Below, piece after piece: positions 1 through 64,000 of a DNA stretch of 64,000 bases. Position 1 is the first letter of the stretch; each line of letters starts with the position of its first letter. The DNA is from a virus (Duplodnaviria; Heunggongvirae; Uroviricota; Caudoviricetes), in the IMG/VR virus record IMGVR_UViG_3300011115_000934, positions 97,983 through 161,982 of that record. One strand, given 5' to 3'. The notes under the pieces were generated by a model. The model made no database searches. It was given only the letters and a program-made list of their open reading frames with translations, and had not been told where the DNA came from. The translations under genes and the position numbers were made by a program.

Positions 1-129
1 GTACGATCTGCAAACCTACAAGCAAGACAAAAATCTGGCTTGGGTAAGTTTAACAATTGGAATTTCGAATTAACTAAAATGAATGTCAGAGTTGACAGAC
101 ATGGAAAGTATATTCGTCATCACCAATAA
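1..129 (+). CDS. 3' end of upstream gene (partial, hypothetical)
   Basis: Open frame 1 from window edge to TAA at 127-129; same strand as all other genes. Confidence 0.3.
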   Translation, partial: VRSANLQARQKSGLGKFNNWNFELTKMNVRVDRHGKYIRHHQ

Positions 130-139
130 AAAGTATTTG

Positions 140-172
140 GAGAAAGGTTTGGAAACCTGAACCTTTCTTCTT
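140..172 (+). terminator. hairpin (GAAAGGTT/AACCTTTC) + T-rich tail
   Basis: 8-bp stem 142-149/160-167 followed by TTCTT; lies between two + strand genes. Confidence 0.4.
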
Positions 173-197
173 ATATTAAAGTATAAGAAAATTAGTT

Positions 198-512
198 ATG
201 GAAAAAGAATTTATACCTTATGAACAAGCGTTAGCTTTAAAAGAATTAGGATTCGATGAGCTTTGTTTAAAAAGTTATGGTATCGATGGATTATTAAATC
301 AAAATGACAGTTCACTATATCTTTCAGCACCACTATATCAACAAGCATTTAGATTTTTTAGAGAGAAGTATAAATCTAACTTTATTATAGGATTTGGAAA
401 TGATGGGGGTTATTATAGGATTGGTAATCTTTTTAGTAAATGGTATAAAACTTACAAAGAAGCAGAACTTGAATGTCTTAAAAAATTAATAGAAATAGTA
501 AAACAAAAATAA
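198..512 (+). CDS. hypothetical protein
   Basis: 104-aa ORF, A-rich leader, no recognisable motif. Confidence 0.5.
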   Translation: MEKEFIPYEQALALKELGFDELCLKSYGIDGLLNQNDSSLYLSAPLYQQAFRFFREKYKSNFIIGFGNDGGYYRIGNLFSKWYKTYKEAELECLKKLIEIVKQK

Positions 513-529
513 ATAAAAATAGCATAGTT

Positions 530-1441
530 ATGAAAAATTCGTTATCATCAAAAGGGTTATCAATGTCTCAAGCAGCTTCAATCTCTAACCTTTGTAATCA
601 AAGAGCAAAAGAGATTTCTAGTAAACTAGACAACATTAACAATGTGTCTAAGGAATTAGCAATAGGTGGAGAAACCTATATTGAAACTCAAGGGAACCCA
701 ATCCCTACAGACGTAGTACAGTTACTACAGGCAAAGGCAAGATTGTCTGCCACTCAAGCTTTCTTGATGGAAAACATCAAAGCAAAAGACGAATTGATTA
801 ACCAAATCAAATACGAAGGATTCCAGTATGATGTAGAAGCTCCAGTACGTCCTCAAACAATTGCAGAAACACTTCCAAATGAAGTAGAAGCAAATTTTGG
901 TATGGATCAAATGACTGCAGCAGAGTACAATGAGTATTTAGAAGCAGAGGCTTACGCTTCACATATCGGTCAGTTCATTCATAAAAGAGGAACTCTAGAC
1001 CGTTTAAGAGCAGAACTTCCTACCATTAAAACTTTAGAGTTTATGGAAATTGAAGTAGGAAAGAAAACTCCTCTTAAAGTTTCTATTCACCACACACCTG
1101 AGCAATTGCTTGCAATCCACGAAGAATTAGCAGCACTTCATAGAGGGTATGAGCAAAAAGTGAATTACTTCAAATCAAAAGCAAAGAATGCTGTTACTTC
1201 TGAAAACGCTAGAATTCAGAAAGAGAGAGGTGAGATTCAAGCAAGAGTCAATCAACAAAACTCGGATCTAGCAAATGCTTATAAATTAGCATACGAGGAG
1301 TGGACAGCCAATCAACGTAAAGCTCAACACGAGTTTGAAGAAAAACGTCAAGCAAGAATCCAAGAAGCTGTTAATTTAAAAATTGAAGTAGCAGAAAGAT
1401 TCCAAGACGTAGTAGACGAATTCTTAAATCAACTAAAATAA
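530..1441 (+). CDS. hypothetical coiled-coil protein
   Basis: 303-aa ORF rich in E/K/Q/A heptad-like stretches; no catalytic motif. Confidence 0.55.
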   Translation: MKNSLSSKGLSMSQAASISNLCNQRAKEISSKLDNINNVSKELAIGGETYIETQGNPIPTDVVQLLQAKARLSATQAFLMENIKAKDELINQIKYEGFQYDVEAPVRPQTIAETLPNEVEANFGMDQMTAAEYNEYLEAEAYASHIGQFIHKRGTLDRLRAELPTIKTLEFMEIEVGKKTPLKVSIHHTPEQLLAIHEELAALHRGYEQKVNYFKSKAKNAVTSENARIQKERGEIQARVNQQNSDLANAYKLAYEEWTANQRKAQHEFEEKRQARIQEAVNLKIEVAERFQDVVDEFLNQLK

Positions 1442-1446
1442 TAATT

Positions 1447-1737
1447 ATGAGAGACAATCAAGTAGAAGAGACTGTAAACAGGCCAGTAAGGTTAGAAGAA
1501 CCATGTCAAGTAGAAAAATGTTCAAACGAACCATGGCAACCATCAAGACAGGAATGTCTTAGAGATTGGGAAGTGAAGATTAAATTCTTAACCCTAGGAT
1601 GTGTTATTTCTGTAGGATGTAAAGAAATTCCATTCACAACAATTAAAGAAGGAATGGAAGCTTTAAATCAATACGTAGCAAAACCTTACGAGACAAGACA
1701 GATTTGGGAGAAAAGATTCCAAGAAGAAGAAAAATAA
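1447..1737 (+). CDS. hypothetical protein
   Basis: 96-aa ORF, Cys-containing, no motif recognised. Confidence 0.45.
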   Translation: MRDNQVEETVNRPVRLEEPCQVEKCSNEPWQPSRQECLRDWEVKIKFLTLGCVISVGCKEIPFTTIKEGMEALNQYVAKPYETRQIWEKRFQEEEK

Positions 1738-1739
1738 TT

Positions 1740-2070
1740 TGGTGCTAAGAAGGTAAGCACAAGCTGATCCTTCAGAGCTTTATGCTGGGATAGTAGGGTT
1801 ATCATATAAACTATATAAATGACTTTTAATCATTCATATGACAGACATAACACCTCCGGGTGTTTGTAAACTCGCTTCCCTACAACTTAAACCAAACTGA
1901 GATAGAACTCAACAGCTAGACATGTTACTCCTGAGGGAGATTAAAAGTGGCTAGCGACTCTAAGACTTAGTTTTTGCCCTTGCCCTTGTGGTAGTGGAAG
2001 GTTTTTGACTTTGATTTTGCATTTGACCTAGTCTATATGCTTTACATCCCAGCAACAAAATAATTAACGA
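1740..2070 (+). ncRNA. candidate structured non-coding RNA (GC-rich 330-nt ORF-free gap)
   Basis: Local GC far above genome background; several hairpins (GTGCT..AGCAC, ACACC-TCCG-GGTGT, CTCC-TGAG-GGAG). A long-range 9-bp pairing joins TGCTGGGAT (~1785) to ATCCCAGCA (~2047). No ORF present. Confidence 0.2.
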
Positions 2071-2097
2071 AAGGCTTGCTTAGGCAAGCTTTCTTTC
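2071..2097 (+). terminator. rho-independent terminator GCTTGC-TTAG-GCAAGC + T-run
   Basis: Perfect 6-bp stem 2074-2079/2084-2089 then TTTCTTTCG; identical hairpin recurs at 4988-5003. Confidence 0.5.
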
Positions 2098-2106
2098 GTA
2101 TATTTA
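2076..2106 (+). promoter_or_regulatory. Bacteroidota-type sigma-A promoter (TTG-N20-TATATTTA)
   Basis: TTG at 2076-2078, 20-nt spacer, TAnnTTTn element at 2099-2106, ATG 18 nt downstream. Confidence 0.45.
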
Positions 2107-2123
2107 AGTATAAGAAAAGAGAT

Positions 2124-2774
2124 ATGAAACTAACATTAGAAAAAGGACAAAGACTGTTCTTCACATCAGACACACATTACGCTCACTCAAATATTTGTAG
2201 TGCAACTACAAACTGGTCTGTGAACGATGGATATGCTCGTACATTCAATTCACTTGATCATATGAATGCTACTCTAATTAATAACATTAACTGTATGGTT
2301 GGTGAAGATGATATTCTAATTCACTTAGGAGATTGGTCATTTGGAGGATTTGAAAAAGTACAAGAATTCAGAGATAGAATACTTTGTAAAAACATTCACT
2401 TGGTACTTGGAAATCATGATCACCACATTGAAAGAAACAAGGAAGGAATACAAGATTTATTTTCTTCAGTACAAAACTACTTGAGATTAGAAGTAAAAAG
2501 ACCAATCAACAAAGCAACAACTGAGAAGTTTATTTTCGTTTGTATGCACTATCCAATAGCGTCATGGCATGATATGAACCAAGGAGTAATTCACTTACAT
2601 GGTCATGTTCATTTACCACCACATCTAAGATTAGCAGATGGTAAAGCAATGGATGTTGGAGTAGATGGAAATGGTTTAGAGCCTTTATCATTGAACGAAA
2701 TATTATCTATAATGAAAGATCGTCCAATTAAAAAATTAGCTTTACCAAAGGATCATCACGAAAAGAGATTGTAG
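2124..2774 (+). CDS. calcineurin-like metallophosphoesterase
   Basis: Motifs GDxxxGG (GDWSFGG), GNHDHH, HGHVH typical of binuclear metallophosphatases; start moved to the ATG behind the promoter (ORF track starts at 2076). Confidence 0.8.
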   Translation: MKLTLEKGQRLFFTSDTHYAHSNICSATTNWSVNDGYARTFNSLDHMNATLINNINCMVGEDDILIHLGDWSFGGFEKVQEFRDRILCKNIHLVLGNHDHHIERNKEGIQDLFSSVQNYLRLEVKRPINKATTEKFIFVCMHYPIASWHDMNQGVIHLHGHVHLPPHLRLADGKAMDVGVDGNGLEPLSLNEILSIMKDRPIKKLALPKDHHEKRL

Positions 2775-2775
2775 T

Positions 2776-3039
2776 ATGTATAAGACAAGAATTGAGAAAG
2801 ACCATTTTAATGAAATTGGTTCATTAATATCGTCACGGATTATAATTGAGATTCCATTACCTCTTGAATTACTTCAAGATTGCTATTCATACACAGCAAT
2901 GGATGCTCCATCAGAAATTAAAAGAATGTTAATAGAATCAGTTGGAGTAGCTGTGGATGAGATTATTTTGGGTAATAGGCCTAAACATATTGATGAACAG
3001 TGGTTAAAATCAAAACTAACAAAAGTAAAAGTACTATGA
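2776..3039 (+). CDS. hypothetical protein
   Basis: 87-aa ORF, no motif. Confidence 0.45.
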   Translation: MYKTRIEKDHFNEIGSLISSRIIIEIPLPLELLQDCYSYTAMDAPSEIKRMLIESVGVAVDEIILGNRPKHIDEQWLKSKLTKVKVL

Positions 3040-3455
3040 AGGAACTTTATTTATTAAGAGGATTACCTGGATCAGGTAAATCAACATTAGCAAATTCATT
3101 AGGTGGAGTATGGGTTGAAGCAGACCAGTATTTTATTAACCCTGATGGTGATTATGTGTTTGATGCTTCAAAATTGAAATATGCACATAAGTGGTGTCAA
3201 GATACAGTAGAACACTCCATGGTATGGGAGAATAGAATAGAGATGGAAAAAATAACAGGAGGTAGTTCTAGAATCGTAGTATCAAACACATTCACTCAGG
3301 AATGGGAAATGCAACCGTATTATAACTTAGCAGAAAAATATGGATACAGAGTCTATTCTTTGATTGTAGAAAACAGACATGAAGGAGTGAATGAACATGG
3401 AGTACCAGAAGAAAAATTAGTACAAATGAAAAATAGATTTGAAGTAAAGCTATGA
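3036..3455 (+). CDS. P-loop polynucleotide/nucleoside kinase-like protein
   Basis: Walker A LLRGLPGSGKSTLA at N-terminus, size and layout like the T4 Pnk kinase domain/AAA_33; internal ATG chosen, ATGA-style overlap with upstream gene. Confidence 0.6.
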   Translation: MKELYLLRGLPGSGKSTLANSLGGVWVEADQYFINPDGDYVFDASKLKYAHKWCQDTVEHSMVWENRIEMEKITGGSSRIVVSNTFTQEWEMQPYYNLAEKYGYRVYSLIVENRHEGVNEHGVPEEKLVQMKNRFEVKL

Positions 3456-3829
3456 AAGAAACATTTGAACAATACTTACAAAGACTAAAAGACAGACGTA
3501 CAGAAGACGATTACAAGTACACTGATGAAGATTTTATTCAATATGAAGAGTATATTACAGATTGTTGGTTAACAAATTTAAGTGTTTACAAATGTCTTGA
3601 GTTTATGTATTTTGCAGAAAAAGAAATTCAACCAGAACAAATCTGGAATGATGAGAAAAAAGAAGGTCTTAAAGAGTTTATTAATAAACATAAACAAAAC
3701 TCTCGTAACTTCCTACCAGGGTTCATAAAACAATTTGATCCTAAAGAAGGAGAAATAAATGGAGAAGAATGGACAGCAGTTCATTTTTTAAAGTGGTTAG
3801 AATTAAATAAATTTAAAATTGTAAAATAA
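3452..3829 (+). CDS. hypothetical protein
   Basis: 125-aa ORF, overlaps upstream stop (ATGA). Confidence 0.5.
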   Translation: MKETFEQYLQRLKDRRTEDDYKYTDEDFIQYEEYITDCWLTNLSVYKCLEFMYFAEKEIQPEQIWNDEKKEGLKEFINKHKQNSRNFLPGFIKQFDPKEGEINGEEWTAVHFLKWLELNKFKIVK

Positions 3830-4972
3830 ATGGAAAATAATAATAGTGTTTGCTTTATAGCAAAAATAAACGAAGTAAGAGCAATTGAAGGTGCTGATAA
3901 CATCGAACTTGTAATCGCAGGTGGATGGAATGCTATTACTAAAAAAGGTGAATTTAAAGTAGGTGATGAAACAATCATTGCAACTACTGACGCAGTTATA
4001 CCAGAAAAACTTTCTGAGGAAATGGGAGTTGCAAACTACCTAAGAAAAGGTACTAGAGTAAGAACTGTAAAATTAAGAGGAGTTTATTCTGAGTGTTTAA
4101 TTATTCCAATGAAATACCTTAAAGGTAAAGTAACTATGGGTGATTGGGATACTAAAGAAGGAACTGACTGTATGGGATTCTTAGGAATTACTAAATACGA
4201 GCCACCAGTTAAACAAATTCAATTAGCATCAGGTAGAAAAATCAAATGGAGAGATAATCAAAACTTCCATATCTATTATAAATTTCCAAACCTTAAAAAT
4301 GTTGCTGGAATGTTTACAGAAGAAGATGAAGTTCAAATTACTAGAAAGATTCATGGTACAAATGCTAGATATGGTATTGTAAAGAAAGGTACATTGACAT
4401 TCTGGGATAAAGTAAAAAAATTCTTAAGAATTGCTGATGAGTGGATTGACTACGAATACATTTATGGATCTCATAACTGTGAAAAAGGAAGTGACTCTCA
4501 AGGATTCTATTCAACTGATGTTTGGAGAACAGTTGCTGAAAAATATAACATCAAAGAAAAACTTTGGCAATTAGCTTTTACATATGGAGCAAAAAATATT
4601 GGTGAGGGATTAATCCTTTATGGAGAGATCTACGGAGCTGGTATTCAAAAGAACTATGAATATGGTTTAAAAGATATTGAGTTCGTAGGATTTGATATAA
4701 AGGTGAACGGAGAATACCTACCTACAGAGACAACTGCATATGAAATAGTTAATGAATTACAACTTGAGCATGTGAAAGTGCTATATACAGGAACTTGGAA
4801 TCAAGAAGTTCAAGATAAGTTTACATTCAACGACTTCATTTACGGAACAAAAACTCCTCACGAGGGAATTGTAATCAAAGAGATCTCAGGTGATAGAAAA
4901 AAAGTAGCAAAGGTAATCAACCCAGACTATTTGATCTACGGAGAAAAGAATGATGTAGGAGATTCACATTAA
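3830..4972 (+). CDS. RNA ligase (Rnl family, adenylyltransferase lysine motif KIHGTN)
   Basis: N-terminal KINEVRAIEGADNIELVIAGGWNAI..KGEFKVGD signature of DRB0094/Rnl-type RNA ligases plus KxHGxN nucleotidyltransferase motif I. Confidence 0.7.
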   Translation: MENNNSVCFIAKINEVRAIEGADNIELVIAGGWNAITKKGEFKVGDETIIATTDAVIPEKLSEEMGVANYLRKGTRVRTVKLRGVYSECLIIPMKYLKGKVTMGDWDTKEGTDCMGFLGITKYEPPVKQIQLASGRKIKWRDNQNFHIYYKFPNLKNVAGMFTEEDEVQITRKIHGTNARYGIVKKGTLTFWDKVKKFLRIADEWIDYEYIYGSHNCEKGSDSQGFYSTDVWRTVAEKYNIKEKLWQLAFTYGAKNIGEGLILYGEIYGAGIQKNYEYGLKDIEFVGFDIKVNGEYLPTETTAYEIVNELQLEHVKVLYTGTWNQEVQDKFTFNDFIYGTKTPHEGIVIKEISGDRKKVAKVINPDYLIYGEKNDVGDSH

Positions 4973-4984
4973 AATAATTGTTAA

Positions 4985-5010
4985 AAGGCTTGCTTAGGCA
5001 AGCTTTTTTT
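4985..5010 (+). terminator. rho-independent terminator GCTTGC-TTAG-GCAAGC + T7
   Basis: Stem 4988-4993/4998-5003, T-run 5004-5010. Confidence 0.6.
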
Positions 5011-5020
5011 CGTATCTTTA
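4990..5020 (+). promoter_or_regulatory. sigma-A-type promoter TTG-N20-TATCTTTA
   Basis: TTG 4990-4992 inside terminator stem, 20-nt spacer, TATCTTTA 5013-5020. Confidence 0.45.
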
Positions 5021-5045
5021 AGTATTAGAAACAAATAAAAGAGTT

Positions 5046-5123
5046 ATGAAACAAATTAGAACCTTTGCAATTACATTTGTAGCAATGCTAATATTAATGA
5101 TTATTGTAGTAAATTTAAGATAG
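5046..5123 (+). CDS. 25-aa hydrophobic micro-protein (MKQIRTFAITFVAMLILMIIVVNLR)
   Basis: ATG 26 nt after promoter, single TM helix, stop directly abuts next ATG; below ORF-track length cutoff. Confidence 0.3.
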   Translation: MKQIRTFAITFVAMLILMIIVVNLR

Positions 5124-5124
5124 T

Positions 5125-5742
5125 ATGGAAGATTTTTTTGAAGATTTAAAAAACCAGCCTAGACCAAACTTCTTTAGAAGAATTTATCTTTGGTGGGAAC
5201 ATGATGGAAGGTATTATCATAAATATTTTAAACAAGGTGTAAAAAACATTTTATATTGGTTTCCAGTTATCTGGAAGGATAGAGATTGGGATGATCATTA
5301 CATCTTTGAAGTATTAAAACATAAATTAAAAGCTCAAGCTAAATACATTGGTGATAGAGATTTTCATACTAGAGCTAAACTTGATGCTAAAAGAATGAAC
5401 TTATGTGTTAAATTAATTCAATTAATTCAAGATGAACCTTACTCAATGGAGTACATGGACTACCATAAGGACAGAGTATGGTTTACTGATTGTGAAGACA
5501 GACCAGGATCTTCTTTATATAATTCAGAAGAGGTATGGGAAAAGTATGATGATTTCTTTAAAAAATATCCTTTAGTTTATAAAAGAGTACTAAAAGGAGA
5601 AGGGCCATTTACTTTAGATGGTAGAGATGAGGCTGATATGAAAAGAATTATAGCAATGAATATTGCCCATGTTAATCAAGAAAGAGTACATAAACTTCTA
5701 TTTAAAATTTTAGAAGAAAATATTAGAGGTTGGTGGGACTAA
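5125..5742 (+). CDS. hypothetical protein
   Basis: 205-aa ORF, W/Y-rich. Confidence 0.55.
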   Translation: MEDFFEDLKNQPRPNFFRRIYLWWEHDGRYYHKYFKQGVKNILYWFPVIWKDRDWDDHYIFEVLKHKLKAQAKYIGDRDFHTRAKLDAKRMNLCVKLIQLIQDEPYSMEYMDYHKDRVWFTDCEDRPGSSLYNSEEVWEKYDDFFKKYPLVYKRVLKGEGPFTLDGRDEADMKRIIAMNIAHVNQERVHKLLFKILEENIRGWWD

Positions 5743-5752
5743 AGCAAGAAAG

Positions 5753-6160
5753 ATGAAAAAGAAAATATACCTAGACGATGTAAGAACACCAGTTGATCCA
5801 TCTTGGACTGTAGTAAGAAACTACGAGCAATTTGTTGATACAGTTACTTACATTGGATTGGAAAACATAGATGTAATCTCTCTAGATCACGATTTAGGAG
5901 ACACAGCAATGGCTGAATGGCGTAAAAATGTTTACCATAATTATGAATTAAATTATGATAATATTACAGAGAAGACTGGAATGGATTGCACAAAATGGTT
6001 GGTGGAGCAATGGCTTGATGGAGCTCCTGTTGTTGATGTTGTGATACATTCTGCAAATGCAGTCGGTAGTGGAAACATGATGGGGTACATAAACAACTAC
6101 AGACATATTCACAGATTACCTCAGAATTGTGTAAGAGTACAAATAGAACATACAGTATAA
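5753..6160 (+). CDS. hypothetical protein
   Basis: 135-aa ORF. Confidence 0.55.
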   Translation: MKKKIYLDDVRTPVDPSWTVVRNYEQFVDTVTYIGLENIDVISLDHDLGDTAMAEWRKNVYHNYELNYDNITEKTGMDCTKWLVEQWLDGAPVVDVVIHSANAVGSGNMMGYINNYRHIHRLPQNCVRVQIEHTV

Positions 6161-6163
6161 ATT

Positions 6164-6364
6164 ATGACACTAAAAGAAAAGTTTAAAGAAATATTAACTG
6201 CATTTTGGATAAATGATTGGGAAGATGAATGTGAAAAAGTAGCAGATGAATTTGCTATTGAGTTTGCAGATTGGATTAGAGTTTGTATATTGAAACGCAG
6301 AAGTTATGATTTTGAAAATATAGAAAAGTTATTAGAAATTTATAAAGAAGAAAAAGACTTATGA
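6164..6364 (+). CDS. hypothetical protein
   Basis: 66-aa ORF. Confidence 0.45.
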   Translation: MTLKEKFKEILTAFWINDWEDECEKVADEFAIEFADWIRVCILKRRSYDFENIEKLLEIYKEEKDL

Positions 6365-6723
6365 TAGGAGGTGCACAGCCAAAGGTATTAGTAAAGCTAA
6401 ATGATAGTAATGAACTATTATTAGATGAAATGTTTGTAAAAATCTATGGAAAAGAAGAAGATCATAAATACAAACTAGTTCGAGGAAGAGATCAATTAAC
6501 TAAAACATCCAGAGATGTAAAATGGTTAGAGTTTAATGAGGATGGAAGATACAAAGCAGACCACGAAGATATTGCTGTTGGAAGAAGTTTAATCATGTCT
6601 CCTTTCAATCATTCATTTACTTGGCAAACAACTACGGTAACAGAGATTGTGGAGCAGAGAGACGATTATATTAAGTTTAATACTGAAAATTCTTCTTACG
6701 AATTATTTGTTTTATCGAAATAA
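6361..6723 (+). CDS. hypothetical protein
   Basis: 120-aa ORF, ATGA overlap. Confidence 0.5.
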   Translation: MIGGAQPKVLVKLNDSNELLLDEMFVKIYGKEEDHKYKLVRGRDQLTKTSRDVKWLEFNEDGRYKADHEDIAVGRSLIMSPFNHSFTWQTTTVTEIVEQRDDYIKFNTENSSYELFVLSK

Positions 6724-6759
6724 AGTTCGTATATTTAGTTATATAAAAAAATAGAAATT

Positions 6760-6990
6760 ATGATTTGGATTTTATTACTTTACGTTTTACCATTAGTGCT
6801 TAGTATAATAGGAGCATATTTTTTTGTCAAAAGCGACGGAGGAACAGTAACTGAGTTTTTAGAACCACTACCTTTCCTTTTTATTCCTGTAATGAATATC
6901 GCAGCTGTAATAGCAGGAGTGTATATTATTATTGAGAAATTTTTAGATGAGGATGAATCATGGCAAAACTTTAAAAATAAAAAATTATAA
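6760..6990 (+). CDS. small membrane protein (2 TM)
   Basis: Two hydrophobic helices. Confidence 0.5.
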   Translation: MIWILLLYVLPLVLSIIGAYFFVKSDGGTVTEFLEPLPFLFIPVMNIAAVIAGVYIIIEKFLDEDESWQNFKNKKL

Positions 6991-7706
6991 TGAGAATAAC
7001 AGTAATATCAGATACACATACAAGACATGGATTGATTCCTATGGAAGATCTACCAGGTGGAGATCTATTGTTACATGCCGGAGACATAATGAACTCAGGG
7101 TACAATAGAAATGATATCTGGGATTTTTGTCACTGGTTCCAATCTCTAAAGCAATATGAGGATAAAGTTTTCATTGCAGGTAATCATGATAGAATGTTTC
7201 AAAATCATCCTGAGGATGTAAAGGATTGGTTGGATAAGTTCGGAAATATAATTTACCTACAAGACGATGATTTAGTTTTATACGGAGATGGTCCAAATGG
7301 AGATATGCCTGAAAATAATATTCGTATTTACGGATCACCTTGGCAACCAGAATTCTATTCATGGGCATTCAATTTACCAAAAAATGGAATTGAGATAGCA
7401 GGTAAGTGGGAAGCAATTCCTTCCAACACAGACATTCTTATCACACATGGTCCTGCATTTGGGTCTTTAGATACAGTAGCAGGAAGACCTTGGGACGGAT
7501 TAGGATGTGAGCTACTAGCTCAAAGAATTGAAGTTGTAAAGCCAAAGATTCATATCTGTGGACATATTCATTCAGGATATGGTTATGAGTTTAAAGATGG
7601 TACTCACTTCTTCAATGCATCAGTATTGGATGAGAGTTACGAGTACACTCAAAAGCCAATGACGTTTGATTGGGATAAGGAAACAAATACTATTGAATTT
7701 ATCTAA
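6990..7706 (+). CDS. calcineurin-like metallophosphoesterase (second copy)
   Basis: ISDTHTRHG, GDIMNSG, AGNHDR, ITHGP, CGHIHSGYG motifs. Confidence 0.8.
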   Translation: MRITVISDTHTRHGLIPMEDLPGGDLLLHAGDIMNSGYNRNDIWDFCHWFQSLKQYEDKVFIAGNHDRMFQNHPEDVKDWLDKFGNIIYLQDDDLVLYGDGPNGDMPENNIRIYGSPWQPEFYSWAFNLPKNGIEIAGKWEAIPSNTDILITHGPAFGSLDTVAGRPWDGLGCELLAQRIEVVKPKIHICGHIHSGYGYEFKDGTHFFNASVLDESYEYTQKPMTFDWDKETNTIEFI

Positions 7707-7727
7707 TATTTATTATAAAATAAGAAA

Positions 7728-8153
7728 ATGATAAAATTAATAGATCTTTTAGCAGAGTCTTTATTTCCTTTCCACGAAGATGATGTAACATTCGATGAAA
7801 TGGATGATTCAGTTCTTGCTGTAGATTATGTATTTGAAACACCAGACAATACCTACACAGTTACTTTTTATTCAGGAGAATATAACTCAGAAGATAAAAC
7901 TTTTGATATCTCTTTTGGTGAAAAACCTCAACGTCTAAATAAGTTGGATACTTTTAAAATGACAGGAGAAGGAAAGGTCTATAGCATTATTCAAACAATT
8001 TGTAAAATAATTGAGGAGTTTGTAGACGAATATGGAGATAATGTACAAAAGCTAGTAGTAGCTCCTACAAGTGATAAAAGAGGTAGAGTTTATAAAGAAC
8101 TTATACCAAAGTATCTCAACCCAGCCATAATGAAAATGGTAACTATTAAGTAA
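7728..8153 (+). CDS. hypothetical protein
   Basis: 141-aa ORF. Confidence 0.5.
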   Translation: MIKLIDLLAESLFPFHEDDVTFDEMDDSVLAVDYVFETPDNTYTVTFYSGEYNSEDKTFDISFGEKPQRLNKLDTFKMTGEGKVYSIIQTICKIIEEFVDEYGDNVQKLVVAPTSDKRGRVYKELIPKYLNPAIMKMVTIK

Positions 8154-8171
8154 AAATAATTAGAAAAAGGC

Positions 8172-8202
8172 TTGCATATGTGAGTCTTTTTTCTTATCTT
8201 TA
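8172..8202 (+). promoter_or_regulatory. sigma-A-type promoter TTG-N20-TATCTTTA
   Basis: TTG 8172-8174, TATCTTTA 8195-8202, preceded by imperfect hairpin/T-run. Confidence 0.4.
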
Positions 8203-8226
8203 ATTATAATTAAAACACAAAAGGTT

Positions 8227-8571
8227 ATGTTTAAAAGATTTTTCAAGTACACACCAACACAACAAGAGCAACAATTCATAGACATTGTAAACAAACTCTT
8301 ACTACATCCTAAAACATCTTTAAGGATGACACCTCTAACAGATAAGTATTTTCTTATCAATGAGCAAAAACATTATTATGTTTTACTAAAGAATAATGGA
8401 ATTCAGATTACTAATTCTAAATTTTCTTTTGCAAAATCATTACACCCAAAAGCTTATGATTATATCATAAATATGATTCATGATAACATGGAAGCAAGTA
8501 GACAAGCTCTAGAGGATAGATTATTTAAAAACGAAACAGATACACTGGATGCAGTGTTAAACAATTTATAA
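8227..8571 (+). CDS. hypothetical protein
   Basis: 114-aa ORF. Confidence 0.5.
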   Translation: MFKRFFKYTPTQQEQQFIDIVNKLLLHPKTSLRMTPLTDKYFLINEQKHYYVLLKNNGIQITNSKFSFAKSLHPKAYDYIINMIHDNMEASRQALEDRLFKNETDTLDAVLNNL

Positions 8572-9059
8572 TGGCAACTTTAGAAACACAATACAAGAAT
8601 TTTTTAAAAGACAATCCAAATTCAAACTTACCATTTGAAGAATGGATGAAGGTACATAGTAGATTACTTGAACAAGCCCTAATCAATATGATGAAAGACG
8701 ATGAAGAGTTAGGACTATACGATGAACCATTCAAACATAAAGTAGAAGTAATCCCCACAGAAGAAATACTTGCCAATAGAAGCAATGCTTATGAGTTTAT
8801 TGATTTTGATAAACAAGAAACAAAAGAACTAAATCCTCACATAGGACCATTTCTTCTTAAGAATGGATTTGAAGGAATTGGAGGAGACAGTTATCGTAAT
8901 CCAAAATGTACTGTTAGAGTTTTAGACGCCTGTTATGAAATTAATTACGATCATCCAGAATATGGAGAAGTCTCAACATACACAGACTCTTGGTCAATAC
9001 CACATCTAGCAGGAACATTAACCTGGAACGATTTAATAGATAGAAATTATATAAAATGA
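8571..9059 (+). CDS. hypothetical protein
   Basis: 162-aa ORF. Confidence 0.5.
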   Translation: MATLETQYKNFLKDNPNSNLPFEEWMKVHSRLLEQALINMMKDDEELGLYDEPFKHKVEVIPTEEILANRSNAYEFIDFDKQETKELNPHIGPFLLKNGFEGIGGDSYRNPKCTVRVLDACYEINYDHPEYGEVSTYTDSWSIPHLAGTLTWNDLIDRNYIK

Positions 9060-9274
9060 AAAAAACATTATTGACAGTGACGGTGAATGGGAATGAAATT
9101 GCATTTGTAAAAGATCAAGGACACTATTTTATTCATTGGGGTGAAGAGGACAGAGTAAAAGCCGTACAGGAATTGACAACACCCTCAGGAAGAAAGCCGT
9201 GTCAAGCAACTGCACATAAGAAGTTTTTAGAGGCAGTAGAAGCAACACGTTATTTAAAATTTAGTAGATTGTAA
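9056..9274 (+). CDS. hypothetical protein
   Basis: 72-aa ORF, ATGA overlap. Confidence 0.45.
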   Translation: MKKTLLTVTVNGNEIAFVKDQGHYFIHWGEEDRVKAVQELTTPSGRKPCQATAHKKFLEAVEATRYLKFSRL

Positions 9275-9486
9275 TGGAAAATAAAAAATACTACAGTCCA
9301 GCATTCCCTTCGGAAATAGGATCAAGTGGGTATAGAGCAGGAATGACCCTTAGAGATTACTTTGCAGCAAAAGCAATGCAAGGATTAATAAGTTCTTTCA
9401 AAGGTGATGTATCTGCAGAGTTTGATATAATCTCAATAGTTTCATATAAAATGGCAGATGCAATGTTAAACCAAAGAGAGAAGTAA
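9274..9486 (+). CDS. hypothetical protein
   Basis: 70-aa ORF. Confidence 0.45.
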   Translation: MENKKYYSPAFPSEIGSSGYRAGMTLRDYFAAKAMQGLISSFKGDVSAEFDIISIVSYKMADAMLNQREK

Positions 9487-9683
9487 TGGCAGCACTAACA
9501 GACAACAAATACGACGTATACAATTGGATTACTAAAGTAGTTGATTCTTGTAAAAACTATCACCAATTTAGAGCTGCGGATAATCTTATCTCAAACTTTC
9601 ATGATAGATATGATGATTGGCAACTAACAGGAGCGTTAAAATGTTATTCAAGTGACAAGTATTATACTAGAAAGAATAAATAA
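9486..9683 (+). CDS. hypothetical protein
   Basis: 65-aa ORF. Confidence 0.45.
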   Translation: MAALTDNKYDVYNWITKVVDSCKNYHQFRAADNLISNFHDRYDDWQLTGALKCYSSDKYYTRKNK

Positions 9684-9728
9684 AAACACCTCTTTTAAAT
9701 TAAGATCTATTTATTATAAAATACGCTA

Positions 9729-10067
9729 ATGGCAACATATACAGCAGATCAATTATACGGAAATGGAGTTGTAGGTGAAAACATCACTACTTCTAAAACA
9801 TTCACATTCAACAATCCATCAGGCTCTTCATACTTTACAATAGAGACAGTACAGGATGCAACAGGTAGTTTTAGTGGAAAGCAACAAACCACTAACGGAA
9901 CTTGGGTACCATCAAGTGCAACTATGGGAGCAGTTCAATCTCTATACTTTGCATCAGTAGTAGTGCCACCAGGAGCATCATCAGTAGTTCTCACACCAGC
10001 CACTTCAATCACAGGAACAAATTATAGGATGAAAGGAACTGGAGCATTTAGTGTGGTTACTTCATAA
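9729..10067 (+). CDS. Ser/Thr/Gly-rich beta-type protein (hypothetical)
   Basis: 112 aa, >35% S/T/G, no charged core. Confidence 0.45.
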   Translation: MATYTADQLYGNGVVGENITTSKTFTFNNPSGSSYFTIETVQDATGSFSGKQQTTNGTWVPSSATMGAVQSLYFASVVVPPGASSVVLTPATSITGTNYRMKGTGAFSVVTS

Positions 10068-10089
10068 TACTTAATTGAAAATAATTAAT

Positions 10090-10118
10090 AAAAAGCTTGC
10101 TTCGGTAAGCTTTTTTTT
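10090..10118 (+). terminator. rho-independent terminator AGCTTGC-TTCG-GTAAGCT + T8
   Basis: Hairpin then TTTTTTTT; the TTG in its stem also serves as -33 of the next promoter (TATATTAT at 10120-10127). Confidence 0.55.
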
Positions 10119-10144
10119 GTATATTATAATATTAAAGACAGGTT

Positions 10145-10483
10145 ATGAATTTCATCTTAGGATTCCTTTACGGAATAGCTGCACAAATATTTACTTTTAT
10201 ACAACTGCAAGGTCAGTTTAAGTTTGAATGGGCAAAATCAAATCCTTTCTATATGGCTCTTATGGGTGTTCCTATTTCACTTTTATATTTAGGATCAGTT
10301 AAACATTTAGTAGCACATTTTGAAGGTCAGCTTTGGCCCTCACGTCTTCTAGGATTTGCAATAGGAGCAATGGTATTTACTGGAATGTCTTGGATGTGGT
10401 TCAAGGAACCTTTATCAATAAAAACTTTAATCTGCCTTGGATTGGCAGTTTGTATAATGTGTATTCAATTATTTTGGAAATGA
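10145..10483 (+). CDS. membrane protein (3-4 TM)
   Basis: Hydrophobic helices throughout. Confidence 0.55.
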   Translation: MNFILGFLYGIAAQIFTFIQLQGQFKFEWAKSNPFYMALMGVPISLLYLGSVKHLVAHFEGQLWPSRLLGFAIGAMVFTGMSWMWFKEPLSIKTLICLGLAVCIMCIQLFWK

Positions 10484-10782
10484 AAAAACTAGAAACATGC
10501 CAGCACTGCGGTGAACAAAAAGAAGATTGTTATCACGGATTCATATCAATGTGTCTCCCAATGCCAGAAGCTGAAGCTAAAATTGATAAGTGGGGAAGAG
10601 AGGATTGGTTTAAAAATTTAGAAAGAACAGATCTTACTGAAGAAGAAAGTAAAGAACTTGATGACCTTTGTTTCTATGATCAAATGCTAAACACAGTTGG
10701 AAGAGGAATACAATGTGATGACTGCGGAAGAAAAGAATCAGAACTTTATGAAAAATATTATCCAAAAAGTTTGCAATCGTAA
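10480..10782 (+). CDS. Cys-rich zinc-binding protein (CxxC..CxxC)
   Basis: CQHCGEQ...CDDCG pairs; start placed at the ATGA overlap with the upstream gene rather than at the ORF-track start 10333, which lies inside the membrane-protein gene. Confidence 0.5.
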   Translation: MKKLETCQHCGEQKEDCYHGFISMCLPMPEAEAKIDKWGREDWFKNLERTDLTEEESKELDDLCFYDQMLNTVGRGIQCDDCGRKESELYEKYYPKSLQS

Positions 10783-10805
10783 AATAAATTTTATATATTA
10801 GAACT

Positions 10806-10970
10806 ATGAGACAAGTAAACAATCATGTAAAAGAAGTTATGGGAATTAAAGAACAACCTAAACCATCTGCCAATCCAAAGAATTGGAATTGGACAGCCAT
10901 TATTGCTTGGAGCGTTATCGGAACAATAGCAGCTTCATTAGCAAACTTATTAATTAATTTAATATTTTAA
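10806..10970 (+). CDS. 54-aa membrane micro-protein
   Basis: C-terminal TM helix; below ORF-track cutoff; fills an otherwise empty gap. Confidence 0.35.
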   Translation: MRQVNNHVKEVMGIKEQPKPSANPKNWNWTAIIAWSVIGTIAASLANLLINLIF

Positions 10971-10971
10971 T

Positions 10972-11433
10972 ATGAAATTTCAATCAACAAAAGTCTTCGA
11001 TGGATACTCTACAGTATTTCGTCAATGGAGAGCAGAAGGAACTCACTGTAGGTTCCTACACGGGTATGGTATTTCTTTCAAAATTACATTTGAAGGAGAC
11101 TTAGACGAAAGAAACTGGGTATGGGACTTTGGAGGAATGAAAAGAGCTAAGACTAAGATTGATGGTATGAATCCAAAAGAGTGGATGGACTATATGTTTG
11201 ATCATACCTACTTAGTGGCTGAGGACGATCCATTCCTAATAACAGCATATGCAATGAGCAACGAGAAGGTAATCCAACTAAGAATAGTACCAGCTACAGG
11301 AGCAGAACAATTTGCTAAATTTATTTACGATAAAGTAAATGCATTCGTACTTGAAGAAACAAATAACAGAGTAAGAGTAGTAAGCGTAGAATTTAAAGAA
11401 CATGAGAAAAATTCAGCAATATATGGAGAGTAA
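10972..11433 (+). CDS. queD: 6-carboxy-5,6,7,8-tetrahydropterin synthase-like T-fold protein (QueD family)
   Basis: CxxxHGY zinc motif (THCRFLHGYG) and T-fold length. Confidence 0.65.
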   Translation: MKFQSTKVFDGYSTVFRQWRAEGTHCRFLHGYGISFKITFEGDLDERNWVWDFGGMKRAKTKIDGMNPKEWMDYMFDHTYLVAEDDPFLITAYAMSNEKVIQLRIVPATGAEQFAKFIYDKVNAFVLEETNNRVRVVSVEFKEHEKNSAIYGE

Positions 11434-11788
11434 ATTAGAATTTCTAACTGAGGTAACAGAAGAGTCCTTACCTAAAGTAAAAAATAGGTATTATAAATTT
11501 GGTGCATCTGAAGTACAAGTAGGAGATCAAATTGCTTTTGGAATAATTGAAAGTATTTCTGATGATGGGAAATTAACATCAACACTTCAATCCTTTGTAG
11601 TAGATACAAGCGGAATACTATACCAGCTATCAGAAAATAAACTATGGTCTCCTAAAGGCAATACAGCTGACAAATTCACAATAGGATTCGCAGCATGGTT
11701 ATTAGATAGCTGGACACACCCAGACTTTATACATAAGTCTCCTGAAGAATTAGTAAAAATTTATAAAGAAAATGGTAGCAAAGCCTAA
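11423..11788 (+). CDS. hypothetical protein
   Basis: ORF overlapping queD stop; start at 11402 or 11423. Confidence 0.5.
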   Translation: MESKLEFLTEVTEESLPKVKNRYYKFGASEVQVGDQIAFGIIESISDDGKLTSTLQSFVVDTSGILYQLSENKLWSPKGNTADKFTIGFAAWLLDSWTHPDFIHKSPEELVKIYKENGSKA

Positions 11789-11795
11789 CCTAACA

Positions 11796-11903
11796 ATGGA
11801 TGAATTCCATCAGTACTTACAAAATGTAATAGACTCTAAATTAGATCTAAGACAAAAAGTAGTAGCAGTAGAAAGATATATAAAACAAATAACAGGTAGA
11901 TGA
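11796..11903 (+). CDS. 35-aa micro-ORF (hypothetical)
   Basis: ATG..TGA, overlaps next ATG (ATGA); unannotated gap. Confidence 0.25.
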   Translation: MDEFHQYLQNVIDSKLDLRQKVVAVERYIKQITGR

Positions 11904-12076
11904 CAAAATTAATTATAAAATTTATTAAATTCCTAGCTCATAAAATAGGTTATGACGTAGCATTAGTAGAATACACTCCTGGAGAAATAAGTCTACAAGG
12001 GGATGTAAGACTTCTAAAATTTGTGGATACTATAAAGTACATGCAACATATTCGTAAAGTAAAAAACATAGAATAA
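11900..12076 (+). CDS. 58-aa hypothetical protein
   Basis: Fills gap before the homing-endonuclease gene. Confidence 0.3.
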   Translation: MTKLIIKFIKFLAHKIGYDVALVEYTPGEISLQGDVRLLKFVDTIKYMQHIRKVKNIE

Positions 12077-12169
12077 TAGGTGTGACAGTTGGTAAAGTTA
12101 GAAGTATATTAAGTTATTAAATTTCTGTATATTTTTCTAATTATGTGATATTTATAATAAACATATCAT

Positions 12170-12988
12170 ATGAAAGACAAAATACATTACGTTTATAAAA
12201 TTATAAACATAAAAAATAATAAAGAGTATATCGGAGTTAGGTCACATCCAAATCCTAAAGAAGATGCTTACATGGGTTCTTCTAGAATTTTAGAAAATTT
12301 ATATAAGTTAGAAGGAAAGGAAAATTTTATAAAAGAAATTCTAAAAACTTTTAGTAGTAGAAAAGAAGCAGAGGATTACGAATCATCTCTCTTAACAGAG
12401 AGTTTCTGCAATAGTCCAAATACCTATAACATAATTAATACTGGAGAGTTTAGCGACAATAAACATGGATTCAGAAAAGATATCTGGTTCGATTACTACG
12501 ATCAGATTAGAGAGAAATATGTACAAGGCAAAACTACAAAAGAATTAGGAGATTATTATAATTGTGACGGCGGTACTATAAGAATGATTGTACAGGATAT
12601 TAAAAGAACAAACGCAGAATCTCAAAAACTCAGATATGATAAATTCCTTACATCAGGTAACCGTGATTTAGAATTAGATAAACATATAGGAGACATAGTA
12701 AAACTGTATGTAGAAGACGTAAAATCATTAATTTATATATCAAAACAATATGGAGTTGATCAAGGTACAATAAAGAGGAGATTGATAGTAGAGGGAGTAG
12801 CTATTAGAGATCATAAAGTATCTCAACAATTAAGAAATGATAATAGAAAACGAGCAAAAGCTTGGAATTTTGAAAAAGAAATCGTATCTTTATTTCTACA
12901 AGGAGTTAATATTCCTACTTTAAGTAGGACATATGAAAGTGATTATATGACAATCAAATCGATATTACAACATAATAAATTAAAATAA
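12170..12988 (+). CDS. GIY-YIG homing endonuclease (free-standing)
   Basis: N-terminal HYVYKIINIKNNKEYIGV...Y.GSS GIY-YIG module + basic C-terminal DNA-binding region; sits between queD and queE. Confidence 0.7.
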   Translation: MKDKIHYVYKIINIKNNKEYIGVRSHPNPKEDAYMGSSRILENLYKLEGKENFIKEILKTFSSRKEAEDYESSLLTESFCNSPNTYNIINTGEFSDNKHGFRKDIWFDYYDQIREKYVQGKTTKELGDYYNCDGGTIRMIVQDIKRTNAESQKLRYDKFLTSGNRDLELDKHIGDIVKLYVEDVKSLIYISKQYGVDQGTIKRRLIVEGVAIRDHKVSQQLRNDNRKRAKAWNFEKEIVSLFLQGVNIPTLSRTYESDYMTIKSILQHNKLK

Positions 12989-12993
12989 GTAAC

Positions 12994-13788
12994 ATGGAAA
13001 TACAAAAAAAGAAATTAGGTAGAATTGAGGATTATAACAAAACACTTCCTATCATTGAGCTATACTCCTGTGTCCAAAGTGAGGGGAGTAGAGCAGGATA
13101 TCCTACAATTGCAATTCGAACTACTGGCTGTACTCACCGCTGCTGGTTCGGAGATGGAGGATGGTGCGACAGTTGGTATAGTTCTATTCATCCAGAAAAG
13201 GGAAGTTCAACTTTCCAAGACATTATTAACATGTACGATGCAAATCCTCACATCACAGAGATGATGTTAACAGGAGGATCACCTACAATGCATCCTGCAT
13301 TAGTAAATGAGCTAACACATTTTGCACATGAAAGAAAAATATTTATCACTATTGAAACTGAAGGAAGTCATTTTCTGGAGACTGACTATCCTATTAATTT
13401 ACTTTCCATATCACCTAAGTTTAGTAACTCGGTTCCTAAAATCGGAGTACTTACACCTCAAGGAGCGGTTACGGATGAGAAAATGATCAAGCAGCATAAC
13501 AAGCTAAGATTAAACTACGATGCAATGTCTAAATCAATTGCATACCACTCCGATTATCATTTGAAACCAGTATGGGATGGAGAGGATCAAGAAGCATTAA
13601 AAGAGATCATGGGTTGTATAAAAATACTAGATATCCCCGAAGATAAAGTATGGTTTATGCCTGCAGGAGATTCAAGAGAAGCCTTATTTAAATCATATCC
13701 AAAAATGTTTGATTGGGTGAGAGATAACGGATTTAGATTAACATGGAGGCCTCACATCATTGCATTTGAAGATCAAAGAGAAGTATAG
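12994..13788 (+). CDS. queE: 7-carboxy-7-deazaguanine synthase (radical SAM, QueE)
   Basis: SCVQSEGSRAGYPTIAIRTTGCTHRCWF matches the QueE N-terminal signature (xQGEGxxxGxPxxFIRxxGC); Cys spacing is atypical: C-x3-C-x7-C. Confidence 0.75.
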   Translation: MEIQKKKLGRIEDYNKTLPIIELYSCVQSEGSRAGYPTIAIRTTGCTHRCWFGDGGWCDSWYSSIHPEKGSSTFQDIINMYDANPHITEMMLTGGSPTMHPALVNELTHFAHERKIFITIETEGSHFLETDYPINLLSISPKFSNSVPKIGVLTPQGAVTDEKMIKQHNKLRLNYDAMSKSIAYHSDYHLKPVWDGEDQEALKEIMGCIKILDIPEDKVWFMPAGDSREALFKSYPKMFDWVRDNGFRLTWRPHIIAFEDQREV

Positions 13789-13790
13789 GA

Positions 13791-13975
13791 TGAGACCAGC
13801 AACTACAGTAGAAACATTGTACACTCTTCATACACTGTGGAGAAAGAACCAAATGGAAACAGCACAAGTAAAGCACTTACTAAAAACTAGCTGCTTCTTA
13901 GACCTAACAAGCATAACAAATGGAGGCATTACAGCTCAATCCATAGACGGTAAAACTAAATATTCAATTAAATAA
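13791..13975 (+). CDS. hypothetical protein
   Basis: 61-aa ORF (ORF-track start 13760 overlaps queE). Confidence 0.4.
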
Positions 13976-13981
13976 ATAAAA

Positions 13982-14251
13982 ATGACATTACAAGAATTAA
14001 TTAATTTAGCAGGAGATAGAGACCTATCAAAATCATATCCAAAAGCAGATGGAGTTTACATCTGGGATTACAAATTACAATACAAGCAAGACTTTGAACT
14101 AGAATTGGTACTAATACCAAGCGACTCAAGTAAAGCAGGATTCAAAGACAAAGTATCAGTACAAGAGCTAATAGATTACGTTTTAGATCAATCTATATTT
14201 ACAGAATTAGAAATTGTAGGAGTAGAAGGATTAACAATAGCAAAAGTATAA
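13982..14251 (+). CDS. hypothetical protein
   Basis: 89-aa ORF. Confidence 0.5.
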   Translation: MTLQELINLAGDRDLSKSYPKADGVYIWDYKLQYKQDFELELVLIPSDSSKAGFKDKVSVQELIDYVLDQSIFTELEIVGVEGLTIAKV

Positions 14252-14252
14252 T

Positions 14253-14831
14253 ATGAAAAAGTTTTTATTAGTACTGCTATTACCAATACTTGGGTTCGGA
14301 CAACTAAGAGACAGCGTTTACGTGAATACAGACATCTATGAGGTGATGTATTCTGAAAAGCTAGAACAGCCACTTTGGGTAAAATACCAAGTAGCTTGTA
14401 CGGATGGTAAAGCATCAAGAAAAGGAATGGACTTTTACACAGACAAAAAGATTCACACATCAGATGCAAAAGATTATGCATTTAATGTTTACGACAAAGG
14501 ACACTGTGCACCAGCAGCAGATTTTAATTGTAATAGAGAAATGTTATTCAAAACATTCTCATATCTAAACTGTACTCTTCAGAATGAAAGATTAAATAGA
14601 ATTCATTGGAGATTATTAGAAGATTATGAAAGAACACTAGCAATTACTGAAGGCCCAGTATATGTCGAAATACGAATGGTCTTTGACACCAATCCCAGAC
14701 GAGTACCTGCAGGTGCAGCTATTCCTTCCGCTTTCTATAAAATTATTAAAACAAGAAGTAAGAAGATTGCATTTTTCTTTAAGAATGAGCAACCAACCAA
14801 GGCAACGTTTAAAGATTACCAGATAAAGTAA
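14253..14831 (+). CDS. secreted DNA/RNA non-specific endonuclease (Serratia-nuclease family)
   Basis: Signal peptide MKKFLLVLLLPILGFG; DKGHCAPAADF..N motif equivalent to the DRGH active site. Confidence 0.65.
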   Translation: MKKFLLVLLLPILGFGQLRDSVYVNTDIYEVMYSEKLEQPLWVKYQVACTDGKASRKGMDFYTDKKIHTSDAKDYAFNVYDKGHCAPAADFNCNREMLFKTFSYLNCTLQNERLNRIHWRLLEDYERTLAITEGPVYVEIRMVFDTNPRRVPAGAAIPSAFYKIIKTRSKKIAFFFKNEQPTKATFKDYQIK

Positions 14832-14833
14832 CT

Positions 14834-15238
14834 ATGGCACTAAAAGCAGGCAATAAGGTCTATCTAAGTTGGGATGACATAGAGGATCTAGTAAACAAAT
14901 TATGTACCACAATCCAAAGAGTAAATCCTGATATAAAAAGTGTAACAGGAATTAAAAGAGGAGGATTAATACCAGCAGTTATGGTCTCACACAGACTGAA
15001 CATTCCTTATGTAGAAACTATTAATGCAAGTACTTTGGTCATAGATGATATTTGTGATACAGGAGAAACGTTAAAAGGATTAGTTACTGGAGTTCCAACA
15101 GCAGTTCTTCACTACAAACCACACACATCAGTATTCACACCAAGCATATTTGCAGAAGAGCACAACGGGGATGAGTGGATAATATATCCATGGGAAAGAA
15201 GAGATTCAGAAGCAATTCAAGATTACTTAAAAAAATAA
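14834..15238 (+). CDS. type I phosphoribosyltransferase (purine PRTase-like)
   Basis: PRPP-binding loop VIDDICDTGETL. Confidence 0.65.
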   Translation: MALKAGNKVYLSWDDIEDLVNKLCTTIQRVNPDIKSVTGIKRGGLIPAVMVSHRLNIPYVETINASTLVIDDICDTGETLKGLVTGVPTAVLHYKPHTSVFTPSIFAEEHNGDEWIIYPWERRDSEAIQDYLKK

Positions 15239-15254
15239 CTAAAATTAAATAAAC

Positions 15255-15455
15255 ATGAACAACTATTGGCAAGTAACAGTACAGTTACAACACGAAAGTG
15301 ATAAAGGAAAGGTACAAAGAATCAATGAGCAGTACATAGTGAATGCAGTATCAGCTACAGAAGCTGAAGCAAAGATCTATAAAGACTTTGAAGGAGAATC
15401 AAACTTTGAAGTAATTCGAGTAGCTCAAACAAAGATTATAAAAATAATTGAGTAA
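15255..15455 (+). CDS. hypothetical protein
   Basis: 66-aa ORF. Confidence 0.45.
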   Translation: MNNYWQVTVQLQHESDKGKVQRINEQYIVNAVSATEAEAKIYKDFEGESNFEVIRVAQTKIIKIIE

Positions 15456-15483
15456 AAAGTTGCCTCTTCGGAGGCTTCTTTGT
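15455..15483 (+). terminator. terminator GCCTC-TTCG-GAGGC + T-rich
   Basis: Stem 15462-15466/15471-15475; the next promoter is TTG 15460 / TATATTAA 15483-15490. Confidence 0.5.
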
Positions 15484-15505
15484 ATATTAATAAAAAAGTA
15501 AAGTT

Positions 15506-16012
15506 ATGTTAAATAATGCAGATCAAGTAGAACAACTTCTACAAACAAACGGTAAAGGAGCAAAGGCTCAAGTAGGTTATGATTTAACTCTCAAAGAAGT
15601 AACAAGAATTAATGGAGGAGCAGTTTTCTCAGATAAAACTGTAGTACATGAGTACACACCTATCGTTCCATTGGATACAACAGACACTTCAATGGATCAG
15701 GACGGAACAGGTAGAATAATCTTTGCTCTTGATCCAGGAACGTACAGCTTGACATTTGAACAAGGAGTAAAGCTTCCAAGCGGTAAGACAGCATTCATCA
15801 GACACAGATCAAGCATCCTAAGATGTGGTGGAATAATTACATCAGGAGTTTACGATCCAGGATTTGAAGTAGATGAGATGGGTGGAGTGTTAATAGCAAC
15901 ACGACCAATTACTATTGAGAAAGGAGCAAGAGTAGCTCAGATTATTATCTTTGATAATTTTGATGCAGAACTATATGCAGGTCAGTGGCAAGGAACTAAA
16001 GACGTAAAGTAA
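15506..16012 (+). CDS. dCTP deaminase/dUTPase-fold protein
   Basis: Beta-rich, G-rich motifs (GxYDPGFEVDEMGG, RVAQIIIF) of dUTPase/Dcd superfamily. Confidence 0.55.
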   Translation: MLNNADQVEQLLQTNGKGAKAQVGYDLTLKEVTRINGGAVFSDKTVVHEYTPIVPLDTTDTSMDQDGTGRIIFALDPGTYSLTFEQGVKLPSGKTAFIRHRSSILRCGGIITSGVYDPGFEVDEMGGVLIATRPITIEKGARVAQIIIFDNFDAELYAGQWQGTKDVK

Positions 16013-16013
16013 T

Positions 16014-16370
16014 ATGAAAACAAAAACAACGGTTATAGTAAAATTAGCAGTGGATGGTTGTCATAACTTTCCCAAAGCAGCAGAGTTATTTCCAGAAGTG
16101 GACTTTCTATCTGACAGACACAGACACATGTTTCACTTCACAGTAGCATGTGAGGTTACCCATTCAGATCGTGATAAGGAATTTATCATGTTGAAAAGAG
16201 ACATTATTGATTACATCAATGGAGAATACTTTAATGACTTTACAAGAACTTGTGAGTTTGATTCAAGATCATGTGAGATGTTAGCAGAGGAAGTGTTAAA
16301 GGAATTTGATGCTGAATGGGTTGAAGTTTGGGAGGATATGGAAAATGGTGCTAAAGTAGAAAAGATATAA
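16014..16370 (+). CDS. second T-fold (PTPS/QueD-like) protein
   Basis: 118 aa; H(17) and RHRHMFHF histidine cluster positioned like the PTPS zinc ligands; weak. Confidence 0.3.
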   Translation: MKTKTTVIVKLAVDGCHNFPKAAELFPEVDFLSDRHRHMFHFTVACEVTHSDRDKEFIMLKRDIIDYINGEYFNDFTRTCEFDSRSCEMLAEEVLKEFDAEWVEVWEDMENGAKVEKI

Positions 16371-16837
16371 TGAAAGTAGTATTTTTATTTGGAGAGATAT
16401 GCTCAGGTAAGAGCACACTTGACTTTGGAACACAATCTTCAAGAATTACTGTATCTAATATAGTAAAGAGGTTGATGCAATCTGAGGATAGAGAGGTACT
16501 GCAAAACTCTAAACATCTTGATAATATAATAGCAGATGAGATTATAGAGGAGATTGAGAACATATATAGCTACGCATATCCATTTTCACATACAGTTATT
16601 ATAGATGGAATAAGACAGTATTCAATCGTAGAGCAAGTACAACAGTGGTTGACTAATTCTACAAAAATAAAACTAGAATACAAATGGTTAGAAGTTGGTA
16701 GAGAAGAACGTAAAAGAAGATTCGAAGCTCGTAAAGATCCTAAGGATACTTTAACATTTGAAGAGGCAGAAAAAAGAGACAATGCGTTGGGATTATCAGA
16801 TTTATTTAGTATATTAAAAGAACAAAATAAGATATAA
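16370..16837 (+). CDS. P-loop kinase, dNMP-kinase-like
   Basis: MKVVFLFGEICSGKSTL resembles T4 gp1 MKLIFLSGVKRSGKDT N-terminus. Confidence 0.5.
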   Translation: MKVVFLFGEICSGKSTLDFGTQSSRITVSNIVKRLMQSEDREVLQNSKHLDNIIADEIIEEIENIYSYAYPFSHTVIIDGIRQYSIVEQVQQWLTNSTKIKLEYKWLEVGREERKRRFEARKDPKDTLTFEEAEKRDNALGLSDLFSILKEQNKI

Positions 16838-16841
16838 AAAT

Positions 16842-17483
16842 ATGGAGTTATTAAAAAAAGCCAATGGCAACTTACCTCGTACAACTGAGGAGAAAGCACA
16901 AATGATCGAACAAGCTGCGAAGTATTACGGAGAGTTCTTAACAGCATTAGGATTCGACTGGAGAGCAGATCAGCATAGTGATCGTACACCTCATCGTGTA
17001 GCGAAAGCATGGGTTAATGATCTTATTGCAGGATCAATCAGTGAAGAGCCAGAGATTACAGCATTCCCTAATGATGAAGGGTACACAGGATTAATTTGTC
17101 AAACTCGTATCCCAGTAATGAGTATGTGTGCACATCACAACCTAACATTCTCAGGAGTAGCTCACGTAGCATACATTGCAGGAAAAGAAAAGACAGATTT
17201 AGTTATTGGTTTAAGTAAATTGAATCGTATTGTAGATTTCTATTCTCGTAGACCAAACATCCAAGAAAGTTTGACTAAACAAATTCATGATCACGTTGAA
17301 AGACTTTGTGTAGGTAATAGAGGAGTTGCAGTAGTGATTGAATCACAACACAACTGTGTAAGATGTAGAGGAATTAAACAAGATTCAGTAATGAAGACTT
17401 CACAAATGTCAGGATACTTCTGGACTAATGAAGTAGGTACTCGTCAAGAATTCTTTAACCTAATTGATCAAAGCAGATATTAA
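16842..17483 (+). CDS. folE: GTP cyclohydrolase I
   Basis: Catalytic/zinc segment MCAHHNLTFSGVAHVAYIAG...VIESQHNCVRCRG conserved in FolE. Confidence 0.85.
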   Translation: MELLKKANGNLPRTTEEKAQMIEQAAKYYGEFLTALGFDWRADQHSDRTPHRVAKAWVNDLIAGSISEEPEITAFPNDEGYTGLICQTRIPVMSMCAHHNLTFSGVAHVAYIAGKEKTDLVIGLSKLNRIVDFYSRRPNIQESLTKQIHDHVERLCVGNRGVAVVIESQHNCVRCRGIKQDSVMKTSQMSGYFWTNEVGTRQEFFNLIDQSRY

Positions 17484-18264
17484 TATGGACGTTTACGTAA
17501 TATCACCAGTAAGTGACTTAGAGCCAATGAAGTTGGGAGATCGCATCTTCGTATTGGCTCACTTATGGATTCAGTTTCCAGAGTACAGAGCCTTTATCCT
17601 AGAACAAAAAGAGCAAGGTAAGTTCATAACATTAGATAATTCAGCAGCTGAAAGAGCATTAGTAACTGAAGATATTCTAATTGAAGTATGTAGAGAACTT
17701 ATGCCTGATGAGGTAATAGCACCAGACGTTTTATTCAACAAAGAGGAAACAATTCTTAACGCAAGAATGTTCAGAGATCGTATGGAGCAAGAGGGATTGT
17801 TAGGAACGATTGATATCTTTTTCTGTCCACAAGGAGAGACTAAAGAGGCATGGCTAAATGCATACAACTGGGCAATAAACCAAAGTTGGATTGATGTAAT
17901 AGGATTTTCTAAAATAGCAATACCAAATGTATTCCTAGAAAACTATACAGACGATCAAGGAATTAAAGAAGCTCGTCACATGGCATACGACTATCTGAAA
18001 GAGAAAGGATTATTAGTAAAGCCTATTCACTGTTTAGGTCAAGGAGATCCAACAGAGTTTGCATATTACGATCATCCAATGATGAGAAGTACAGACTCAG
18101 TGTATCCAGTATTTGCAGCATCACTAGGACAAGATTTCTTAATTGATCATACAACACGTACTCCAACACCTCACAACTTCTTAGAGACGTTTGATATGTC
18201 AGATGTTACTCCTGAACTTATTACCTCTAATGTAGAATTTTTAATTAACCAAGCACGTAAATAA
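17464..18264 (+). CDS. dpdA: tRNA-guanine-transglycosylase-superfamily protein, DpdA-like DNA 7-deazaguanine transglycosylase candidate
   Basis: TLDNSAAE aligns to the TGT DSGGFQ catalytic Asp and RSTDSVYPV to the FDCVxPTR Asp; no zinc subdomain; adjacent to folE. Confidence 0.45.
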   Translation: MIKADINMDVYVISPVSDLEPMKLGDRIFVLAHLWIQFPEYRAFILEQKEQGKFITLDNSAAERALVTEDILIEVCRELMPDEVIAPDVLFNKEETILNARMFRDRMEQEGLLGTIDIFFCPQGETKEAWLNAYNWAINQSWIDVIGFSKIAIPNVFLENYTDDQGIKEARHMAYDYLKEKGLLVKPIHCLGQGDPTEFAYYDHPMMRSTDSVYPVFAASLGQDFLIDHTTRTPTPHNFLETFDMSDVTPELITSNVEFLINQARK

Positions 18265-18265
18265 G

Positions 18266-18457
18266 ATGGAAGAGTTAGAACAATACCTAGAAGTAAGTGC
18301 ACAGGATGTAGATGGAGTTTTAATGGTTCCACTATCAATGGCAATACAGGCAGTACAAACATCAAGCAATATTAAAATGCTACAGTCGTTGGATAGCGTA
18401 ATGGCTGACCTACAAAAAACGCTTCTTGATGCAGACTTAACAAACACCGAAGAGTAA
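18266..18457 (+). CDS. hypothetical protein
   Basis: 63-aa ORF. Confidence 0.45.
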   Translation: MEELEQYLEVSAQDVDGVLMVPLSMAIQAVQTSSNIKMLQSLDSVMADLQKTLLDADLTNTEE

Positions 18458-18742
18458 ATGAAAGAGCCAAGAACTATAGATCAAATGCGATTTAGAGTAA
18501 TTGCAAAAAGAGAAGCTCCAGGAGATAGATGGAGACTAGTAGATGAAAATCATAAACCTTCTGGAGAGATCATAGAAGGTTTAGTTGAGACTCTATCAGC
18601 TTATATGAGAAAGACTGGACATAAGGAAGGTTATAGACTGGAACCACTTAGAGGTACTCTGATGGCAATTGAATGGGCAGAACCAGAACCGGAACTCCCT
18701 CCACCACCAACAAAAACATTTGACCTTTACGGTGAATTTTAA
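18458..18742 (+). CDS. hypothetical protein
   Basis: 94-aa ORF. Confidence 0.5.
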   Translation: MKEPRTIDQMRFRVIAKREAPGDRWRLVDENHKPSGEIIEGLVETLSAYMRKTGHKEGYRLEPLRGTLMAIEWAEPEPELPPPPTKTFDLYGEF

Positions 18743-18752
18743 TAAGAAAAAG

Positions 18753-18783
18753 TTGCAGAGATGTAACTTTTTTTGTATCTTAA
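18753..18783 (+). promoter_or_regulatory. sigma-A-type promoter TTG-N20-TATCTTAA
   Basis: TTG 18753-18755, -7 element 18776-18783. Confidence 0.4.
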
Positions 18784-18802
18784 TAGGAATAAAAAAGGTT
18801 AT

Positions 18803-19246
18803 ATGAAAAGCAAAAAAGCAACACAACAACTCCAGCAACTTGGTCTTAAAGATTTTGAACAAACAATAAAGTTAGTAGCACAATCCAACGAAGAGGAATT
18901 AGTAATTAGTAAGGATGTAAAGTGGGGAGCTATAACAGATTGCACCTATTTCATTTACGAAAACTACCAATTAAGAAAGATAGGAAAAGTAGGAGGAGGT
19001 AATCGATGCTTGCGTAGAAGGTTGGCAGATTATAGGTCAACAGATGCAACAGGAATAAAAATTGCACAGTCTATATCAAAAAAACGCAAAGTTCATATCC
19101 TAGCAATACCTTTTGCTACTACTGCTGAAAAGATGTATGGTGTACTTACAGAGGGAAGTGTTAAAGGTCCTAAACTAGAAAAGGCTTTATTAGAAAGAGC
19201 CATTAGTATGGGAATTAATTTACAATGGAATAATAACAGAGGATAA
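18803..19246 (+). CDS. GIY-YIG domain protein
   Basis: TYFIYENYQLRKIGKVGGGNRCLRRRLADY fits GIY..YIG..R..(E/Y) core; start at ATG behind promoter. Confidence 0.45.
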   Translation: MKSKKATQQLQQLGLKDFEQTIKLVAQSNEEELVISKDVKWGAITDCTYFIYENYQLRKIGKVGGGNRCLRRRLADYRSTDATGIKIAQSISKKRKVHILAIPFATTAEKMYGVLTEGSVKGPKLEKALLERAISMGINLQWNNNRG

Positions 19247-21579
19247 TGATATTAGAGAAAAAATACTACCACGTTGACAGTATTGAAACAGTCAACCTAC
19301 TTATTGAACACATAAACAATTCTGAGGTGATCGCTTACGATACTGAGACGGATGGTTTGAATGTTAGGAAAGGAACAATTGTAGGATGGTCAGTATCAGG
19401 TGATGAGGGTATAGGATTCTATTTACCAACCCAGAAATGGAATGCACAAACAAATCAATTAGAGGAATGTCATATCGGTGGAAAAGGAGCACATGGTATT
19501 ACTAAAAAGTTACTCCCGCTGCTTAAGGGTAAGAGACTAGTAATGCACAATGCTTCTTTTGACTGCCGTTTTACTAAGAACTATTACGGAGTATCTTTAT
19601 TAGAAGATCTTTGGGTGGATACAGCTCTGCTTGTTCATACAGTACAAGAAGAAGGAGCTGGTATGGGTGTGTTTGGATTGAAAGCATTAGCAATCTCTAT
19701 TCAAAAAGAGATTGGATTAGATGTTGAGGAGGCAGCCAACAAAGAGCAAGTAGAGTTGAAAGAGTCTATTAAAAAGAATGGAGGATCAATCACAAAAGAC
19801 AACTACGAGATCTTCAAAGCAGATATGGATATTTTATCTAAGTATGCTGCAGCCGATACCGATTTAACTCTTAGAGTTTGTAATCATTTCTTAAAAGTTT
19901 TAAAACAAGAAAACCTAGAACAATTCTTCTTTGAGGAAGAAGTAATGCCTCTTTATAGAGAAGTAACTGTTCCTATGGAAGAGTTTGGTGTAGCACTAAA
20001 CCTTCCACTACTAGAAAAGACAAAAGAAGATATCATAAGAGATTTACAAGCAAACAAGAAGATTGTAATAGATAGTATCTTAAACATTCCAGAAGCAAAA
20101 GAATGGGTAGTGGATACAGCACTACACAACTATCCACCATCCCATAGAGGCAACTGGGCTCAGAATCTAGCAATCATGCACTCACTACCATTACCAAGAA
20201 GCGAAAAGACAGGAAAGTATTCTTTAGGAAAAAAGGATATTGAAAGCCTAGAGGATAGTAATGTAAAACAATTTTTACTAACAGGAGAACTATCTCTACT
20301 AGATGAAATGGAAGTTGTTAGAATTTCTATGTCAATGTGGAAGGATGAGAATGAGGGAGACTATTTGAATATACAATCTAAGAAACACTTAGGTGAGATT
20401 GCATTTAAGTATATGGGAATCAAACCTCTTACCCAAACTAAAAAAGGTCAAGATCAATTTGATATGGATATGTTGGAAGAGCTTTCTAAAACATACGAGT
20501 GGGCAAATAATCTTAGAACGTATAACAAATTAGTTAAGATTAAATCAACATACATTGATAGGTTCTTAGACGGACAAGAAGACGGACGATACTATTTCTA
20601 CTACAAACAAAACGGTACAGTATCAGGACGATATGGTTCAGATGCTCAACAACTTCCTAAACCAAAAGAAGAAGGAGAAGAATCTCCACTACTAGTACAC
20701 TATACAAATGTAGTAAGAGAATTTCTAATTGCTGGAGAAGGAAGAAAGTTAATCGATAATGACTACACCTCACTAGAACCTCACTGTTTTGCTTCTGTAT
20801 CAGGAGATAAAGGACTACAAGACATTTTTAATAATGGATGGGACTTCTATTCTACAATTGCAATCAAAACAGAAAAATTAGATCAAGATACAATAAAGTA
20901 TCCAAACGGAGTATCACCAGACACCAAGTCACCAATATTCTTAAAGAAATTAGATCCAGTTAAGAGACAGCAAGCAAAGTCATATTCCTTAGGAGTAGCA
21001 TACGGAATGTCAGGTTACGCATTAGCAATGACATTAGGAATACCTGCTAAGGAAGGAGACAAATTAGTTGAAGGATACTTGAGTGGGTTTCCACAACTAA
21101 GAGAGTGGATGATTGCTTCAAGGAACCAAGCAAAGAGTCATGGGTTTGTTACAAATAAAGTAGGACGTATTCGTCACTTACCAAAAGTAAAACAGATCTT
21201 TGAAAAGTTTGGAGACCAAGTATTGGATTGGAGATTTAGAAAAGATCTAGAAACAAGATACGGAAAAGATCCAGTAAACAGAATGTACATGGATTATCGA
21301 AATGGAATTAACAACTGTTTAAATTTTCAACTACAATCACTTGCAGCAGCGGTTGTAAACAGAGCAGCAATTCAGATTAATAGAAAAGCAAAAGAGCTAG
21401 GAGTAGATGCCAGAGTACAAGCCCAGATTCATGATCAACTTATTATAAATGTAAGAGAAGATCAAGCAGAAATGTTCATGCCCTATGTTCAAGAGTTGAT
21501 GGAATTAACAACACAACTACCAGGAGTAACACTAAAAGCACCACCACAAATAGCAAATAACTTTGCTGAAGGGCATTAA
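19246..21579 (+). CDS. family A DNA polymerase with 3'-5' exonuclease domain
   Basis: Exo I YDTETDGL; motif A DNDYTSLEP, motif B RQQAKSYSLGVAYG, motif C QIHDQLII. Confidence 0.9.
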   Translation: MILEKKYYHVDSIETVNLLIEHINNSEVIAYDTETDGLNVRKGTIVGWSVSGDEGIGFYLPTQKWNAQTNQLEECHIGGKGAHGITKKLLPLLKGKRLVMHNASFDCRFTKNYYGVSLLEDLWVDTALLVHTVQEEGAGMGVFGLKALAISIQKEIGLDVEEAANKEQVELKESIKKNGGSITKDNYEIFKADMDILSKYAAADTDLTLRVCNHFLKVLKQENLEQFFFEEEVMPLYREVTVPMEEFGVALNLPLLEKTKEDIIRDLQANKKIVIDSILNIPEAKEWVVDTALHNYPPSHRGNWAQNLAIMHSLPLPRSEKTGKYSLGKKDIESLEDSNVKQFLLTGELSLLDEMEVVRISMSMWKDENEGDYLNIQSKKHLGEIAFKYMGIKPLTQTKKGQDQFDMDMLEELSKTYEWANNLRTYNKLVKIKSTYIDRFLDGQEDGRYYFYYKQNGTVSGRYGSDAQQLPKPKEEGEESPLLVHYTNVVREFLIAGEGRKLIDNDYTSLEPHCFASVSGDKGLQDIFNNGWDFYSTIAIKTEKLDQDTIKYPNGVSPDTKSPIFLKKLDPVKRQQAKSYSLGVAYGMSGYALAMTLGIPAKEGDKLVEGYLSGFPQLREWMIASRNQAKSHGFVTNKVGRIRHLPKVKQIFEKFGDQVLDWRFRKDLETRYGKDPVNRMYMDYRNGINNCLNFQLQSLAAAVVNRAAIQINRKAKELGVDARVQAQIHDQLIINVREDQAEMFMPYVQELMELTTQLPGVTLKAPPQIANNFAEGH

Positions 21580-21642
21580 AAGTTGTCTCGTGTAGTATTT
21601 ATTAGTATATTATTGAAATAAGTTATTAACCAAATTAAGTTT

Positions 21643-23582
<1,940 letters not shown>

Positions 23583-23604
23583 TATTAATCAAAAACAAAT
23601 AAAG

Positions 23605-23772
23605 ATGAACAAGCAAGAATTATTCGAACAAATCGATGAATTGTATCAAAGTTTTGTAGCAAGCCATAACGGAACTACTAAAAAATCACAAGCCAATGCA
23701 AGAAAGTCAATTGGAGAGATCAAAAAGTTAATTACCGACTACAGAAAAGCATCGACAGTAGAGAGCAAATAA
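23605..23772 (+). CDS. hypothetical small protein
   Basis: 55 aa from the first ATG after the groEL stop. Confidence 0.4.
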   Translation: MNKQELFEQIDELYQSFVASHNGTTKKSQANARKSIGEIKKLITDYRKASTVESK

Positions 23773-23823
23773 AAAGCAGAGACCGAGAGGTGAGGTGGCG
23801 CAAACCTCCTCACCGAAGGTGTC

Positions 23824-23839
23824 ACGCGCAAATTTTAAC
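23824..23839 (+). promoter_or_regulatory. ACGCGCAAATTTTAAC element (copy 1 of 2)
   Basis: Exact 16-mer also at 53854-53869; both lie 15-18 nt upstream of an ATG and behind a GC-rich hairpin. Confidence 0.35.
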
Positions 23840-23853
23840 CAACAAATAAACAT

Positions 23854-24285
23854 ATGACAATTTTAACATCAATTATTTTAGTAGTAGCTGTTGTAGCAAT
23901 AGCACTATTTATTGCGTACAATGCGCAAAGAGGTACAAAAGCCTTAAAAGATTTCAAAGCAGACTATGACAACAATGCCGAAGTACAAGAATTAGCAGAC
24001 CTAGCTAAAGAGCTTTACAACAAAGACTTACGTCCGGTTGCACCTAAGAAAGCTCCTAAAAAGGTAAAAGCAGTAGAAACTATTGCCGAAGTAATAACAC
24101 CACAGGTTGTGGAGAAAGTGCTAGAGGTTGCCGACATTGCACCAGTAAATGTTGAGGCATTAGTAAGCAAAGCTACCGGAGTAGACGAAGCTCCTATCCA
24201 AACAGTTGAAGTAGTGGTAGAGATACCAAAGCCAGCTAAAAAGAAAAGAAAGCACTACCCAAGAAAACCTAAAGCAAACAACTAA
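23854..24285 (+). CDS. membrane-anchored A/P/K-rich protein
   Basis: N-terminal TM helix, PKKAPKK repeats. Confidence 0.5.
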   Translation: MTILTSIILVVAVVAIALFIAYNAQRGTKALKDFKADYDNNAEVQELADLAKELYNKDLRPVAPKKAPKKVKAVETIAEVITPQVVEKVLEVADIAPVNVEALVSKATGVDEAPIQTVEVVVEIPKPAKKKRKHYPRKPKANN

Positions 24286-24287
24286 CA

Positions 24288-24542
24288 ATGTCAGATTCAA
24301 GAGCCAAGTACGAAGAGTTAAGAGAGAAGCCATCGTTTATTGATACTACAGAGCATCAAAGAAGTGTAGGTGTTATTGTAGAAATACTACAAGCAAGTGA
24401 CTATATCTCCCTTACCAAGCAACTTTTATCAAAAGTTTTACAAGTATCAAAGGAGGGTCCAAACCTCTCACCGGCTACTGTCTTCCAAATAGCAGCAGAT
24501 GCTGTGAAGGTAGATGAATTATGCAATGCAAAACAAAATTAA
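24288..24542 (+). CDS. hypothetical protein
   Basis: 84-aa ORF. Confidence 0.45.
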   Translation: MSDSRAKYEELREKPSFIDTTEHQRSVGVIVEILQASDYISLTKQLLSKVLQVSKEGPNLSPATVFQIAADAVKVDELCNAKQN

Positions 24543-24543
24543 A

Positions 24544-24780
24544 ATGGAACAACAACCAAGAATGAATCTATCGATTGATCAAACCCTTCCGGTAGAATGT
24601 GAAAAATGTGGTGGTGTATACTTCCAAGAGGCTCTTCATATTAGAAAAGCAAGTGGTATCCTAACAGGTACAGGACAAACAACCTATATGCCAATACCAG
24701 TATTCGCGTGCAAGGCGTGCGGCCATGTTAACACTGAGTTCCTTCCAAAGGAATTAAAAGGGTTGAATTCTGAGGAGTAA
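24544..24780 (+). CDS. zinc-ribbon protein (CEKCGG..CKACGH)
   Basis: Two CxxC pairs. Confidence 0.45.
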   Translation: MEQQPRMNLSIDQTLPVECEKCGGVYFQEALHIRKASGILTGTGQTTYMPIPVFACKACGHVNTEFLPKELKGLNSEE

Positions 24781-24801
24781 GACAGACTTTAATCAAACAT
24801 C

Positions 24802-24828
24802 AAAGAGGCCTCGTGCCTCTTTTTTTTG
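24802..24828 (+). terminator. terminator AAAGAGGC-CTCGT-GCCTCTTT + T8
   Basis: 8-bp stem and long T-run. Confidence 0.6.
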
Positions 24829-24853
24829 TGCCTATTTATACCAAAGAGTTACT

Positions 24854-25165
24854 ATGAAAAATTTGTTATTACCAATTAGTTATATTCTAACTAACTTAAA
24901 AAATTATTTTATGGGATTTTTCAGTATTTTTAAAAAATCAAATGATTACAATGAAAAAGTTGTAATTGGATTCATGTCATTCATGGTAATGGTAATTGCA
25001 ATTGCAGTAGACCTAGTAACAGGATACATGGGTAGAGCATTGGAATTAAACGAGTACATCTTCGATTCATTCATGTACATCACATTGGGTTCATTCCTTC
25101 CAGACGTCTTAGAGAAGTTTGCAGGGTTTAAAAATGGCAAAAAAGAAAACAATAACGAAGAATAA
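24854..25165 (+). CDS. membrane protein
   Basis: 2 TM helices. Confidence 0.5.
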   Translation: MKNLLLPISYILTNLKNYFMGFFSIFKKSNDYNEKVVIGFMSFMVMVIAIAVDLVTGYMGRALELNEYIFDSFMYITLGSFLPDVLEKFAGFKNGKKENNNEE

Positions 25166-25175
25166 AAATTAGATT

Positions 25176-25787
25176 ATGAGCTTAAAAAGTTTACAAGAAA
25201 AGATTGGAGTAGCAGCAGATGGTGCCTTCGGTCCAGGAACAATGAAAAAAGCAATGGAGTTTTATAAATTGACTCCAGTTAGAGCAGCACATTTCTTTGC
25301 TCAAACAGCACACGAAACAGGAGGGTTTAAAGCATTTGCAGAAAACCTTAACTACTCAGGAGATGGATTAAAAGGTATATTTGGAAAATACTTTCCAGGT
25401 AACTTAAACGAACTGTACGCTCGTAATCCAGAAAAGATTGCCAATAGAGTATATGGATCAAGAATGGGTAATGGAGCAGAGGCTTCAGGAGACGGATACA
25501 AGTTCAGAGGAAGAGGAGCTCTTCAATTGACAGGAAAAGAAAACTACAAAGCATTTTCAGACTATTTGAAAAAGCCAGAGATCATGACCAATCCAGATTT
25601 AGTAGCAACTACTTACTCTTTTGAATCAGCAATGTTCTTTTTTGATAAAAACAAATTATGGTCCATTTGTGACCAAGGAGTTAATGATGCATCAATCCTA
25701 GCTCTTACAAAAAGAATTAACGGTGGTACTCATGGATTAGCAGATCGCTCAGAGAAAACTAAAAAATATTACGAATACGTTAAATAG
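25176..25787 (+). CDS. endolysin: PG-binding domain + GH19/lysozyme-like catalytic domain
   Basis: N-terminal IGVAADGAFGPGT (PG_binding_1-like), FFAQTAHETGGF...GRGALQLTG chitinase-class-I/lysozyme catalytic signature. Confidence 0.75.
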   Translation: MSLKSLQEKIGVAADGAFGPGTMKKAMEFYKLTPVRAAHFFAQTAHETGGFKAFAENLNYSGDGLKGIFGKYFPGNLNELYARNPEKIANRVYGSRMGNGAEASGDGYKFRGRGALQLTGKENYKAFSDYLKKPEIMTNPDLVATTYSFESAMFFFDKNKLWSICDQGVNDASILALTKRINGGTHGLADRSEKTKKYYEYVK

Positions 25788-25798
25788 GTAAGTATAAG

Positions 25799-26224
25799 AT
25801 GAAAACATCACTATTAATTACATTATCATTGACTACAGCATTAGCATTTATTGGTTCATATTTTATGCACCTAACAGCAGATAACATCGAACAATTTCTC
25901 TCAGTAGGATTGGTTGTCTTTGCTGATGGCTTCTTTGGTATATGGGCAGGAGTTAAAAGAGAAGGTTTTCAAACTAGAAAAGCATTAAGCGTACTAAAAA
26001 CATTTGGTTTCTGGACAGTAATGTTAGCAGCCATCTTATCAATAGAAAAAGGATTTACTGGAACGTCTTGGCTAAGTGAGACCATCATGGCTCCCTTCTT
26101 AGTGTTCCAGTTAGTTTCTATTTTAAAGAATGCCTCAATGGTAGGTATAGTAAAAAACGAACTAGCAGTTCAGATATTGGACAAACTAGATAAACATAAA
26201 GGAGACAGAGATGTTACAGAATAA
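25799..26224 (+). CDS. holin-like membrane protein (4 TM)
   Basis: Immediately downstream of the endolysin. Confidence 0.45.
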   Translation: MKTSLLITLSLTTALAFIGSYFMHLTADNIEQFLSVGLVVFADGFFGIWAGVKREGFQTRKALSVLKTFGFWTVMLAAILSIEKGFTGTSWLSETIMAPFLVFQLVSILKNASMVGIVKNELAVQILDKLDKHKGDRDVTE

Positions 26225-26564
26225 ACAAAATTTATTATTGGTTATAGTAGTTGTATTAATTGGTTACAGTATCTTCAATACAAATAGCATCCGAACAGAT
26301 GTAAAAGGTTACAAAGATAAAATAGAATTACTACAAACCAAAGTAGACTCAGCTAAAGTAGTCAACCAACAAATCGATACTAAAATTGATTCAGTAAAAG
26401 AAAATGTAATTTCTATTACAAAAGAAATACATCACATAGACAACACAATAACAATCGTAAAAAATCAAACAAATGAAAAAGCTAATAATGCTGGTAAGTT
26501 TTCTAATGTTGAGCTTGAGCAGTTTTTCGCAAGCAGATACAACAAAAGTCTTACTCCCAACTAA
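26211..26564 (+). CDS. type-II membrane protein (i-spanin-like)
   Basis: N-terminal TM, coiled C-terminal part. Confidence 0.35.
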   Translation: MLQNKQNLLLVIVVVLIGYSIFNTNSIRTDVKGYKDKIELLQTKVDSAKVVNQQIDTKIDSVKENVISITKEIHHIDNTITIVKNQTNEKANNAGKFSNVELEQFFASRYNKSLTPN

Positions 26565-26871
26565 AATTGCTAGACAGGTTGCACAAGATCTAATTAGGTA
26601 TGATGGTTGCAAACAAGAACTAAAACTTACTCAAGAAAAAGTTATCAAATTAGAACAAAGAGAAGTACAAAAAGATACTATTATCAAACTTCTAAATGAT
26701 AAGGATGAGAATAACAAATACATCATTCATCAACAAGAATTACAAATTGGACAGTACGAACATATGACTGACGATTTACAAAAAGAGTTGAAAGCATCTA
26801 GGACAAAAACATTCTTATATAAAGTAGGAACGTTTCTCGGGTTGGCCTCAACACTATACTTTATAAAATAA
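26473..26871 (+). CDS. signal-peptide protein with C-terminal TM (o-spanin-like, no lipobox)
   Basis: MKKLIMLVSFLMLSLSSFSQ signal, frame-shifted overlap with upstream gene. Confidence 0.35.
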   Translation: MKKLIMLVSFLMLSLSSFSQADTTKVLLPTKIARQVAQDLIRYDGCKQELKLTQEKVIKLEQREVQKDTIIKLLNDKDENNKYIIHQQELQIGQYEHMTDDLQKELKASRTKTFLYKVGTFLGLASTLYFIK

Positions 26872-26877
26872 ATCAAA

Positions 26878-26905
26878 TAAGGCTTGCTTTCGCAAGTCTT
26901 TTTTG
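26878..26905 (+). terminator. terminator GGCTTGC-TTTC-GCAAGTC + T-run
   Basis: Variant of the 2071/4985 hairpin. Confidence 0.5.
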
Positions 26906-26934
26906 TTATATTATAGTTATACAAATTAGTTATT

Positions 26935-27204
26935 ATGAATCAGAGAGAAGCAATTTTTACTATTGACGAACCAAGACCAAAGAAAGAATTAGTAAATCAC
27001 CCAAATCATTACGGAGGAAAGGATAGTCCCTACGAAGCTATAAAAGTTATCGAAGCTTGGAACTTAGGTTTCTGTTTAGGAAATACTGTCAAGTACATTT
27101 CAAGAGCTGGAAAGAAAGATGAAACAATCCAGGAACTTGAAAAAGCTTTATGGTATTTAAAGAGAGAAATCAAAAGACTAAAAGATGCCGAAGAAAATTC
27201 TTAA
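26935..27204 (+). CDS. DUF3310-like phage protein
   Basis: VNHPNHYGG...YEAIKVIEAW resembles the NHPxHY signature of that family. Confidence 0.4.
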   Translation: MNQREAIFTIDEPRPKKELVNHPNHYGGKDSPYEAIKVIEAWNLGFCLGNTVKYISRAGKKDETIQELEKALWYLKREIKRLKDAEENS

Positions 27205-28126
27205 ACAAGTAAGCCTGATAAGAAATTTCTGCAACCCAGTCATAGACTATAGCATCAGCAAATCAATATCGTATAGCCAAACCTTAGCATATAATACCTG
27301 TCCGCACCAATGGGCATTGAAGTATGTGAAAGGATTACAGGAATACAAGCCATCCATCCACACAGTCTTTGGTACAGCAGTGCACGAGGTGATGCAAGAA
27401 TGGTTGACAGAGTTGTATGATGGAACAGTTAAGAAAGCAACTGAGATGAATCTTGGACAGATGTTACACGAAAAGTTATTTACCATCTATGCACAGGAGA
27501 AAGAAAAGTACGGAAAACATTTTTCCACTTCTGAGGAACTTTCTGAGTTTCATAATGATGGAGTTGAAATTCTAGAGTACGTTCGTAAGAAACGCTCTAG
27601 TTACTTTGGAACTAAATACTACAAGCTAGTAGGAGTTGAGATTCCATTGATACATAAAATAGCTGACAATGTTTTCTTCAAAGGATATATTGATATAGTT
27701 TTATACGACGAACAGGATGACAAATATATCATCATAGATATTAAAACATCTACCTCAGGATGGAATGATTATGCAAAGAAGGATGATAAAAAACTAGCAC
27801 AACTACTTCTTTATAAAGAATTCCTAGCAAGACAATTTAATATTGATGTAGAGAAAGTGGATGTAAAATATTTTATTGTAAAAAGAAAGGTTCCCAAAGA
27901 TCCAGAATTTCCAGCTATGGGAAGAAGGGTTCAAGAGTTTATACCACCTTCAGGAAGGATTAAAAGAGGTCAGGCTACTACAGCACTTACAAAATTTATT
28001 GACGATGCTTTTGATTCACATGGAAAGTATATTGATAAGGAGTATGACAAGAAGCCATCCAAGTCCAACTGTATGTTTTGTGACTTCAAAGGAACAGAAC
28101 ACTGCCATGCAGGTGTTTTAGTATAG
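27185..28126 (+). CDS. PD-(D/E)XK nuclease, Cas4/AddB-like with 4-Cys Fe-S motif
   Basis: DIVLYDEQDDKYIIIDIKTS (D..D/ExK core) plus one N-terminal Cys and C-terminal CMFCDFKGTEHC. Confidence 0.6.
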   Translation: MPKKILKQVSLIRNFCNPVIDYSISKSISYSQTLAYNTCPHQWALKYVKGLQEYKPSIHTVFGTAVHEVMQEWLTELYDGTVKKATEMNLGQMLHEKLFTIYAQEKEKYGKHFSTSEELSEFHNDGVEILEYVRKKRSSYFGTKYYKLVGVEIPLIHKIADNVFFKGYIDIVLYDEQDDKYIIIDIKTSTSGWNDYAKKDDKKLAQLLLYKEFLARQFNIDVEKVDVKYFIVKRKVPKDPEFPAMGRRVQEFIPPSGRIKRGQATTALTKFIDDAFDSHGKYIDKEYDKKPSKSNCMFCDFKGTEHCHAGVLV

Positions 28127-28174
28127 TGGTAGGTGTTTTTATAAAATGTATATATTTATTATAAATATACTAAT

Positions 28175-28618
28175 ATGAAAAATGAATACAAAGGAACGAC
28201 CGTTTACGTGTATGCACTTCTAGACAGCAATGACAATCCAATCTATATTGGAAAATCTTCATCTCCTAAGAGTCGCTGCTACGGACACGCACAGCACTTT
28301 ACGGACAAAGTTGTAATGAAAATCTTAGATCGATACTATGATTTAGAGTCCTACTGGATTAGAAAGCTCCAAGAGGAGGGATACACTCTCCTAAACAAGG
28401 AGATTGATATGACTGAGGAGAGTTGGGAAGTGGGAGATCTTATTGAAATAAAGAAGCAAGCAAGAGTAGGAGTACTTCACACAACAACAGGAAATAGGTA
28501 TAAGAGTATATCCGAAGCTAGCAAAGCTTTAGGAATATCCTACAGTGCACTTCAGCAAACACTAAACTCCCCAACTAGACAACTATCCAATGAACATAAT
28601 GTAATCCGAGAAACATAG
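28175..28618 (+). CDS. GIY-YIG endonuclease with C-terminal HTH
   Basis: YVYALLDSNDNPIYIGKSS...R..H; C-terminal YKSISEASKALGISYSALQ (NUMOD1-like). Confidence 0.6.
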   Translation: MKNEYKGTTVYVYALLDSNDNPIYIGKSSSPKSRCYGHAQHFTDKVVMKILDRYYDLESYWIRKLQEEGYTLLNKEIDMTEESWEVGDLIEIKKQARVGVLHTTTGNRYKSISEASKALGISYSALQQTLNSPTRQLSNEHNVIRET

Positions 28619-28623
28619 AGAAA

Positions 28624-28812
28624 ATGAACAACAATAGCAAAAAACTAACATCAGTTAAAGTAGAAGAGGATCTTTTACAAGAATTCAAAGAGCAATGTGT
28701 AAGAGATAAATTTTCTTTACAAAAGCTTGTAGACAGAGCAATTTTTCTGTATATTACAGAAGACGGCTTTAAACAAAAGTTACGCACACAAACAGATATT
28801 AAATTAAAATAG
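28624..28812 (+). CDS. hypothetical protein
   Basis: 62-aa ORF. Confidence 0.4.
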   Translation: MNNNSKKLTSVKVEEDLLQEFKEQCVRDKFSLQKLVDRAIFLYITEDGFKQKLRTQTDIKLK

Positions 28813-28816
28813 TTAC

Positions 28817-30259
28817 ATGAAAGAAAAATTTCGTTATGTTAAGAAAGAGGATCGTAAGAAGATTCTTTTGTTATGCGATGATATTAGGATGCATTCCGGT
28901 ATCGCAACAATGGCCAGAGAGATTGTAGTAGGAACATCTCACCACTTTAATTGGATCAACCTAGGAGCAGCAATCAACCATCCAGAAGCAGGAAAGGGAT
29001 TTGACATCTCAGCTGAGGTAAACAAATTAACAGGAATAGAGGACTCAGATGTAAAAGTTCTTCCTAACAATGGTTATGGAGATGCAATGCAAGTTAGAGC
29101 TTTAATTGCCCAAGAACAACCAGATGCAATCTTTATCTTTACAGATCCAAGATACTGGGTATGGTTATTTGAAATAGAAAGAGAGATCAGAAATGAAATT
29201 CCTTTGATGTATTTAAACATTTGGGATGACTATCCAGCACCTCTTTACAATAAACCTTACTACGAGTCATGTGATTTGTTAATGGCAATTTCAAAACAAA
29301 CTAAAAATATTAATGAAATAGTTTTAGGAGAACAAGCAAAAGATAAAATCATTAAGTACGTTCCTCATGGAATAAATGATGAGCACTTCTTTCCAATGAC
29401 TTCGGTAGATCAATTGGAAGCATTAGGTGAGTTTAGAAAAAATTTATTCCAAGGAAAGGATATTGAATTCGTAGCATTCTTCAACTCAAGAAACATCAGA
29501 AGAAAATCTCCAGGAGATGTAATTCTTTCTTATAGAATGTTCTGTGATTTAATCGGAGAAGAAAAAGCTAAGAAGTGCGCTTTAGTAATGCATACACAAG
29601 CTGTAGACGAAAATGGTACAGACCTTTATGCAGTAAGAGAGGCAGTGTGTGATGACAGTTATGTAAATGTATTCTTCTCACAAGAAAGATTAGACACACC
29701 TCAAATTAATCTACTTTACAATATAGCAGATGTGGGATTACTTATTACTTCCAATGAAGGATGGGGATTATCTTTAACTGAAACTATGATGGCAGGTAAA
29801 ATGATTATTGCCAACGTAACAGGAGGTATGCAGGATCAAATGAGATTTACAGACGAGAACGGTAAGTGGATTGACTTCACTCCTGACTTCCCTTCTAACC
29901 ATAGAGGAACATATAAAGAGTGTGGAGAATGGGCAGTACCTGTGTTTCCTTCAAACATTTCAATGGTAGGTTCAGTTCCAACTCCTTACATCTTTGATGA
30001 TAGATGTGCACCAGAAGATGTAGCAAAAGCTTTAGAACAAGTTTACAACTTAGGAAAAGAAGAAAGAGATAGAAGAGGTGCAGCAGCTAGGGAATGGGTA
30101 ACTTCAGATGAATCAGGAATGTCAGCACGTCAAATGTGTGAGAATGTAATTGATTCAATGGATGAAACATTTGAAAAGTTTACTCCAAGATCTAGATTTG
30201 ATCTAATAAAAGTAACAGACAGACCAAAAAAATATATCACACATAAATTAATATACTAG
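28817..30259 (+). CDS. glycosyltransferase family 4-like (GT-B)
   Basis: EGWGLSLTETMMAGKMIIA = E-x7-E/GT1 signature. Confidence 0.7.
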   Translation: MKEKFRYVKKEDRKKILLLCDDIRMHSGIATMAREIVVGTSHHFNWINLGAAINHPEAGKGFDISAEVNKLTGIEDSDVKVLPNNGYGDAMQVRALIAQEQPDAIFIFTDPRYWVWLFEIEREIRNEIPLMYLNIWDDYPAPLYNKPYYESCDLLMAISKQTKNINEIVLGEQAKDKIIKYVPHGINDEHFFPMTSVDQLEALGEFRKNLFQGKDIEFVAFFNSRNIRRKSPGDVILSYRMFCDLIGEEKAKKCALVMHTQAVDENGTDLYAVREAVCDDSYVNVFFSQERLDTPQINLLYNIADVGLLITSNEGWGLSLTETMMAGKMIIANVTGGMQDQMRFTDENGKWIDFTPDFPSNHRGTYKECGEWAVPVFPSNISMVGSVPTPYIFDDRCAPEDVAKALEQVYNLGKEERDRRGAAAREWVTSDESGMSARQMCENVIDSMDETFEKFTPRSRFDLIKVTDRPKKYITHKLIY

Positions 30260-30261
30260 TT

Positions 30262-31548
30262 ATGAGTAAACCTACATTAGTAGTAAGCTGTCCAATCGAC
30301 ACTTACTCAGGATATGGAGCAAGAGCAAGAGATTTTGTACAATCAATTATAGATTTAGATAAGTACGATGTAAAAATATTGGGACAGAGATGGGGAGGAA
30401 CTAGATTTGGGTACTTAAAGGATCATGGAAACACTTCGTTAGCCTCAAGAATCATTCTACAACTAACACAACAACCAGACATTTGGATTCAAATCACAGT
30501 ACCAAATGAATTTCAAAAGGTTGGTAAGTATAACATTGGAGTAACAGCAGGAATTGAAACTACACTTTGTGATCCTTCTTGGATTCAAGGATGCAACAAC
30601 ATGGACTTGGTACTGGCATCAGCACAGCATGCTAAGAAAGTATTTGAAGAAAGTAAATTCAATATGCAAGATAATCAAACTGGACAAGTAACAGGTACAG
30701 TTGAGTTAAAAACAAAAGTAGAGGTTTTATTTGAAGGAGCTGACATAGAGAAGTATGCACCATTAGCATTACCAACTAAACTAGATCTTTCAAATATAGA
30801 GGAGCAGTTCTGCTTCCTAACAGTAGGACACTGGCTTCCAGGAGCATTAGGAGAGGATAGAAAGAATATAGGATACACTATTAAAGCATTCTTAGAAACA
30901 TTTAAGAATAAGAAAGCAGGACCTGCACTTATCTTAAAAGTACAAGCAGGATCAGGAACCTCTATTATGGATAGAGATGAGGTGTTAAATAGAATTGATT
31001 CAATCAGAAAGACAGTAAAAGGAAAATTACCAAACGTTTACCTGTTACATGGGGATATGTCTGATGCAGAAGTTAATGAACTATACAATCACGGTAAAGT
31101 AAAGGCAATGATCTCCTTAACAAAAGGAGAAGGATTTGGAAGACCCCTACTAGAATTCAGTTTAGTAAACAAACCAATCATAGCCTCAGGATGGTCAGGT
31201 CATATTGATTTCTTAGATAATCAATTCACTAAACAAATAGGAGGAACTCTGAATAATATACACCCATCAGCTGTAATTGATAAAATGATTTTAGCAGAGA
31301 GTCAGTGGTTCAGACCAGATGATGCTCTTGTAGGAAAGGCTTTGAAGGATGTGTTTGAGGATTACAAAGTTTATAAGGAATTAGCAAAGAGACAAGGACA
31401 TAGGTCTAGAACACAATTCTCGTATAATAAGATGAGAGAAACGCTAGATACTCTTCTAACACAATACATTCCTGAGTTTCCTAAGCAAGTTCAACTTAAA
31501 CTACCAACACTTAAGAAAATAGAACTACCAAAATTAAAAAAGATATAA
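30262..31548 (+). CDS. glycosyltransferase family 4-like (GT-B)
   Basis: EGFGRPLLEFSLVNKPIIA signature. Confidence 0.65.
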   Translation: MSKPTLVVSCPIDTYSGYGARARDFVQSIIDLDKYDVKILGQRWGGTRFGYLKDHGNTSLASRIILQLTQQPDIWIQITVPNEFQKVGKYNIGVTAGIETTLCDPSWIQGCNNMDLVLASAQHAKKVFEESKFNMQDNQTGQVTGTVELKTKVEVLFEGADIEKYAPLALPTKLDLSNIEEQFCFLTVGHWLPGALGEDRKNIGYTIKAFLETFKNKKAGPALILKVQAGSGTSIMDRDEVLNRIDSIRKTVKGKLPNVYLLHGDMSDAEVNELYNHGKVKAMISLTKGEGFGRPLLEFSLVNKPIIASGWSGHIDFLDNQFTKQIGGTLNNIHPSAVIDKMILAESQWFRPDDALVGKALKDVFEDYKVYKELAKRQGHRSRTQFSYNKMRETLDTLLTQYIPEFPKQVQLKLPTLKKIELPKLKKI

Positions 31549-32006
31549 TGGAAGAAAAAATGTCAATCTGTCCACATTGTGGAGGAAATGCTTGCTATGA
31601 ACAGCAAGTAAGCGAAGAAGTAACAACGAGCTTTTGCTTTGGTTGTGGATATTCAACTTCAACTCTAATGGTTGAGGGAGGAGAATTAGTAACCAAAACA
31701 CTAGAAGCATCACCGGAACTATATAAAGATCTTATGTTTATAAGTGAAGATAAAAAAGTTTGGTTCCCTTCAACAGTTACTCTTCCAAATAAAGGAATGG
31801 TATTCTTAGATGGAAATTCTAAAGACAGTTGGAAGTGGGCTGCAGTAAGCTCTATAGAGATTCTAGAAGAAGAGAAAGCAAAGTTCCCAAAAGGTCAGAC
31901 AACAAAAATGGATATGAAAAATATCAAACATTTTGACAAAGAAGACTTCATGGAAGCATTAGATGCTATCAACTTTTTTGATGTAGAAGTTGCAGAATCA
32001 AAATAG
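31548..32006 (+). CDS. zinc-ribbon protein
   Basis: CPHCGG...CFGCG. Confidence 0.45.
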   Translation: MEEKMSICPHCGGNACYEQQVSEEVTTSFCFGCGYSTSTLMVEGGELVTKTLEASPELYKDLMFISEDKKVWFPSTVTLPNKGMVFLDGNSKDSWKWAAVSSIEILEEEKAKFPKGQTTKMDMKNIKHFDKEDFMEALDAINFFDVEVAESK

Positions 32007-32024
32007 ATTTCGTATATTAATAGT

Positions 32025-32639
32025 ATGAAAATAAGTTATGCAATAACAGTTTGTAATGAATTGGAGGAAGTGAAAAGACTAGTCAACTTCCTCCTTTCCA
32101 ACAAACGAGAAGAGGATGAGATAGTAATACTTCTTGACCATTCAAATGGAAAAGATGAGGTATACAGGTACCTACTAACACTTCCAACCGAAGTACAGTG
32201 TAATAGAGATACATTCCAAGGACACTTTGCTGATTGGAAAAATCAACTAAACTCATACTGCAGTGGAGATTATATCTTCCAGATAGATGCTGATGAGATT
32301 CCTCATATCAATCTAATACAAAACCTACCTGAAATGCTGAAGACTAATGATGTCGATATGCTTAGAATCCCTAGAGTAAATACTGTAGAGGGCTTAACTC
32401 AAGAGCATATACAGAAGTGGGGATGGAATGTAAATGAAAAAGGATGGGTTAACTGGGCCGATTGGCAAATGAGAATATACAAGAATGCTCCTCACATTAA
32501 GTGGGTTAATAAAGTACATGAAGTATTAGAAGGATTTAAGATACACGGAATGCTTCCACCGGAAGAGGAATGGGCTTTATATCATCCAAAGACAATCGAC
32601 AGACAAGAGAAGCAGAATAATTATTACAACACTTTATAA
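32025..32639 (+). CDS. GT-A fold glycosyltransferase (family 2-like)
   Basis: N-terminal ISYAITVCNE..., DADE (DxD) motif. Confidence 0.55.
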   Translation: MKISYAITVCNELEEVKRLVNFLLSNKREEDEIVILLDHSNGKDEVYRYLLTLPTEVQCNRDTFQGHFADWKNQLNSYCSGDYIFQIDADEIPHINLIQNLPEMLKTNDVDMLRIPRVNTVEGLTQEHIQKWGWNVNEKGWVNWADWQMRIYKNAPHIKWVNKVHEVLEGFKIHGMLPPEEEWALYHPKTIDRQEKQNNYYNTL

Positions 32640-32647
32640 AATCAGTT

Positions 32648-33958
32648 ATGGATAGTATTTTAAATTTAGTACAAGAGTACATTACAAAAAAAGACAGTGA
32701 GAAGAAATGGGTAGCAGGAGAGGACTTAGTCCAATATGCAGGGCCTTACTTCGATGGCCAAGAAGCTCAGGCAGTTGTTAGGACTATGCTTGAAGGTTGG
32801 TTAGTTTTAGGAAAAGAAGGAGCAATGTTTGAAAGACGTTTCCCTAAGAAGCTAGGACAAAAGACTGGAGTTATTGTTAATAGTGGCTCAAGTGCTAATC
32901 TACTAATGATGTTAGCCTTAACATCTAAGAGAGGATTAAACCTACCAAAAGGTACAAAAGTAATTACTCCAATAGCAGGATTCCCAGCTACACTTAGTCC
33001 AACAATTCAAGTAGGCTTTACGCCAATATTTGTTGATATTGAATTAGAATCTCTAAACTTAGATCTAGATCAAGTAGAGCAAGCATGCATTGATCATCCA
33101 GATGCAAAGATAATTACTTTTGCTCACGTATTAGGTAATCCACCTAACATGGATCGATTAATGGAAATCGTAAACAAATACAATTTAATATTACTAGAAG
33201 ACTGCTGTGATGCTTTAGGAACAACTTACGATGGAAAGATGTTAGGATCATTTGGTAAAATGTCTTCATGTTCATTCTATCCAGCACACCACATTACAAT
33301 GGGTGAGGGAGGATTTGTAGCTTGTGGAGATGCTCATACAGAAAAGATTTTAAGAAGCTTTAGAGACTGGGGTAGAGGATGTTTCTGTCAAGGTAAAGCA
33401 AATGCTTTAGAATGTGGTTCCTGTGGAATAAGATTTAGTAACTGGTTGCCAAGTTTACCTAATGAGATCTTTGATCACAAATATACTTACGAAGAGATTG
33501 GTTACAACTTAAAGCCAACTGAGTTACAAGCAGCAATGGGTAATGTTCAGTTAGGTAAGTTGGAAGAGATTGGAGTACTAAGAAGAAGAAATCATAAAGC
33601 AATTGTTGATATCTTTAAAAAGTATGAGGACAAATTCATACTACCAAAGGCTACAGCTAAGTCAGATCCAGATTGGTTTGCAGTTGCATTAACACTAAGA
33701 GATGGAGTAGGGTTTACGAGATCTGAATTCTGCCAATACCTAGAGGCAAATAAGATTCAAACAAGACCATACTTCGCAGGTAACATTATGCTACAGCCAG
33801 GATACTCTCACTTAATTGATTCGAAAGAAGTAATAGAGAAGTTCCCAGTATCGAGAAAAGTAACAACAGATACTTTCTTCTTAGGATGCTCTCCAATTAT
33901 TACATTAGAACAAATTGAATATATTGGAACGATTGTAGACAAATTCTTCAACAAATAG
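32648..33958 (+). CDS. PMP-dependent NDP-4-keto-6-deoxyhexose 3-dehydrase (E1/DdhC-like) with Fe-S Cys motif
   Basis: DegT/AHBA-synthase fold; His replaces the Schiff-base Lys (SFYPAHHITMGEGG); CFC-x8-C-x2-C cluster (GRGCFCQGKANALECGSCG) like the E1 C-x-C-x7-C motif. Confidence 0.7.
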   Translation: MDSILNLVQEYITKKDSEKKWVAGEDLVQYAGPYFDGQEAQAVVRTMLEGWLVLGKEGAMFERRFPKKLGQKTGVIVNSGSSANLLMMLALTSKRGLNLPKGTKVITPIAGFPATLSPTIQVGFTPIFVDIELESLNLDLDQVEQACIDHPDAKIITFAHVLGNPPNMDRLMEIVNKYNLILLEDCCDALGTTYDGKMLGSFGKMSSCSFYPAHHITMGEGGFVACGDAHTEKILRSFRDWGRGCFCQGKANALECGSCGIRFSNWLPSLPNEIFDHKYTYEEIGYNLKPTELQAAMGNVQLGKLEEIGVLRRRNHKAIVDIFKKYEDKFILPKATAKSDPDWFAVALTLRDGVGFTRSEFCQYLEANKIQTRPYFAGNIMLQPGYSHLIDSKEVIEKFPVSRKVTTDTFFLGCSPIITLEQIEYIGTIVDKFFNK

Positions 33959-33959
33959 T

Positions 33960-34940
33960 ATGAGGATAGCATTTATGACAGAGATGGGGTTTGAGGGAAA
34001 GGTTCCCTCTAACCACTCTAACATGCGAACTGAGTTTGCTTGGATGCATACATTGGATGCTGACCACAAACACATATACAACTACAAAGAAGTAAAAGGC
34101 TATGATCACATCTTTATTATTTTTCCTAAAGGAAGAGTGTACTTAGATGCCTGTGGAAGTAGGTTAGTGGATCAAGTAAATCCTGTATCGGGATTACTAG
34201 CTTCAAATATAGTAGAGCAACTAAAACAGTATAACAAGAAAGTTTACATAGTACAAGAAGGTCCTCACTGGTTATGGAATGACTATGAGATGGCTGATCA
34301 GATTGAATTCTACAACATGCTTACATCTTCAGATGGTATCTTTGCACACAATGAACATGACGTAAAATACTATAAAGGAATGTTTCCTAACGTACCTGTG
34401 CACGTTATGCCTACTCTAATGATTGATTCTATAGTACAAGACATTCAACCTGTTACAGAGGAGAAAGTTATTATAGGAGGAAACTTTGCTAGATGGTATG
34501 GAGGAATGGAAAGCTTCACAGTAGCACAAAGATTACAAGTTCCAATATGGGGACAGACATCTCACGCAATGAGAGATGGAGAGGATCAATTAGTAAATCA
34601 TCTACCAAGAGTTATGTGGACAGATTGGATGAAACAACTAAGTTCATTCAAGTATGCTGTACATCTTATGCCAACCATAGCAGCAGGAACGTTTAGTTTA
34701 AATTGTGCTTACTTTGGTATTCCTTGTATAGGAAATGAGAAAGTAGACACACAAAGATTATGTCATCCAGACCTAGCAGTTGACGTAGAGGATGTAGATA
34801 AAGCAGCAATGCTGGCTGAAAGGCTGAGTTATGATGAAGAGTTCTACCAAGAGTGCAGCAAAACAGCTCAGGAGAATTATAAAAAATACTACAGCCAAGA
34901 GTTGTTTAAACAGAAAATAAATAGTATAATAGTATTATGA
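33960..34940 (+). CDS. hypothetical protein (sugar-island)
   Basis: 326 aa, no motif recognised. Confidence 0.5.
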   Translation: MRIAFMTEMGFEGKVPSNHSNMRTEFAWMHTLDADHKHIYNYKEVKGYDHIFIIFPKGRVYLDACGSRLVDQVNPVSGLLASNIVEQLKQYNKKVYIVQEGPHWLWNDYEMADQIEFYNMLTSSDGIFAHNEHDVKYYKGMFPNVPVHVMPTLMIDSIVQDIQPVTEEKVIIGGNFARWYGGMESFTVAQRLQVPIWGQTSHAMRDGEDQLVNHLPRVMWTDWMKQLSSFKYAVHLMPTIAAGTFSLNCAYFGIPCIGNEKVDTQRLCHPDLAVDVEDVDKAAMLAERLSYDEEFYQECSKTAQENYKKYYSQELFKQKINSIIVL

Positions 34941-37318
34941 TAGTACAAATAACAATGGTTAGGAATGAAAAATTCCTAATAGAAAAACTACTTCCTATAT
35001 GGACAAAATATGCAGATGGCTTTGTATTTTTAGTTGATACCTCCAATGATGGAACAGAGGAGTTTCTTAGAGAAGCAGCTAAGCAGTATAACATTCTGGA
35101 TATAATAGTTCAAGAAGCAGACGATAATACTTTATGGGTAGCTTCGGAAGTAAGACAAAAAATGTTTGACACAGCTAAGCAGTATACAAATAAGATAGTA
35201 TGTCTAGATGCAGATGAATATTTTGACGGTTCCATGACTAAAGAGGAATTAGAAAACACATTAGACTCACACCAAGATACCCTATTTGATCTGAGATGGG
35301 TTCAGTACACATCTACTAATACTATCAGAGTTGATGGCCCTTGGAAAAATAACACAAAAGGTAGGATAGGAGTGTTCAATAAAGAATACACCTTCAGGTA
35401 TGACACAATGCATGCAACTCACTTACCAATCCCACAGAACCAATACATGTTTCCTGAAGAGAGTTTGTTTATAGCTCATCTACAGTGGTTAGATAGAAAC
35501 ATAGTCGGAATAAAGCAGTACTGCTATAAAGTGCAAGACTATGCAAGTCATGTTAAGTTTGGAGCTAATGTTGTAGAAAAGGAGGCGTATGATGCTTCTA
35601 TAAATGATTTTAATTGGGAAGAGGAGTACTACAACTATCCACTTAAAATACAAGAAGACATTTACGAACACATGATTAATGGAGACTACTATAGAACAGA
35701 TATCATAAAACAGTATACAAAAGAATTAGATATTCCAAATTTAGGAGATTGGGGATTGAATATTCACGATAGTGTTCCAATGTACTTCTGTACAGGTGCA
35801 GATGAAAAGCACTATCCACTTCTACTAAATATGATAGGAAGTATTCATAAATATAACTTTTACGATACTGTAGAGATTAGAATATACGATTTAGGATTAA
35901 ATGAGAGACAGAAACAAGAACTGAAGAACCTAAAGAAAGTTAACATATACCAAGTAGAACAAACTAACTCAGAAATATTAAAAGATGTCCAGACAAATCC
36001 AACTAGATTTGTTAAAGGACTGTTCTCATGGAAACCAGTTCTAATAAAGGACTCACTGGACCACTGTCCGTACGTTCTATACCTAGATGCTGGAACTGAG
36101 ATAAGAAAGCCTTTGAATAGTTTATTTAAACATATAATTCAAAATAAGTATCTGTTTTTTGATTGTGGACATTCAATAAGATGGATGAGTACAGATTATA
36201 ATATTCAAAGTTTGGATCTACAATCTAAAGAAAATTCTTGGATACTTAAAGACGATACCTTTGGAGTTGATGCTGGGTTTATGGGCTTGTCGAGAGAAGT
36301 CTATGATGAGTTTGTACTACCTATGTATGAGCTATCTAAAAATCTTAAAAACTTCGAAGACAATGGTTCTTGCCCTGATGGATGGGGTTCAGGGAGACAC
36401 GACCAAACACTGTTTAGTATATTAGCTAGAAAACTAAACTATAGTATTATAGCAAGTAAGGATGATTACAAGGACTGTAAGTTAGTAGTAGATGGAAAGG
36501 ATATAGAATTTCACATTACTCATGCTAGAGCAGATGTTAAAGACAGTACAGTTGTCTATAGATCTAGGTGGGATTTGTCCTATAGTAAGTACAAAGACAA
36601 TGTAGCATCTATAAAAAGGGATTATATACTTTCTGTAATAACTGCTATAGGAAGTCTTAGTAAGTATGAGAAATTCTTAGAACAATACTTTGAGAATATA
36701 TTACAGCAAATAGGTTTCTCAAGATTTGAATTTATAATAGTATACAGTGAGTGGAGTAGTATTTTTGATAAGTACACTAACTATGTAAATATTAAGTTCG
36801 TAAAAGAAGATCAGCAGAAAGGAGTATACAATGCTTGGAACATAGGAATACTTAATTCAACTACAGAATACATTACAAACTGGAACGTAGATGACATCAG
36901 ATTTGATATCAGCACCATTACAAAGTACCATGCACTTTCTAAAAATATAAATACAGATTTAGCATACAGCTACTATATAGGAATAGATGAGAGTGAAATA
37001 GGCATAGTTGACCTGAATGAGCAGCAATATATTGAGTACCCTGACAATTTTCACGAGCAGGCCCTATCGATGTGTATGGCAGGTCCTGATCCAATGTGGA
37101 GAAAATCTACTCACATATTTTATGGATACTTTGATTATACCAACTATAGTATAATAGGAGATTGGGAAATGTGGGTACGGATGGCTAAGAATGGATTAAC
37201 CTTCACACTACTTCCTTACGTATTAGGTGTCTATGTAGATCACAAGGACACAGTTAGTAAGAGTAGTGAGGAAAAAGTGGAACAACAAAAACAAAACTTA
37301 CGAAGACAGTATACGTAA
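34937..37318 (+). CDS. 793-aa multidomain glycosyltransferase (several GT-A-like modules)
   Basis: N-terminal GT2-like segment (VFLVDTSNDGT, DADE) and further nucleotide-diphospho-sugar-transferase-like segments. Confidence 0.55.
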   Translation: MIVQITMVRNEKFLIEKLLPIWTKYADGFVFLVDTSNDGTEEFLREAAKQYNILDIIVQEADDNTLWVASEVRQKMFDTAKQYTNKIVCLDADEYFDGSMTKEELENTLDSHQDTLFDLRWVQYTSTNTIRVDGPWKNNTKGRIGVFNKEYTFRYDTMHATHLPIPQNQYMFPEESLFIAHLQWLDRNIVGIKQYCYKVQDYASHVKFGANVVEKEAYDASINDFNWEEEYYNYPLKIQEDIYEHMINGDYYRTDIIKQYTKELDIPNLGDWGLNIHDSVPMYFCTGADEKHYPLLLNMIGSIHKYNFYDTVEIRIYDLGLNERQKQELKNLKKVNIYQVEQTNSEILKDVQTNPTRFVKGLFSWKPVLIKDSLDHCPYVLYLDAGTEIRKPLNSLFKHIIQNKYLFFDCGHSIRWMSTDYNIQSLDLQSKENSWILKDDTFGVDAGFMGLSREVYDEFVLPMYELSKNLKNFEDNGSCPDGWGSGRHDQTLFSILARKLNYSIIASKDDYKDCKLVVDGKDIEFHITHARADVKDSTVVYRSRWDLSYSKYKDNVASIKRDYILSVITAIGSLSKYEKFLEQYFENILQQIGFSRFEFIIVYSEWSSIFDKYTNYVNIKFVKEDQQKGVYNAWNIGILNSTTEYITNWNVDDIRFDISTITKYHALSKNINTDLAYSYYIGIDESEIGIVDLNEQQYIEYPDNFHEQALSMCMAGPDPMWRKSTHIFYGYFDYTNYSIIGDWEMWVRMAKNGLTFTLLPYVLGVYVDHKDTVSKSSEEKVEQQKQNLRRQYT

Positions 37319-37331
37319 CAAACTATAGCTT

Positions 37332-38126
37332 ATGCAAAAAAATAAACTAAAAGTAGCAGTTTGCCTAAGTGGAGAAGTGCGCCACTTTACTCACGACCTT
37401 GTTGTAGAAGGTTTTCAAAAATACATACAAACTTGGAACCCTGATATATTTATCTCAACTTGGGACCACTTAGGTAGGTCAATGAATCATGAGTATATTT
37501 CACCAAGAGAATTAAAAGAGCAGCAAGAAGACTTAGAACTCTACATAAAACAGATCTACCCAGGAATTAAATCAGTTGAGATAGAAAACTACAATAGGTG
37601 GATAGATCACATGCCAAAAGACGAATATAACCTAGCCTATTCAGACCTATACTTCTCAAGGACAATTAATAGTTATACACAATTGTACAAAATATACAAA
37701 GCTAATAATTTAAAGATTTGTTATGAAAAAGAACAAGGGATCAAATATGATATTGTACTTCGTGTTAGACCTGATAACTTATTTATAAGACCACTCGCTC
37801 TAGAGGAAGTGCGGCAAAAAACTATCTACAATGTAAATCTAGGAGGTGAGGCTTACTACCCTAATCGCATCTATGATATGTTCTTTTATGGTGGAAGTAG
37901 TGAAATGGATATATTATGCAACTCTTATTTAAAATATAAAGAACTGCTATACTCACCTTTTAACAATGGACTCTGCCCTAGAGATACCTGCAGACTACTC
38001 TACCTACAGGCAACCAACTCAGGACTAAGTGTTGAATCAACTAAAGATAGGTCCTGTGATATATACAGAGGACAGACCTTTGAAGAGTACTACAACCTAT
38101 TGCAGAGTTGGGGAGGATTAGATTAA
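37332..38126 (+). CDS. hypothetical protein (sugar-island)
   Basis: 264-aa ORF. Confidence 0.5.
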   Translation: MQKNKLKVAVCLSGEVRHFTHDLVVEGFQKYIQTWNPDIFISTWDHLGRSMNHEYISPRELKEQQEDLELYIKQIYPGIKSVEIENYNRWIDHMPKDEYNLAYSDLYFSRTINSYTQLYKIYKANNLKICYEKEQGIKYDIVLRVRPDNLFIRPLALEEVRQKTIYNVNLGGEAYYPNRIYDMFFYGGSSEMDILCNSYLKYKELLYSPFNNGLCPRDTCRLLYLQATNSGLSVESTKDRSCDIYRGQTFEEYYNLLQSWGGLD

Positions 38127-38142
38127 TATAAACACATAAAAA

Positions 38143-39948
38143 ATGATAGCAGTTATACCAATGCTAGGCATAGGAGAACGTTTTGCAAAAAATGGATACT
38201 CTGAGAGCAAGCCTTTTATACGAGTAAATGCAGAGATCCTTATTACAAAGGTGGTTAGTAATCTGTATGAGCATTTTTCTAAAATAGTAATTATATGCAG
38301 TACTGAAAATGCTGAGCAGGTTAGAGCTCTGTTTGATGAAAGAGTTACGATTGTACAAAGTGCAGCACCTACTAGAGGAGCAGCAGAGACAGTTCTGCTT
38401 TCGTATTTAGAGTTAGGAGAACAAGAGCAAATAGTATGTATGGACTGTGATACAGTACTATCACAAGAAGCTTTGTGTAAATTACCACAAGTAGATAGTA
38501 ATGGTATTTTAAGTTTTCTAGACAAAGACCGTACAGGATTGTATAGCTACCTATCATTAGACAAAAGCAGAAACATATTAGAGATACGAGAGAAGGTTGC
38601 TATAAGCGATGTAGCAAATGCAGGAGTATATGTTTTTAGTAATAAAGAAATAATGAAACTTGCTTGCGAAAATGTACTAGAGCAAACAAACGAATTATAC
38701 CTTAGCAAAGCAATACAAACACTAATAGACCAAAACTACAAAGTAGTATCAGTAGACATCTCAGGAGAGTTTACATGCTACGGAACACCTTACCAATTGC
38801 AGAGTCAAGCTAGAAATGAAAGTAAAGATAAACAATTAACTCTATGTTTTGATATTGATGGAACACTTGTGTACGATCTCTACACCAACCCTACAGCAGT
38901 AACTAAAAATGTATTGTTCTGCAATCAGGCATATAAAAGTGGGTGCAAAATAATACTACACACAGCTAGAGGAATGTTATCAACAAATTCAAATGTTCAA
39001 GAGATAGAGGCAAAACGTCCTCACATAGAGAAAGTTCTTAAGGACTTAGGTATATGTTACCATGAGTTGGTATTAATGAAACCCTACGCAGACATCTATA
39101 TTGACGACAAAGCTGTACCAGCTTATAAGAATTTAGAAAAGGCAACAGGACTATATCTGTCAGAGGAGCATACAGCTAGAGCTCACAACAAGATTATTGT
39201 AAATGGAGATACTATTGAAAAACAAGGAAGCATTGAGGGGGAAGACTACTACTACAGAACACTCCCAAAGGATCTACAGAAGTACTTTCCAACAGTAGTT
39301 AGTACCACACCAGAGAGTATAGTGCTGTCTAGGATTGTAAAGCCTACATACTCGTCTCTATTACTTTCACAAAGACTTTCCAAGACAGACCTAGATATGT
39401 TAGTCGAGTCACTAAACGTAATTCACAACTTCCCTTCAGACAATATTGAAATAGATCTTAACTGGGCCTATGGTTCAAAGATTAAAGAAAGGTTTACTAA
39501 GTTTAGCTCTTTGTATAAAAAGTTAGGAGTAGATACTACTCAGTATGAGCAGTTGTGTGATGTTTGTTTTGATAATAAGTATGGACGCATACATGGAGAT
39601 ACTGTATTCACCAACATCTTTGCAGGAGATGCTAAGTGCAGCTTCATAGATATGAGAGGAGAGTGGGACAATAGGTTGACAGTTGGAGGAGACATATACT
39701 ACGACTTTGCCAAAGTTCTACAAAGCTTAACAGGATACGACTATGCATTACACAATGAACCTATCCAGAATGAATACCTAAAGAGCTTGAGAGAGCATTT
39801 TGTAGGCAAGCTATTGCAGATACATCCAACACTTTCAATAGACCAGTTGCAAAGTAAAGTTAGATTACTTTACATTTCGTTAATACCTTTTCATAGAGAC
39901 GATTTACAGAGGTGTGGTAGATTTATTAAGTTGCTAGACAGTATTTAA
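38143..39948 (+). CDS. tri-domain enzyme: sugar-/alcohol-phosphate nucleotidyltransferase + HAD phosphatase + APH/choline-kinase-fold kinase
   Basis: N-terminal AVIPMLGIGERF...KPF (DdhA/RfbA-like NTase), middle LCFDIDGTLV (HAD motif I), C-terminal IHGDTVFTNIF (Brenner HGDxxxxN kinase motif). Confidence 0.6.
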   Translation: MIAVIPMLGIGERFAKNGYSESKPFIRVNAEILITKVVSNLYEHFSKIVIICSTENAEQVRALFDERVTIVQSAAPTRGAAETVLLSYLELGEQEQIVCMDCDTVLSQEALCKLPQVDSNGILSFLDKDRTGLYSYLSLDKSRNILEIREKVAISDVANAGVYVFSNKEIMKLACENVLEQTNELYLSKAIQTLIDQNYKVVSVDISGEFTCYGTPYQLQSQARNESKDKQLTLCFDIDGTLVYDLYTNPTAVTKNVLFCNQAYKSGCKIILHTARGMLSTNSNVQEIEAKRPHIEKVLKDLGICYHELVLMKPYADIYIDDKAVPAYKNLEKATGLYLSEEHTARAHNKIIVNGDTIEKQGSIEGEDYYYRTLPKDLQKYFPTVVSTTPESIVLSRIVKPTYSSLLLSQRLSKTDLDMLVESLNVIHNFPSDNIEIDLNWAYGSKIKERFTKFSSLYKKLGVDTTQYEQLCDVCFDNKYGRIHGDTVFTNIFAGDAKCSFIDMRGEWDNRLTVGGDIYYDFAKVLQSLTGYDYALHNEPIQNEYLKSLREHFVGKLLQIHPTLSIDQLQSKVRLLYISLIPFHRDDLQRCGRFIKLLDSI

Positions 39949-40011
39949 TTTTGGATATTGTAGTGGTAGTTAAAGTAGTATTAAGTGTAAAATTATAATT
40001 TAAAATAGAAA

Positions 40012-40968
40012 ATGACAAAAGTAGTTTACATAACAGGTTGTTTAGGATTTATAGGATCTTACGTAACAAGAGCATGCCTCGAGAAAGGATGGTATGTTAA
40101 AGGAGTTGATAAGAAGACCTATGCAGCCAATAAAGATTTATTAAAAGAGTTTAAGGAGTATGAAAACTTTTCATTTGTAGATTGTGACATAAATGATTTA
40201 AAGTTTCTATACGACTGTGACTATATAATTAATACAGCAGCCGAGACGCACGTAGGCAACTCTATAATGAACTCAGACGTATTTGTACATTCAAACGTAA
40301 ATGGAGTTCATAACTTACTAGAGTTAATAAAAAACCATAGAGGAGAGAATGCAACCAAGCCTACACTACTTCACTTTAGTACAGATGAAGTATATGGAGA
40401 TATTGAGGAAGGAGAGCATATAGAAACTGATATACTTAAACCATCTAACCCATACTCAGCTACTAAAGCAGCAGCAGATATGTTAGTAACAGCTTGGGCA
40501 AGAACTTACAAGCTTCCCTATATTATAATAAGACCAACAAACAATTATGGAATAGGACAGTATGTAGAAAAACTAATACCTAAAGCCTGCAAGTACCTAA
40601 GACTTGGTAAAAAGATTCCTTTACACAATAATGGTACTCCAATCAGAAACTGGCTCCATGCTCAAGATACGGCTGAGGCTGTCATCACAATCATCGAATC
40701 AGGAGTACAGAATGAAATCTATAATATTTGTGGAGGATTTGAGCAAAATAATTTGGATACTATCAAAAAAGTTCTTATATTATATAATGAAAACAAAGAG
40801 CATGTGTTAGAGGATTTTGTAGACTTTTCATGTGACAGACAAGGACAGGATGTTAGGTATGCTTTGAATGATGATAAACTAAGAGCATTAGGATGGAAGC
40901 CTACAATCGACTTTGACTCAGAACTAAAACATGTTGTAAAGTATTATAGAGAAAAATTTATATGGTAA
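40012..40968 (+). CDS. NDP-hexose 4,6-dehydratase/epimerase (extended SDR)
   Basis: GCLGFIGS Rossmann motif, YSATK (YxxxK). Confidence 0.7.
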   Translation: MTKVVYITGCLGFIGSYVTRACLEKGWYVKGVDKKTYAANKDLLKEFKEYENFSFVDCDINDLKFLYDCDYIINTAAETHVGNSIMNSDVFVHSNVNGVHNLLELIKNHRGENATKPTLLHFSTDEVYGDIEEGEHIETDILKPSNPYSATKAAADMLVTAWARTYKLPYIIIRPTNNYGIGQYVEKLIPKACKYLRLGKKIPLHNNGTPIRNWLHAQDTAEAVITIIESGVQNEIYNICGGFEQNNLDTIKKVLILYNENKEHVLEDFVDFSCDRQGQDVRYALNDDKLRALGWKPTIDFDSELKHVVKYYREKFIW

Positions 40969-42716
40969 AAGTAAGTGATGTAATCGTTCAATACCTTAAG
41001 GCTAATAACATAGAAATTGTATTTGGGATAATTGGTTCAGCCAACTCTCACATATTCAATTCAATATTAGAAGAAGGGAGTATCAAATTGGTATCGGTAC
41101 ATCACGAACAAGCTGCTGTAATGGCTATGGGAGCTTACTATCGTTCAACTGGAAAGATGGCTGTTGCATTAGTAACAGCAGGAGGAGGAGCCTCAAATGC
41201 TTCAACAGGAATTCTTTCCAACTGGGCTGACTCTATTCCTGGAATTATTATCTCAGGACAGGAACAGTCGTATTACCTAGATGAGTACAGAGATATGAGA
41301 ATGTTCGGAGTACAAGGCTATGATGCAGTAAAGGCATATGAAAACTGTACTAAGATGTCGCATGTAATTACAGAAGATACTCTACATACAATAATGCCAT
41401 TCGCATTTGCTTTAACACAAGAAGGAAGACCAGGTCCAGTATTCTTAGAAGTACCCTTCGACGTTCAGAGTAAGATGGTAGAAGATAGAGGAGTACAGAT
41501 TGGAACAACCACCTTTACAAATCCTCACATATCCTCTAGTACCGATTACATACTAGCAGCACTAGCACAAGCAAAGCGACCAGTAGTGTTAGGAGGTCAC
41601 GGTGTTAAGCTGGCCAAAGCAGAAGGAGCTTTCAAACAATTTGTAGAAGAGTACAATGTACCAACAGTATTAAGTTGGTCAGCAGTGGACTTGCTTGATG
41701 ATAACAATCTAAACTATTTTGGAAGACCAGGAGTTCAAGGACAGAGAGCAGCTAACTTTATAGTACAGAACTCTGATTTACTAATTGTATTAGGAAGCAG
41801 ACTATCACTACTACAAACAGGATACAAGAGAGAGGACTTTGCTCCAAATGCTAATATTATTCATGTTGACATAGATGATGCAGAGATTAGAAAGTTTAAA
41901 GGAAAGAATATTGTAGCAGATGCTGGAGATATCCTTAGTAGCTTGAACTCTAAAGTAAGAGTTGAACTTGATATAGAGGAATGGATCACATACTGTAATC
42001 AAATCAAACAAAAGTATCCTTTGGTAATGCCTGAGCATTTAGCAGATCCTACTAATTCATATACATTTATTGATAAATTCTCACAAAAAGTACCAGATAA
42101 CTATACAATTGTTACTGATATGGGAACAGCATTGTTGAGTGGATTCTATGGATGGAGAATTAAACCTAACCAAAAAATGTTTACTTCTCTAGGATTAGGA
42201 GAGATGGGATACGGATTAGCAGCAGCAGTCGGAGCAGGGTTTGGACAAAGACCAGTGATGTGTTTAAACTGTGATGGAGGTATGATGATGAACCTACAAG
42301 AGTTGCAAACAATCAAGACACACAACCTTCCAGTAAAGATTATTATATTCAACAATGACGGATACCTAATGATCAAACATACCCAGAATATGTTATTCAA
42401 AGGAGCTCGTACTTGTGTAGATCAACAATCAGGAGTAACATTACCTGACTATAGAAAAGTAGCACACGCATTTGATTTTGAATACTTCACAGAGGATAGG
42501 GTAGATGACTTCCTAGCATTTGAAGGCCAGGCTATCATGGAAGTGTTTATGAACCCAGATCAAGAATTTATTCCTAAAGTAAGAGGAATGAAATTAGAAG
42601 ACAATACAATTCAAGCAGGACTGCTAGAAGAAATGTCACCACTACTACCATTAGAACAAATAGAACAAGCTATGGTTGCAGGTATTAATCAAAGAAGTAA
42701 AACAGTTGTAAGATGA
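40962..42716 (+). CDS. thiamine-diphosphate-dependent carboligase (acetolactate-synthase large-subunit/YerE-like)
   Basis: Three-domain ALS layout, GGGASNASTGI and TPP-binding GLGEMGYGLAAAVGAG...NNDGY. Confidence 0.8.
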   Translation: MVKVSDVIVQYLKANNIEIVFGIIGSANSHIFNSILEEGSIKLVSVHHEQAAVMAMGAYYRSTGKMAVALVTAGGGASNASTGILSNWADSIPGIIISGQEQSYYLDEYRDMRMFGVQGYDAVKAYENCTKMSHVITEDTLHTIMPFAFALTQEGRPGPVFLEVPFDVQSKMVEDRGVQIGTTTFTNPHISSSTDYILAALAQAKRPVVLGGHGVKLAKAEGAFKQFVEEYNVPTVLSWSAVDLLDDNNLNYFGRPGVQGQRAANFIVQNSDLLIVLGSRLSLLQTGYKREDFAPNANIIHVDIDDAEIRKFKGKNIVADAGDILSSLNSKVRVELDIEEWITYCNQIKQKYPLVMPEHLADPTNSYTFIDKFSQKVPDNYTIVTDMGTALLSGFYGWRIKPNQKMFTSLGLGEMGYGLAAAVGAGFGQRPVMCLNCDGGMMMNLQELQTIKTHNLPVKIIIFNNDGYLMIKHTQNMLFKGARTCVDQQSGVTLPDYRKVAHAFDFEYFTEDRVDDFLAFEGQAIMEVFMNPDQEFIPKVRGMKLEDNTIQAGLLEEMSPLLPLEQIEQAMVAGINQRSKTVVR

Positions 42717-43570
42717 AAATAAAAGTAGCAATTATTGGTACAGGTAATATCGGAACAGATCTATTACTGAAAGCCCTAAAGACAGACTTCATGGATGTAG
42801 TAGCATTTGTAGGTCGTAGGTTAGATTCGGATGGAATGCTAACAGCTAAGAAACATAGCATATTAATATCTGATCAAGGTATTCAATACTTTATTGATAA
42901 TCCAAATTGTTGTGATGTGGTATACGATTGCACATCAGCAGCAGATGCTATTGAGCATGCTAAGTTATTTAAACAACAAGGAATAAAAGTAATTGACTTA
43001 ACTCCAGCCAAGGTAGGAGATATGTGTGTACCGGATGTTAACTCTGAGATTATCTTAACAGATGGTAATGTTAATATGATTACTTGTGGAGGACAAGCTT
43101 CCATGCCAATGTTACACTTATTATCAAAAGAGTGTACAGGATTAGAATATATTGAAGTAGTCTCTCAAATTGCATCTAAGAGTGCAGGAATGGCTACAAG
43201 GATAAATGTAGACAACTATATCCAAACAACACAGAAGGCTATTGCAAAGTTTACAGGTTGTTCAAATAATAAAGTAATCTTAAATCTTAATCCTGCTGAG
43301 CCTTGTGTTGATATGCAAACAACAATCTTCATCAAAGCAAAGAAAGTTAATTTTGAAAACTTAACAGAGAAGGTTTTAGATAAGATTGAAGAGTTAAGAA
43401 CTTACATCCCTTACTACGAAATGGTTCTTCCTCCAACTATGAACGACAGTGGAGTAGTTGTAATGAGTATCAAAGTAAGAGGTACAGGAGATTACCTTCC
43501 AGCATATGCAGGTAACCTAGATATTATTAACTGTGCAGCAATTAAAGTAACAGAAAGATTAGTAAAATGA
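42713..43570 (+). CDS. acetaldehyde dehydrogenase (acylating), DmpF/MhpF-like
   Basis: N-terminal MKIKVAIIGTGNIGTDLL and catalytic-Cys loop ITCGGQASMP as in DmpF; ATGA overlap with the upstream TPP-enzyme gene. Confidence 0.7.
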   Translation: MKIKVAIIGTGNIGTDLLLKALKTDFMDVVAFVGRRLDSDGMLTAKKHSILISDQGIQYFIDNPNCCDVVYDCTSAADAIEHAKLFKQQGIKVIDLTPAKVGDMCVPDVNSEIILTDGNVNMITCGGQASMPMLHLLSKECTGLEYIEVVSQIASKSAGMATRINVDNYIQTTQKAIAKFTGCSNNKVILNLNPAEPCVDMQTTIFIKAKKVNFENLTEKVLDKIEELRTYIPYYEMVLPPTMNDSGVVVMSIKVRGTGDYLPAYAGNLDIINCAAIKVTERLVK

Positions 43571-44565
43571 GAAAAGTAATCATAACAGATTCAAGTCTTA
43601 GAGATGGAAATCATAGCGTTAAGCATACTATCAGTTTAGATAGTATAGCAAGGTATTGTCAATTTGCTGATAAGGCAGGAGTACCAATTGTAGAGGTAGG
43701 TCATGGAAATGGATTAGCAGCTTCTTCTCTACTTGTAGGTAAGTCTGTTAACACAGATGAGGAAATGCTAATAACTGCTAAAAACAATTTGAAGAATTCC
43801 AAACTAGGAATTCACATGATACCAGGACTAGCAACACTGGAACATACTAGAAAGGCTATTGACCTAGGAGTAGATGTAGTAAGAGTAGCAACACATTGTA
43901 CTGAAGCAACTTTGTCTAAGTCTCACATCGAAGCATTAGCAAAAGCAGATGTGGAAGTGTTCGGAGTGCTAATGATGAGTGCCTTGATCACTCCTCAGGA
44001 ATTACTAGAGCAAACTAAAATAATGGAAGGGTACGGAGCTAGGGCTATTATTATAATGGACTCTACAGGAACATACCTACCATTTGATGTACAACAAAGA
44101 ATCTCTTTACTAAAAAGCAACCTAAGCATACCAGTAGGATTTCATGCTCACAACAACTTAGGATGTGCAGTAGCAAATTCCTTAATAGCAGTAGAGTTTG
44201 GAGCAGATTATATTGACGGATGTATTAGAGGTTTTGGAGCTGGAGCAGGTAACGCTCCACTAGAACTTCTTATACCAGTACTAGAACAAAGCGGCTTCCA
44301 AGTAGGAATAAACTTTCAAGAGACAATCAAAGAAGCAGATAATGCAATGGACTACTTGGTTCCTTCAGCACCTATCACAACACCAATTAACATATTAACA
44401 GGACTTAAAAAACTATTCTCAGGATTTGAAAAGCCAATTGTAAGTGCTTCTAAACTATACGGAATAGAGTACTCATCTCTTATCTTTGAATTAGGAAATA
44501 GAAAGTTAGTAGCCGGGCAAGAAGATCTTATATTGGAAATAGCACAGAAGCTAAAAAAGAAATAG
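43567..44565 (+). CDS. 4-hydroxy-2-oxovalerate aldolase-like (DmpG/MhpE, DRE-TIM metallolyase)
   Basis: ITDSSLRDGNHSVKH metal-site signature; ATGA overlap with the dmpF-like gene. Confidence 0.7.
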   Translation: MRKVIITDSSLRDGNHSVKHTISLDSIARYCQFADKAGVPIVEVGHGNGLAASSLLVGKSVNTDEEMLITAKNNLKNSKLGIHMIPGLATLEHTRKAIDLGVDVVRVATHCTEATLSKSHIEALAKADVEVFGVLMMSALITPQELLEQTKIMEGYGARAIIIMDSTGTYLPFDVQQRISLLKSNLSIPVGFHAHNNLGCAVANSLIAVEFGADYIDGCIRGFGAGAGNAPLELLIPVLEQSGFQVGINFQETIKEADNAMDYLVPSAPITTPINILTGLKKLFSGFEKPIVSASKLYGIEYSSLIFELGNRKLVAGQEDLILEIAQKLKKK

Positions 44566-45477
44566 ATGAACGTAATCATTACAGGAGGTAATGGATTTTT
44601 AGGATCTAACATTGCTAGAAGGCTTTTAAAACAAAATCATAAGGTTTATATATTTTCAAACAATATAAATAACATAGAGGATATACTACCTGAGGTTATA
44701 TTTGACTATAGTGACACTAAGTCTTTGCCTGCCTTTGAAAAAAAGATAGAGACATTCTCACCAGACATAGTAATCCATTGTGGATGGAGTGGAGGAAATA
44801 GCTATGCAGATACAAACAGCGTAGATCAATTCTACGAAAATGTAGATCCGAGCATATCCCTACTACAGCTTTTAGGTAAACTTAACAAGAAGCCTAAATT
44901 TGTAGGCTTTGGAAGCTTTGCAGAATATGGAAACATTAGTACGCCAGTAAGTGAAGAAGTGCAGGAAATACCTACAAACTTATATGGACTCTCTAAATAC
45001 ACTTTTAAAAAGTATAGTGAGATGTTATGTAGCCGTTACGAAATGGAATGGGTATGGATAAGACCTTGCTACGTATACGGACCAGGAGATGTAAGCACAA
45101 GACTACTTCCTAGTATAGTAGCAAAATTTTTAAGTAATGAAACAGTAGTACTTGATGAGTGTACCTCCATTGCAGATTATATTTACATAGATGATTTTGT
45201 TAATTCAATTTATTTCCTTATATTAACAGAACACACAGGGGTATACAACATATGCTCAGGAAAGCAGTACAAGATAAGAGATATAGTTGAGCAAGTTCAC
45301 AAACAAGTAGGAAGCAGTAGCACTATTAAGTTTGATAGTACTTTAGCAAGATCCTCAACATATTCGTACATATGTGGAAGTAGGAGTAAGTTAGACAATG
45401 CTATAGGAAATCTAGAACAAATATCTTTAACTGAAGGATTAGAAAAAGTAATAATTAGTAATAAATTAAGTAAATGA
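44566..45477 (+). CDS. NAD(P)-dependent epimerase/reductase (SDR)
   Basis: TGGNGFLGS, YGLSKY (YxxxK). Confidence 0.7.
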   Translation: MNVIITGGNGFLGSNIARRLLKQNHKVYIFSNNINNIEDILPEVIFDYSDTKSLPAFEKKIETFSPDIVIHCGWSGGNSYADTNSVDQFYENVDPSISLLQLLGKLNKKPKFVGFGSFAEYGNISTPVSEEVQEIPTNLYGLSKYTFKKYSEMLCSRYEMEWVWIRPCYVYGPGDVSTRLLPSIVAKFLSNETVVLDECTSIADYIYIDDFVNSIYFLILTEHTGVYNICSGKQYKIRDIVEQVHKQVGSSSTIKFDSTLARSSTYSYICGSRSKLDNAIGNLEQISLTEGLEKVIISNKLSK

Positions 45478-46112
45478 AAAACGAAGTTGTAGAAAAAGAA
45501 GGAGGCTGGATTTGGCCTAAGAGTGACGAGAATAGTTGGGAAGGTCAGAACGAGCACAGTAGCCTTGCTAAATATGTACTCCCTTATGTAAAAAATAATA
45601 GAGTAATGATTCAAGCAGGAGGTAACTGTGGATTTATATTAAGTACCTTTGTTGAACACTTTGATAATGTATACACATTTGAACCAGACCCTATAAACTT
45701 TTACTGCTTAAATCAAAATGTTACTTCACCTAACGTTATTAAAATGCAATGCTGCCTAGGGAAGGAAAACTCACCAGTAAAAGTACAACAATTAGACAGA
45801 CCAGGAAGACTAAGAGATACAGGTGGAGTGCACGTAGAAGGGTCAGGAGTAACTCCTACCATTATTATCGACAACTTGAATTTACAAGCATGTGACTTAA
45901 TCCAATTAGATGTGGAAGGCTACGAACTTAATGCATTACTTGGAGCAGTGGAGACTATTAAGAAGTACAAACCAGTACTGTGTATAGAATTTTGTGAAAA
46001 ATGGCTAAACAGATACGAAACTACATCAAGTAGCATTGAAGCTCTTTTAGCTGAATTAAACTACAAGCATGTGGAATCGTACGGAGTAGATAGGATTTTT
46101 ATACCACAATAG
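45474..46112 (+). CDS. FkbM-family methyltransferase
   Basis: IQAGGNCGF SAM-binding motif, family-typical length. Confidence 0.55.
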   Translation: MKNEVVEKEGGWIWPKSDENSWEGQNEHSSLAKYVLPYVKNNRVMIQAGGNCGFILSTFVEHFDNVYTFEPDPINFYCLNQNVTSPNVIKMQCCLGKENSPVKVQQLDRPGRLRDTGGVHVEGSGVTPTIIIDNLNLQACDLIQLDVEGYELNALLGAVETIKKYKPVLCIEFCEKWLNRYETTSSSIEALLAELNYKHVESYGVDRIFIPQ

Positions 46113-46130
46113 TATATAGACTAAACAAAG

Positions 46131-47402
46131 ATGAAGCATCCAATTAGCTTTTGTATTAATACAGCAGTAAATGAATTAGACTACCTAAAACTACTACTAA
46201 AGTCACTAAAGGAGAACCTAAAGCACGACTACCATGAGGTAGTTGTGTTTATAGATTCGGATAATCAAGATACCTTCGAATGGCTACTTACTCAAAAATC
46301 AGAATTTAAAGATTTAAAAATACTTCGAAACATACTACCAGTATGCTATAGTCCGGTTAGGAATATAAATGAAATGTTTAAGTTTGCTTCTCATGAAATA
46401 GTTTCTTATATACAATCTGATATGGTTATTTGTAAGGACTATGACAAGTACTTACTAAAGCATATCAAGCCTAATATGATTCTGTCTAGTACTAGGATCG
46501 AACCACCATTGCATGGGCCTGGTTCCGAGAAGCACACTATGGACTTTGGGCTAAATCCTTCTGAGTTTCGCTATGATGAGTTTTTAAAGTATTGTGATGC
46601 AGTTAGAGAAGATAAGGTAACAAGTTACTACTTTGCACCATTCACCTTATATAAAGAGGTTTGGAATAAGATAGGAGGACAGGACACAACTTTTAGACGT
46701 TCAAGAGATGACTCGGATATCCTAAACAGATTTACACTCTCAGGAGTAGATATTGCTCAGACATGGGAAGCACTAGTATACCACTTTACTTGCACTTCAA
46801 GTAGAGGACAAGGTTGGTATGAAGCAGGTAATGCTAAGGCACAGGAGAAGGTACGGCTTCAAGCAAAAGCAGATGAAGTAGAATTAACCCGAATATTCAG
46901 GAAATGGGGAGAATTTAGTCATGGACATCCTGCACAATACTATTACAACATATCATCTAATATTAATATAGATGTTGAAGATGCAAATCTATATTCCAAT
47001 GTTGAGATGTTCTTTAGTAGGAATTACATAAATTCTCATAAGATGTATAACGCATTCATCAATCAGGACGAGCACGAGTACGCCAACATTCTGTATAACT
47101 ACTCAGATGAGCAGTGGAAAGAGTATAGCTATATGTGTAATCTACAAAAACTAGAAGATAGAGTTTGTGTAGGAGAACCACAAGGAGATATATTAGTTTC
47201 CTTCAACCTTAGCAGCATTACTCAAAATACATTTGATAATGTTCTAAGCAAACTACAACACATAGTGCATGAGGTAGAACCAGGAGAGTATGAGTTTGAA
47301 GGATTTACTTTTTCCATAAAAAATAAACGAAACATAATACAAGACAAACTAAAAGTAATCAACCCAGAAATAAAACCAGAACATTTGTACGAGGTGTATT
47401 AG
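46131..47402 (+). CDS. GT-A glycosyltransferase (family 2-like) with C-terminal extension
   Basis: ISFCINTAVNE...VVVFIDSDNQD. Confidence 0.5.
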   Translation: MKHPISFCINTAVNELDYLKLLLKSLKENLKHDYHEVVVFIDSDNQDTFEWLLTQKSEFKDLKILRNILPVCYSPVRNINEMFKFASHEIVSYIQSDMVICKDYDKYLLKHIKPNMILSSTRIEPPLHGPGSEKHTMDFGLNPSEFRYDEFLKYCDAVREDKVTSYYFAPFTLYKEVWNKIGGQDTTFRRSRDDSDILNRFTLSGVDIAQTWEALVYHFTCTSSRGQGWYEAGNAKAQEKVRLQAKADEVELTRIFRKWGEFSHGHPAQYYYNISSNINIDVEDANLYSNVEMFFSRNYINSHKMYNAFINQDEHEYANILYNYSDEQWKEYSYMCNLQKLEDRVCVGEPQGDILVSFNLSSITQNTFDNVLSKLQHIVHEVEPGEYEFEGFTFSIKNKRNIIQDKLKVINPEIKPEHLYEVY

Positions 47403-47429
47403 AACATAAACTATTTATAATAAAAACAT

Positions 47430-47786
47430 ATGAGCTTAATCAACGAAATAAAAGAGATGCTATCTGAAGTTACAAAAGTAAACTTCAAGGGAAACAAATT
47501 CGTACTAAAGATAGATGTAAACGAAGATCCAAATAAAAAAGGAATCAAGATACAATTCCTTCCAACTACATTTGCAGGAATGTCTAAACAACAGCAAGAT
47601 GATATTGCTATGGACTTAGCTGCTAAGTTGAATCAAGGACTAGCACCTTTAGGATTGACAGTTGAAAGAGATAGAGAATTGAAGGATAAGACAATTGTAG
47701 GATTTTTTATCTATATTGAATATCTTGATAAGATTATCATCAATGCTTTGAACCAAGCATCAAAGGAACCAGACACTAACAACTAA
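47430..47786 (+). CDS. hypothetical protein
   Basis: 118-aa ORF. Confidence 0.5.
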   Translation: MSLINEIKEMLSEVTKVNFKGNKFVLKIDVNEDPNKKGIKIQFLPTTFAGMSKQQQDDIAMDLAAKLNQGLAPLGLTVERDRELKDKTIVGFFIYIEYLDKIIINALNQASKEPDTNN

Positions 47787-47796
47787 ATAATACAAT

Positions 47797-48009
47797 ATGG
47801 CACAGTTTTGTTTTTATTCAAAGAATAACCCTACACAAGAACCAGTAGGAGTAATACATGCAACAAGTAGAGAAGAAGCAGTAAAATTCTTCTCACTATC
47901 AAAACAATTATCAATACCTGATTTTCTAACAATTTTTGAAGTTAAAAGCTACACATATGGTGCACAAGAAGGAATTACGGAAAGCAATAAACAACTACTT
48001 AAAGGGTAG
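47797..48009 (+). CDS. hypothetical protein
   Basis: 70-aa ORF. Confidence 0.45.
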   Translation: MAQFCFYSKNNPTQEPVGVIHATSREEAVKFFSLSKQLSIPDFLTIFEVKSYTYGAQEGITESNKQLLKG

Positions 48010-48046
48010 TGTTAGAATAAGAGAAAGAGACGTGGCTAGAGATATA

Positions 48047-48355
48047 ATGGAGAAGAAACTTTTTATCGAAAGCATAGTCCTTTTGAAAGAGATAGAAGAT
48101 CGAAGAGACTTTATGGAGGAGGAGATAGGAATGGATATGTCTATATACGAAGACAAGTTCCTACAGATAATAGAAAATCTATTTAAAGTTCACTTCAACA
48201 AAGAGCAGTTTGCTTTGATACAATATTACCTATACAAAGTTCCAACAATAGAGGACTGGGATGGAATGATAGATCTTTCAGATGGAAAGGACATGATCAC
48301 AGTTAAGTTTGAGACACCAGACCAAGTTTGGACTGTAATTAATAGCTTAAAATAA
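48047..48355 (+). CDS. hypothetical protein
   Basis: First in-frame ATG after the upstream stop (ORF-track 47936 overlaps the previous gene). Confidence 0.4.
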   Translation: MEKKLFIESIVLLKEIEDRRDFMEEEIGMDMSIYEDKFLQIIENLFKVHFNKEQFALIQYYLYKVPTIEDWDGMIDLSDGKDMITVKFETPDQVWTVINSLK

Positions 48356-48367
48356 ATAATAAAAAAG

Positions 48368-48398
48368 TTGCATACTACGAATGTTGTTCGTATATTTG
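48368..48398 (+). promoter_or_regulatory. sigma-A-type promoter TTG-N20-TATATTTG
   Basis: Perfect TAnnTTTG at 48391-48398. Confidence 0.45.
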
Positions 48399-48426
48399 CG
48401 TATAGAAATTTTAAAACAAAAGGGTT

Positions 48427-48840
48427 ATGAGTTTAGAACAGATTAAATGTACAAGGTGTAAGAACGATATGCCTAAATTGAGATTGGATAAATATGGATA
48501 CGACTTCTGTGTATCATGTTCAGATGTAAAACCTAAAGTAGGTAGAGTAAGAGTAATCGGAGAAGGAGATTACACAGTTACTGAATTAGACATCTTAGAT
48601 CAGGACACAGCTAAAAGACTCCAGGAGTTAGAAAATACCTCAAGAGGAGTACGAAATGTTCCATTAGAGATCCTAAACTTTGATGAGGATGAATTATCTG
48701 ACGACAGTAGAGCAATTGTAGAAGCTACTGACAAAGCGTTAGAGGGAGAACTAGAAGTGGATGAGGATGATGAGTTATTAGATTTGGAAGACATTGATGA
48801 TGCAGAAGGATTAGAACTTGAAGACGAAGACGACGAGTAG
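48427..48840 (+). CDS. C4 zinc-finger protein with poly-acidic C-terminal tail
   Basis: CTRCKND...CVSC; last 40 aa about 60% D/E. Confidence 0.5.
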   Translation: MSLEQIKCTRCKNDMPKLRLDKYGYDFCVSCSDVKPKVGRVRVIGEGDYTVTELDILDQDTAKRLQELENTSRGVRNVPLEILNFDEDELSDDSRAIVEATDKALEGELEVDEDDELLDLEDIDDAEGLELEDEDDE

Positions 48841-49497
48841 ATGCCAGTAAGTAAATTTTTATCTAAAGAAGATATTTTAAGAGCCATGCAGAACACCAAG
48901 AGTAATCATGGTGCTGCAAGGTTTCTTAGGTGCTCTTTAAACCACTACAAGAAATATGCAACAGTCTATGTGGATGAGGCAACAGGCCTAACCCTAAACG
49001 ACCTACATAAGAATCCTTCAGGCAAAGGTATTCCCAAATTCCTATCCAACAAAGGAAGGAAAGCTCCACTCAAAGAATTAATAGCAGGTACTCTTTCCAT
49101 TGAAAGTTTTGAACCAGCCAAGATCAAACAAAGATTAGTATTTGAAGGATACCTAAAGGAGGAGTGTAGCAGATGTGGCTTTCACGAAGAACGATTAGCA
49201 GATCAAAAGATTCCATTAATACTACAATTCAAGGATCGAAACAAAAAGAACTACGAGCTAGAAAATATTGAGCTGATGTGCTACAATTGTTCGTACCTAT
49301 ATGCAATCTCTCCAATATCTGAGAAGCAAGTAATCAAAATGGAAGACTACGTTGAGAAGCAAGGAGGAGATGTTTCTTGGGATGTAGATGATGCAATGAA
49401 GGAGCATTTACAATCCTTAGGATTATGGAAAGAAGAGTTTGATCCTACTGATGGAACAAACTACATCTCAGAGAACTACAAGCGAAATGAAGAATAA
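48841..49497 (+). CDS. HNH-like endonuclease candidate
   Basis: CSRCGFHE...N..N...CYNCS arrangement resembles an HNH/zinc core; weak. Confidence 0.35.
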   Translation: MPVSKFLSKEDILRAMQNTKSNHGAARFLRCSLNHYKKYATVYVDEATGLTLNDLHKNPSGKGIPKFLSNKGRKAPLKELIAGTLSIESFEPAKIKQRLVFEGYLKEECSRCGFHEERLADQKIPLILQFKDRNKKNYELENIELMCYNCSYLYAISPISEKQVIKMEDYVEKQGGDVSWDVDDAMKEHLQSLGLWKEEFDPTDGTNYISENYKRNEE

Positions 49498-49615
49498 GAC
49501 TAAACCTTCCAGACAACAAAGTGTAGCCAACAAACTTGTTAAGCAATCTGAGCAGAATGAAAAGCTAAGAGAGAAAACAATTACTAATTCTTTTTGGAAA
49601 TTATTTAAAAAATAG

Positions 49616-49646
49616 TTGCTAGAACGAAAGTTTATCCGTATCTTTA
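49616..49646 (+). promoter_or_regulatory. promoter TTG-N20-TATCTTTA; start codon only 4 nt downstream (leaderless?)
   Basis: TTG 49616-49618, -7 element 49639-49646, ATG 49650. Confidence 0.4.
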
Positions 49647-49649
49647 GGT

Positions 49650-49964
49650 ATGGAAAAAACAGGAGCAACAGTAAAGAAGCTACATGACTTCAGTACCTCA
49701 GGAGTATTAGAGGTGTGCATCAAAGGAACTTGGTATAGGACTACTTGCAATGACTTTAGATCATTTGATGGCAGTAGAAGAATAACTGAGCCAATCAAGC
49801 AACCAGGAATAGGAGACAGGTTTGAGGATATTGTATTCCATACCTACGAATACAATGGTCCTGTATATGTTCTGCAGACAAACCTAGAAGTAATTAGATT
49901 GGATACAGAAACTATTGTAACTAGTCCAAAATTTCCTACATATAAAAAAATCATTAGTAAATAG
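49650..49964 (+). CDS. hypothetical protein
   Basis: 104-aa ORF. Confidence 0.45.
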   Translation: MEKTGATVKKLHDFSTSGVLEVCIKGTWYRTTCNDFRSFDGSRRITEPIKQPGIGDRFEDIVFHTYEYNGPVYVLQTNLEVIRLDTETIVTSPKFPTYKKIISK

Positions 49965-49973
49965 TAATCGCAT

Positions 49974-50270
49974 ATGAAAAAATTAGTTTTTGAATCCACA
50001 GATCAATTCTCAGAATTCTTTAAAGGAAAGAGTCCAGAGCTCACAAATGCAATAGTGGAGTCTATTCGAGATGCATTTATGTTTCACAAGAAGACAGCCA
50101 ATCTATTTGAAATTACATTTGATGCTAGTGATTCAGTATTTGAAATCTCACTATCACACAAAGAGTGGATAGTAGCTTTAGAGAATTGCTTGAAGCATTA
50201 CGAAGAGTGGGAGATGGGAGACGACGCAATAGACACATTTTTATTAATCAAAGAGATCAGATCATGGTAA
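49974..50270 (+). CDS. hypothetical protein
   Basis: 98-aa ORF. Confidence 0.45.
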   Translation: MKKLVFESTDQFSEFFKGKSPELTNAIVESIRDAFMFHKKTANLFEITFDASDSVFEISLSHKEWIVALENCLKHYEEWEMGDDAIDTFLLIKEIRSW

Positions 50271-50524
50271 AACAGCAACAACCTTACATTAAGACATTTG
50301 TATGTGATGTCACAGGAATTAAGACTACGTACACCTACAACGGCAGTAGTATTGTTAATGGAATAATCAAAGCAGAGTTTGATTACCCTCCAGGATACCT
50401 AGAAGCCTTCAACAAGAAAGAGAAACGTCAGGATAACTTACCTAAGACCAAGAGGTTATATCTTAATCCTGTAACAGGGAATGAAGTATCCTATGCTAGA
50501 GCAAAAGCTTTAAAAATAATTTAA
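50264..50524 (+). CDS. hypothetical protein
   Basis: ATGGTAA overlap start; ORF-track start 50165 lies inside the previous gene. Confidence 0.4.
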   Translation: MVKQQQPYIKTFVCDVTGIKTTYTYNGSSIVNGIIKAEFDYPPGYLEAFNKKEKRQDNLPKTKRLYLNPVTGNEVSYARAKALKII

Positions 50525-50542
50525 AAATAATTGCAAAAAAAG

Positions 50543-50573
50543 TTGCTAGAAAGGAACTTTAGGAGTATCTTTA
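50543..50573 (+). promoter_or_regulatory. promoter TTG-N20-TATCTTTA
   Basis: TTG 50543-50545, -7 element 50566-50573. Confidence 0.45.
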
Positions 50574-50602
50574 GGTATATTAATCAATTAAAACAATCAG
50601 TT

Positions 50603-51433
50603 ATGTTATCAAAATTTTCTACAGGTCTGGATTCTTACCTTACAAAAGAACAAATCAAAGAAGTAGCTCCAGTTGTATTTGCTACAGAACCTACTAACAA
50701 AAATGTTAGTGAAAAGTATCTTCATGTTAATACTGAAACAGTTATCGATGACTTAGCAAAGTTAGGATGGCTTCCAGTAACTGCAATGCAGAGAAGAACT
50801 AAACCAAGAAAGGATGGAACTCCTACCATAAGATCCAAACACATGGTATCATTTCAGAATCCTGATCTTATCATTAAAGGTAAGAATGGAGATGATGCTT
50901 TCCCAAGAATCATTGTAACAAACTCTCACGATGGATTAAGTTCATTCCAGTTTAGAGTTGGGATCTACAGATTAGTTTGTTCTAATGGATTAGTAGTTGC
51001 TGATGAGGAATTCTCAGCATTCAGTATCAAACACAAAGGATATACTTTTGAGGAATTACAAACAGTAGTAGCTTCTGCAGTTGCGGATCTTCCAAATAAG
51101 ATTGAGGTTCTAAACAAAATGCAAGTTAGAATGCTTACTGCTGAGGAGCAAAGACAATTAGCAATCGACGCTATGGCTTTGAGATCTACCAATCCTGATG
51201 CTAAGTACGATGAGGCTTCAATTGAAGAAGTACTTACTGCAACTAGAAAAGAGGATGAAGGAGACAGTTTGTGGTTAGTATTCAACAGAGTACAAGAGTC
51301 AATCATCAACGGAGGATACTCAGCAGCCTTAAGAGGAGCTAAAGTAAGAAAGGTTAAGAAGATCAAAAGCTTTGAAAGAGATCTTCAAGTGAACCAAGAC
51401 CTATTCAAATTAGCAACAGCATTTATCAACTAA
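50603..51433 (+). CDS. hypothetical protein (possibly DUF932-like)
   Basis: 276 aa from the ATG behind the promoter. Confidence 0.45.
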   Translation: MLSKFSTGLDSYLTKEQIKEVAPVVFATEPTNKNVSEKYLHVNTETVIDDLAKLGWLPVTAMQRRTKPRKDGTPTIRSKHMVSFQNPDLIIKGKNGDDAFPRIIVTNSHDGLSSFQFRVGIYRLVCSNGLVVADEEFSAFSIKHKGYTFEELQTVVASAVADLPNKIEVLNKMQVRMLTAEEQRQLAIDAMALRSTNPDAKYDEASIEEVLTATRKEDEGDSLWLVFNRVQESIINGGYSAALRGAKVRKVKKIKSFERDLQVNQDLFKLATAFIN

Positions 51434-51672
51434 TGGATAGAGAAAAGTATATACAAATGAGAAAATCAGGCCAGTATGATCTGGCCTGGTTCTACGAATT
51501 CTATGTTCAAGAAAAGAACAAGGAGTGGCCAACATATGACTTCAATACTTTTCAACAATCATTCAACATGTACTTTCAATTCTGTGGGAAGCAGATACTA
51601 GAGTACATGGATAAGAAAATGGAAGTAACAAAAATAGAGAACGCAGAAGGAAATTTAATTTACATAAACTAA
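51433..51672 (+). CDS. hypothetical protein
   Basis: 79 aa. Confidence 0.45.
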   Translation: MDREKYIQMRKSGQYDLAWFYEFYVQEKNKEWPTYDFNTFQQSFNMYFQFCGKQILEYMDKKMEVTKIENAEGNLIYIN

Positions 51673-51674
51673 AC

Positions 51675-51914
51675 ATGGACGGAAAAGTAAAAACACCAAA
51701 AGAATTAATGGCAGACTTGAATGGTAATTTTATTCAAGTAATCAAGAAGAATGGAAAGACTCACGATAAACTATATAAAGATCCCCAGAGAGCAATCAGA
51801 GGAGTAGGAGGAGTAGAGTATGTAAAGTATCTAAGGGAAGTTCTTAAGGAGCAAGTAAATGCAAAATACGTAGAAGAAGATTCATTAACAGGAACACCAG
51901 AGAACGAACTATAA
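51675..51914 (+). CDS. hypothetical protein
   Basis: 79 aa. Confidence 0.45.
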   Translation: MDGKVKTPKELMADLNGNFIQVIKKNGKTHDKLYKDPQRAIRGVGGVEYVKYLREVLKEQVNAKYVEEDSLTGTPENEL

Positions 51915-52117
51915 TGGTAGAAAAAGTAGGATTAGCAATAGTAGCAGCTCTAGGAGTTGCACTAGTAACAGCAGTATTGCTGGCATGGCCAACACAATGG
52001 CTTTGGAACAATGCTCTAGTTGGAGCAGTAGAAGGAATCAATCCAATAGGATTTTGGCAAGCATTAGGGATTACATTCCTTTGTAATGTATTATTCAAAT
52101 CAACATCAAGCAAATAA
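51914..52117 (+). CDS. membrane protein
   Basis: 2 TM. Confidence 0.45.
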   Translation: MVEKVGLAIVAALGVALVTAVLLAWPTQWLWNNALVGAVEGINPIGFWQALGITFLCNVLFKSTSSK

Positions 52118-52118
52118 G

Positions 52119-52361
52119 ATGAAGACAAAAACAATTTTAAAGACAATTGGATTTTTTATAGGATGGTTACTATCCTTCCAATTAATAGGTGTGGGAACAT
52201 ATCTAATGAACAAACCAAGTAGTGTAGCATTTACAGCTGGAGTAATATTTTTTATTTTAAATGCAGGGGCTATCTTTGGATGTGCCTACAAATTCTCACA
52301 GGCTGCAGCACAGTTGGTTACAGAGTACATAGAGAGTAGAGAAGTTAAACAAGATAAATAA
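52119..52361 (+). CDS. membrane protein
   Basis: 2 TM; start at the ATG right after the previous stop. Confidence 0.45.
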   Translation: MKTKTILKTIGFFIGWLLSFQLIGVGTYLMNKPSSVAFTAGVIFFILNAGAIFGCAYKFSQAAAQLVTEYIESREVKQDK

Positions 52362-52369
52362 GAATAGTT

Positions 52370-52735
52370 ATGGGAGTATTTTTAACAATATTAACAATAG
52401 CAGCGCTTATAGTACTGATAATAGCACATATATTCTTCTTAGTTGAGAATGAAGGTATGTTAAATGATCAAATAGTAAAAGACTACTTAGACAAACTAGG
52501 AGACCAGTACTCAGTGTATACTTCAGAACATAGCCAGAGCATAGATCCTAAATATTCAGCGAATGTAAAAAAAAGCATTGAAAGATCTCCTGCAGTATTT
52601 AGATTTCTTTTTCCATACTACATGGAGTATGTAGGGATAATTCCAGTCTGGAGTAAGTCAAAGTCAAGGATTGATGCAATGTTTGCTACAGGAATAAAAA
52701 GAAATTTTAAGAGAGAAAAATTAGGATTAGAATAA
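52370..52735 (+). CDS. membrane protein (N-terminal TM)
   Basis: 121 aa. Confidence 0.45.
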   Translation: MGVFLTILTIAALIVLIIAHIFFLVENEGMLNDQIVKDYLDKLGDQYSVYTSEHSQSIDPKYSANVKKSIERSPAVFRFLFPYYMEYVGIIPVWSKSKSRIDAMFATGIKRNFKREKLGLE

Positions 52736-52793
52736 AAGATTTCGTATATTAATAAAAATAAAAGTAAACAATTAAATTTAAACAAAAGAAGTT

Positions 52794-53651
52794 ATGAACA
52801 GAATTTTAGTAGCAGTAGCAGTTTTAGTAGTAGTATTAGGATTAGCAGGATCATGTAAGATTGCCGATTCGGCAGAAGTAGCATTAGTAGTAGATCAGAT
52901 TGGAACCAATAAAGGAGTTCCCAACATTGAAATGGCATCAGGATTTATTTTCTACTTCCCGCCAACACAGGATGTATTTATGTACCCAACATCAGTACAA
53001 CATAAGGTGTGGACAGCAGATTCAAATGAAGACTCACCAACAGATGAGCATATTGATGTAACGTCGGCAGATGGAGCGACATTTGGATTAGATGTATCTA
53101 TCAACTTGCAATTGCAGAGAGCAAGAGCAGCTGAGTTATTTATTAAGTACAGAGTTGATATGGAAGATTTAATTAATTCAAGAGTAAGAACTATAGTTAG
53201 AAAAGAATTATTAGATAATGCAGTTAACTTCGCTTCAGATAGTTTATTGCAACATAGAAACATATATGAAGGTAATGTAACAAAATCTTTAACAGCTTCT
53301 TTAGAGAAGGAAGGATTCACTCTTAATAACATTGCTATATTAAAAATGCAATTGCCTAAATCATACAAAGCAGCTATTGAAAGAAAGATTGCAGTACTAC
53401 AAGAGACAGCAACTATTATCTCTCAAACAAAGCAAGCAGAGCAGACAGCATTAAAGAAAGTGGCATTGGCTAAAGGTAATTATGAAGCAGCACAGTATGA
53501 TGCTAAGACAAAAGAAATCCTATCTCAGCCTAAATTACTTGAATTGTATAAAGCAGAGACAGCACGTATTAGAGCAACAAATGGTACATCAGAGTACGGA
53601 TCTAACAACGTCTTTGGTTCAGCATCAGGAATACTTTTAAATAGAAACTAA
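52794..53651 (+). CDS. SPFH/band-7 (stomatin/HflKC-like) lipoprotein
   Basis: Lipoprotein-type signal LGLAGSC followed by an SPFH-like domain with an A/Q/K-rich coiled C-terminus. Confidence 0.55.
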   Translation: MNRILVAVAVLVVVLGLAGSCKIADSAEVALVVDQIGTNKGVPNIEMASGFIFYFPPTQDVFMYPTSVQHKVWTADSNEDSPTDEHIDVTSADGATFGLDVSINLQLQRARAAELFIKYRVDMEDLINSRVRTIVRKELLDNAVNFASDSLLQHRNIYEGNVTKSLTASLEKEGFTLNNIAILKMQLPKSYKAAIERKIAVLQETATIISQTKQAEQTALKKVALAKGNYEAAQYDAKTKEILSQPKLLELYKAETARIRATNGTSEYGSNNVFGSASGILLNRN

Positions 53652-53673
53652 AATATATTAAAAATAAATACAA

Positions 53674-53702
53674 AAAGAGTTGCTTCGGTGACTCTTTTTT
53701 TG
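53674..53702 (+). terminator. terminator AGAGT..TTCG..ACTCT + T7
   Basis: Hairpin + T-run; the next promoter is TTG 53680 / TATCTTTA 53703-53710. Confidence 0.5.
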
Positions 53703-53734
53703 TATCTTTAATTATAATTAAAAACATAAAGGTT

Positions 53735-53842
53735 ATGATACAAGCAATAGTAGGAACAATAGCAGGAGGATGCGTTGTAGGAGGATTCGTAATAGGAATA
53801 GTATTAATTTTTGAAAATGTAGCAAAGAGGCCAAGGCGCTAA
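53735..53842 (+). CDS. 35-aa hydrophobic micro-protein
   Basis: G/V/I-rich single TM helix with KRPRR tail; promoter-driven; below ORF cutoff. Confidence 0.3.
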   Translation: MIQAIVGTIAGGCVVGGFVIGIVLIFENVAKRPRR

Positions 53843-53853
53843 CTCAAGCCGTG

Positions 53854-53869
53854 ACGCGCAAATTTTAAC
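53854..53869 (+). promoter_or_regulatory. ACGCGCAAATTTTAAC element (copy 2 of 2)
   Basis: Identical 16-mer to 23824-23839. Confidence 0.35.
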
Positions 53870-53886
53870 AATCTAACAAACATTAC

Positions 53887-54447
53887 ATGAACGATTCAAA
53901 CTTTAAACCTAACTTAACTCCAAGTCAAATGCTAAAAAAAGGCATCTTTGGAGGATCTTATTTCGGAATACAAAAGCTACAAGGTGATATGTACTATGGT
54001 GAATTGTTCGAATCATTTGTAGATGTGGACAAAAGTTTGTACATGGGAGACAAGTACCAGCCAAAAAGTAATAAGTTTAAGATAAAAAGTGGAAAGGACT
54101 ACCAATTTTGGAAGGATATGAATTGGATGCATGAGGATGATCCATACGGATGGTTTGAATGGTATTGTAAATACTACATGGGTAGAAGACATTCAGATGA
54201 TCAAAGACAGATACAGAGATGGTTGGACTTTTGCGGACCTAAAGGAAGATGGAGACAAAGGATCTACGGAATGATTGATAGTACAGGTAATTGGGATGTA
54301 AGTCCTAGAATACAGCAAAGCCTTCTTCATTGGGGATATCAGGTCAATGAGAATGATTACTATGCTTGGAGTGAACAAAAACAATACTCAGAGGATCAGT
54401 GGTGTCATTACGCAGGACTTCCCTCACCTAAGGCATACCAATATTAA
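53887..54447 (+). CDS. hypothetical W/Y-rich protein
   Basis: 186 aa. Confidence 0.5.
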   Translation: MNDSNFKPNLTPSQMLKKGIFGGSYFGIQKLQGDMYYGELFESFVDVDKSLYMGDKYQPKSNKFKIKSGKDYQFWKDMNWMHEDDPYGWFEWYCKYYMGRRHSDDQRQIQRWLDFCGPKGRWRQRIYGMIDSTGNWDVSPRIQQSLLHWGYQVNENDYYAWSEQKQYSEDQWCHYAGLPSPKAYQY

Positions 54448-54591
54448 AGTAAACACATATGAAAGTTATATACATGCAACAAACCCTACATCTAATGTCC
54501 AACGGAAGTGCTAAGGAGACAGAGATTTTAATAAGCTCAGGACAAGTTAAACAAACTAACGATGGAATTAATTACCTACTAACAATTATAG

Positions 54592-54780
54592 ATGATGGAG
54601 ATAGTATTGTACAGTAAGAGGTATAAGGGAATGAAACAAACATTCAACTCTAGAAAAGGAAGTGGAACTACAATTGAGGGAATAGCCGTACAGGAAGTAC
54701 CGGAACTAGATGTAGTAATTCTCAGAGATAGGGAGAACTTCTCCCACGCAGTGAGCATCAATTCAATTAAAGAAGTATAG
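54592..54780 (+). CDS. hypothetical protein
   Basis: 62 aa. Confidence 0.4.
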   Translation: MMEIVLYSKRYKGMKQTFNSRKGSGTTIEGIAVQEVPELDVVILRDRENFSHAVSINSIKEV

Positions 54781-54783
54781 TAT

Positions 54784-54975
54784 ATGAAAAAGTTATATTA
54801 CAGGTTATGTGAATGGATAGGATACCTAATGATTGTCCAACACAATTATGATCCGCACACATTTGAATATACAAAATACAATCGTATAATACTATTCAAG
54901 TTCATAGGAAAAAGAGATGATACAGGATTCAGAAAGATAAAAGAAATATTTCAAATACAACTAAAAAGGAAATGA
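54784..54975 (+). CDS. hypothetical protein
   Basis: 63 aa. Confidence 0.4.
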   Translation: MKKLYYRLCEWIGYLMIVQHNYDPHTFEYTKYNRIILFKFIGKRDDTGFRKIKEIFQIQLKRK

Positions 54976-55199
54976 GTGATCAACCGGTAATGCATAAAGC
55001 ATCATTTGAATTTTACCAAGAAGGTAATGGAGATGGAACAACAGACGAGACAGAAGAGATCAGAATTGAATGTATGGGCATAGGAGATCTTAAAGAAGGA
55101 TGTTACTATGTGATAAGAACACAAACAGGATGGTCAGTAGATAGTCCACAGGAGATAGAACAATTACTTGAAAGAGTAGATAAAATGATGAAGGTATGA
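54972..55199 (+). CDS. hypothetical protein
   Basis: 75 aa. Confidence 0.45.
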   Translation: MSDQPVMHKASFEFYQEGNGDGTTDETEEIRIECMGIGDLKEGCYYVIRTQTGWSVDSPQEIEQLLERVDKMMKV

Positions 55200-55333
55200 A
55201 GCTAACACAAAAAGCAGCAAACATTCTAGAGATGTTAAGCAATAGAAAAGGATTTGGAGATGTAATAGATAATCTTGATGAGGATATCATAGAAGAAATT
55301 ATAGAAGAAATTGTAGACATAATCAAACAATAA
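55196..55333 (+). CDS. 45-aa acidic micro-protein
   Basis: ATGA overlap with the upstream gene; DEDIIEEIIEEIVD tail. Confidence 0.3.
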   Translation: MKLTQKAANILEMLSNRKGFGDVIDNLDEDIIEEIIEEIVDIIKQ

Positions 55334-55336
55334 ACC

Positions 55337-55594
55337 ATGACAGTAAAAGAACTAATTCAAAGTCTAAGTAAGATAGAAGACCAAGACATAAGAGTAATGG
55401 TAAGAGGATATGAAAGAGGAGTAAATAATATAGAAGATATAATTCCAGCAATTGAAAATATAGCGTTAGATGTAAATGATGAATGGTATTACGGAAGACA
55501 TGAAGTACAAAACTTTGATCATGAGTATAGAGATAAACAAATAGTACAAGCAATAATACTAACAGGACACAATGCAAGTATGGGGAGTAAATAA
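55337..55594 (+). CDS. hypothetical protein
   Basis: 85 aa. Confidence 0.45.
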   Translation: MTVKELIQSLSKIEDQDIRVMVRGYERGVNNIEDIIPAIENIALDVNDEWYYGRHEVQNFDHEYRDKQIVQAIILTGHNASMGSK

Positions 55595-55763
55595 ACTAAA
55601 GGATCCAAATTCAAATCATATCCTAAGGAAGGTTATAAAGAGAAGAGAACAATTACTTACTAGGGAACAAACTCCTAAGGTAATCAAAGAGCTTAAATAC
55701 CTAGACAAAAGGATGGAGATAGGGGAGATGCTATTGGAAAGATGGTATGAAAACCATTTGTAA
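55572..55763 (+). CDS. hypothetical protein
   Basis: 63 aa; its 3' end runs into iteron array A. Confidence 0.4.
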   Translation: MQVWGVNKLKDPNSNHILRKVIKRREQLLTREQTPKVIKELKYLDKRMEIGEMLLERWYENHL

Positions 55764-55835
55764 AACCGATCACAAAACCGTCTACCAAACCGTTTCGCTA
55801 ACCGTTTATATAACCAATTAGCCAACCAATCCTAT
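55750..55835 (+). repeat. iteron array A: 7 x 12-bp-phased (A)AACC(G/A)(T/A)T units
   Basis: CC(G/A) trinucleotides at 55754, 55766, 55778, 55790, 55802, 55814, 55826, i.e. exact 12-bp phase. Confidence 0.7.
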
Positions 55836-56095
55836 AACACATAATAAGGGAGTAGAAACGGGGATAATTGCTGAGAAACATATGTGAATACGTAAGGAGA
55901 TCTGAGAATGGAACGTTTGTCAAACTGATTGCAAGTATATAAAGTACATAGTACTAGGTAATACATAATACTATATATGATATGGTAATGCGTATAAAAG
56001 AGAGGGAAGAGGGTCAAATAAAATTAGTAATTAACTGTCACGTGTTCACCTCTATAACAAATTGCTATATAGAAGATGTTTTCCTCCTTTAGAAC
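55836..56095. other. AT-rich ORF-poor core between the two iteron arrays
   Basis: About 260 bp, highly AT-rich, no convincing ORF. Confidence 0.4.
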
Positions 56096-56265
56096 CGTTT
56101 ATAAACACCTAGAAAACCGTTTGGAAAAGCGATTGGCAAACCGATCACAGAACCGATTAGGGAACCGTTTGGCAAACCGACTAGCAAACCGTTTGGGGAA
56201 CCGTCTAGTAAACCGATCCTAAAACCGATTTGGCTAACCGATTCGCAATAGAAAACCGTTTTGGT
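56096..56265 (+). repeat. iteron array B: 11 perfectly phased + 3 flanking 12-bp units, consensus GnAAACCGaTTn
   Basis: CCG (once GCG) at 56118, 56130, 56142, 56154, 56166, 56178, 56190, 56202, 56214, 56226, 56239, plus 56096 and 56257; same orientation as array A. Confidence 0.75.
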
Positions 56266-56329
56266 TACGAATATAATAACTGACCCCTATAGCAAAAGTA
56301 AAAAACATTGCGAATAATGTAAAAAAGTG

Positions 56330-56360
56330 TTGCCTGGCAAGCAAAAAAAGAGTATCTTTA
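56330..56360 (+). promoter_or_regulatory. promoter TTG-N20-TATCTTTA
   Basis: TTG 56330-56332, -7 element 56353-56360. Confidence 0.45.
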
Positions 56361-56378
56361 GGGACTAAAGACAAACAT

Positions 56379-56594
56379 ATGACACGTACCCAGGATCTAA
56401 ACACAGTAATAGGAAAAGATTGTTCATGTAATCAGTCTCCTACCCTTAGGGCTAAATTAATCTCAGTAGGCAAACACAAAAGCCTTCTGGAGGTAACCGC
56501 AACTATGTATAGTAGAGCGCAGTGGAATAATATCTACGTAGGGAAAAAGTTTACCCTGGACAACACAATCGCTCACAATATGTATTTTTTCTAG
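56379..56594 (+). CDS. hypothetical protein
   Basis: 71-aa ORF behind a consensus promoter. Confidence 0.4.
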   Translation: MTRTQDLNTVIGKDCSCNQSPTLRAKLISVGKHKSLLEVTATMYSRAQWNNIYVGKKFTLDNTIAHNMYFF

Positions 56595-56703
56595 CCCTAT
56601 GAAAACAATTACCTTAACAATTCAAGAGAGGTGGGCCGCTTCCCAGCACAAGGTGCACAAAAGCAAAAAAACATACGATAGGAAAAATTTACCTAAAGTA
56701 ATA

Positions 56704-56769
56704 CTTTCAGTTAAATCATAGCTTTCAGTTAAAGTGTTGATGGAAGTGAAAGCATTCCTTTCAGTTAAA
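56704..56769 (+). repeat. 3 x CTTTCAGTTAAA direct repeats
   Basis: Copies at 56704, 56722, 56758 in an ORF-free region. Confidence 0.45.
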
Positions 56770-56949
56770 GCTTTGCTTTAAGTAACGAATGTGGAGCGCT
56801 CTCCGGTCTACTCTTCCGGATTGTCAGATCCAGGCCCCTGTCGCATCTCTGCTTTTTCAATACCTAAAGATACCCCTAAAGATCTTTATATGCAACAGTT
56901 TGATCAATTATTTTTGTTATTTTTTTTCATTCTAAATAACAGTTGACTG

Positions 56950-56980
56950 TTGACTTGTACGTTCTTTTATAGTATCTTTA
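56950..56980 (+). promoter_or_regulatory. promoter TTGAC(x2)-N20-TATCTTTA
   Basis: Tandem GTTGACT at 56942-56956; -7 element 56973-56980. Confidence 0.45.
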
Positions 56981-57007
56981 AGTATTAATAATTAAAACAA
57001 CAACATT

Positions 57008-57352
57008 ATGAAAAAATTTGTAGAAGTATTTGTAGGAAGTAGAGGATGTTTAGAAGAAGTTAAATTAGTAGAAACTTATTTTACTTTGAATGAGTATTAT
57101 GAGGATGTAGTAGAGAAGATTAAAGATGAAATGAAAGAAGATTGTGAAGATGAAGAGGATTTAGAATTTATGACTGAATTTGTAGGAGTTGAGGATTATG
57201 AAGGATTTAGTGTAGTAGGATTAAATGAAGAAGAAAGTTTAATTGTATTTGATTTTGATGTGAATAAAGAAGTTTGTGAAAAACTTTTAGAATTGTTTGA
57301 AAATGAAGATGAAGAAGGAATTATGAATATTATTGATAATTTAGATTATTAA
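57008..57352 (+). CDS. highly acidic small protein
   Basis: 114 aa, >35% D/E. Confidence 0.5.
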   Translation: MKKFVEVFVGSRGCLEEVKLVETYFTLNEYYEDVVEKIKDEMKEDCEDEEDLEFMTEFVGVEDYEGFSVVGLNEEESLIVFDFDVNKEVCEKLLELFENEDEEGIMNIIDNLDY

Positions 57353-57381
57353 TAATAATTTAAAAATAAACTGAAAAGTAG

Positions 57382-57412
57382 TTGTGAGAATGATTACTTT
57401 TCAGTATCTTTA
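57382..57412 (+). promoter_or_regulatory. promoter TTG-N20-TATCTTTA inside a 10-bp hairpin (CTGAAAAGTA/TACTTTTCAG)
   Basis: TTG 57382-57384, -7 element 57405-57412. Confidence 0.45.
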
Positions 57413-57438
57413 TCAAAATAATTAAAACAACAACAAAC

Positions 57439-57597
57439 ATGATTGTAAACGAAAGTATAAGGACAGTAATCTTAAGTATTATAAAGTCCAAGATCCAAAG
57501 TGATTCAGTAAGTCCTAATCAAGTAGCCCAGGTTGCTTGGGATTGTGGAGTGGAATTGACAAGTGCTCAAATAGTGTACATTAGTAATAACTTCTAA
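57439..57597 (+). CDS. 52-aa hypothetical protein
   Basis: Promoter-driven, below ORF cutoff. Confidence 0.35.
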   Translation: MIVNESIRTVILSIIKSKIQSDSVSPNQVAQVAWDCGVELTSAQIVYISNNF

Positions 57598-57602
57598 AAA
57601 AG

Positions 57603-57633
57603 TTGCTAGTAAAGTATTAAAGGAGTATCTTTA
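57603..57633 (+). promoter_or_regulatory. promoter TTG-N20-TATCTTTA
   Basis: TTG 57603-57605, -7 element 57626-57633. Confidence 0.45.
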
Positions 57634-57658
57634 TCAAAATAATTAAAACAACAACATC

Positions 57659-58264
57659 ATGAGAGTAGTAGAAACAAAAATTTACACATTCGAGGAATTA
57701 GCAGAGGATTCAAAACAAACTGCAATTGAAAATCACAGAGACGTCAATACGTATGATGGTTGGTGGGAGCCTATCTTTGAAGGAATCACAGAGGAAGCAG
57801 AGCAAGCAGGATTCCATGTAGGGAATATCTACTTTTCAGGATTTTGGTCTCAGGGAGACGGAGCAATGTTTGAGTACACTACAGTAGGGGATACATTGTT
57901 AAATAAATTTGTAGATCAGTTGGATTTATCACCTCTAAGAAAGGAATGGTTGAGATCTCAGACATTTGCACAAAGTAGAGGAGATCACTCAGGACATTAC
58001 TATCACGAGAATTGTTGTGATCATGTTATAGATTTTGAATCTAACTTTGGTTACAATTTTGCTAATATTAATTTTTACAATTGGATCAATAGTTTTGCAG
58101 ATCAGTATGAAGAGTTTGTCATTGCTGAGTACAAATCATTGTGTAGAGAATTGTATAGTAGGTTAAATAAGTACAACGACGAACTTAGTACAGATGAAGC
58201 AGTTGCTGACACTATTATAATGAATGATTGGGAATTTGATGAGGATGGGAATAATTTTCGATAA
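57659..58264 (+). CDS. hypothetical protein
   Basis: 201 aa. Confidence 0.5.
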   Translation: MRVVETKIYTFEELAEDSKQTAIENHRDVNTYDGWWEPIFEGITEEAEQAGFHVGNIYFSGFWSQGDGAMFEYTTVGDTLLNKFVDQLDLSPLRKEWLRSQTFAQSRGDHSGHYYHENCCDHVIDFESNFGYNFANINFYNWINSFADQYEEFVIAEYKSLCRELYSRLNKYNDELSTDEAVADTIIMNDWEFDEDGNNFR

Positions 58265-58269
58265 AAAAG

Positions 58270-58300
58270 TTGCACCGTATTATCTTTTTCAGTATCTTTA
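58270..58300 (+). promoter_or_regulatory. promoter TTG-N20-TATCTTTA
   Basis: TTG 58270-58272, -7 element 58293-58300. Confidence 0.45.
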
Positions 58301-58326
58301 AGTATTAATAATTAAAACAACAAATC

Positions 58327-58620
58327 ATGTCAAGAAAAATTACACAAGAAGCAGTAGCAGCATTTTACAGCAATCGAAAATTCAACAAGTCTAATATGTC
58401 AGTTGAGATCACAGATGAGGGTGAAACCTTATTAAAACTCCATGGCAATACAATTGCAGGAATTAATTACTACGGAACTTGGATCACTGATGCAGGATGG
58501 CCTACCAGAACTACATTTGAAAGATTGAATGGCTTTGACAATGTTAGAGTCAACACCAAGAAGGGTCAGGTGTATTTGAATGGAGAAGCTTGGGATGGAG
58601 AAAAAGTTTATATTAATTAG
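58327..58620 (+). CDS. hypothetical protein
   Basis: 97 aa. Confidence 0.5.
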   Translation: MSRKITQEAVAAFYSNRKFNKSNMSVEITDEGETLLKLHGNTIAGINYYGTWITDAGWPTRTTFERLNGFDNVRVNTKKGQVYLNGEAWDGEKVYIN

Positions 58621-58629
58621 TAAAAAAAG

Positions 58630-58660
58630 TTGCATACGAACTATTAATTCAGTATCTTTA
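58630..58660 (+). promoter_or_regulatory. promoter TTG-N20-TATCTTTA
   Basis: TTG 58630-58632, -7 element 58653-58660. Confidence 0.45.
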
Positions 58661-58688
58661 AGTATTAATAATTAAAACAACAAATCAC

Positions 58689-58949
58689 ATGAAAAGAGGA
58701 ACAGTTACAGGAGAAGTTAAAAGTATTATAAAAGATTTAGGATTGAGTTGGGATTATTCCTACTCTGACAATCGTGTTAAAAATAGTGTAGGAGTTAAGT
58801 TGGTTGGAACTTACTTGACAGAATCTCAGAGAGAAGTTGTTAAAGGTGAAATGATTGAGAGAGGCTTTACTTTTCGTTACATCAGAGAAAATGATAAAGG
58901 TTGGAGAGGTGATTGTAATGGGACTAGGTTTTGTTTTATTAGAAAATAA
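58689..58949 (+). CDS. hypothetical protein
   Basis: 86 aa. Confidence 0.5.
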   Translation: MKRGTVTGEVKSIIKDLGLSWDYSYSDNRVKNSVGVKLVGTYLTESQREVVKGEMIERGFTFRYIRENDKGWRGDCNGTRFCFIRK

Positions 58950-58972
58950 TTTAAAAATAATCGGAGAAAGTG

Positions 58973-59003
58973 TTGCATACTAAATGCTTTCTCCGTATCT
59001 TTA
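58973..59003 (+). promoter_or_regulatory. promoter TTG-N20-TATCTTTA inside an 8-bp hairpin (GGAGAAAG/CTTTCTCC)
   Basis: TTG 58973-58975, -7 element 58996-59003. Confidence 0.45.
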
Positions 59004-59029
59004 GGTATCAATAATTAAAACAACAAATC

Positions 59030-59266
59030 ATGGCTACATTAGTAAAAGTTATTAGAACACCAAAATTCAATTTAGGAGACAAAGTTCAATTCTCTATCAT
59101 CTCAAGACATGACAACTACTCTCCTGAGTATAAAACAATGTACGGATATGCTTCAAAGATTAATAAGGTTACTATGACTATTTTAGGAGTAGATGCTGAA
59201 AGATATGTTGCTAACATCTCAGAAGTAAAAAAATATGTGGATCCATTTGAAGGATTGTCCTTATAA
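59030..59266 (+). CDS. hypothetical protein
   Basis: 78 aa. Confidence 0.5.
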   Translation: MATLVKVIRTPKFNLGDKVQFSIISRHDNYSPEYKTMYGYASKINKVTMTILGVDAERYVANISEVKKYVDPFEGLSL

Positions 59267-59270
59267 AAAG

Positions 59271-59301
59271 TTGCAAGTAAAGTATTAAAAGAGTATCTTT
59301 A
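59271..59301 (+). promoter_or_regulatory. promoter TTG-N20-TATCTTTA
   Basis: TTG 59271-59273, -7 element 59294-59301. Confidence 0.45.
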
Positions 59302-59327
59302 GGTATTAATAATTAAAACAACAAGTT

Positions 59328-59579
59328 ATGTGGAATAAACCAGCACCTTATCGTTCAGTTAAAGAGATTGCAAATTTCTTAAAAGACAATCCTTTTCAAA
59401 CAGAAACTCAAATCCAGGAAAAAGTATTCGGATATTTCAGAAGTTCAAGTTATGAGTCAAATAAAAAGTATGCTGACATGTTAAGACGAGGTCTTGGTAA
59501 GGGGTTATATAAGAGAATCTTGTTACAAGAGGACAGAGATTCAAGAGCTTATTTTAAGTATTTTGTTGAAAATAATTAG
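59328..59579 (+). CDS. hypothetical protein
   Basis: 83 aa. Confidence 0.5.
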   Translation: MWNKPAPYRSVKEIANFLKDNPFQTETQIQEKVFGYFRSSSYESNKKYADMLRRGLGKGLYKRILLQEDRDSRAYFKYFVENN

Positions 59580-59587
59580 TAAAAAAG

Positions 59588-59618
59588 TTGCAAGCAATCG
59601 ATTAAAAGAGTATCTTTA
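59588..59618 (+). promoter_or_regulatory. promoter TTG-N20-TATCTTTA
   Basis: TTG 59588-59590, -7 element 59611-59618. Confidence 0.45.
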
Positions 59619-59642
59619 GGTATCAATAAAAAAATAAGAGTT

Positions 59643-59750
59643 ATGGAAGATGTAAATAGATTCTACGAGTGGATGTTAGCAATGGGAAATATTCATTTAG
59701 CTGACAATGAACAAATGTCAAAGGCTTTTGAAAGGGTTGCTGAGAATTAA
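59643..59750 (+). CDS. 35-aa micro-protein
   Basis: Promoter-driven, below ORF cutoff. Confidence 0.3.
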   Translation: MEDVNRFYEWMLAMGNIHLADNEQMSKAFERVAEN

Positions 59751-59773
59751 ATAATATTTGGATCTGCAGATCC

Positions 59774-59833
59774 AGGAGTGGTTTGGTTAAAGCGTGACTG
59801 TCATCGCAAGAGGTTCGAATCCTCTCACTCCAC
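59774..59833 (+). other. tRNA-like minihelix (T-arm GAGG-TTCGAAT-CCTC + 6-7-bp acceptor stem); not a complete tRNA
   Basis: AGAGGTTCGAATCCTCT is a canonical T-arm; GGAGTG(59775-59780) pairs with CACTCC (59826-59831). Only 28 nt separate the acceptor 5' strand from the T-arm, so the D and anticodon arms cannot both exist. Confidence 0.3.
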
Positions 59834-60080
59834 TAAAAATTATCCAAAGTAAAAAGCTCTACACCTGACTGAAGCCTGAGTACTACCAATTATAAAGGTA
59901 CAGGGGGAGGAGGGAACATAGTATACTAGAAGGCTGGTGAAGCTCCAGAAGGATAATTTTATTTAAAAATAATTAGCTATTAGGTGGAATCCCCTATTTT
60001 GAATGAGTTATGCAGTGAGTGTCACCTGCTTTGGAAAAACAATAGGTAGTTAATTAATTTAAAAATAATTGAATAAAAAG

Positions 60081-60111
60081 TTGCAAGCAGTCTATTAATT
60101 GAGTATCTTTA
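60081..60111 (+). promoter_or_regulatory. promoter TTG-N20-TATCTTTA
   Basis: TTG 60081-60083, -7 element 60104-60111. Confidence 0.45.
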
Positions 60112-60137
60112 GGTATTAATAATTAAAAAGATATATT

Positions 60138-60425
60138 ATGAGAGCATACACAGAGAAACAATACTACGTAATAGACAAATCAGTCTACAGAAACGGAAAT
60201 CTTATAACTACCTTGAAAAGGCCTTTACAAGCAGAGGTTCATGCTGAGGGCTTAAACAAGCAATTTGGAGACTTAGAGGCTTATGAATTGTTAATCAGTA
60301 TTAGAAATGAAATAACCTTACATGAGGATGGAGAATTCTCTGCTGAAACTATTGTAGAGTCAATCAAAGCAATCCTAGATAGTAGAGAAAAAAAGTTGTA
60401 TAAAAAGTTGCATAGTAAGTTCTAA
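60138..60425 (+). CDS. hypothetical protein
   Basis: 95 aa. Confidence 0.5.
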   Translation: MRAYTEKQYYVIDKSVYRNGNLITTLKRPLQAEVHAEGLNKQFGDLEAYELLISIRNEITLHEDGEFSAETIVESIKAILDSREKKLYKKLHSKF

Positions 60426-60466
60426 TTCAGTATCTTTAGGTATTAATAATTAAAACAGATAACAAC

Positions 60467-61252
60467 ATGACAAGAATTCAAGTATTACAAGACGCAAGAG
60501 CAGAGTGGGTAGAAAAAAATATCGCTGCTAAAGAAACAACAAGTGAGATCTACGCAAGAGAGCAGAATGCAATTAAAGATGTACTACTTCCTTTCTTTGA
60601 AGATTTCAGTGAAGGAGTATTGGTTGAAGTAGGAAGAGGATCTGTCTACTTTAAAATGTTTGATCCTCAAAGAGGTTACCATAAAGAGATCTTCAGTCTG
60701 TATTTGAAAGAGAATTATTTTGGTGAGGGTGATCGCTACTCTGCTGTTGATCTTTCTTATTACACTACTTCAACGAGTGGAGTTGATGAATGGGAGTTGA
60801 AAAGATTACAGTTGTTAGGAAAACTTGCTGAGGTTGTGAAGGATAATCAGTTTTCAATACTTCATGCTGCTAATAAAGTTATACCTACTTTCAAAGAAGA
60901 GTACGAAGTTGCATTTCAGTTACAGAATATGATCAGTACTGCAATCAGTGATATTGATGTTAGAATACGTCAATTGATAAAAGAAAGAGTTGAGTTTGAT
61001 TTGAAAGCAGATGGAATAGTATTCTCAGAAAGAGTTGAGATTGATCTAAAGTATAACTACACTCCAAGAGTTCAGTTCATCAAGTTAGAAAATATAAGTA
61101 AGAGTGGTAAGACAGCTACAGTCGTTTACATGACTAGTGATGGGTACCAGACAAAAGAAGAGAATTGCAACATAGAAAAAATAGTGGACCAGGTTGCTCA
61201 CTACTATCCTAACTTTGCTATAGATACCAAGGAGGAGTTGTTACCTTCTTAG
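60467..61252 (+). CDS. hypothetical protein
   Basis: 261 aa. Confidence 0.55.
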   Translation: MTRIQVLQDARAEWVEKNIAAKETTSEIYAREQNAIKDVLLPFFEDFSEGVLVEVGRGSVYFKMFDPQRGYHKEIFSLYLKENYFGEGDRYSAVDLSYYTTSTSGVDEWELKRLQLLGKLAEVVKDNQFSILHAANKVIPTFKEEYEVAFQLQNMISTAISDIDVRIRQLIKERVEFDLKADGIVFSERVEIDLKYNYTPRVQFIKLENISKSGKTATVVYMTSDGYQTKEENCNIEKIVDQVAHYYPNFAIDTKEELLPS

Positions 61253-61334
61253 TTTTAATTATTGATCAAAGAAAGAGCTGCCTTAGGGTGGCTCTTTTGG
61301 GTTATAAATAATTTGAAAATAATTGTAAAAAAAG

Positions 61335-61365
61335 TTGCACCACTTGTATTAATTGAGTATCTTTA
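61335..61365 (+). promoter_or_regulatory. promoter TTG-N20-TATCTTTA
   Basis: TTG 61335-61337, -7 element 61358-61365; upstream hairpin AGAGCTGCC..GGTGGCTCT + T-run acts as terminator. Confidence 0.45.
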
Positions 61366-61391
61366 GGTATCAATAATTAAAACAACAAATC

Positions 61392-61574
61392 ATGACAACA
61401 ATTAATTCTTACTTTGCAGACAAATTTCCTCACATTAACTTTCAGGGATTAGACCAATCAGTGGTTAGTGACTTTATGTCCAATACTTACTTAATAGGTT
61501 TAGACTTTCCTGAACAAATGGAATGCCTTGCGGATTATATAGTTGCAAATGACTTAACTGAAGTATCAATTTAA
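61392..61574 (+). CDS. hypothetical protein
   Basis: 60 aa. Confidence 0.45.
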   Translation: MTTINSYFADKFPHINFQGLDQSVVSDFMSNTYLIGLDFPEQMECLADYIVANDLTEVSI

Positions 61575-61585
61575 TTAGAACAAAC

Positions 61586-62023
61586 ATGACAAAATTATTC
61601 AGAGACGTAGATTATTACGTAGTGCAGGCTTCTAATAGTACACAGAGAGAATTTGAATTAGACTTCGCAGACATCATTGAAGTTTATGATACAAATGAAA
61701 CTACAATCACTACACAGTGTGGTAGAACTGTAATCATTAATTGGGAGGACAAAGGTTACTTTAAGTCCTATCATGTAATCTACGAGACTGCTCAAATGGA
61801 AAGTTCTATCAATAGAACATATATTAATGATATTATCAATAAGCTTCGTACAATAGAGGTAGATGGAGAAACTATGCAGTACATTATTGAGAAAGTTGGA
61901 ATGACAGATCAGATGTTAAGACAATTAGTAATGAATAATCCTTACACTGATACTTCAGATCTATTGGAGGAGAAAGTTAGATTGAGTGATGAATACTTAA
62001 GATCACTTTCTAAAAATAATTAG
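61586..62023 (+). CDS. hypothetical protein
   Basis: 145 aa. Confidence 0.5.
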   Translation: MTKLFRDVDYYVVQASNSTQREFELDFADIIEVYDTNETTITTQCGRTVIINWEDKGYFKSYHVIYETAQMESSINRTYINDIINKLRTIEVDGETMQYIIEKVGMTDQMLRQLVMNNPYTDTSDLLEEKVRLSDEYLRSLSKNN

Positions 62024-62031
62024 TAAAAAAG

Positions 62032-62062
62032 TTGCAAGTAAAGTATTAAAAGAGTATCTTTA
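62032..62062 (+). promoter_or_regulatory. promoter TTG-N20-TATCTTTA
   Basis: TTG 62032-62034, -7 element 62055-62062. Confidence 0.45.
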
Positions 62063-62090
62063 GGTATTAATAATTAAAACAAACAATATT

Positions 62091-62270
62091 ATGTCAGACA
62101 GAAACAAAGCCTTTGAATTACAAGAGAGATTAGAAGAGAACGGAGTCTCACACGCTTCTTTGTTAGGATTTTTAATGAACGATTACTTCTCAGGATCTGC
62201 AGTATTAGGAGCAATGCAAAGTGCTTTAATTGAATTTGGATTAGAAGAAGAAGAAGAGGAAGATGAATAA
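62091..62270 (+). CDS. 59-aa acidic-tailed protein (paralogue of 62610-62777)
   Basis: Promoter-driven + strand ORF; GSAVLGAMQSALIEF vs GSEALNAMICAEEEF; the ORF-track minus-strand call 62089-62301 is rejected. Confidence 0.4.
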   Translation: MSDRNKAFELQERLEENGVSHASLLGFLMNDYFSGSAVLGAMQSALIEFGLEEEEEEDE

Positions 62271-62286
62271 AAAAGTTTAAAAAAAA

Positions 62287-62317
62287 GTTGCAAGCAATCA
62301 ATTAAAAGAGTATCTTT
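62287..62317 (+). promoter_or_regulatory. promoter TTG-N20-TATCTTTA
   Basis: TTG 62287-62289, -7 element 62310-62317. Confidence 0.45.
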
Positions 62318-62345
62318 AGGTATTAATAATTAAAACAAATAAAAC

Positions 62346-62594
62346 ATGAAAAGTTTAGATCAAGTTAACATTGAGGACATTAAGTCAGACAAGAAGTATT
62401 TGTTAGTAGTTTCGATGTATGAAAGATATGGTGATGGAGGGACGGAATCTTACATTGGGACAGGAGATGAAGTTATTGAAGAGATCAAACAAATCTTTGG
62501 TTATGAAGAAGAGGAGGGAGATGATTGGTTAGAGTTTGTTGAAGAGAGAAATGGTGATGGAGATGATTTCGTTGAAGTATTTGAAGTTGAATAA
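62346..62594 (+). CDS. acidic small protein
   Basis: 82 aa, D/E/G-rich. Confidence 0.5.
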   Translation: MKSLDQVNIEDIKSDKKYLLVVSMYERYGDGGTESYIGTGDEVIEEIKQIFGYEEEEGDDWLEFVEERNGDGDDFVEVFEVE

Positions 62595-62609
62595 TTAAAA
62601 TAACAAACT

Positions 62610-62777
62610 ATGTCAAGAAGTAATCGTGATCAAGCAATAGACAAAAAAGAACAACTACTAGAGATGATCTCAGCAGAGAGATTATTAGATTATGTATTAG
62701 AAAATTACTTAGGAGGATCAGAAGCATTGAATGCAATGATTTGTGCTGAGGAAGAGTTCTTTCCTGAAGAAGATTAA
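62610..62777 (+). CDS. 55-aa acidic-tailed protein (paralogue of 62091-62270)
   Basis: + strand ORF replacing the minus-strand call 62608-62814. Confidence 0.4.
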   Translation: MSRSNRDQAIDKKEQLLEMISAERLLDYVLENYLGGSEALNAMICAEEEFFPEED

Positions 62778-62800
62778 TTAAAAAATAATTAGTAAAAAAG

Positions 62801-62831
62801 TTGCACCACATCAATTAAAAGAGTATCTTTA
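62801..62831 (+). promoter_or_regulatory. promoter TTG-N20-TATCTTTA
   Basis: TTG 62801-62803, -7 element 62824-62831. Confidence 0.45.
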
Positions 62832-62860
62832 GGTATTAATAATTAAAACAACAAATCATT

Positions 62861-63238
62861 ATGAAAAAAGAATTAGTATTACAATCAGTTCAGAATTCAG
62901 TATCTTCAATCTTTTCAAAAGAAGATGTTATCAATCTTATCAATTCAGTTGAAGGTTCTAGTAGAGTAATTACTACTAACGATATTCAGAGAGCGATTGA
63001 TAATACAATTAGTTGGATTGAAAACAATGAAAGAGAAGTATTAGATTTGGATAATGCTGAGTTTGAAATCTCTTACAACAATCAATTAGAATGTACTAGT
63101 GTAGGAATTAACACTAATGAGATTCGTGAAGCATTAGAAAATAACTTCATGGATTTTGGAGAAGTTGATGAAGTTCAACAAGATGCTGATGAAAAAGAAT
63201 TAGAAGAGATTAAACGTATTGAGGAGGATTTTAGTTAA
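62861..63238 (+). CDS. acidic protein
   Basis: 125 aa. Confidence 0.5.
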   Translation: MKKELVLQSVQNSVSSIFSKEDVINLINSVEGSSRVITTNDIQRAIDNTISWIENNEREVLDLDNAEFEISYNNQLECTSVGINTNEIREALENNFMDFGEVDEVQQDADEKELEEIKRIEEDFS

Positions 63239-63247
63239 TTAAAAAAA

Positions 63248-63291
63248 GTTAGCAGATCAGTTGCTGGTCTGCTTTCTTTTGGGTATCTTTA
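63248..63291 (+). promoter_or_regulatory. fused terminator hairpin (AGCAGATCAG/CTGGTCTGCT) + promoter TTG-N20-TATCTTTA
   Basis: -33 TTG 63261-63263 sits in the hairpin loop; -7 element 63284-63291. Confidence 0.45.
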
Positions 63292-63317
63292 GGTATTAAT
63301 AATTAAAACAAAACACT

Positions 63318-63509
63318 ATGGCAAAGTTCAATGGTTTCGAAAAGTATTTATTGGTTCAAGGTTTAGATAGAGTGGCTTTAGAAATGAAAGCAGATATCAG
63401 AGATCTGGAAGAGAGAGGAAAAAATCCTTTAATGACTGTTGGATATGTTGAGATGGTTGTAAGAGATACTTTAGATAAGTTAAATTCATTTACACTCAAA
63501 CAAAAGTAG
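63318..63509 (+). CDS. hypothetical protein
   Basis: 63 aa. Confidence 0.45.
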   Translation: MAKFNGFEKYLLVQGLDRVALEMKADIRDLEERGKNPLMTVGYVEMVVRDTLDKLNSFTLKQK

Positions 63510-63713
63510 ATGAGTGAACTATATAACACATGGAAAGGAAAGGGGAGGAAGGTTTCTAAGACCTCCCCTCCAATGATCGGAATGATATATCAATCAAACA
63601 ATTACATAGGAGCATTAGTTGCAATTGAAGATGATGTTGCAACATTACAATTGAAGAATAAAAGTCTAATCAAAGTACAAGTACAAACACTAAAAATCAA
63701 GATCGATGGATAA
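63510..63713 (+). CDS. hypothetical protein
   Basis: 67 aa. Confidence 0.45.
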   Translation: MSELYNTWKGKGRKVSKTSPPMIGMIYQSNNYIGALVAIEDDVATLQLKNKSLIKVQVQTLKIKIDG

Positions 63714-63852
63714 AGTAAAGCAGTTCAAGAATAGTATCACATTGGGAGGTAAGAAGTATTTCAACTCTGCTTACTTAATGAACATCGGTAAATCTTTTGA
63801 TGGAGCAGAGTTTGTTAAGGTTGGTAATCAAGTATTTTATTTAGTAAAATAG
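63706..63852 (+). CDS. 48-aa hypothetical protein
   Basis: Overlapping start; weak. Confidence 0.25.
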   Translation: MDKVKQFKNSITLGGKKYFNSAYLMNIGKSFDGAEFVKVGNQVFYLVK

Positions 63853-63883
63853 TTGCATCATAAATGTTTATTTAGTATCTTTA
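63853..63883 (+). promoter_or_regulatory. promoter TTG-N20-TATCTTTA
   Basis: TTG 63853-63855, -7 element 63876-63883. Confidence 0.45.
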
Positions 63884-63911
63884 GGTATCAATAATTAAAA
63901 CAAGATACATT

Positions 63912-64000
63912 ATGACAAGAGAACAATTCTTAAACGGAACAATTTTTACAGTAGGGTTTGTAACTTACAAAGGAGCAAGTACTTATTCGTACAACGAGAA
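63912..64000 (+). CDS. hypothetical protein (5' partial at window end)
   Basis: ATG behind a consensus promoter; runs off the window. Confidence 0.4.
   Translation, partial: MTREQFLNGTIFTVGFVTYKGASTYSYNE

Follow-up and report, generated by a model that had tools for sequence, protein, structure and literature searches.

The locus raises two questions: which base a virus would build into its DNA with a 7-deazaguanine gene block that lacks QueC, and whether that base would enter at the level of DNA or of nucleotides. The block lies within the window, i.e. the whole 64-kb stretch of viral DNA that was analysed. Every gene named in the initial annotation exists, is encoded on the + strand and lies where it had been placed or close by, and the 7-deazaguanine DNA-modification module proposed there was recovered by homology with each of its four members, FolE, QueD, QueE and a DpdA-family protein (Table 1). 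On balance, we favor the reading that this is a phiST-type gene set for replacing guanine by 7-deazaguanine (dDG), carried by an immuto-like flavobacterial myophage. That it is a dDG module homologous to that of Cellulophaga phage phiST is very probable.

Table 1. Features of the 7-deazaguanine block (positions in the window)
Feature	Position	Strand	Basis or remark
QueD (6-carboxy-tetrahydropterin synthase)	10972..11433	+	Pfam PTPS, E 1.1e-14
GIY-YIG homing endonuclease, between QueD and QueE	12170..12988	+	Pfam SegE_GIY-YIG, E 2.3e-6
QueE (CDG synthase, radical SAM)	12994..13788	+	Radical_SAM; Cx3Cx7C cluster motif
Small conserved protein, immuto gp212 homolog	13982..14251	+	59% identity to gp212
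Non-specific DNA/RNA endonuclease	14253..14831	+	Endonuclease_NS, E 4.8e-26
Small purine (xanthine-guanine type) phosphoribosyltransferase (PRTase)	14834..15238	+	PDB 1vdm, E 5.5e-12; E. coli XGPRT, E 3.6e-6
DUF4494 small protein	15255..15455	+	Pfam DUF4494, E 5.4e-11; 69% identity to immuto gp209
Terminator-like GC hairpin, then T-rich run	15462..15475	+	Consensus scan; left edge of swapped cassette
dCTP-deaminase/dUTPase-fold (DCD-fold) protein	15506..16012	+	Pfam DCD, E 1.3e-11
DpdL, proposed 7-carboxy-7-deazaguanine decarboxylase, QueD-like T-fold paralog	16014..16370	+	phiST gp040 homology
NMP-kinase-fold P-loop protein	16370..16837	+	phiST gp041 homolog; AlphaFold model
FolE (GTP cyclohydrolase I)	16842..17483	+	Pfam, E 1.2e-43; within swapped cassette
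DpdA3, guanine transglycosylase, TGT superfamily, phiST type	17485..18264	+	Homology and structure-model match

An immuto-like backbone with a different late cassette

As judged from protein identities, the window belongs to an uncultivated phage related to Flavobacterium phage immuto, whose backbone is the closest. Identities to immuto are 88% for the DNA polymerase (PolA), 92% for GroEL, 91% for QueE (73% to phiST QueE), 81% for QueD (64% to phiST QueD) and 67% for the PRTase (immuto gp211), and both flanks are collinear. A motif census shows that QueD displays CRFLHGY, i.e. CxxxHGY and not CxxxHGH. An enzyme of the DpdA3 family is likewise encoded by immuto, in whose DNA G is completely replaced. 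The homing endonuclease gene, for which no counterpart was found in immuto, is an insertion outside the pathway proper; it does not figure in the initial annotation. The protein encoded at 13982..14251 matched no family in Pfam or PHROG.

The DUF4494 gene is the last one shared with immuto before the two genomes diverge, and the late part of the pathway was swapped as a cassette relative to that phage. In immuto, this cassette comprises genes for a MazG-like protein, a DpdA3 (27% identity), DpdN, a kinase of the AAA_28 type and QueF, and QueC lies upstream, whereas in the window it comprises those for a DCD-like protein, DpdL, a kinase of the AAA_18 type, FolE and a phiST-type DpdA3, without QueC, QueF or DpdN. 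FolE is 61% identical to its MA9V-3 counterpart, but only 50 and 47% identical to those of immuto and phiST, respectively. The hairpin at the left edge is weak evidence because such sites are not more numerous in the region than expected by chance.

Two genes that had been linked to host DNA degradation and nucleotide recycling within the module are indeed present, as supported by Pfam, but a module-specific role does not hold for either. The endonuclease, whose N terminus is hydrophobic and signal peptide-like, is an ortholog of immuto gp012 (77% identity), which is placed elsewhere in that genome. It occupies this position in only a few relatives (loci L017, L018, and L020) and is missing from most related modules; it is an ordinary backbone gene. 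The DCD-fold protein matches PDB 9w59, deposited as a "probable dUTPase" (E 2.8e-9), and is probably a dUTPase-type enzyme. Its gene is likewise ordinary, with homologs in Bacteroides phages (SJC03) that have no 7-deazaguanine genes within 7 kb.

DpdL, DpdA3 and the predicted base

The initial annotation had noted an extra T-fold protein. The fold is borne out, since a profile of 44 relatives matches the QueD profile (hhalign probability 89.7%, E 1.8e-6), but its identity as DpdL had been missed. Although a Pfam search with this ORF gave no match, the protein is 43% identical to phiST gp040 (E 9e-30), which is CGPG_00067 of the study that defined the DpdL family and proposed that it decarboxylates 7-carboxy-7-deazaguanine (CDG) (PMC10516641). 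The signature LxxxHRHxF is matched exactly (LSDRHRHMF at 16107-16133) and is kept in all 44 non-redundant relatives collected from the loci.

The TGT-like gene, previously placed at 17464-18264, is real, but its start is most likely the ATG at 17485 and not the TTG at 17464, because all homologues align from that Met and FolE ends at 17483. The protein has no Pfam match. It is 39% identical to phiST gp042 (E 1e-56) and 45% identical to the MA9V-3 protein. Its model (pLDDT 86.8) has as its 11 best PDB matches TGT structures (Zymomonas; best E 2.5e-6). This fold match carries most of the weight, the hhalign comparison with TGT being statistically weak (probability 4-5%, E about 0.01). Alignment with the TGT catalytic residues had been named as the check on the DpdA assignment, which survives it: D51, D81, and D204 are invariant, and each lines up with a catalytic aspartate of TGT/DpdA. 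The protein is strongly acidic (pI 4.57, net charge −20).

These genes place the window next to phiST, which has the same FolE, QueD, QueE, DpdL, DpdA3, and AAA_18 kinase-like protein (gp041), also lacks QueC, and has the DpdL-kinase-DpdA3 neighborhood in common (PMC10516641). A PRTase of the same family is encoded elsewhere in the phiST genome but inside the block in the window. In the window FolE lies between the kinase and DpdA3, and the gene upstream of DpdL encodes a DCD-fold protein, whereas it is MazG-like in phiST. The phages themselves differ: phiST belongs to the genus Cbastvirus and has a 78-kb genome and a Pol III alpha polymerase, whereas the phage of the window is a myophage of the immuto type whose polymerase belongs to family A.

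The window indeed lacks QueC, as had been noted. When immuto QueC, QueF, and DpdN were searched by tblastn across the 64 kb, only noise was returned (E ≥2.4), and none of the six frames contains an SGGxDS motif. From this absence had come the proposal that either the base is dCDG or queC lies elsewhere. Because DpdL is present and QueC, QueF, and DpdN are missing from the 64 kb, the predicted base is instead dDG, and not dCDG or a preQ0 derivative; it would differ from the fdPreQ1 of immuto. Since the gene set is the known dDG set, the absence of QueC is expected.

Insertion of dCDG, with a pathway that ends at QueE and a T-fold protein that has another task, is very improbable. The missing QueC would fit it, the decarboxylase activity of DpdL is so far a proposal, and insertion of CDG by DpdA3 as a common precursor was considered by the authors of the phiST study (PMC10516641). 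However, in DNA of phiST, a phage with the same gene set, dDG was measured at 302,000 per 10^6 nucleotides, and neither dG nor dCDG was present (PMC10516641); DpdL, conserved in 1945 clusters, retains the metal-binding histidines of QueD and co-occurs with DpdA3. We give slightly less credence still to a queC (perhaps also a queF) outside the window that would lead to a preQ0- or preQ1-derived base as in immuto. Of a genome that may measure 160 kb, the window covers only about 40%, and immuto QueC sits about 10.5 kb upstream of QueD. The equivalent site, however, falls within the window and carries unrelated ORFs, and DpdL, the kinase, and a phiST-type DpdA3 stand in place of QueF, DpdN, and the immuto-type DpdA3. 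Moreover, DpdL is carried by 10 DpdA3 lineages, none of which has QueC within 7 kb, and none of the best 80 contigs with an immuto-like QueC among the matches listed is shared with the DpdL loci.

The kinase-like protein, the PRTase and the level of insertion

In the pathway that we prefer, FolE, QueD, and QueE would convert GTP to CDG, according to established enzymology of these families assigned here by homology. DpdL would then remove the carboxyl group to yield 7-deazaguanine, as proposed for the family (PMC10516641), so that QueC would not be needed. Finally, DpdA3 would use its TGT-type aspartates to swap guanine in replicated DNA for 7-deazaguanine, its presumed substrate. The kinase may be an integral partner of DpdL and the PRTase a recurrent accessory, and both may handle purine nucleotides for the pathway. 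Guanine freed by exchange might be converted by the PRTase to GMP, which would return via GTP to FolE; this salvage would remove a competing substrate and close a loop from guanine to deazaguanine. Whether insertion is purely post-replicative, by DpdA3 on DNA, we regard as evenly balanced.

The initial annotation had singled out the embedded kinase and PRTase, and with reason. The kinase-like protein is similar to phiST gp041 (E 7e-13, 31% identity) and MA9V-3 XQU63046 (E 2e-22), and Foldseek relates its model (pLDDT 87.9) to the adenylate kinase-related 3lw7, UMP/CMP kinase, and T4 PNK. A gene with this fold adjoins DpdL or DpdA3 in 11 of 13 DpdA3 lineages. Fusions of the kinase to DpdL make up 30 of the best 150 clusters of DpdL, the N-terminal part being DpdL in every case, and five distinct viral-contig proteins (seven loci) are also fusions of the two; the protein in the window is the split form of these fusions. 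It is a regular, unexplained partner of the pathway, and our literature search found no description of it. The PRTase, for its part, is a recurrent companion of 7-deazaguanine modules. Its family occurs in only 28 phage records, mostly of phages with 7-deazaguanine genes; Brevundimonas phage MaInes has a run of dNMP kinase, FolE, and XPRT, and one of the 150 best DpdL clusters is a PRT::DpdL fusion. What does not stand is the PRTase as a sign of a DpdA3-specific pre-replicative route, since the family also appears as a PRT::FolE fusion in siphophages that encode QueC and in which the transglycosylase carries the annotation queuine tRNA-ribosyltransferase. Fusions of this kind are present in Vibrio phage VpKK5 and in Bhz54, a Stenotrophomonas phage.

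Purely post-replicative insertion is challenged by the kinase association, the fusions, complete G replacement, and the acidic DpdA3, all of which would agree no less well with insertion at the level of nucleotides. Such a route is possible, though doubtful, in either of two versions. In one, the PRTase (or an enzyme of the host) would attach a phosphoribosyl group to CDG or 7-deazaguanine, DpdL would decarboxylate the mononucleotide, the kinase would phosphorylate it, and ribonucleotide reductase would lead to 7-deaza-dGTP for incorporation by the polymerase. In the other, DpdA3 would swap the base on dGMP and the kinase would phosphorylate 7-deaza-dGMP. In both, action of DpdA3 on DNA would be absent or mere clean-up.

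The frequent DpdL::kinase fusion is poorly explained by the guanine-salvage loop, because in that scheme the two enzymes do not catalyze successive steps. Together with the single PRT::DpdL fusion, it implies the order PRT, DpdL, kinase. Three kinase families (AAA_18, DNMK, and AAA_28) in these lineages look like non-orthologous displacement, although DNMK beside DpdA3 in T4-like phages could be housekeeping. A MazG-like or DCD-like NTP pyrophosphatase-type gene adjoins the module in 9-10 of the 13 lineages; however, no convincing dGTPase is seen in the module of the window, whose DCD-fold protein looks pyrimidine-type and has homologs away from 7-deazaguanine genes. Seurat, phiSM, and Rosebush, which have another DpdA type, show neither kinase nor PRTase near the module, and VpKK5, a fourth comparison phage, also lacks the kinase, but its FolE has a PRT domain. 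Against the nucleotide route, PRT::FolE fusions in phages that encode QueC and whose transglycosylase is annotated differently tie the PRTase to GTP supply and not to deazaguanine nucleotides, and most loci of the window's own lineage are without a PRTase. Every member of the TGT/DpdA superfamily that has been characterized works on a polynucleotide; DpdA3 keeps the catalytic aspartates and would be left without a necessary role in the first version.

Base replacement in T4 is pre-replicative and relies on the dCTPase gp56, the dCMP hydroxymethylase gp42, and the dNMP kinase gp1. If the nucleotide route were right, the window would resemble T4 in its clustered NTP pyrophosphatase-type gene, base-modifying enzyme, and dedicated dNMP kinase, and in full replacement. 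We know of no enzyme of this module that modifies dGMP, and T4, unlike the window, has no TGT-family enzyme; the likeness is a resemblance only.

Published work offers further support for a nucleotide route: G replacement is complete in DpdA3 phages, the ADG nucleoside was found in CP220-infected cells, and DpdL and DpdA3 expressed in E. coli gave no dDG (PMC10516641). A parallel also exists in the Streptomyces tubercidin pathway, which is QueC-less, starts from CDG, and combines TubE, a CDG:PRPP phosphoribosyltransferase, with a cluster-encoded decarboxylase (PMC6112128; bioRxiv 10.64898/2026.04.15.718813). We use it as a working analogue of the two kinds of fusion, PRT::DpdL and DpdL::kinase; its product is a secreted nucleoside antibiotic and not DNA, its decarboxylase is of the UbiD family and not a T-fold protein, and it has no TGT-like enzyme. 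The bacterial Dpd system pairs a TGT-like DNA transglycosylase that has the same catalytic aspartates (DpdA) with a separate, required ATP-using partner (DpdB) (PMC10164549). DpdB, however, is a ParB-like ATPase without the NMP-kinase fold, and the modification, which uses preQ0, is sparse, sequence-specific, and restriction-coupled.

The order DCD, DpdL, kinase, FolE, DpdA3 is seen again in contigs from metagenomes and from IMG/VR. The gene set itself is already known, its kind having been published in 2023, and the window adds a member to it.

Gene content of the module

The window is a phage fragment with a G+C content of about 34%, in which every gene lies on the + strand. All the genes that the initial annotation had listed at 10972-18264 are indeed present. 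The gene encoding the TGT-like protein, previously placed at 17464-18264, is real, but its start is most likely the ATG at 17485, because FolE ends at 17483 and the alignments of all homologues begin at this methionine. Scanning the region for sigma-70 promoters and terminators gave nothing above chance.

Genes of the module, with amino acid identity of shared early and backbone proteins to Flavobacterium phage immuto
Feature	Position	Strand	Match or remark	Identity to immuto
QueD	10972-11433	+	Pfam PTPS, E 1.1e-14	81%
ORF without assignment	11402-11788	+
GIY-YIG homing endonuclease (SegE-like)	12170-12988	+	inserted between QueD and QueE
QueE	12994-13788	+		91%
Small conserved protein	13982-14251	+
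Non-specific endonuclease	14253-14831	+	E 4.8e-26
Small PRTase	14834-15238	+		66%
DUF4494	15255-15455	+		68%
dCTP-deaminase/dUTPase-fold (DCD-fold) protein	15506-16012	+
DpdL	16014-16370	+	118 aa, no Pfam match
P-loop kinase-like protein	16370-16837	+	Pfam AAA_18 only, below threshold
FolE	16842-17483	+	E 1.2e-43
DpdA3	17485-18264	+	no Pfam match
PolA				88%
GroEL				92%

Homing endonucleases other than the GIY-YIG one occur near the equivalent place in relatives, e.g. an I-HmuI-like gene in surveyed locus L008. QueE has a Cx3Cx7C motif (CTHRCWFGDGGWCD, near 13126-13167), where the usual radical-SAM spacing is Cx3Cx2C; the former is present in 24 of 45 QueE from surveyed deazaguanine loci and the canonical spacing in 10. 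In QueD, the CxxxHGH signature reads CRFLHGY (CxxxHGY), a tyrosine replacing the second motif histidine, which is a zinc ligand. This variant is common to at least 26 of the 28 QueD from DpdA3 loci, which together with four sequences from comparison phages made up our census of 32, two of which lack the motif. Upstream, an RNA-repair-like cluster (3000-6160) encodes an AAA_33 kinase (3000-3455), an RNA ligase carrying an OB domain (3830-4972), and a protein with a cyclic-phosphate-processing receiver domain (5753-6160); beyond the cluster, 6990-7706 encodes a metallophosphoesterase.

Two genes of the block are not peculiar to the module. Immuto gp012, encoded elsewhere in the immuto genome, is the ortholog of the nuclease (77% identity), and most related modules lack this gene. 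The DCD-fold gene travels with the cassette in several lineages. Because MazG-like genes fill its slot in immuto and in Cellulophaga phage phiST, we considered that it might encode a dGTPase. This is possible, but we rejected it as unsupported because the best solved relative was deposited as a probable dUTPase and homologues occur in Bacteroides phages, where no 7-deazaguanine gene lies within 7 kb.

DpdL and DpdA3

The additional T-fold protein is DpdL, a putative decarboxylase of 7-carboxy-7-deazaguanine (CDG). Phage phiST replaces all G by 2'-deoxy-7-deazaguanosine (dDG; 302,000 per 10^6 nucleotides, with dCDG absent). It encodes FolE, QueD, and QueE without QueC, and its DpdL is a QueD paralogue, with LxxxHRHxF replacing CxxxHGH, proposed to decarboxylate CDG (Cui et al., PMC10516641). 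The window protein is 43% identical to phiST CGPG_00067 over 99% of its length (tblastn E 3e-22, blastp E 9e-30) and 36% identical to DpdL of Acidovorax phage ACP17. It displays the DpdL signature (LSDRHRHMF, 16107-16133), which aligns with CRFLHGY of the window QueD, and the LxxxHRHxF motif is kept in 44 of 44 DpdL relatives. Pfam PTPS did not match the protein at E 0.01, and a profile of the 44 DpdL aligned with that of the 32 QueD with an hhalign probability of 89.7% (E 1.8e-6), placing the Leu of the DpdL motif at the position of the catalytic Cys in QueD. The exact window protein was found only on contigs from marine metagenomes, none longer than 4.3 kb.

DpdL is encoded alongside FolE, QueD, QueE, and DpdA, without QueC within the 64-kb window. 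The absence of QueC noticed earlier was borne out: tblastn gave no QueC match better than E 3 within the 64 kb, and the SGGxDS motif occurs in none of the six frames. The place equivalent to that of immuto queC, upstream of a phosphoesterase gene (2076-2774), is inside the window and contains unrelated ORFs. As weak evidence, none of the best 80 of at least 600 immuto-like QueC loci in IMG/VR shared a contig with the DpdL loci. With DpdL present, a missing QueC is expected, and the earlier choice between dCDG and a queC gene elsewhere gives way to dDG as the predicted base. We further surveyed 53 IMG/VR DpdA3 loci together with phage records and sorted them into 13 lineages, with 60% identity of DpdA3 as the cut-off. 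Ten of these have DpdL, in each case without QueC within 7 kb.

Scanning 1.84 billion representative proteins in full with HMMER yielded 1945 DpdL clusters. In about seven of the best 150 of these (P0333, P0355, P0362, P0363, P0372, P0373, P0339), DpdL is followed by a C-terminal domain without assignment, ∼150-200 aa long, that contains a motif of the type G[IV]EAEGPxRGxxTLFVPG and is a possible further partner in the pathway. In phages ACP17 (L153), PA5oct (L154), and Synechococcus phage BUCT-ZZ01 (L155), DpdL adjoins one or two GT1/GT4-type glycosyltransferase-like proteins, joined by a PRTase in PA5oct and BUCT-ZZ01; no DpdA3 was detected in these three with the seeds used, an architecture unlike the phiST type.

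The TGT-like protein is a DpdA3 of the phiST type, i.e. a putative guanine transglycosylase. It is 39% identical to phiST gp042 (CGPG_00065; E 1e-56), 45% to a protein of Chryseobacterium phage MA9V-3, and 28% to one of Campylobacter phage CP21 (E 5e-4); the closest DpdA3 in the protein collection is 93% identical. Its link to TGT comes from fold comparison and hhalign alignments only, since neither a Pfam search with the protein (even with E relaxed to 10) nor a search of PDB sequences with its profile found a TGT. An AlphaFold model (pLDDT 86.8, pTM 0.84) had Zymomonas TGT structures as its best 11 Foldseek matches in the PDB (E 2.5e-6 to 1.7e-4, TM 0.55-0.59). Three aspartates, D51 (TLDNS), D81 (APDVL), and D204 (STDSV), are invariant in the window, phiST, MA9V-3, and immuto proteins. 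[quoted passage not shown] Hence, the failure to align with TGT catalytic residues that would have told against the initial assignment was not seen. The window protein is strongly acidic (pI 4.57), a weak hint on DNA binding, since bona fide TGT/DpdA are mildly acidic too.

The DpdA3 proteins of L051 and L052 (IMG/VR) are very basic (pI 9.65, net charge +20), the others having a pI of 4.5 to ∼6.4 and being mostly acidic; theirs is the sole DpdL-carrying lineage without a kinase nearby, and it has a PRTase and an apparent type IB GTP cyclohydrolase. Rhizobium phage RHph_I1_18 (L156 8059-9327) has a DpdA3-matching ORF of 422 aa, annotated as a DUF3310 domain protein, with a DCD-fold 'dUTPase' directly after it and no kinase found within 6 kb.

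The module is very probably a dDG module of the phiST kind, in which FolE, QueD, and QueE would convert GTP to CDG, DpdL would convert CDG to 7-deazaguanine, and DpdA3 would place 7-deazaguanine into DNA.

The kinase-like protein, the PRTase, and the route of G replacement

As seen in the survey, DpdL has a conserved partner in the small kinase-like protein, and the two are often fused. A gene of NMP-kinase fold lies beside DpdL or DpdA3 in 11 of the 13 lineages, although its family varies: AAA_18 type in the window, phiST, and MA9V-3; DNMK (PF21448) in Vibrio phage D479 and Aeromonas phage Ahp1; AAA_28 in immuto and CP21. Five distinct proteins from viral contigs (seven loci, two lineages) join DpdL and kinase in a single polypeptide, and such fusions, always with DpdL at the N terminus, account for 30 of the best 150 of the 1945 DpdL clusters. 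No kinase was found near the modules of Seurat, phiSM, Rosebush, and VpKK5, whose transglycosylase is annotated as queuine tRNA-ribosyltransferase. The window protein is homologous to phiST gp041 (E 7e-13) and MA9V-3 XQU63046 (E 2e-22), each of which lies between DpdL and DpdA3. By position, between CGPG_00065 (DpdA3) and CGPG_00067 (DpdL), gp041 corresponds to CGPG_00066, which was discussed as a protein whose function was unknown and which had no homologue in any other deazaguanine phage (PMC10516641).

Searching the PDB with the kinase sequence gave no match. As assessed by an AlphaFold model (pLDDT 87.9), the protein is predicted to have an NMP-kinase-type P-loop fold with an NMP-binding helical region and an arginine-rich lid. 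Foldseek matched the model to the adenylate-kinase-related protein 3lw7 (E 6.6e-6), UMP/CMP kinase, and adenylate kinases, and less well to the T4 polynucleotide kinase domain. Invariant features are a Walker A motif (GEICSGKST), DGIRQ, and the lid arginines R114, R117, and R121.

The PRTase, a purine phosphoribosyltransferase, is by family of the xanthine-guanine type, as judged from its sequence. Its best phmmer matches in the PDB include 1vdm (E 5.5e-12), Sulfolobus GpT-2 (E 2.6e-10), and E. coli XGPRT (E 3.6e-6), and its PRPP-binding loop (VIDDICDTGETL) aligns as in a type I PRTase fold. Relatives occur in only 28 phage records, most of which carry 7-deazaguanine genes. The family is present in immuto and also in phiST, where it is encoded elsewhere in the genome. 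A relative adjoins DpdL in PA5oct-like Pseudomonas phages, and BUCT-ZZ01, a cyanophage found via DpdL, has an annotated XGPRT between QueE and QueD. In Brevundimonas phages the order is RNR, dNMP kinase, FolE, and XPRT, FolE being the sole 7-deazaguanine gene looked at. PRTase::FolE fusions occur in Vibrio phage VpKK5 gp32 (L072 8275-9198) and Stenotrophomonas phage Bhz54 (L157 4929-5837), two QueC-encoding siphophages in which these proteins are annotated plainly as 'GTP cyclohydrolase'. A PRT::DpdL fusion was found once among the best 150 of the 1945 DpdL clusters. Another DpdA3 lineage has an HPRT-type enzyme in place of the XGPRT type, and only a minority of loci in the window's own lineage have a PRTase at all. 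The PRTase is, therefore, a recurrent accessory rather than a core component, and its ties to FolE are as strong as those to DpdL.

In the published view, base exchange is post-replicative in all 7-deazaguanine phages, as suits the descent of DpdA3 from TGT. Guanine set free by the exchange would then be returned to GTP and FolE by the PRTase, and perhaps by the kinase, in agreement with the PRT::FolE fusions. It is possible, if rather doubtful, that DpdA3-type phages achieve complete G replacement partly or wholly through nucleotides. A mononucleotide, supplied by the PRTase or else generated by DpdA3 through a base swap on dGMP, would be the substrate of DpdL or receive its product, and the NMP kinase, fused to DpdL or next to it, would form the diphosphate of the 7-deazaguanine nucleoside. 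About equally compatible with such a route are the fusions of DpdL to the kinase and to the PRTase, the kinase that accompanies nearly every DpdA3, and the complete replacement of G. There has been no reconstitution of DpdA3 so far, and expressing DpdL with DpdA3 in E. coli failed to reconstitute dDG (PMC10516641), which a nucleotide-level route would explain. A precedent exists in the tubercidin pathway, in which CDG is the substrate of a PRTase and the cluster also encodes a decarboxylase (PMC6112128; bioRxiv 10.64898/2026.04.15.718813). On the other hand, the PRTase, which had been read as a pointer to a nucleotide-level route, is not specific evidence for it, because PRT::FolE fusions occur in phages that encode QueC and have another type of transglycosylase. 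If true, the nucleotide-level reading would give the first pre-replicative route by which a 7-deazapurine enters DNA and would overturn the published inference of post-replicative insertion in all 7-deazaguanine phages.

Cassette exchange relative to immuto

The window backbone is collinear with that of immuto at the protein level, and 81% identity between the two is confined to QueD and QueE. In immuto all G is replaced, the base is formyl-dPreQ1, and the genes include QueC, QueF, the formyltransferase DpdN, and a DpdA3; as assessed by tblastn, which returned noise only, none of QueC, QueF, and DpdN is detectable in the 64-kb window. The difference lies between DUF4494 and gp201 or its homologue. 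Here, immuto encodes a MazG-like protein, gp207, DpdA3, gp205, DpdN, an AAA_28 kinase, and QueF, whereas the window encodes the DCD-like protein, DpdL, the AAA_18 kinase, FolE, and DpdA3, the two FolE being only 50% and the two DpdA3 only 27% identical. A terminator-like hairpin (15462-15475) at the left edge of the cassette is weak evidence for this boundary. With early genes and flanks shared and late cassettes different, the two phages are a clean example of modification chemistry exchanged as a module.

DpdN of immuto (L001 17032-17559) is a PurN-like formyltransferase. PurN naturally acts on a ribonucleotide bearing an aminomethyl group, similar to preQ1 mononucleotide, and this analogy hints that formylation in immuto might likewise take place on a nucleotide.

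The puzzle of a QueC-less module is solved by a system published in 2023, to which the window adds another member. We predict that every G in the genome of this phage is 7-deazaguanine, which would likely confer resistance to restriction enzymes with G-containing sites, as has been demonstrated for the related immuto. In PHROGs, DpdL, the kinase, and DpdA3 are still families of unknown function. Within the literature that we searched on DpdA3, DpdL, phiST, and pre-replicative 7-deazaguanine, no paper dealt with the cassette swap, the kinase partner, or the PRTase family, and the terms 'kinase' and 'phosphoribosyl' are absent from PMC10516641. What this analysis adds is the cassette swap between close relatives, the kinase-DpdL partnership, and a PRTase family that tracks deazaguanine modules. 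The kinase and PRTase associations make the route of G replacement, via DNA or via nucleotides, directly testable.

Follow-up and report, generated by a model that had tools for sequence, protein, structure and literature searches.

In the experimentally supported erwiniose-type scheme for acyl-branched 3,6-dideoxyhexoses, ErwE uses 4-hydroxy-2-oxopentanoate, not pyruvate, and an adjacent BphI/BphJ-like pair was assigned to making this substrate (Steitz et al., PMC9306805). JanthE accepts 4-hydroxy-2-oxovalerate (PMC12188165). Chloroviruses, mimiviruses and mycobacteriophages glycosylate their own virion proteins in the cytoplasm before assembly. In chloroviruses, soluble virus-encoded glycosyltransferases (GTs) act on the capsid protein, with core GTs conserved and others strain-variable (PMC5408694), and glycosylation of mycobacteriophage capsid and tail tube is described in work cited in PMC12619734. 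Published examples of cyanomyoviruses have 22-24 cell-wall/LPS genes and 13 GTs (PMC12801897), so the original view, that one or two sugar-modifying genes are the norm for a phage, overstated the rarity of the present locus.

The locus was analyzed within a window of 64,000 nt, the whole stretch of DNA available. The source phage is a large immuto-like Flavobacterium myovirus. Throughout a large phage lineage this locus is a hot spot, in which a conserved head is joined to a variable cassette.

Extent and gene content of the island

An uninterrupted + strand coding block of 18.6 kb was located at 28817-47402, exactly as predicted. It contains 16 ORFs (Table 1) rather than 20, with no room for additional ones, at a coding density of 99% and with a widest intergenic gap of 63 nt (39949-40011). 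Genes described as mostly overlapping are tightly packed, but only 6 of the 15 junctions overlap and 1 abuts. Searches with Pfam, NCBIfam, PHROG and PDB returned sugar-pathway families, recovering the NTase, 4,6-dehydratase, E1-type 3-dehydrase, TPP enzyme, FkbM methyltransferase and GTs that had been named. Apart from the 4,6-dehydratase, one SDR enzyme is encoded, not the two that had been named. Pfam supports a GT assignment for five island proteins, one of which has two or three GT-A domains, and u326 is a probable sixth, which makes the earlier count of at least six acceptable. The DmpF-like and DmpG-like genes, both above NCBIfam equivalog cutoffs, had been missed; because this pair was unseen, the pathway had been left as a generic activated deoxysugar.

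No transmembrane-like segment was found in any of the 16 island proteins, in line with the GTs having been described as anchorless, and a phage-borne nucleotide-sugar biosynthesis and glycosylation island of soluble enzymes is supported. The DNA-modification module does not adjoin the island as had been thought: the 7-deazaguanine genes lie at ∼11-18.3 kb, 10.5 kb upstream, with PolA, GroES/EL, endolysin/holin and nuclease genes in between. The phage seems lytic, with a lysis cassette close by and no integrase in the window.

Table 1. Coordinates (window numbering) and assignments of the island genes and their upstream neighbor
Feature	Coordinates	Strand	Assignment
PD-(D/E)XK nuclease gene	27185..28126	+	Pfam PDDEXK_1 2e-22; conserved upstream neighbor of head; context, not counted in the system
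GT1a	28817..30259	+	GT-B (GT4-like) glycosyltransferase, 480 aa; Pfam Glycos_transf_1 2.6e-8, PHROG 2170 glycosyltransferase; head gene 1
GT1b	30262..31548	+	Second GT-B (GT4-like) glycosyltransferase, 428 aa; Pfam Glycos_transf_1, Glyco_trans_1_4; head gene 2
h152	31548..32006	+	Conserved 152-aa protein, N-terminal CxxC...CxxC zinc ribbon; head gene 3
GT2s	32025..32639	+	Minimal GT-A (GT2) glycosyltransferase, 204 aa; Pfam Glycos_transf_2 1.6e-10; last head gene
E1	32648..33958	+	NDP-4-keto-6-deoxyhexose 3-dehydrase, RfbH/DdhC/AscC type, PMP + [2Fe-2S]
u326	33960..34940	+	Probable GT-B glycosyltransferase, 326 aa
GT2x2	34937..37318	+	Multi-domain GT-A glycosyltransferase, 793 aa; Pfam Glycos_transf_2, two stretches
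u264	37332..38126	+	264-aa protein; only PHROG 13607 (unknown function) 9e-13
NT-HAD	38143..39948	+	Fusion, 601 aa: sugar-1-phosphate nucleotidyltransferase 1-225, HAD-type phosphatase 229-335, unknown C-terminal domain 343-601
46DH	40012..40968	+	NDP-hexose 4,6-dehydratase, RmlB-like
TPP	40962..42716	+	YerE/ErwE/JanthE-like ThDP-dependent carboligase, non-canonical CDG cofactor motif; Pfam TPP_enzyme N, M, C
DmpF	42713..43570	+	DmpF/BphJ/ErwJ-like acetylating acetaldehyde dehydrogenase; NCBIfam TIGR03215 equivalog 322.4 bits > cutoff 282; Pfam AcetDehyd-dimer 1.8e-40
DmpG	43567..44565	+	DmpG/BphI/ErwI-like 4-hydroxy-2-oxovalerate (pyruvate) aldolase; NCBIfam TIGR03217 equivalog 338.9 bits > cutoff 286; Pfam HMGL-like, DmpG_comm
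SDR	44566..45477	+	NAD(P)-dependent epimerase/reductase, 303 aa; Pfam Epimerase 8.5e-38
FkbM	45474..46112	+	FkbM-family methyltransferase, 212 aa; Pfam Methyltransf_21 4.3e-12; NCBIfam fkbM_fam > cutoff
GT2L	46131..47402	+	Terminal GT2 glycosyltransferase, 423 aa; Pfam Glycos_transf_2 3.1e-5; semi-conserved 3′ end

Branched-sugar module and accompanying genes

E1 scored 452.7 bits against the NCBIfam RfbH equivalog (cutoff 423) and matched Yersinia E1 (PDB 3bcx) at E=7.6e-102; like the Yersinia enzyme, it has His in place of the Schiff-base Lys (YPAHH) and keeps the Cys cluster. 46DH scored 309 bits against NCBIfam dTDP-glucose 4,6-dehydratase (below the cutoff of 365) versus 70.8 bits against CDP-glucose 4,6-dehydratase, and in 75 of the 80 viral contigs examined a homologue (at least 43% identity, mostly 60-92%) was located within 8 kb of the YerE-like ThDP gene. 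TPP matched JanthE (PDB 8rph) at E=1.8e-150 versus 1.3e-75 for the best acetolactate synthase; JanthE was the enzyme compared directly. The CDG motif, at residue 437, is common to JanthE and the DmpFG-linked bacterial relatives. The SDR gene lies directly 3′ of the aldolase gene, the same place as the SDR of bacterial locus L148 (20% identity), and its product is a candidate side-chain ketoreductase in the YerF/ErwF role.

The nearest bacterial ThDP relatives were 41-44% identical, with none above 44% in the 185,579 species genomes searched. Within 10 kb of these closest relatives (14 loci), DmpF and DmpG were found together in 13 loci and E1 in 13. Around relatives at 33-37% identity E1 was present, and DmpFG was absent from all but L225.

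At the level of sequence, the module matches the erwiniose-type scheme (PMC9306805). The pathway had been called near-complete; this specific scheme was recovered, but the E3 reductase partner of E1 is absent from the window and all resolved islands, and the NTase is a divergent fusion (NT-HAD) that sister islands with the same module lack. The characterized yersiniose and erwiniose pathways use CDP sugars, whereas the phage 4,6-dehydratase is RmlB-like. Because of this, the missing E3 and the distant SDR, the exact product may differ from erwiniose.

We infer a reaction order, nucleotide carrier and product and, above all, an acceptor. The starting NDP-glucose would probably be dTDP-glucose from the host, possibly made by NT-HAD, and would be converted by 46DH to the 4-keto-6-deoxy sugar. 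E1 would remove the 3-OH, using electrons that must come from a host reductase because no E3 is encoded. In a parallel branch, acetyl-CoA would be reduced by DmpF to acetaldehyde, which DmpG would combine with pyruvate, yielding 4-hydroxy-2-oxopentanoate. Decarboxylation of this compound by the CDG-motif ThDP enzyme would leave a C4 unit, which the enzyme would attach at the C-4 ketone. The SDR would reduce the side-chain ketone and FkbM would methylate. A second block (u326, GT2x2, u264 and NT-HAD) may add further sugars.

No Pfam match to u326 was obtained at E<0.01, with a weak WsaF_C match at E=0.077; it matched an immuto gene annotated as a mannosyltransferase (tblastn E=1e-13), and its family occurs in 11 of 31 islands. 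A domain-wise scan divided GT2x2 into N-terminal GT2-like, weak central GT8/DUF1647-like and C-terminal GT2 domains; it matched the glycosyltransferase PDB 6p61 at E=0.009 and has homologues in phage islands L244 and L259 (59-79% identity). u264, for which neither Pfam nor PDB gave a match, accompanies GT2x2 and NT-HAD, and a 53% homologue lies beside the homologues of both in L244. NT-HAD matched Pfam NTP_transferase and Hydrolase_3, NCBIfam archaeal GlmU-type NTase (5e-16) and EcbF/BcbF capsule phosphatase (1.6e-5), PDB 9iqw and 4evw, and PHROGs 3980, 1238 and 24015. Other phage islands also have the FkbM gene in the company of SDR and GT2L, and its product probably O-methylates the sugar or glycan.

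Conserved head and hypervariable middle

The search for syntenic islands located immuto and ∼30 environmental phage contigs, whose flanks are syntenic with those of the island. The 31 resolved islands (6.4-20.5 kb) have 22 architectures and 154 protein families, of which 109 occur in a single architecture. All 31 carry the four-gene head (GT1a, GT1b, h152 and GT2s), followed by a hypervariable middle and then a divergent terminal GT2. Breakpoints between islands are sharp and fall at gene boundaries, and GT2s is the 5′ recombination boundary. In related phages the middle is swapped for other sugar pathways, as in bacterial surface-sugar serotype loci.

GT1a has 137 relatives in IMG/VR (57-96% identity) and is 92% identical to that of immuto, 37-55% to Microcystis cyanophage Mel-JY01 and 26% to Rhodothermus phage RM378. 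GT1b is a distant GT1a paralogue (28% identity across 152 aa), 43% identical to Mel-JY01. Of the head, Mel-JY01 keeps GT1a, GT1b and the small GT2, and it also has a terminal GT2; the Rhodothermus phage keeps GT1a. GT1a, GT1b and h152 are 88-92% identical between immuto and the window and the small GT2 59%; across the islands GT2s (45-88% identity) diverges more than the other head genes. The GT2L family was found in 27 of 31 islands and is strongly divergent (30% identity to immuto, 78% to c2275). The PD-(D/E)XK nuclease gene precedes GT1a in related loci (39-94% identity); in Mel-JY01 (41%) a GuaB gene lies between the two. The predicted structure of GT1a (pLDDT 50) and the orphan fold of h152, for which no structural neighbor was found, gave no acceptor clue.

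Island genes have pN/pS of 0.01-0.24 at pS ∼0.4 (E1 0.014, GT1a 0.09), with higher values for GT2s (0.29-0.39) and GT2L (up to 0.58). The island is under purifying selection, and this, with the lack of bacterial relatives above 44% identity, supports a function in the phage. Three other phage contigs carry module genes that are 89-99% identical, with pS equal to backbone pS.

Acceptor of the glycans

The best explanation, to which we give about an even chance, is cytoplasmic, phage-encoded glycosylation of a phage-intrinsic acceptor, probably a virion protein, with strain-specific glycans, in this phage from an erwiniose-type cassette. The head would recognize an acceptor that is conserved and place on it an inner glycan that does not vary, the hypervariable cassette would supply strain-specific activated sugars and extra transferases, and the divergent terminal GT2 would add a cassette-specific sugar. 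One or more phage proteins would be glycosylated in the cytoplasm before assembly, the mode described for chloroviruses, mimiviruses and mycobacteriophages. Retention of the head GTs in phages of hosts from other phyla points to such a phage-intrinsic acceptor. No glycoprotein, glycosylation motif or acceptor gene was identified in the window; the structural genes lie outside it.

Of the three targets originally offered (DNA, virion glycoprotein and host surface), remodelling of the host envelope is possible, though we consider it unlikely. Nucleotide sugars and soluble GTs would extend host undecaprenyl-linked O-antigen or capsule intermediates with a new repeat unit or a side branch, relying on the host initiating transferase, flippase and polymerase, and the changed surface would, for example, block superinfection or stop progeny re-adsorbing to debris. 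Cyanophage LPS gene clusters are usually read in this way (PMC12801897), and the conserved-flank/variable-middle layout is like that of O-antigen loci. The nearest ThDP, DmpF, DmpG and E1 homologues sit in bacterial Wza/Wzz/Wzx (Wzx-dependent) polysaccharide loci, which speaks against a virion target. O-antigen GTs are likewise commonly soluble, peripheral proteins, so anchorless GTs are non-discriminating; the only discriminating feature is the absence of flippase, polymerase and initiating transferase, which the phage could borrow from its host. Wzx, Wza and Wzz homologues were found neither in the window nor in any island; the bacterial comparator locus has all three and E3. Among 469 island proteins from 22 architectures, none had more than one hydrophobic segment and none was an initiating phosphoglycosyltransferase, flippase, polymerase, ligase or polytopic membrane protein. 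Conservation of GT1a, GT1b and GT2s in phages of Bacteroidota and Cyanobacteria, and of GT1a in the Rhodothermus phage, is hard to square with a host-specific lipid-linked acceptor, and an apparently lytic phage has little time for surface turnover.

Another soluble acceptor is distinctly improbable: a cytoplasmic protein of the host (a defence or translation factor that is taken over or inactivated), a small molecule, or a free or secreted oligosaccharide. Every enzyme is soluble, and h152 could be an adaptor for anything. Modification of one host protein, however, would require neither rare-sugar chemistry that fills 6-20 kb nor a set of 22 alternative cassettes. No transporter is encoded, and the diversification of the cassettes implies a product that meets a selective agent which is external and discriminates.

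Hypermodification of DNA, in which the GTs would place strain-variable glycans on a modified base (e.g. a 7-deazaguanine derivative or hydroxymethylpyrimidine) and so evade restriction, is very unlikely. The 7-deazaguanine module lies ∼10 kb upstream, the head always follows the PD-(D/E)XK nuclease gene among replication genes, variable glycans would be sensible against type IV restriction, and phage GTs with diverse DNA glycans are known (Pyle et al. 2024, as cited in PMC12619734). Immuto, however, shares the head and carries its own 10.8-kb island, yet by HPLC-UV-MS its DNA contains only dA, dC, dT and fdPreQ1, which replaces all G, with no glycosylated base (PMC10516641). Pfam returned neither of the T4 glucosyltransferase families, alpha or beta, for any island protein, no hydroxymethylase was found among the genes scanned, and at least six GTs with rare-sugar pathways go far beyond anything described for DNA.

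Misassembly of host DNA onto phage DNA was rejected as having next to no likelihood. The content is like that of bacterial polysaccharide gene clusters, but there is no GC or skew break (GC 0.33-0.37 throughout). An isolate genome (NC_055915) has both flanks and GT1a-GT1b-h152 in unchanged order, with protein identities of 73-92% (small GT2 59%), and more than 100 independent viral contigs have this insertion point filled. The module genes of the three other phage contigs have backbone pS, as given above, and the best bacterial homologue is only 44% identical.

If the host envelope were the target, cassette diversity would track host serotype diversity. The erwiniose-type pathway has so far been known only from bacterial LPS; here it is phage-borne.

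Gene content and phage setting of the island

The island (28817-47402) comprised 16 ORFs, all on the + strand, and not the 20 genes of the original prediction, with a coding density of 99%, a widest gap of 63 nt and overlaps at 6 of the 15 junctions. Since the Pfam and NCBIfam assignments agreed with most of the enzymes predicted, that list was largely right; it held one SDR too many and had overlooked the DmpF/DmpG pair. No transmembrane-like segment was detected in any of the 16 island proteins. Searches of PDB and Pfam gave nothing significant for u264, the C-terminal domain of NT-HAD or the middle of GT2x2. Sigma-70 promoters and intrinsic terminators showed no excess over shuffled sequence across the island.

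ORFs of the glycan island, in order along the + strand
Feature	Order in island	Coordinates	Length (aa)	Assignment
GT1a, GT-B glycosyltransferase	1		480	Pfam/NCBIfam
GT1b, GT-B glycosyltransferase	2		428	Pfam/NCBIfam
h152, zinc-ribbon protein	3	31548-32006	152	
GT2s, GT2 glycosyltransferase	4		204	Pfam
E1-type 3-dehydrase	5			NCBIfam RfbH equivalog, above cutoff
u326, probable glycosyltransferase	6		326	
GT2x2, multi-domain GT2	7		793	
u264	8		264	Family not assigned by Pfam/NCBIfam
NT-HAD, fusion of NTase, HAD and unknown domain	9	38143-39948	601	
46DH, RmlB-like 4,6-dehydratase	10	40012-40968		Pfam GDP_Man_Dehyd + Epimerase; NCBIfam
TPP, ThDP enzyme	11	40962-42716		
DmpF, acetylating acetaldehyde dehydrogenase, and DmpG, 4-hydroxy-2-oxovalerate aldolase	12-13	42713-44565		Both exceed NCBIfam equivalog cutoffs
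SDR	14			
FkbM methyltransferase	15			
GT2L, GT2 glycosyltransferase	16		423	

Megablast matches of the window were confined to phages of the type of Flavobacterium phage immuto (NC_055915). At the protein level both island flanks were collinear with NC_055915, including a QueD/QueE/FolE/DpdA-like 7-deazaguanine set, PolA, GroES/GroEL, a GH19 endolysin, a holin and a PD-(D/E)XK nuclease. Most of these genes were 50-94% identical; the DpdA-like gene (17464-18264) was only 27% identical to immuto DpdA3. GC content stayed within 0.33-0.37 and showed no step at 28.8 or 47.4 kb, where a chimeric assembly with host DNA had been expected to show a break. Chimerism was rejected on the flat GC, the collinear flanks, the 137 relatives of GT1a in IMG/VR, the 44% identity of the best bacterial ThDP homologue and the selection data. 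Recent capture from the host was likewise rejected on that 44% identity.

Island genes had pN/pS values of 0.01-0.24, indicating purifying selection, and had diverged as far at synonymous sites (∼0.4) as the phage backbone. By these measures they are functional and have long been carried by phages. Between E1 and its sister-phage counterparts, an amino-acid identity of 99% was accompanied by a pS of 0.38 and thus reflects constraint, not recent transfer.

Several features lay outside the island. An ORF resembling GIY-YIG + NUMOD1 homing endonucleases (28175-28618, 147 aa) stood between the island and the PD-(D/E)XK nuclease gene, right on the 5′ border of a recombination hot spot, and was missing from immuto and the other contigs compared. 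A second GIY-YIG (SegE-like) ORF at 12170-12988, just upstream of QueE, had no immuto counterpart. The 7-deazaguanine module (10900-18300) was unlike that of immuto: homologues of the immuto DpdN formyltransferase, QueF-like gene and thymidylate kinase were not found in the window, and the module instead held an Endonuclease_NS gene (14253-14831), a dCTP-deaminase-like gene (15506-16012) and an AAA_18 kinase (16370-16837). From this gene content, guanine modification in the window phage probably differs from fdPreQ1. GroES and GroEL (21643-23582) were 94% and 92% identical to those of immuto. The stretch 54500-64000 had lower GC (0.30-0.33), strong GC skew and short ORFs only, few of at least 80 aa, and corresponded to a series of small hypothetical genes in immuto. 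The 64-kb window yielded no tRNAs.

A predicted acyl-branched sugar pathway

In the erwiniose pathway of Pectobacterium atrosepticum, 4-hydroxy-2-oxopentanoate is the product of a BphI/BphJ-like aldolase and acetaldehyde dehydrogenase; the YerE-like ThDP enzyme ErwE uses it as donor in place of pyruvate, with a 4-keto-3,6-dideoxyhexose as acceptor; in the last step an SDR reduces the side chain (Steitz et al., 2022, PMC9306805). Judged by family membership, the window encodes exactly this enzyme set, namely the aldolase/dehydrogenase pair, the ThDP enzyme, the SDR and E1. It is the DmpF/DmpG pair that allows the type of sugar to be predicted. The aldol product would be formed first, followed by ThDP-mediated branching at C-4 and reduction of the side chain by the SDR, and the predicted product is a C-4 branched 3,6-dideoxyhexose.

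E1, a PMP/[2Fe-2S] 3-dehydrase of the DdhC/RfbH type, gave a full-length alignment to Yersinia E1 (PDB 3bcx, E = 7.6e-102) and retained the diagnostic His replacing the Schiff-base Lys as well as the cysteine cluster. The best solved relative of the ThDP enzyme was JanthE of Janthinobacterium sp. HH01 (PDB 8rph, E = 1.8e-150; further structures 8rpi and 8rpj); the E-value for acetolactate synthase was 1.3e-75. The YerE-like JanthE accepts 4-hydroxy-2-oxovalerate and has CDG, an unusual variant, as its cofactor motif (PMC12188165, PMC12247030). The window enzyme matched it over its full length and carried the same CDG motif within VMCLNCDGGMMMN; the likeness is one of sequence and motif. YerE of the Yersinia yersiniose A pathway is associated with E1, as is the window enzyme, but differs in using a pyruvate donor, in having a GDG motif and in lacking DmpFG partners.

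Bacterial relatives were sought in one genome per species across 185,579 bacterial and archaeal species, and JanthE together with bacterial loci of the same architecture served as stand-ins for ErwE. The closest ThDP relatives, from Mucilaginibacter, Pedobacter, Duganella, Massilia, Rugamonas and others, were only 41-44% identical. At the 14 closest loci, DmpF (47-51%) and DmpG (51-53%) were found within 10 kb in 13, and E1 (40-41%) within 10 kb also in 13. The order TPP-DmpF-DmpG was the same in 12 of the 13 loci with the pair, the remaining one (L152) having it upstream. The CDG motif was present in all seven of the closest relatives checked. Relatives at 33-37% identity had E1 and, except at locus L225, no DmpFG pair; the canonical GDG was seen in all three whose motif was located. 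E1 almost always adjoined the bacterial ThDP relatives. The association of ThDP enzyme, DmpFG and E1 on which the functional reading rests is thus conserved in bacteria.

The erwiniose cluster (ThDP enzyme ErwE, reductase ErwF, aldolase ErwI, acetaldehyde dehydrogenase ErwJ and the CDP-4-keto-3,6-dideoxyglucose genes; PMC9306805) is a bacterial LPS locus whereas the island lies in a phage genome, but both bring the same activities together in one cluster: 4,6-dehydratase, E1, YerE-like carboligase, a BphI/BphJ-like pair adjoining the carboligase, and SDR reductase. Unlike the erwiniose cluster, the island has an RmlB-like 4,6-dehydratase and an extra FkbM methyltransferase, and has no E3 or Wzx/Wzy/export genes. 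The closest bacterial counterparts detected shared only 40-53% identity with its proteins.

The 4,6-dehydratase scored 309 bits with the NCBIfam model for dTDP-glucose 4,6-dehydratase vs 70.8 bits for the CDP-glucose enzyme, and is therefore unlike the CDP-glucose type of the characterised acyl-branched pathways. E3 (DdhD/AscD), the flavin/[2Fe-2S] reductase that works with E1, is represented in a Mucilaginibacter comparator locus (L148) by a protein with FAD_binding_6, NAD_binding_1 and Fer2 domains; tblastn with this protein gave no match in the 64-kb window (E ≤ 10) or in the 31 complete islands of related phages and their flanks. As no E3 is encoded, a host reductase would have to supply E1 with electrons. 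For the E1 homologue SpnQ, a host reductase substitutes for the dedicated partner. The island SDR directly follows the aldolase and was only 20% identical to the SDR at the same position in L148; it is a candidate YerF/ErwF-type side-chain ketoreductase.

The original prediction had placed the NTase at the start of the deoxysugar pathway. Three sister contigs carried E1-46DH-TPP-DmpF-DmpG-SDR-FkbM-GT2L at 77-99% amino-acid identity with no NTase at all, and the NTase travels instead with GT2x2 and u264; on both counts it probably does not open the pathway. A dedicated glucose-1-phosphate cytidylyltransferase (DdhA) belongs to acyl-branched pathways of the characterised type, and the NTase domain of the island, closest to archaeal enzymes of the GlmU/RmlA type, is joined to a HAD domain and a domain without significant match. 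The sole difference between the window and the three sister contigs was a 6.0-kb block (33963-39988; u326, GT2x2, u264 and NT-HAD) replacing 1.8 kb, and homologues of GT2x2, u264 and NT-HAD also co-occurred in a more distant phage contig (L244). Block replacement and co-travel together suggest that the island consists of two sugar modules behind a common head.

Conserved head and variable cassettes

Searches of IMG/VR gave 137 relatives with GT1a and 61 with the first downstream gene as query. By stitching contigs anchored on the GT1a side and on the downstream gene, 31 complete islands were resolved. GT1b, h152 and GT2s began all 31, and GT1a was intact in 29 and fragmented in two. In these two (L030+L090, c4173; L029+L092, c2841) GT1a was divided into 2-3 ORF fragments, which could reflect a pseudogene, programmed frameshifting or sequencing error. 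A gene of the GT2L family terminated 27 of the 31. The islands ranged from 6.4 to 20.5 kb and fell into 22 architectures; of their 154 protein families, 109 were confined to a single architecture. In immuto an aminosugar cassette of 7 kb stands in for 14.7 kb of the window, with identity high as far as GT2s and resuming at 47407.

Alternative ThDP-type modules were found in other cassettes (L018, L022, L023, L029, L058; c4860, c1685, c2841; L041, L048, L064). Some of these paired a GDG-type YerE-like enzyme, 34% identical to that of the window, with an HpcH/HpaI aldolase, or with a NeuB-like synthase and small HAD phosphatase; others had PDH-E1-like alpha/beta subunits beside E1 and a 4,6-dehydratase. 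Such gene content points to further acyl-branched sugars, whose branches would be longer, or acetyl. Further cassettes contained GT10/GT11 fucosyltransferase-like genes, WecE-type aminotransferases, acetyltransferases and methyltransferases. A YerE-like enzyme was present on 190 IMG/VR contigs; of 80 contigs inspected, 75 had a 46DH homologue (at least 43% identical) within 8 kb of its gene. A SET-domain (lysine methyltransferase-like) ORF was seen in the island of one related phage (L082, 13269-13583), between an SDR and the terminal GT2.

Three of the four head genes were conserved across host phyla. At the locus of Microcystis phage Mel-JY01 (L227, 82271-89690), PD-(D/E)XK (41% identical) lay upstream of GT1a (37-55%), GT1b (43%) and GT2s (39%), followed by a short variable stretch and a GT2L-like terminal GT2. 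GT1a is annotated there as two genes, and a literature search for Mel-JY01 returned no publication. Rhodothermus phage RM378 (L228, 9165-11893) had a GT1a 26% identical to that of the window. The GT1a-GT1b pair recurs in distant myoviruses of other host phyla.

GT1a was weakly similar to the chlorovirus GT4 enzyme B736L (PDB 3oy2, E = 0.0014). Its AlphaFold2 model, from an alignment of 25 sequences at 83-95% identity that the best 120 matches were too similar to deepen, had a pLDDT of 49.9, too poor for a fold search. The zinc-ribbon protein h152 was modelled confidently (pLDDT 90); apart from an orthologue it had no structural neighbours in PDB or BFVD, and none of its 3837 database relatives was annotated, so that the model makes it a candidate new fold. 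It was consistently linked to both GT-B enzymes in immuto-like phages and absent from Mel-JY01.

Acceptor of the glycan and significance

No protein among the 469 from the 31 islands had more than one hydrophobic segment, and no homologues of Wzx, Wza or Wzz were found in the window or the islands; there is thus no phage-encoded route to the cell surface. At the bacterial locus L148, Wza, Wzz and Wzx surround the same sugar genes. The island likewise lacked the make-up of a Wzx/Wzy or ABC-transporter locus (initiating phosphoglycosyltransferase, flippase or transporter, polymerase, chain-length and export proteins). The acceptor-proximal module is kept across phages of Bacteroidota and Cyanobacteria, with GT1a also in the Rhodothermus phage, which suggests an acceptor belonging to the phage.

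With the surface route missing and the head conserved across phyla, and considering the DNA analysis of immuto and the precedents described below, we favour a phage protein, probably of the virion, as the target, a reading that we hold with evenly balanced confidence. Remodelling of the host envelope by means of the host flippase and polymerase ranks second and is considered unlikely, although O-antigen glycosyltransferases are likewise soluble and the nearest relatives of the sugar genes sit in bacterial polysaccharide loci. Glycosylation of DNA, as by T4 Agt/Bgt and relatives, is disfavoured, since a digest of immuto DNA analyzed by HPLC-UV-MS contained only dA, dC, dT and fdPreQ1 replacing all G, although a low-abundance modification could escape (Hutinet et al., PMC10516641), while immuto GT1a, GT1b and h152 are 88-92% identical to those of the window (small GT2, 59%) and Pfam scans of the 16 proteins matched only the generic Glycos_transf_1 and Glycos_transf_2 among glycosyltransferases and no DNA glucosyltransferase family.

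A virion-protein target has precedents. In chloroviruses the capsid protein is glycosylated in the cytoplasm by soluble virus-encoded glycosyltransferases, some conserved and some strain-specific (PMC5408694). The island shows the same combination of soluble glycosyltransferases with virus-encoded nucleotide-sugar enzymes, and of a conserved core (head in 31 of 31) with a variable middle (154 families). Chloroviruses and mimiviruses (PMC5408694, PMC9614988) further resemble it in that their glycosyltransferases have no signal peptide or transmembrane segment, core enzymes are conserved while others vary by strain or clade, and a multi-domain glycosyltransferase (A064R) occurs. They differ in having eukaryote hosts and scattered genes, and attachment of the glycan to the virion is demonstrated for them and predicted for the island. 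Mycobacteriophages, which are tailed phages, glycosylate capsid and tail-tube proteins with their own glycosyltransferases (Freeman et al., 2023, as cited in PMC12619734). They differ from the island in having a few glycosyltransferases and methyltransferases, host sugars and Actinobacteria hosts, and are not known to have rare-sugar biosynthesis or cassette polymorphism of the island's scale.

The size of the island alone is not unprecedented, since aquatic myoviruses with 22-24 sugar genes and 13 glycosyltransferases have been published (PMC12801897). Cyanomyoviruses P-SSM2, S-SCSM1 and S-SCSM2R are large aquatic myoviruses with at least 20 sugar-related genes, many glycosyltransferases and NDP-sugar epimerases; their LPS clusters differ in comprising Kds, Rml, GT25 and other families with no acyl-branched pathway, have not been described as having a conserved head with variable cassettes, and are usually read as modifying the host surface (PMC12801897). 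The literature consulted on YerE-like enzymes describes them as serving bacterial LPS and mentions no virus (PMC12247030). Conserved boundaries and mosaic, highly polymorphic genes for sugar synthesis and transfer also mark the serotype loci for O-antigen and capsule in bacteria and the glycosylation islands for flagellin or pilin; unlike these, the phage island is virus-borne and lacks an initiating transferase, a flippase, a polymerase and a ligase.

Giant viruses and a few mycobacteriophages are established cases of virus-encoded glycosylation. To our knowledge, where phages of Gram-negative aquatic bacteria carry many sugar genes, these have only been noted and their function guessed, and acyl-branched sugars have so far been known only from bacterial LPS and antibiotics. 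A virus-borne acyl-branched-sugar pathway, several alternative donor-supply modules at the same phage locus and the serotype-locus-like organisation of a phage glycosylation island all appear to be new.

We tentatively propose, at somewhat less than even confidence, that an abundant aquatic T4-like lineage builds complex rare-sugar glycans, including acyl-branched ones, and displays them on the virion, the locus being a serotype-like hot spot with a conserved, acceptor-specific head and dozens of interchangeable cassettes. The glycan target is directly testable by virion glycoproteomics, as cultured immuto isolates have the same backbone with a different cassette. The four donor-supply modules with YerE-like or related enzymes (DmpFG, HpcH/HpaI aldolase, NeuB-like synthase, PDH-E1-like subunits) would amount to a natural combinatorial branched-sugar library, directly useful to biocatalysis groups mining YerE-like enzymes. 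The serotype-like organisation implies strong diversifying selection on a phage-made glycan and offers a concrete means of tracing the structure of phage populations in metagenomes. If the proposal is true, glycan 'serotypes' comparable with bacterial O-antigens would circulate among phages, kept up by selection from outside, for which host surface lectins or defences, grazers or particle adhesion are possible agents.

Follow-up and report, generated by a model that had tools for sequence, protein, structure and literature searches.

The window, by which we mean the whole 64 kb of phage DNA analysed here, carries a variable sugar island located behind a conserved backbone segment of glycosyltransferase genes (28817-32639, plus strand; GT1, GT1, a 152-aa protein and GT2 according to Pfam). 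As far as about position 32542, this backbone region is 81% identical at the nucleotide level to its counterpart in Flavobacterium phage immuto, the closest cultured relative. The gene that interests us, hereafter phage E1, occupies positions 32648-33958 of the same strand, runs exactly from an ATG to a stop codon and encodes 436 aa. The other genes of the island discussed below are also found on the plus strand.

The dehydrase gene and its predicted active site

ORF 32648-33958 belongs to the fold-type I aminotransferase family DegT_DnrJ_EryC1 (PF01041; 2.3e-75 over residues 36-430 in Pfam) and exceeds the curated cut-off of the NCBIfam RfbH equivalog NF011936 (452.7 bits against 423, E = 1.1e-135). 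Its best match in the PDB is the Yersinia E1 (3BCX; E = 7.6e-102, 42% identity over 422 aligned residues). The likeness to the E1 of Yersinia pseudotuberculosis and Salmonella (AscC/DdhC/RfbH; 3BCX, 3BB8) extends to fold and length, the identity being maintained end to end. The matches to ColD (1.2e-47) and to 9WVY (1e-50), a protein without the Cys loop, are far weaker.

The original prediction considered this protein to be an E1/DdhC-like 3-dehydrase in which a histidine of an 'AHH' motif replaces the PLP-binding lysine. The alignment to 3BCX and 3BB8 agrees on both counts. His214 (codon CAC, 33287-33289) aligns with E1 His220, which is the lysine position in the H220K mutant entry 3BB8 and the first histidine of the motif, and the surrounding segment FYPAHHITMGEGG is identical in the phage and Yersinia proteins. 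The opposite outcome, an ordinary DegT sugar aminotransferase that retains its Schiff-base lysine, was rejected since His214 fills the position of that lysine. The immuto protein encoded at the syntenic position provides an internal contrast, as it is a lysine-retaining DegT protein ('AIKH') without the cysteine pair.

The ligands of the E1 cluster, which are reportedly C193, C251, C253 and C261 (C-x57-C-x-C-x7-C), all have counterparts in phage E1. The distal one, Cys187 (codon 33206-33208, equivalent to Cys193), is part of an 'EDCCDALG' motif identical in the Yersinia protein; it is invariant, and the adjoining Cys186 varies among cellular homologues. The other three are found in the Fe-S loop C245-F-C247-x8-C256-x2-C259 (33380-33424), in which C245, C247 and C259 align to C251, C253 and C261; none of the three varies among the 83 viral and 80 cellular homologues compared. 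Together, His214 and these four cysteines are invariant in 165 homologues. The C-F-C-x8-C-x2-C string that had been proposed as the cluster motif is present but describes the cluster only in part: it omitted the distal C187 and included C256, which is not conserved; this residue is a cysteine in only 40 of the 83 viral sequences and a gap in 75 of the 80 cellular ones. C256 falls inside a 4-residue insertion that characterises the phage clade, located between the third and fourth ligands, because of which the spacing predicted for the phage cluster (C187, C245, C247 and C259; C-x57-C-x-C-x11-C) has x11 where the Yersinia E1 has x7. The insertion could alter cluster binding or the docking of a partner.

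The existence of His-type 3-dehydratases which work without a cluster, namely ColD and the cysteine-less 9WVY, nevertheless raises the possibility that phage E1 needs no reductase. ColD (GDP-4-keto-6-deoxymannose 3-dehydratase; 2GMS) shares with phage E1 the DegT fold, the replacement of lysine by histidine and the deoxygenation at C-3, but it has neither an Fe-S cluster nor a reductase requirement; it relies on enamine hydrolysis and regenerates its PMP from glutamate. A second version of this hypothesis is that phage E1 acts as a 4-aminotransferase, as SpnQ, an E1-type enzyme with the histidine and a [2Fe-2S] cluster, transaminates when a reductase is missing (PMC8987622). Either version seems improbable to us. 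The four cluster cysteines, kept by phage E1, show no variation among 83 viral homologues sharing 62-99% identity with it, which indicates selection for the cluster; the match of phage E1 to E1 is far stronger than its match to ColD; and the ThDP enzyme encoded downstream would need a 4-keto acceptor and not a 4-amino sugar. A ColD-type identity was likewise rejected, given the presence and conservation of the four cysteines and the gap between the E1 and ColD scores. Judged from its sequence, the ORF encodes a genuine E1/RfbH/DdhC-type, PMP-dependent NDP-4-keto-6-deoxyhexose 3-dehydrase, with PMP and a [2Fe-2S] cluster as its predicted cofactors, and not an ordinary DegT aminotransferase.

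The sugar island around phage E1

The island includes a double GT2 glycosyltransferase of 793 aa (34937-37318; two Pfam Glycos_transf_2 stretches) and, further downstream, a 601-aa fusion of a sugar-1-phosphate nucleotidyltransferase and a HAD domain (38143-39948; Pfam NTP_transferase and Hydrolase_3), which presumably makes an NDP-hexose. In NCBIfam the fusion only has weak GlmU-N and RmlA-long matches; it does not match TIGR02623 and is not of the RfbF type. The predicted source of the phage E1 substrate is the next gene, an RmlB-like NDP-glucose 4,6-dehydratase (40012-40968) that scores 309 bits with the dTDP-glucose 4,6-dehydratase model TIGR01181, under its cut-off of 365, versus 70.8 bits with the CDP model TIGR02622. 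Since the dehydratase is RmlB-like and the nucleotidyltransferase non-RfbF, the substrate of phage E1 is probably not a CDP-sugar. The putative substrate would thus differ from that of the characterised Yersinia and Salmonella E1 (CDP-6-deoxy-L-threo-D-glycero-4-hexulose 3-dehydrase), which is partnered by DdhA and DdhB. Genes of the TIGR02623 and TIGR02622 types are present in cellular E1 loci. E1 and a 4,6-dehydratase are found together in 77 of the 84 related viral loci that were studied.

The following four genes resemble those for the synthesis of branched sugars. They encode a YerE/ErwE-type ThDP carboligase similar to acetolactate synthases (40962-42716; Pfam TPP_enzyme_N, M and C, with all the NCBIfam models of this kind below their cut-offs), an acetylating acetaldehyde dehydrogenase of the DmpF/BphJ/ErwJ type (42713-43570; TIGR03215, 322.4 bits for a cut-off of 282), a 4-hydroxy-2-oxovalerate aldolase of the DmpG/BphI/ErwI type, predicted to supply a C5 keto-acid donor (43567-44565; TIGR03217, 338.9 bits for a cut-off of 286), and an SDR reductase or epimerase (44566-45477; Pfam Epimerase, 8.5e-38) that is a candidate for a YerF/ErwF-type side-chain ketoreductase. 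The closing part of the island is made up of an FkbM-family methyltransferase (45474-46112) and a GT2 glycosyltransferase (46131-47402).

The pathways of erwiniose, or 3,6,8-trideoxy-4-C-(1-hydroxyethyl)-octose, and yersiniose A offer the closest parallels to the island. The erwiniose enzyme set consists of ErwE, ErwJ, ErwI and ErwF, and its acceptor is the product of E1 (PMC9306805). The enzyme types of the Pectobacterium atrosepticum ErwE/F/I/J and Yersinia YerE/YerF systems are those found next to phage E1, that is, a ThDP carboligase (ErwE being compared by its description), a BphI/DmpG-type aldolase, a BphJ/DmpF-type acetaldehyde dehydrogenase and an SDR. The phage locus differs from them in being carried by a virus, in its gene order (E, J, I, F) and in its front end, which is RmlB-like and not of the CDP type. 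The presence of the E1 gene is explained by this match between its neighbours and the erwiniose set. By analogy to the same system (PMC9306805), the carboligase would add a branch at C-4 of the phage E1 product. In view of this pathway context, which the original prediction overlooked, a ThDP-branched sugar of the erwiniose or yersiniose type is a likelier end product than a simple 3,6-dideoxyhexose. No family match for an NDP-hexose 2,3-dehydratase was found among the island ORFs with Pfam and NCBIfam, so the 2-OH of the sugar is probably kept.

The complete ThDP/aldolase/acetaldehyde dehydrogenase/reductase module, which covers 40962-45477 in the window, is found in 12 of the 84 viral loci and 3 of the 80 cellular ones. 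In most of the viral loci E1 is accompanied by a ThDP enzyme, which comes in two types, sister phages having a split PDH-E1 alpha/beta pair instead of the single-chain enzyme; in an unbiased clustering of these loci, the only near-universal neighbours of E1 were SDR enzymes. An E1 99% identical to that of the window lies on a 150.7 kb IMG/VR contig, 3300042484_002275. The phage E1 clade is spread across many different phage backbones, and a comparison with 185,579 species genomes gave no cellular E1 with more than 47% identity to it. In view of this divergence and of the GC content of the island (35.5%, against 34% in the rest of the window), we rejected the idea that the island had been acquired horizontally in recent times.

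The E3 reductase and the supply of electrons

According to the original prediction, E1 needs electrons from an E3 of the ferredoxin-reductase type, yet no ddhD accompanies the phage gene, in contrast to the Yersinia and Salmonella enzymes. The original prediction reported this absence for the island, and it holds for the whole window: when every ORF of 60 aa or more was scanned with Pfam, no Fer2, FAD_binding_6, NAD_binding_1, flavodoxin or ferredoxin domain was recovered, and two E3 HMMs run with --max produced nothing better than E = 0.39. The search for an ascD/ddhD homologue was also carried beyond the window. The E3 HMMs had no match up to 10 kb from E1 in the 84 viral loci (1.49 Mb) and none in the full immuto genome, a proxy of limited sensitivity, whose annotation does not list any ferredoxin, flavodoxin or FNR either.

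Two unassigned ORFs of the island had been suggested as substitutes for E3. Neither of them has a Pfam match, and the first one (33960-34940, 326 aa) comes immediately after phage E1 and has a length close to that of E3. Their confident AF2 models, however, correspond to glycosyltransferase folds. ORF 33960-34940 is modelled as a GT-B fold, GT4-like protein (pLDDT 83.7) whose top Foldseek matches in the PDB are the GT4 BshA entries 5D01, 5D00 and 2JJM (E about 1e-9; 8e-10 for BshA), and ORF 37332-38126 as a GT-A fold protein (pLDDT 90.5) whose top matches are COLGALT1 9EVJ and GT6 4AYL (E about 1e-6, TM 0.4-0.5). Both lack motifs for a cysteine cluster, for flavin and for NAD(P)H, neither is matched by the E3 HMMs, and ORFs of these types accompany E1 in only 10/84 and 1/84 viral loci, respectively. 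According to these models, both ORFs are glycosyltransferases and not reductases, so that the proposed substitution has to be abandoned as extremely improbable; the idea of ORF 33960-34940 as a cryptic E3, based on its size and position, was rejected on its fold and co-occurrence pattern.

Another possibility is that an E3-like reductase, a ferredoxin or a flavodoxin is encoded elsewhere in the same phage. The window represents 64 kb out of a genome of ~150-160 kb, leaving ~90 kb outside, and some phages, for example cyanophages, do carry a [2Fe-2S] ferredoxin. Nevertheless, the immuto genome has no such partner by annotation or HMM, none lies within 10 kb of E1 in the 84 viral loci, and larger collections do not provide an example of a phage E3. 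Two E3 motifs had 35 pattern matches in IMG/VR, none of which was confirmed in this motif-based scan of limited sensitivity, and the full-length tblastn matches in INPHARED are confined to records resembling host DNA. We thus regard a partner encoded elsewhere in the phage as quite unlikely. The host-like INPHARED records are Salmonella 'phage' fragments and Acinetobacter 'phage MD-2021a' contigs; the same tblastn search also matched the cyanophage petF ([2Fe-2S] ferredoxin).

The cellular relatives allow us to evaluate how unusual this absence is. Among the 53 cellular E1 loci that are well flanked (at least 5 kb on either side), only 3 have a canonical E3 (Fer2 + FAD_binding_6 + NAD_binding_1), which adjoins E1 in the Pseudomonas, Aeromonas and Bermanella loci. 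A regular expression search retrieved Fer2 + RxYS proteins in only 3 cases among the 80 cellular loci. Widening the search with hmmsearch and jackhmmer added a group of shorter, FNR-only genes (231-253 aa) directly adjoining E1 in ~11 other cellular loci. Even so, a canonical E3 or an FNR-only gene is present in 13/53 well-flanked loci and no E3-like gene in the remaining 40/53; a dedicated E3 is therefore not a universal feature of the family.

There is also a biochemical precedent. SpnQ, the TDP-4-keto-2,6-dideoxyglucose 3-dehydrase of the spinosyn forosamine pathway, does without E3 and runs on general pairs, either ferredoxin/FNR or flavodoxin/flavodoxin-reductase (PMC8987622). Compared by description, SpnQ and phage E1 have in common the histidine, the Fe-S motif and the lack of an E3 in the gene cluster, and phage E1 probably also acts on a non-CDP nucleotide. 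They differ in that SpnQ is an actinobacterial enzyme of secondary metabolism and acts after 2-deoxygenation, while the phage island has no 2,3-dehydratase match. The notion that E1 requires a dedicated E3, and that its absence is a puzzle, is thus weaker than originally stated, both because SpnQ uses general pairs and because most of the cellular E1 loci examined have no adjacent E3. The absence of E3 near phage E1 is real but ordinary for the family; since it is common there and has a precedent in SpnQ, we see it as a find of modest weight that need not surprise.

A dedicated partner could still be provided by the host, be it an E3 of the canonical DdhD/AscD kind or one of the shorter FNR-only proteins, as suggested by the cellular loci in which these genes stand beside E1. 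In that case, the phage would depend on hosts already making 3,6-dideoxy sugars. Yet one or the other reductase type is found in only 13 of the 53 well-flanked cellular loci, the divergence of the phage E1 clade from cellular E1 (at most 47% identity) makes co-adaptation to the E3 of one host unlikely, and the clade occurs on many different phage backbones. This hypothesis has some plausibility but remains unlikely in our opinion. The most likely electron source, by analogy with SpnQ, would be the general redox proteins of the host.

A candidate route to branched sugars and its implications

The reading that we favor, to which we assign a probability of roughly 60%, combines these elements: a functional E1-type 3-dehydrase would use electrons from general host redox proteins and deliver its product to the synthesis of an erwiniose-like branched sugar. 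Phage E1 would form a PMP Schiff base with an NDP-4-keto-6-deoxyhexose, His214 would take the C4' proton and the 3-OH would leave. The resulting 3,4-glucoseen-PMP adduct would then be reduced in two one-electron steps via the [2Fe-2S] cluster held by the four predicted ligands, which would receive electrons from a host ferredoxin or flavodoxin and its NAD(P)H reductase. The output, an NDP-4-keto-3,6-dideoxyhexose, would be the acceptor for the ThDP carboligase, with the aldolase and acetaldehyde dehydrogenase pair producing the donor, 4-hydroxy-2-oxopentanoate. Reduction of the side chain by the SDR would lead to an erwiniose-like, C4-branched 3,6-dideoxy sugar, which may be transferred by the many glycosyltransferases of the island. 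The nature of this product is suggested by the enzyme set of the island and its resemblance to the known pathway.

A broader and more tentative scenario, which we consider possible but less probable than not, is that an E1 which acts on a non-CDP substrate and runs without any dedicated reductase has been domesticated in a large clade of aquatic phages, whose metagenomic homologues number in the thousands, and feeds the synthesis of C-branched 3,6-dideoxy sugars. If so, the substrate would be RmlB-derived, possibly a dTDP-sugar, and the 4-residue loop insertion may be an adaptation to the ferredoxin or flavodoxin of the host. The products would be similar to erwiniose, yersiniose or eurekanate and would be displayed on virions, on the surface of infected cells or on some other target, the branch chemistry differing among sister phages as ThDP modules are exchanged.

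Yersiniose, erwiniose and caryophyllose are examples of branched 3,6-dideoxy sugars, a class of rare antigenic determinants described in bacterial LPS and in antibiotics. For the annotation of this family, the lesson is that an rfbH gene without an adjacent ddhD does not mean a broken pathway. The phage clade represents many natural E1 variants which, judging from their genes, evidently work without E3, and it could help to define the true requirements of the interaction between E1 and its reductase; the phage islands also offer a set of ThDP enzymes and aldolases that could serve in biocatalysis. Finally, the presence of an entire candidate route in widespread Flavobacterium-type phages suggests that phages build exotic glycans of their own and trade the modules for them at a single hot spot of the genome.

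The E1-type enzyme and its cluster ligands

The intact ORF at 32648-33958 (plus strand, 436 aa) encodes a DegT/DnrJ/EryC1 family protein (Pfam, 2.3e-75) that the original prediction had assigned to the E1/DdhC-type 3-dehydrases. This class is right: with the RfbH equivalog of NCBIfam the protein reaches 452.7 bits, above the curated cut-off of 423, and the second-best NCBIfam model, PseC, gives 163 bits only. Its top solved-structure match, by far, is the E1 of Yersinia pseudotuberculosis (3BCX, E = 7.6e-102). The two proteins align over their whole length, are 42% identical across 422 residues and have the catalytic His and four Cys positions in register, whereas the alignment to ColD is weaker (1.2e-47). 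The 2026 entry 9WVY, a 'putative NDP-4-keto-6-deoxyglucose-3-dehydratase', matches at 1.3e-50 and lacks the Cys loop.

The stretch FYPAHHITMGEGG is identical in the Yersinia E1. Its first His is the residue exchanged in the H220K mutant (3BB8 compared with 3BCX), so the window His214 corresponds to E1 His220. C187, C245, C247 and C259 respectively align with E1 C193, C251, C253 and C261, reportedly the [2Fe-2S] ligands (Agnihotri et al. 2004). H214 and these four cysteines are invariant across 165 aligned E1 sequences (the window protein, the Yersinia E1, 83 viral and 80 cellular ones), although the invariance of C187 and H214 is partly circular in the cellular set, since those loci were fetched with patterns containing 'EDCCD' or 'SFYPAHH'; this does not touch C245, C247, C259 or any of the viral set. 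C186 is variable among the 80 cellular sequences and C256 is a Cys in only 40 of the 83 viral ones. C256 lies in a 4-residue insertion in the Fe-S loop (33395-33415, residues ~250-256) that is characteristic of E1 proteins from the phage clade; 75/80 cellular homologues have a gap there. The cluster motif first proposed, CFC-x8-C-x2-C, is literally present but mis-assigns one ligand, since C256 varies while C187, C245, C247 and C259 are invariant. With C187 as the distal position, the predicted motif is C-x57-C-x-C-x11-C.

The phage E1 clade is sharply separated from cellular genes. The window E1 has thousands of metagenomic homologues (70-96% identity among the 120 matches listed) and the E1 proteins of 80 IMG/VR loci are 62-99% identical to it; across 185,579 species genomes, no match exceeds 47% identity. 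AMG lists for marine viromes already include viral ascC/ddhC/rfbH genes (PMC10653327), and the pathway context is more interesting than the E1 gene itself.

The island and its phage

The source of the window is a myophage and a relative of Flavobacterium phage vB_FspM_immuto (160 kb), to which it is 81% identical in nucleotides up to ~32542, just 5' of E1, and divergent beyond. The syntenic gene of immuto (17672-18871 of its locus, immuto35A_93) encodes an ordinary DegT aminotransferase, which keeps the Lys ('AIKH') and lacks the Cys pair. In both phages the island, the variable run of sugar genes, opens with a DegT-fold gene, though the two differ in their chemistry. The island genes form a tight co-directional array (intergenic gaps of -7 to 63 bp) with a GC content of 35.5%, against 34% in the remainder of the window.

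Elsewhere, the window encodes QueD/PTPS (10972-11433), the radical-SAM enzyme QueE (12994-13788) and GTP cyclohydrolase I (16842-17483). The 266-aa ORF at 17464-18264 has no Pfam match; the counterpart neighbourhood in immuto includes an annotated 264-aa DNA-guanine transglycosylase (DpdA). The 7-deazaguanine genes and this DpdA-like neighbourhood point to 7-deazaguanine-modified DNA. Two homing-endonuclease-like ORFs are present, a SegE-like GIY-YIG one between QueD and QueE (12170-12988) and a GIY-YIG + NUMOD1 one between a PD-(D/E)XK nuclease and the first GT1 (28175-28618), at the spot of which immuto has a 183-bp ORF only. Both phages carry a GroES and GroEL pair (21643-23582 in the window). 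A possible RNA-repair set (3000-6160) is flanked by calcineurin-like phosphoesterases. Besides an AAA_33 kinase-like ORF it includes an RNA ligase at 3830-4972 and, at 5753-6160, a protein with a cREC domain ('cyclic-phosphate processing receiver').

A putative branched-sugar pathway

Downstream of E1 lie a fusion of an N-terminal NTP-transferase with a HAD domain (38143-39948; residues ~330-601 have no assignment), an RmlB-like 4,6-dehydratase (40012-40968; 309 bits with the dTDP model vs 71 with the CDP model), a ThDP enzyme resembling acetolactate synthase (40962-42716), an acetaldehyde dehydrogenase of the acetylating type (TIGR03215, 322 bits, cut-off 282), a 4-hydroxy-2-oxovalerate aldolase (TIGR03217, 339 bits, cut-off 286), an SDR, an FkbM methyltransferase and several glycosyltransferases. 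The fusion protein is not a cytidylyltransferase of the RfbF type; its counterpart in the compared locus L003 (17567-18937) has the reverse order and starts with the HAD domain, there beta-phosphoglucomutase-like. This enzyme set is exactly that assigned to erwiniose in Pectobacterium atrosepticum, where ErwE is the ThDP enzyme and ErwF the reductase; a BphI-like aldolase, ErwI, and a BphJ-like dehydrogenase, ErwJ, yield 4-hydroxy-2-oxopentanoate, which ErwE joins to a 4-keto-3,6-dideoxy sugar, the product of E1 (Steitz et al. 2022, PMC9306805). Since this acceptor is the E1 product, the window E1 would make the acceptor ketone for the ThDP ligation. The phage carries a complete erwiniose-type module of carboligase, dehydrogenase, aldolase and SDR (40962-45477), and further modules occur in L004 (16506-20898) and L086-L088. 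Of the related viral loci, 12/84 have the module.

Among 84 viral loci, E1 is found together with an RmlB-like dehydratase in 77, with a YerE/ErwE-type ThDP enzyme in 34 (12 of which also have DmpF and DmpG) and, in about 24, with a PDH-E1 alpha/beta pair split over two genes (E1_dh + Transket_pyr, as at 6128-7300 of L002 and 12384-13559 of L003). In sister phages the split pair fills the island position of the window's single-chain ThDP enzyme. These arrangements suggest that the branch-forming step is swapped as a module and that branch chemistry varies between sister phages. The E1 and ThDP pairing also occurs in 27/80 cellular loci, three of which have DmpF as well as DmpG. The cellular E1 loci checked have RfbF (TIGR02623 above cut-off) and CDP-type dehydratases, whereas phage loci combine RmlB-like dehydratases with a different nucleotidyltransferase, one joined to a domain of the HAD or beta-phosphoglucomutase-like type. 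Given this gene context, the nucleotide carrier of the phage E1 substrate is probably not CDP.

The missing E3 and the probable source of electrons

The lack of an E3 reductase as partner of E1 had been noted from the start and is borne out within the 64-kb window. Pfam scans of all its ORFs, down to 60 aa, found no Fer2, FAD_binding_6, NAD_binding_1, ferredoxin or flavodoxin domain. Two E3 HMMs were built, one from bona fide E3 genes beside E1 in Pseudomonas, Aeromonas and Bermanella (Pfam verified Fer2 + FAD_binding_6 + NAD_binding_1 in the Pseudomonas and Aeromonas genes), the other from a broader set including FNR-only relatives. With --max, neither gave a hit in the window, where the best E was 0.39, nor in the 84 viral loci (1.49 Mb) or anywhere in the complete genome of immuto, the annotation of which is also devoid of ferredoxin, flavodoxin and FNR. 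An IMG/VR pattern scan based on the E3 alignment gave zero confirmed matches, and full-length E3 matches in INPHARED were confined to records resembling host DNA.

One possibility was that ORF 33960-34940 or ORF 37332-38126 replaced E3. The former is predicted with confidence to adopt a GT-B fold (pLDDT 83.7), with GT4 enzymes such as BshA as best PDB matches (E ~1e-9), and the latter a GT-A fold (pLDDT 90.5), its structural matches all being glycosyltransferases (COLGALT1, GT6 enzymes; E ~1e-6, TM 0.4-0.5). They accompany E1 in only 10/84 and 1/84 viral loci, and unbiased clustering of all neighbours left SDR enzymes as the only near-universal ones. The modelled folds and the rare co-occurrence make either substitution implausible.

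Among the cellular loci closest to the phage E1, a missing E3 is not unusual: in this non-random sample of 80, of which 53 have at least 5 kb on both flanks, canonical E3 occurs in 3/53, an FNR-only gene (231-253 aa) directly adjoins E1 in 10/53 and neither is found in 40/53. Such FNR-only proteins, directly beside E1 in about 11 cellular genomes (L016 11441-12184, L063 11293-12027, L029 11290-11985, L009 9231-9968 and others), have NAD_binding_1 with or without FAD_binding_8 and no Fer2. They may be truncated E3 proteins, which would have to pass electrons to the E1 cluster with no ferredoxin domain of their own.

Radical-SAM enzymes need a low-potential reductant, and through its QueE the phage already depends on low-potential electron donors of the host. 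SpnQ is likewise of the E1 type and shares the [2Fe-2S] motif; in its case ferredoxin/ferredoxin-reductase or flavodoxin/flavodoxin-reductase pairs replace E3 (PMC8987622). By analogy with SpnQ, it seems most likely that general ferredoxin or flavodoxin reductases of the host would drive the E1 chemistry within a phage-encoded, erwiniose-like branched-sugar pathway.
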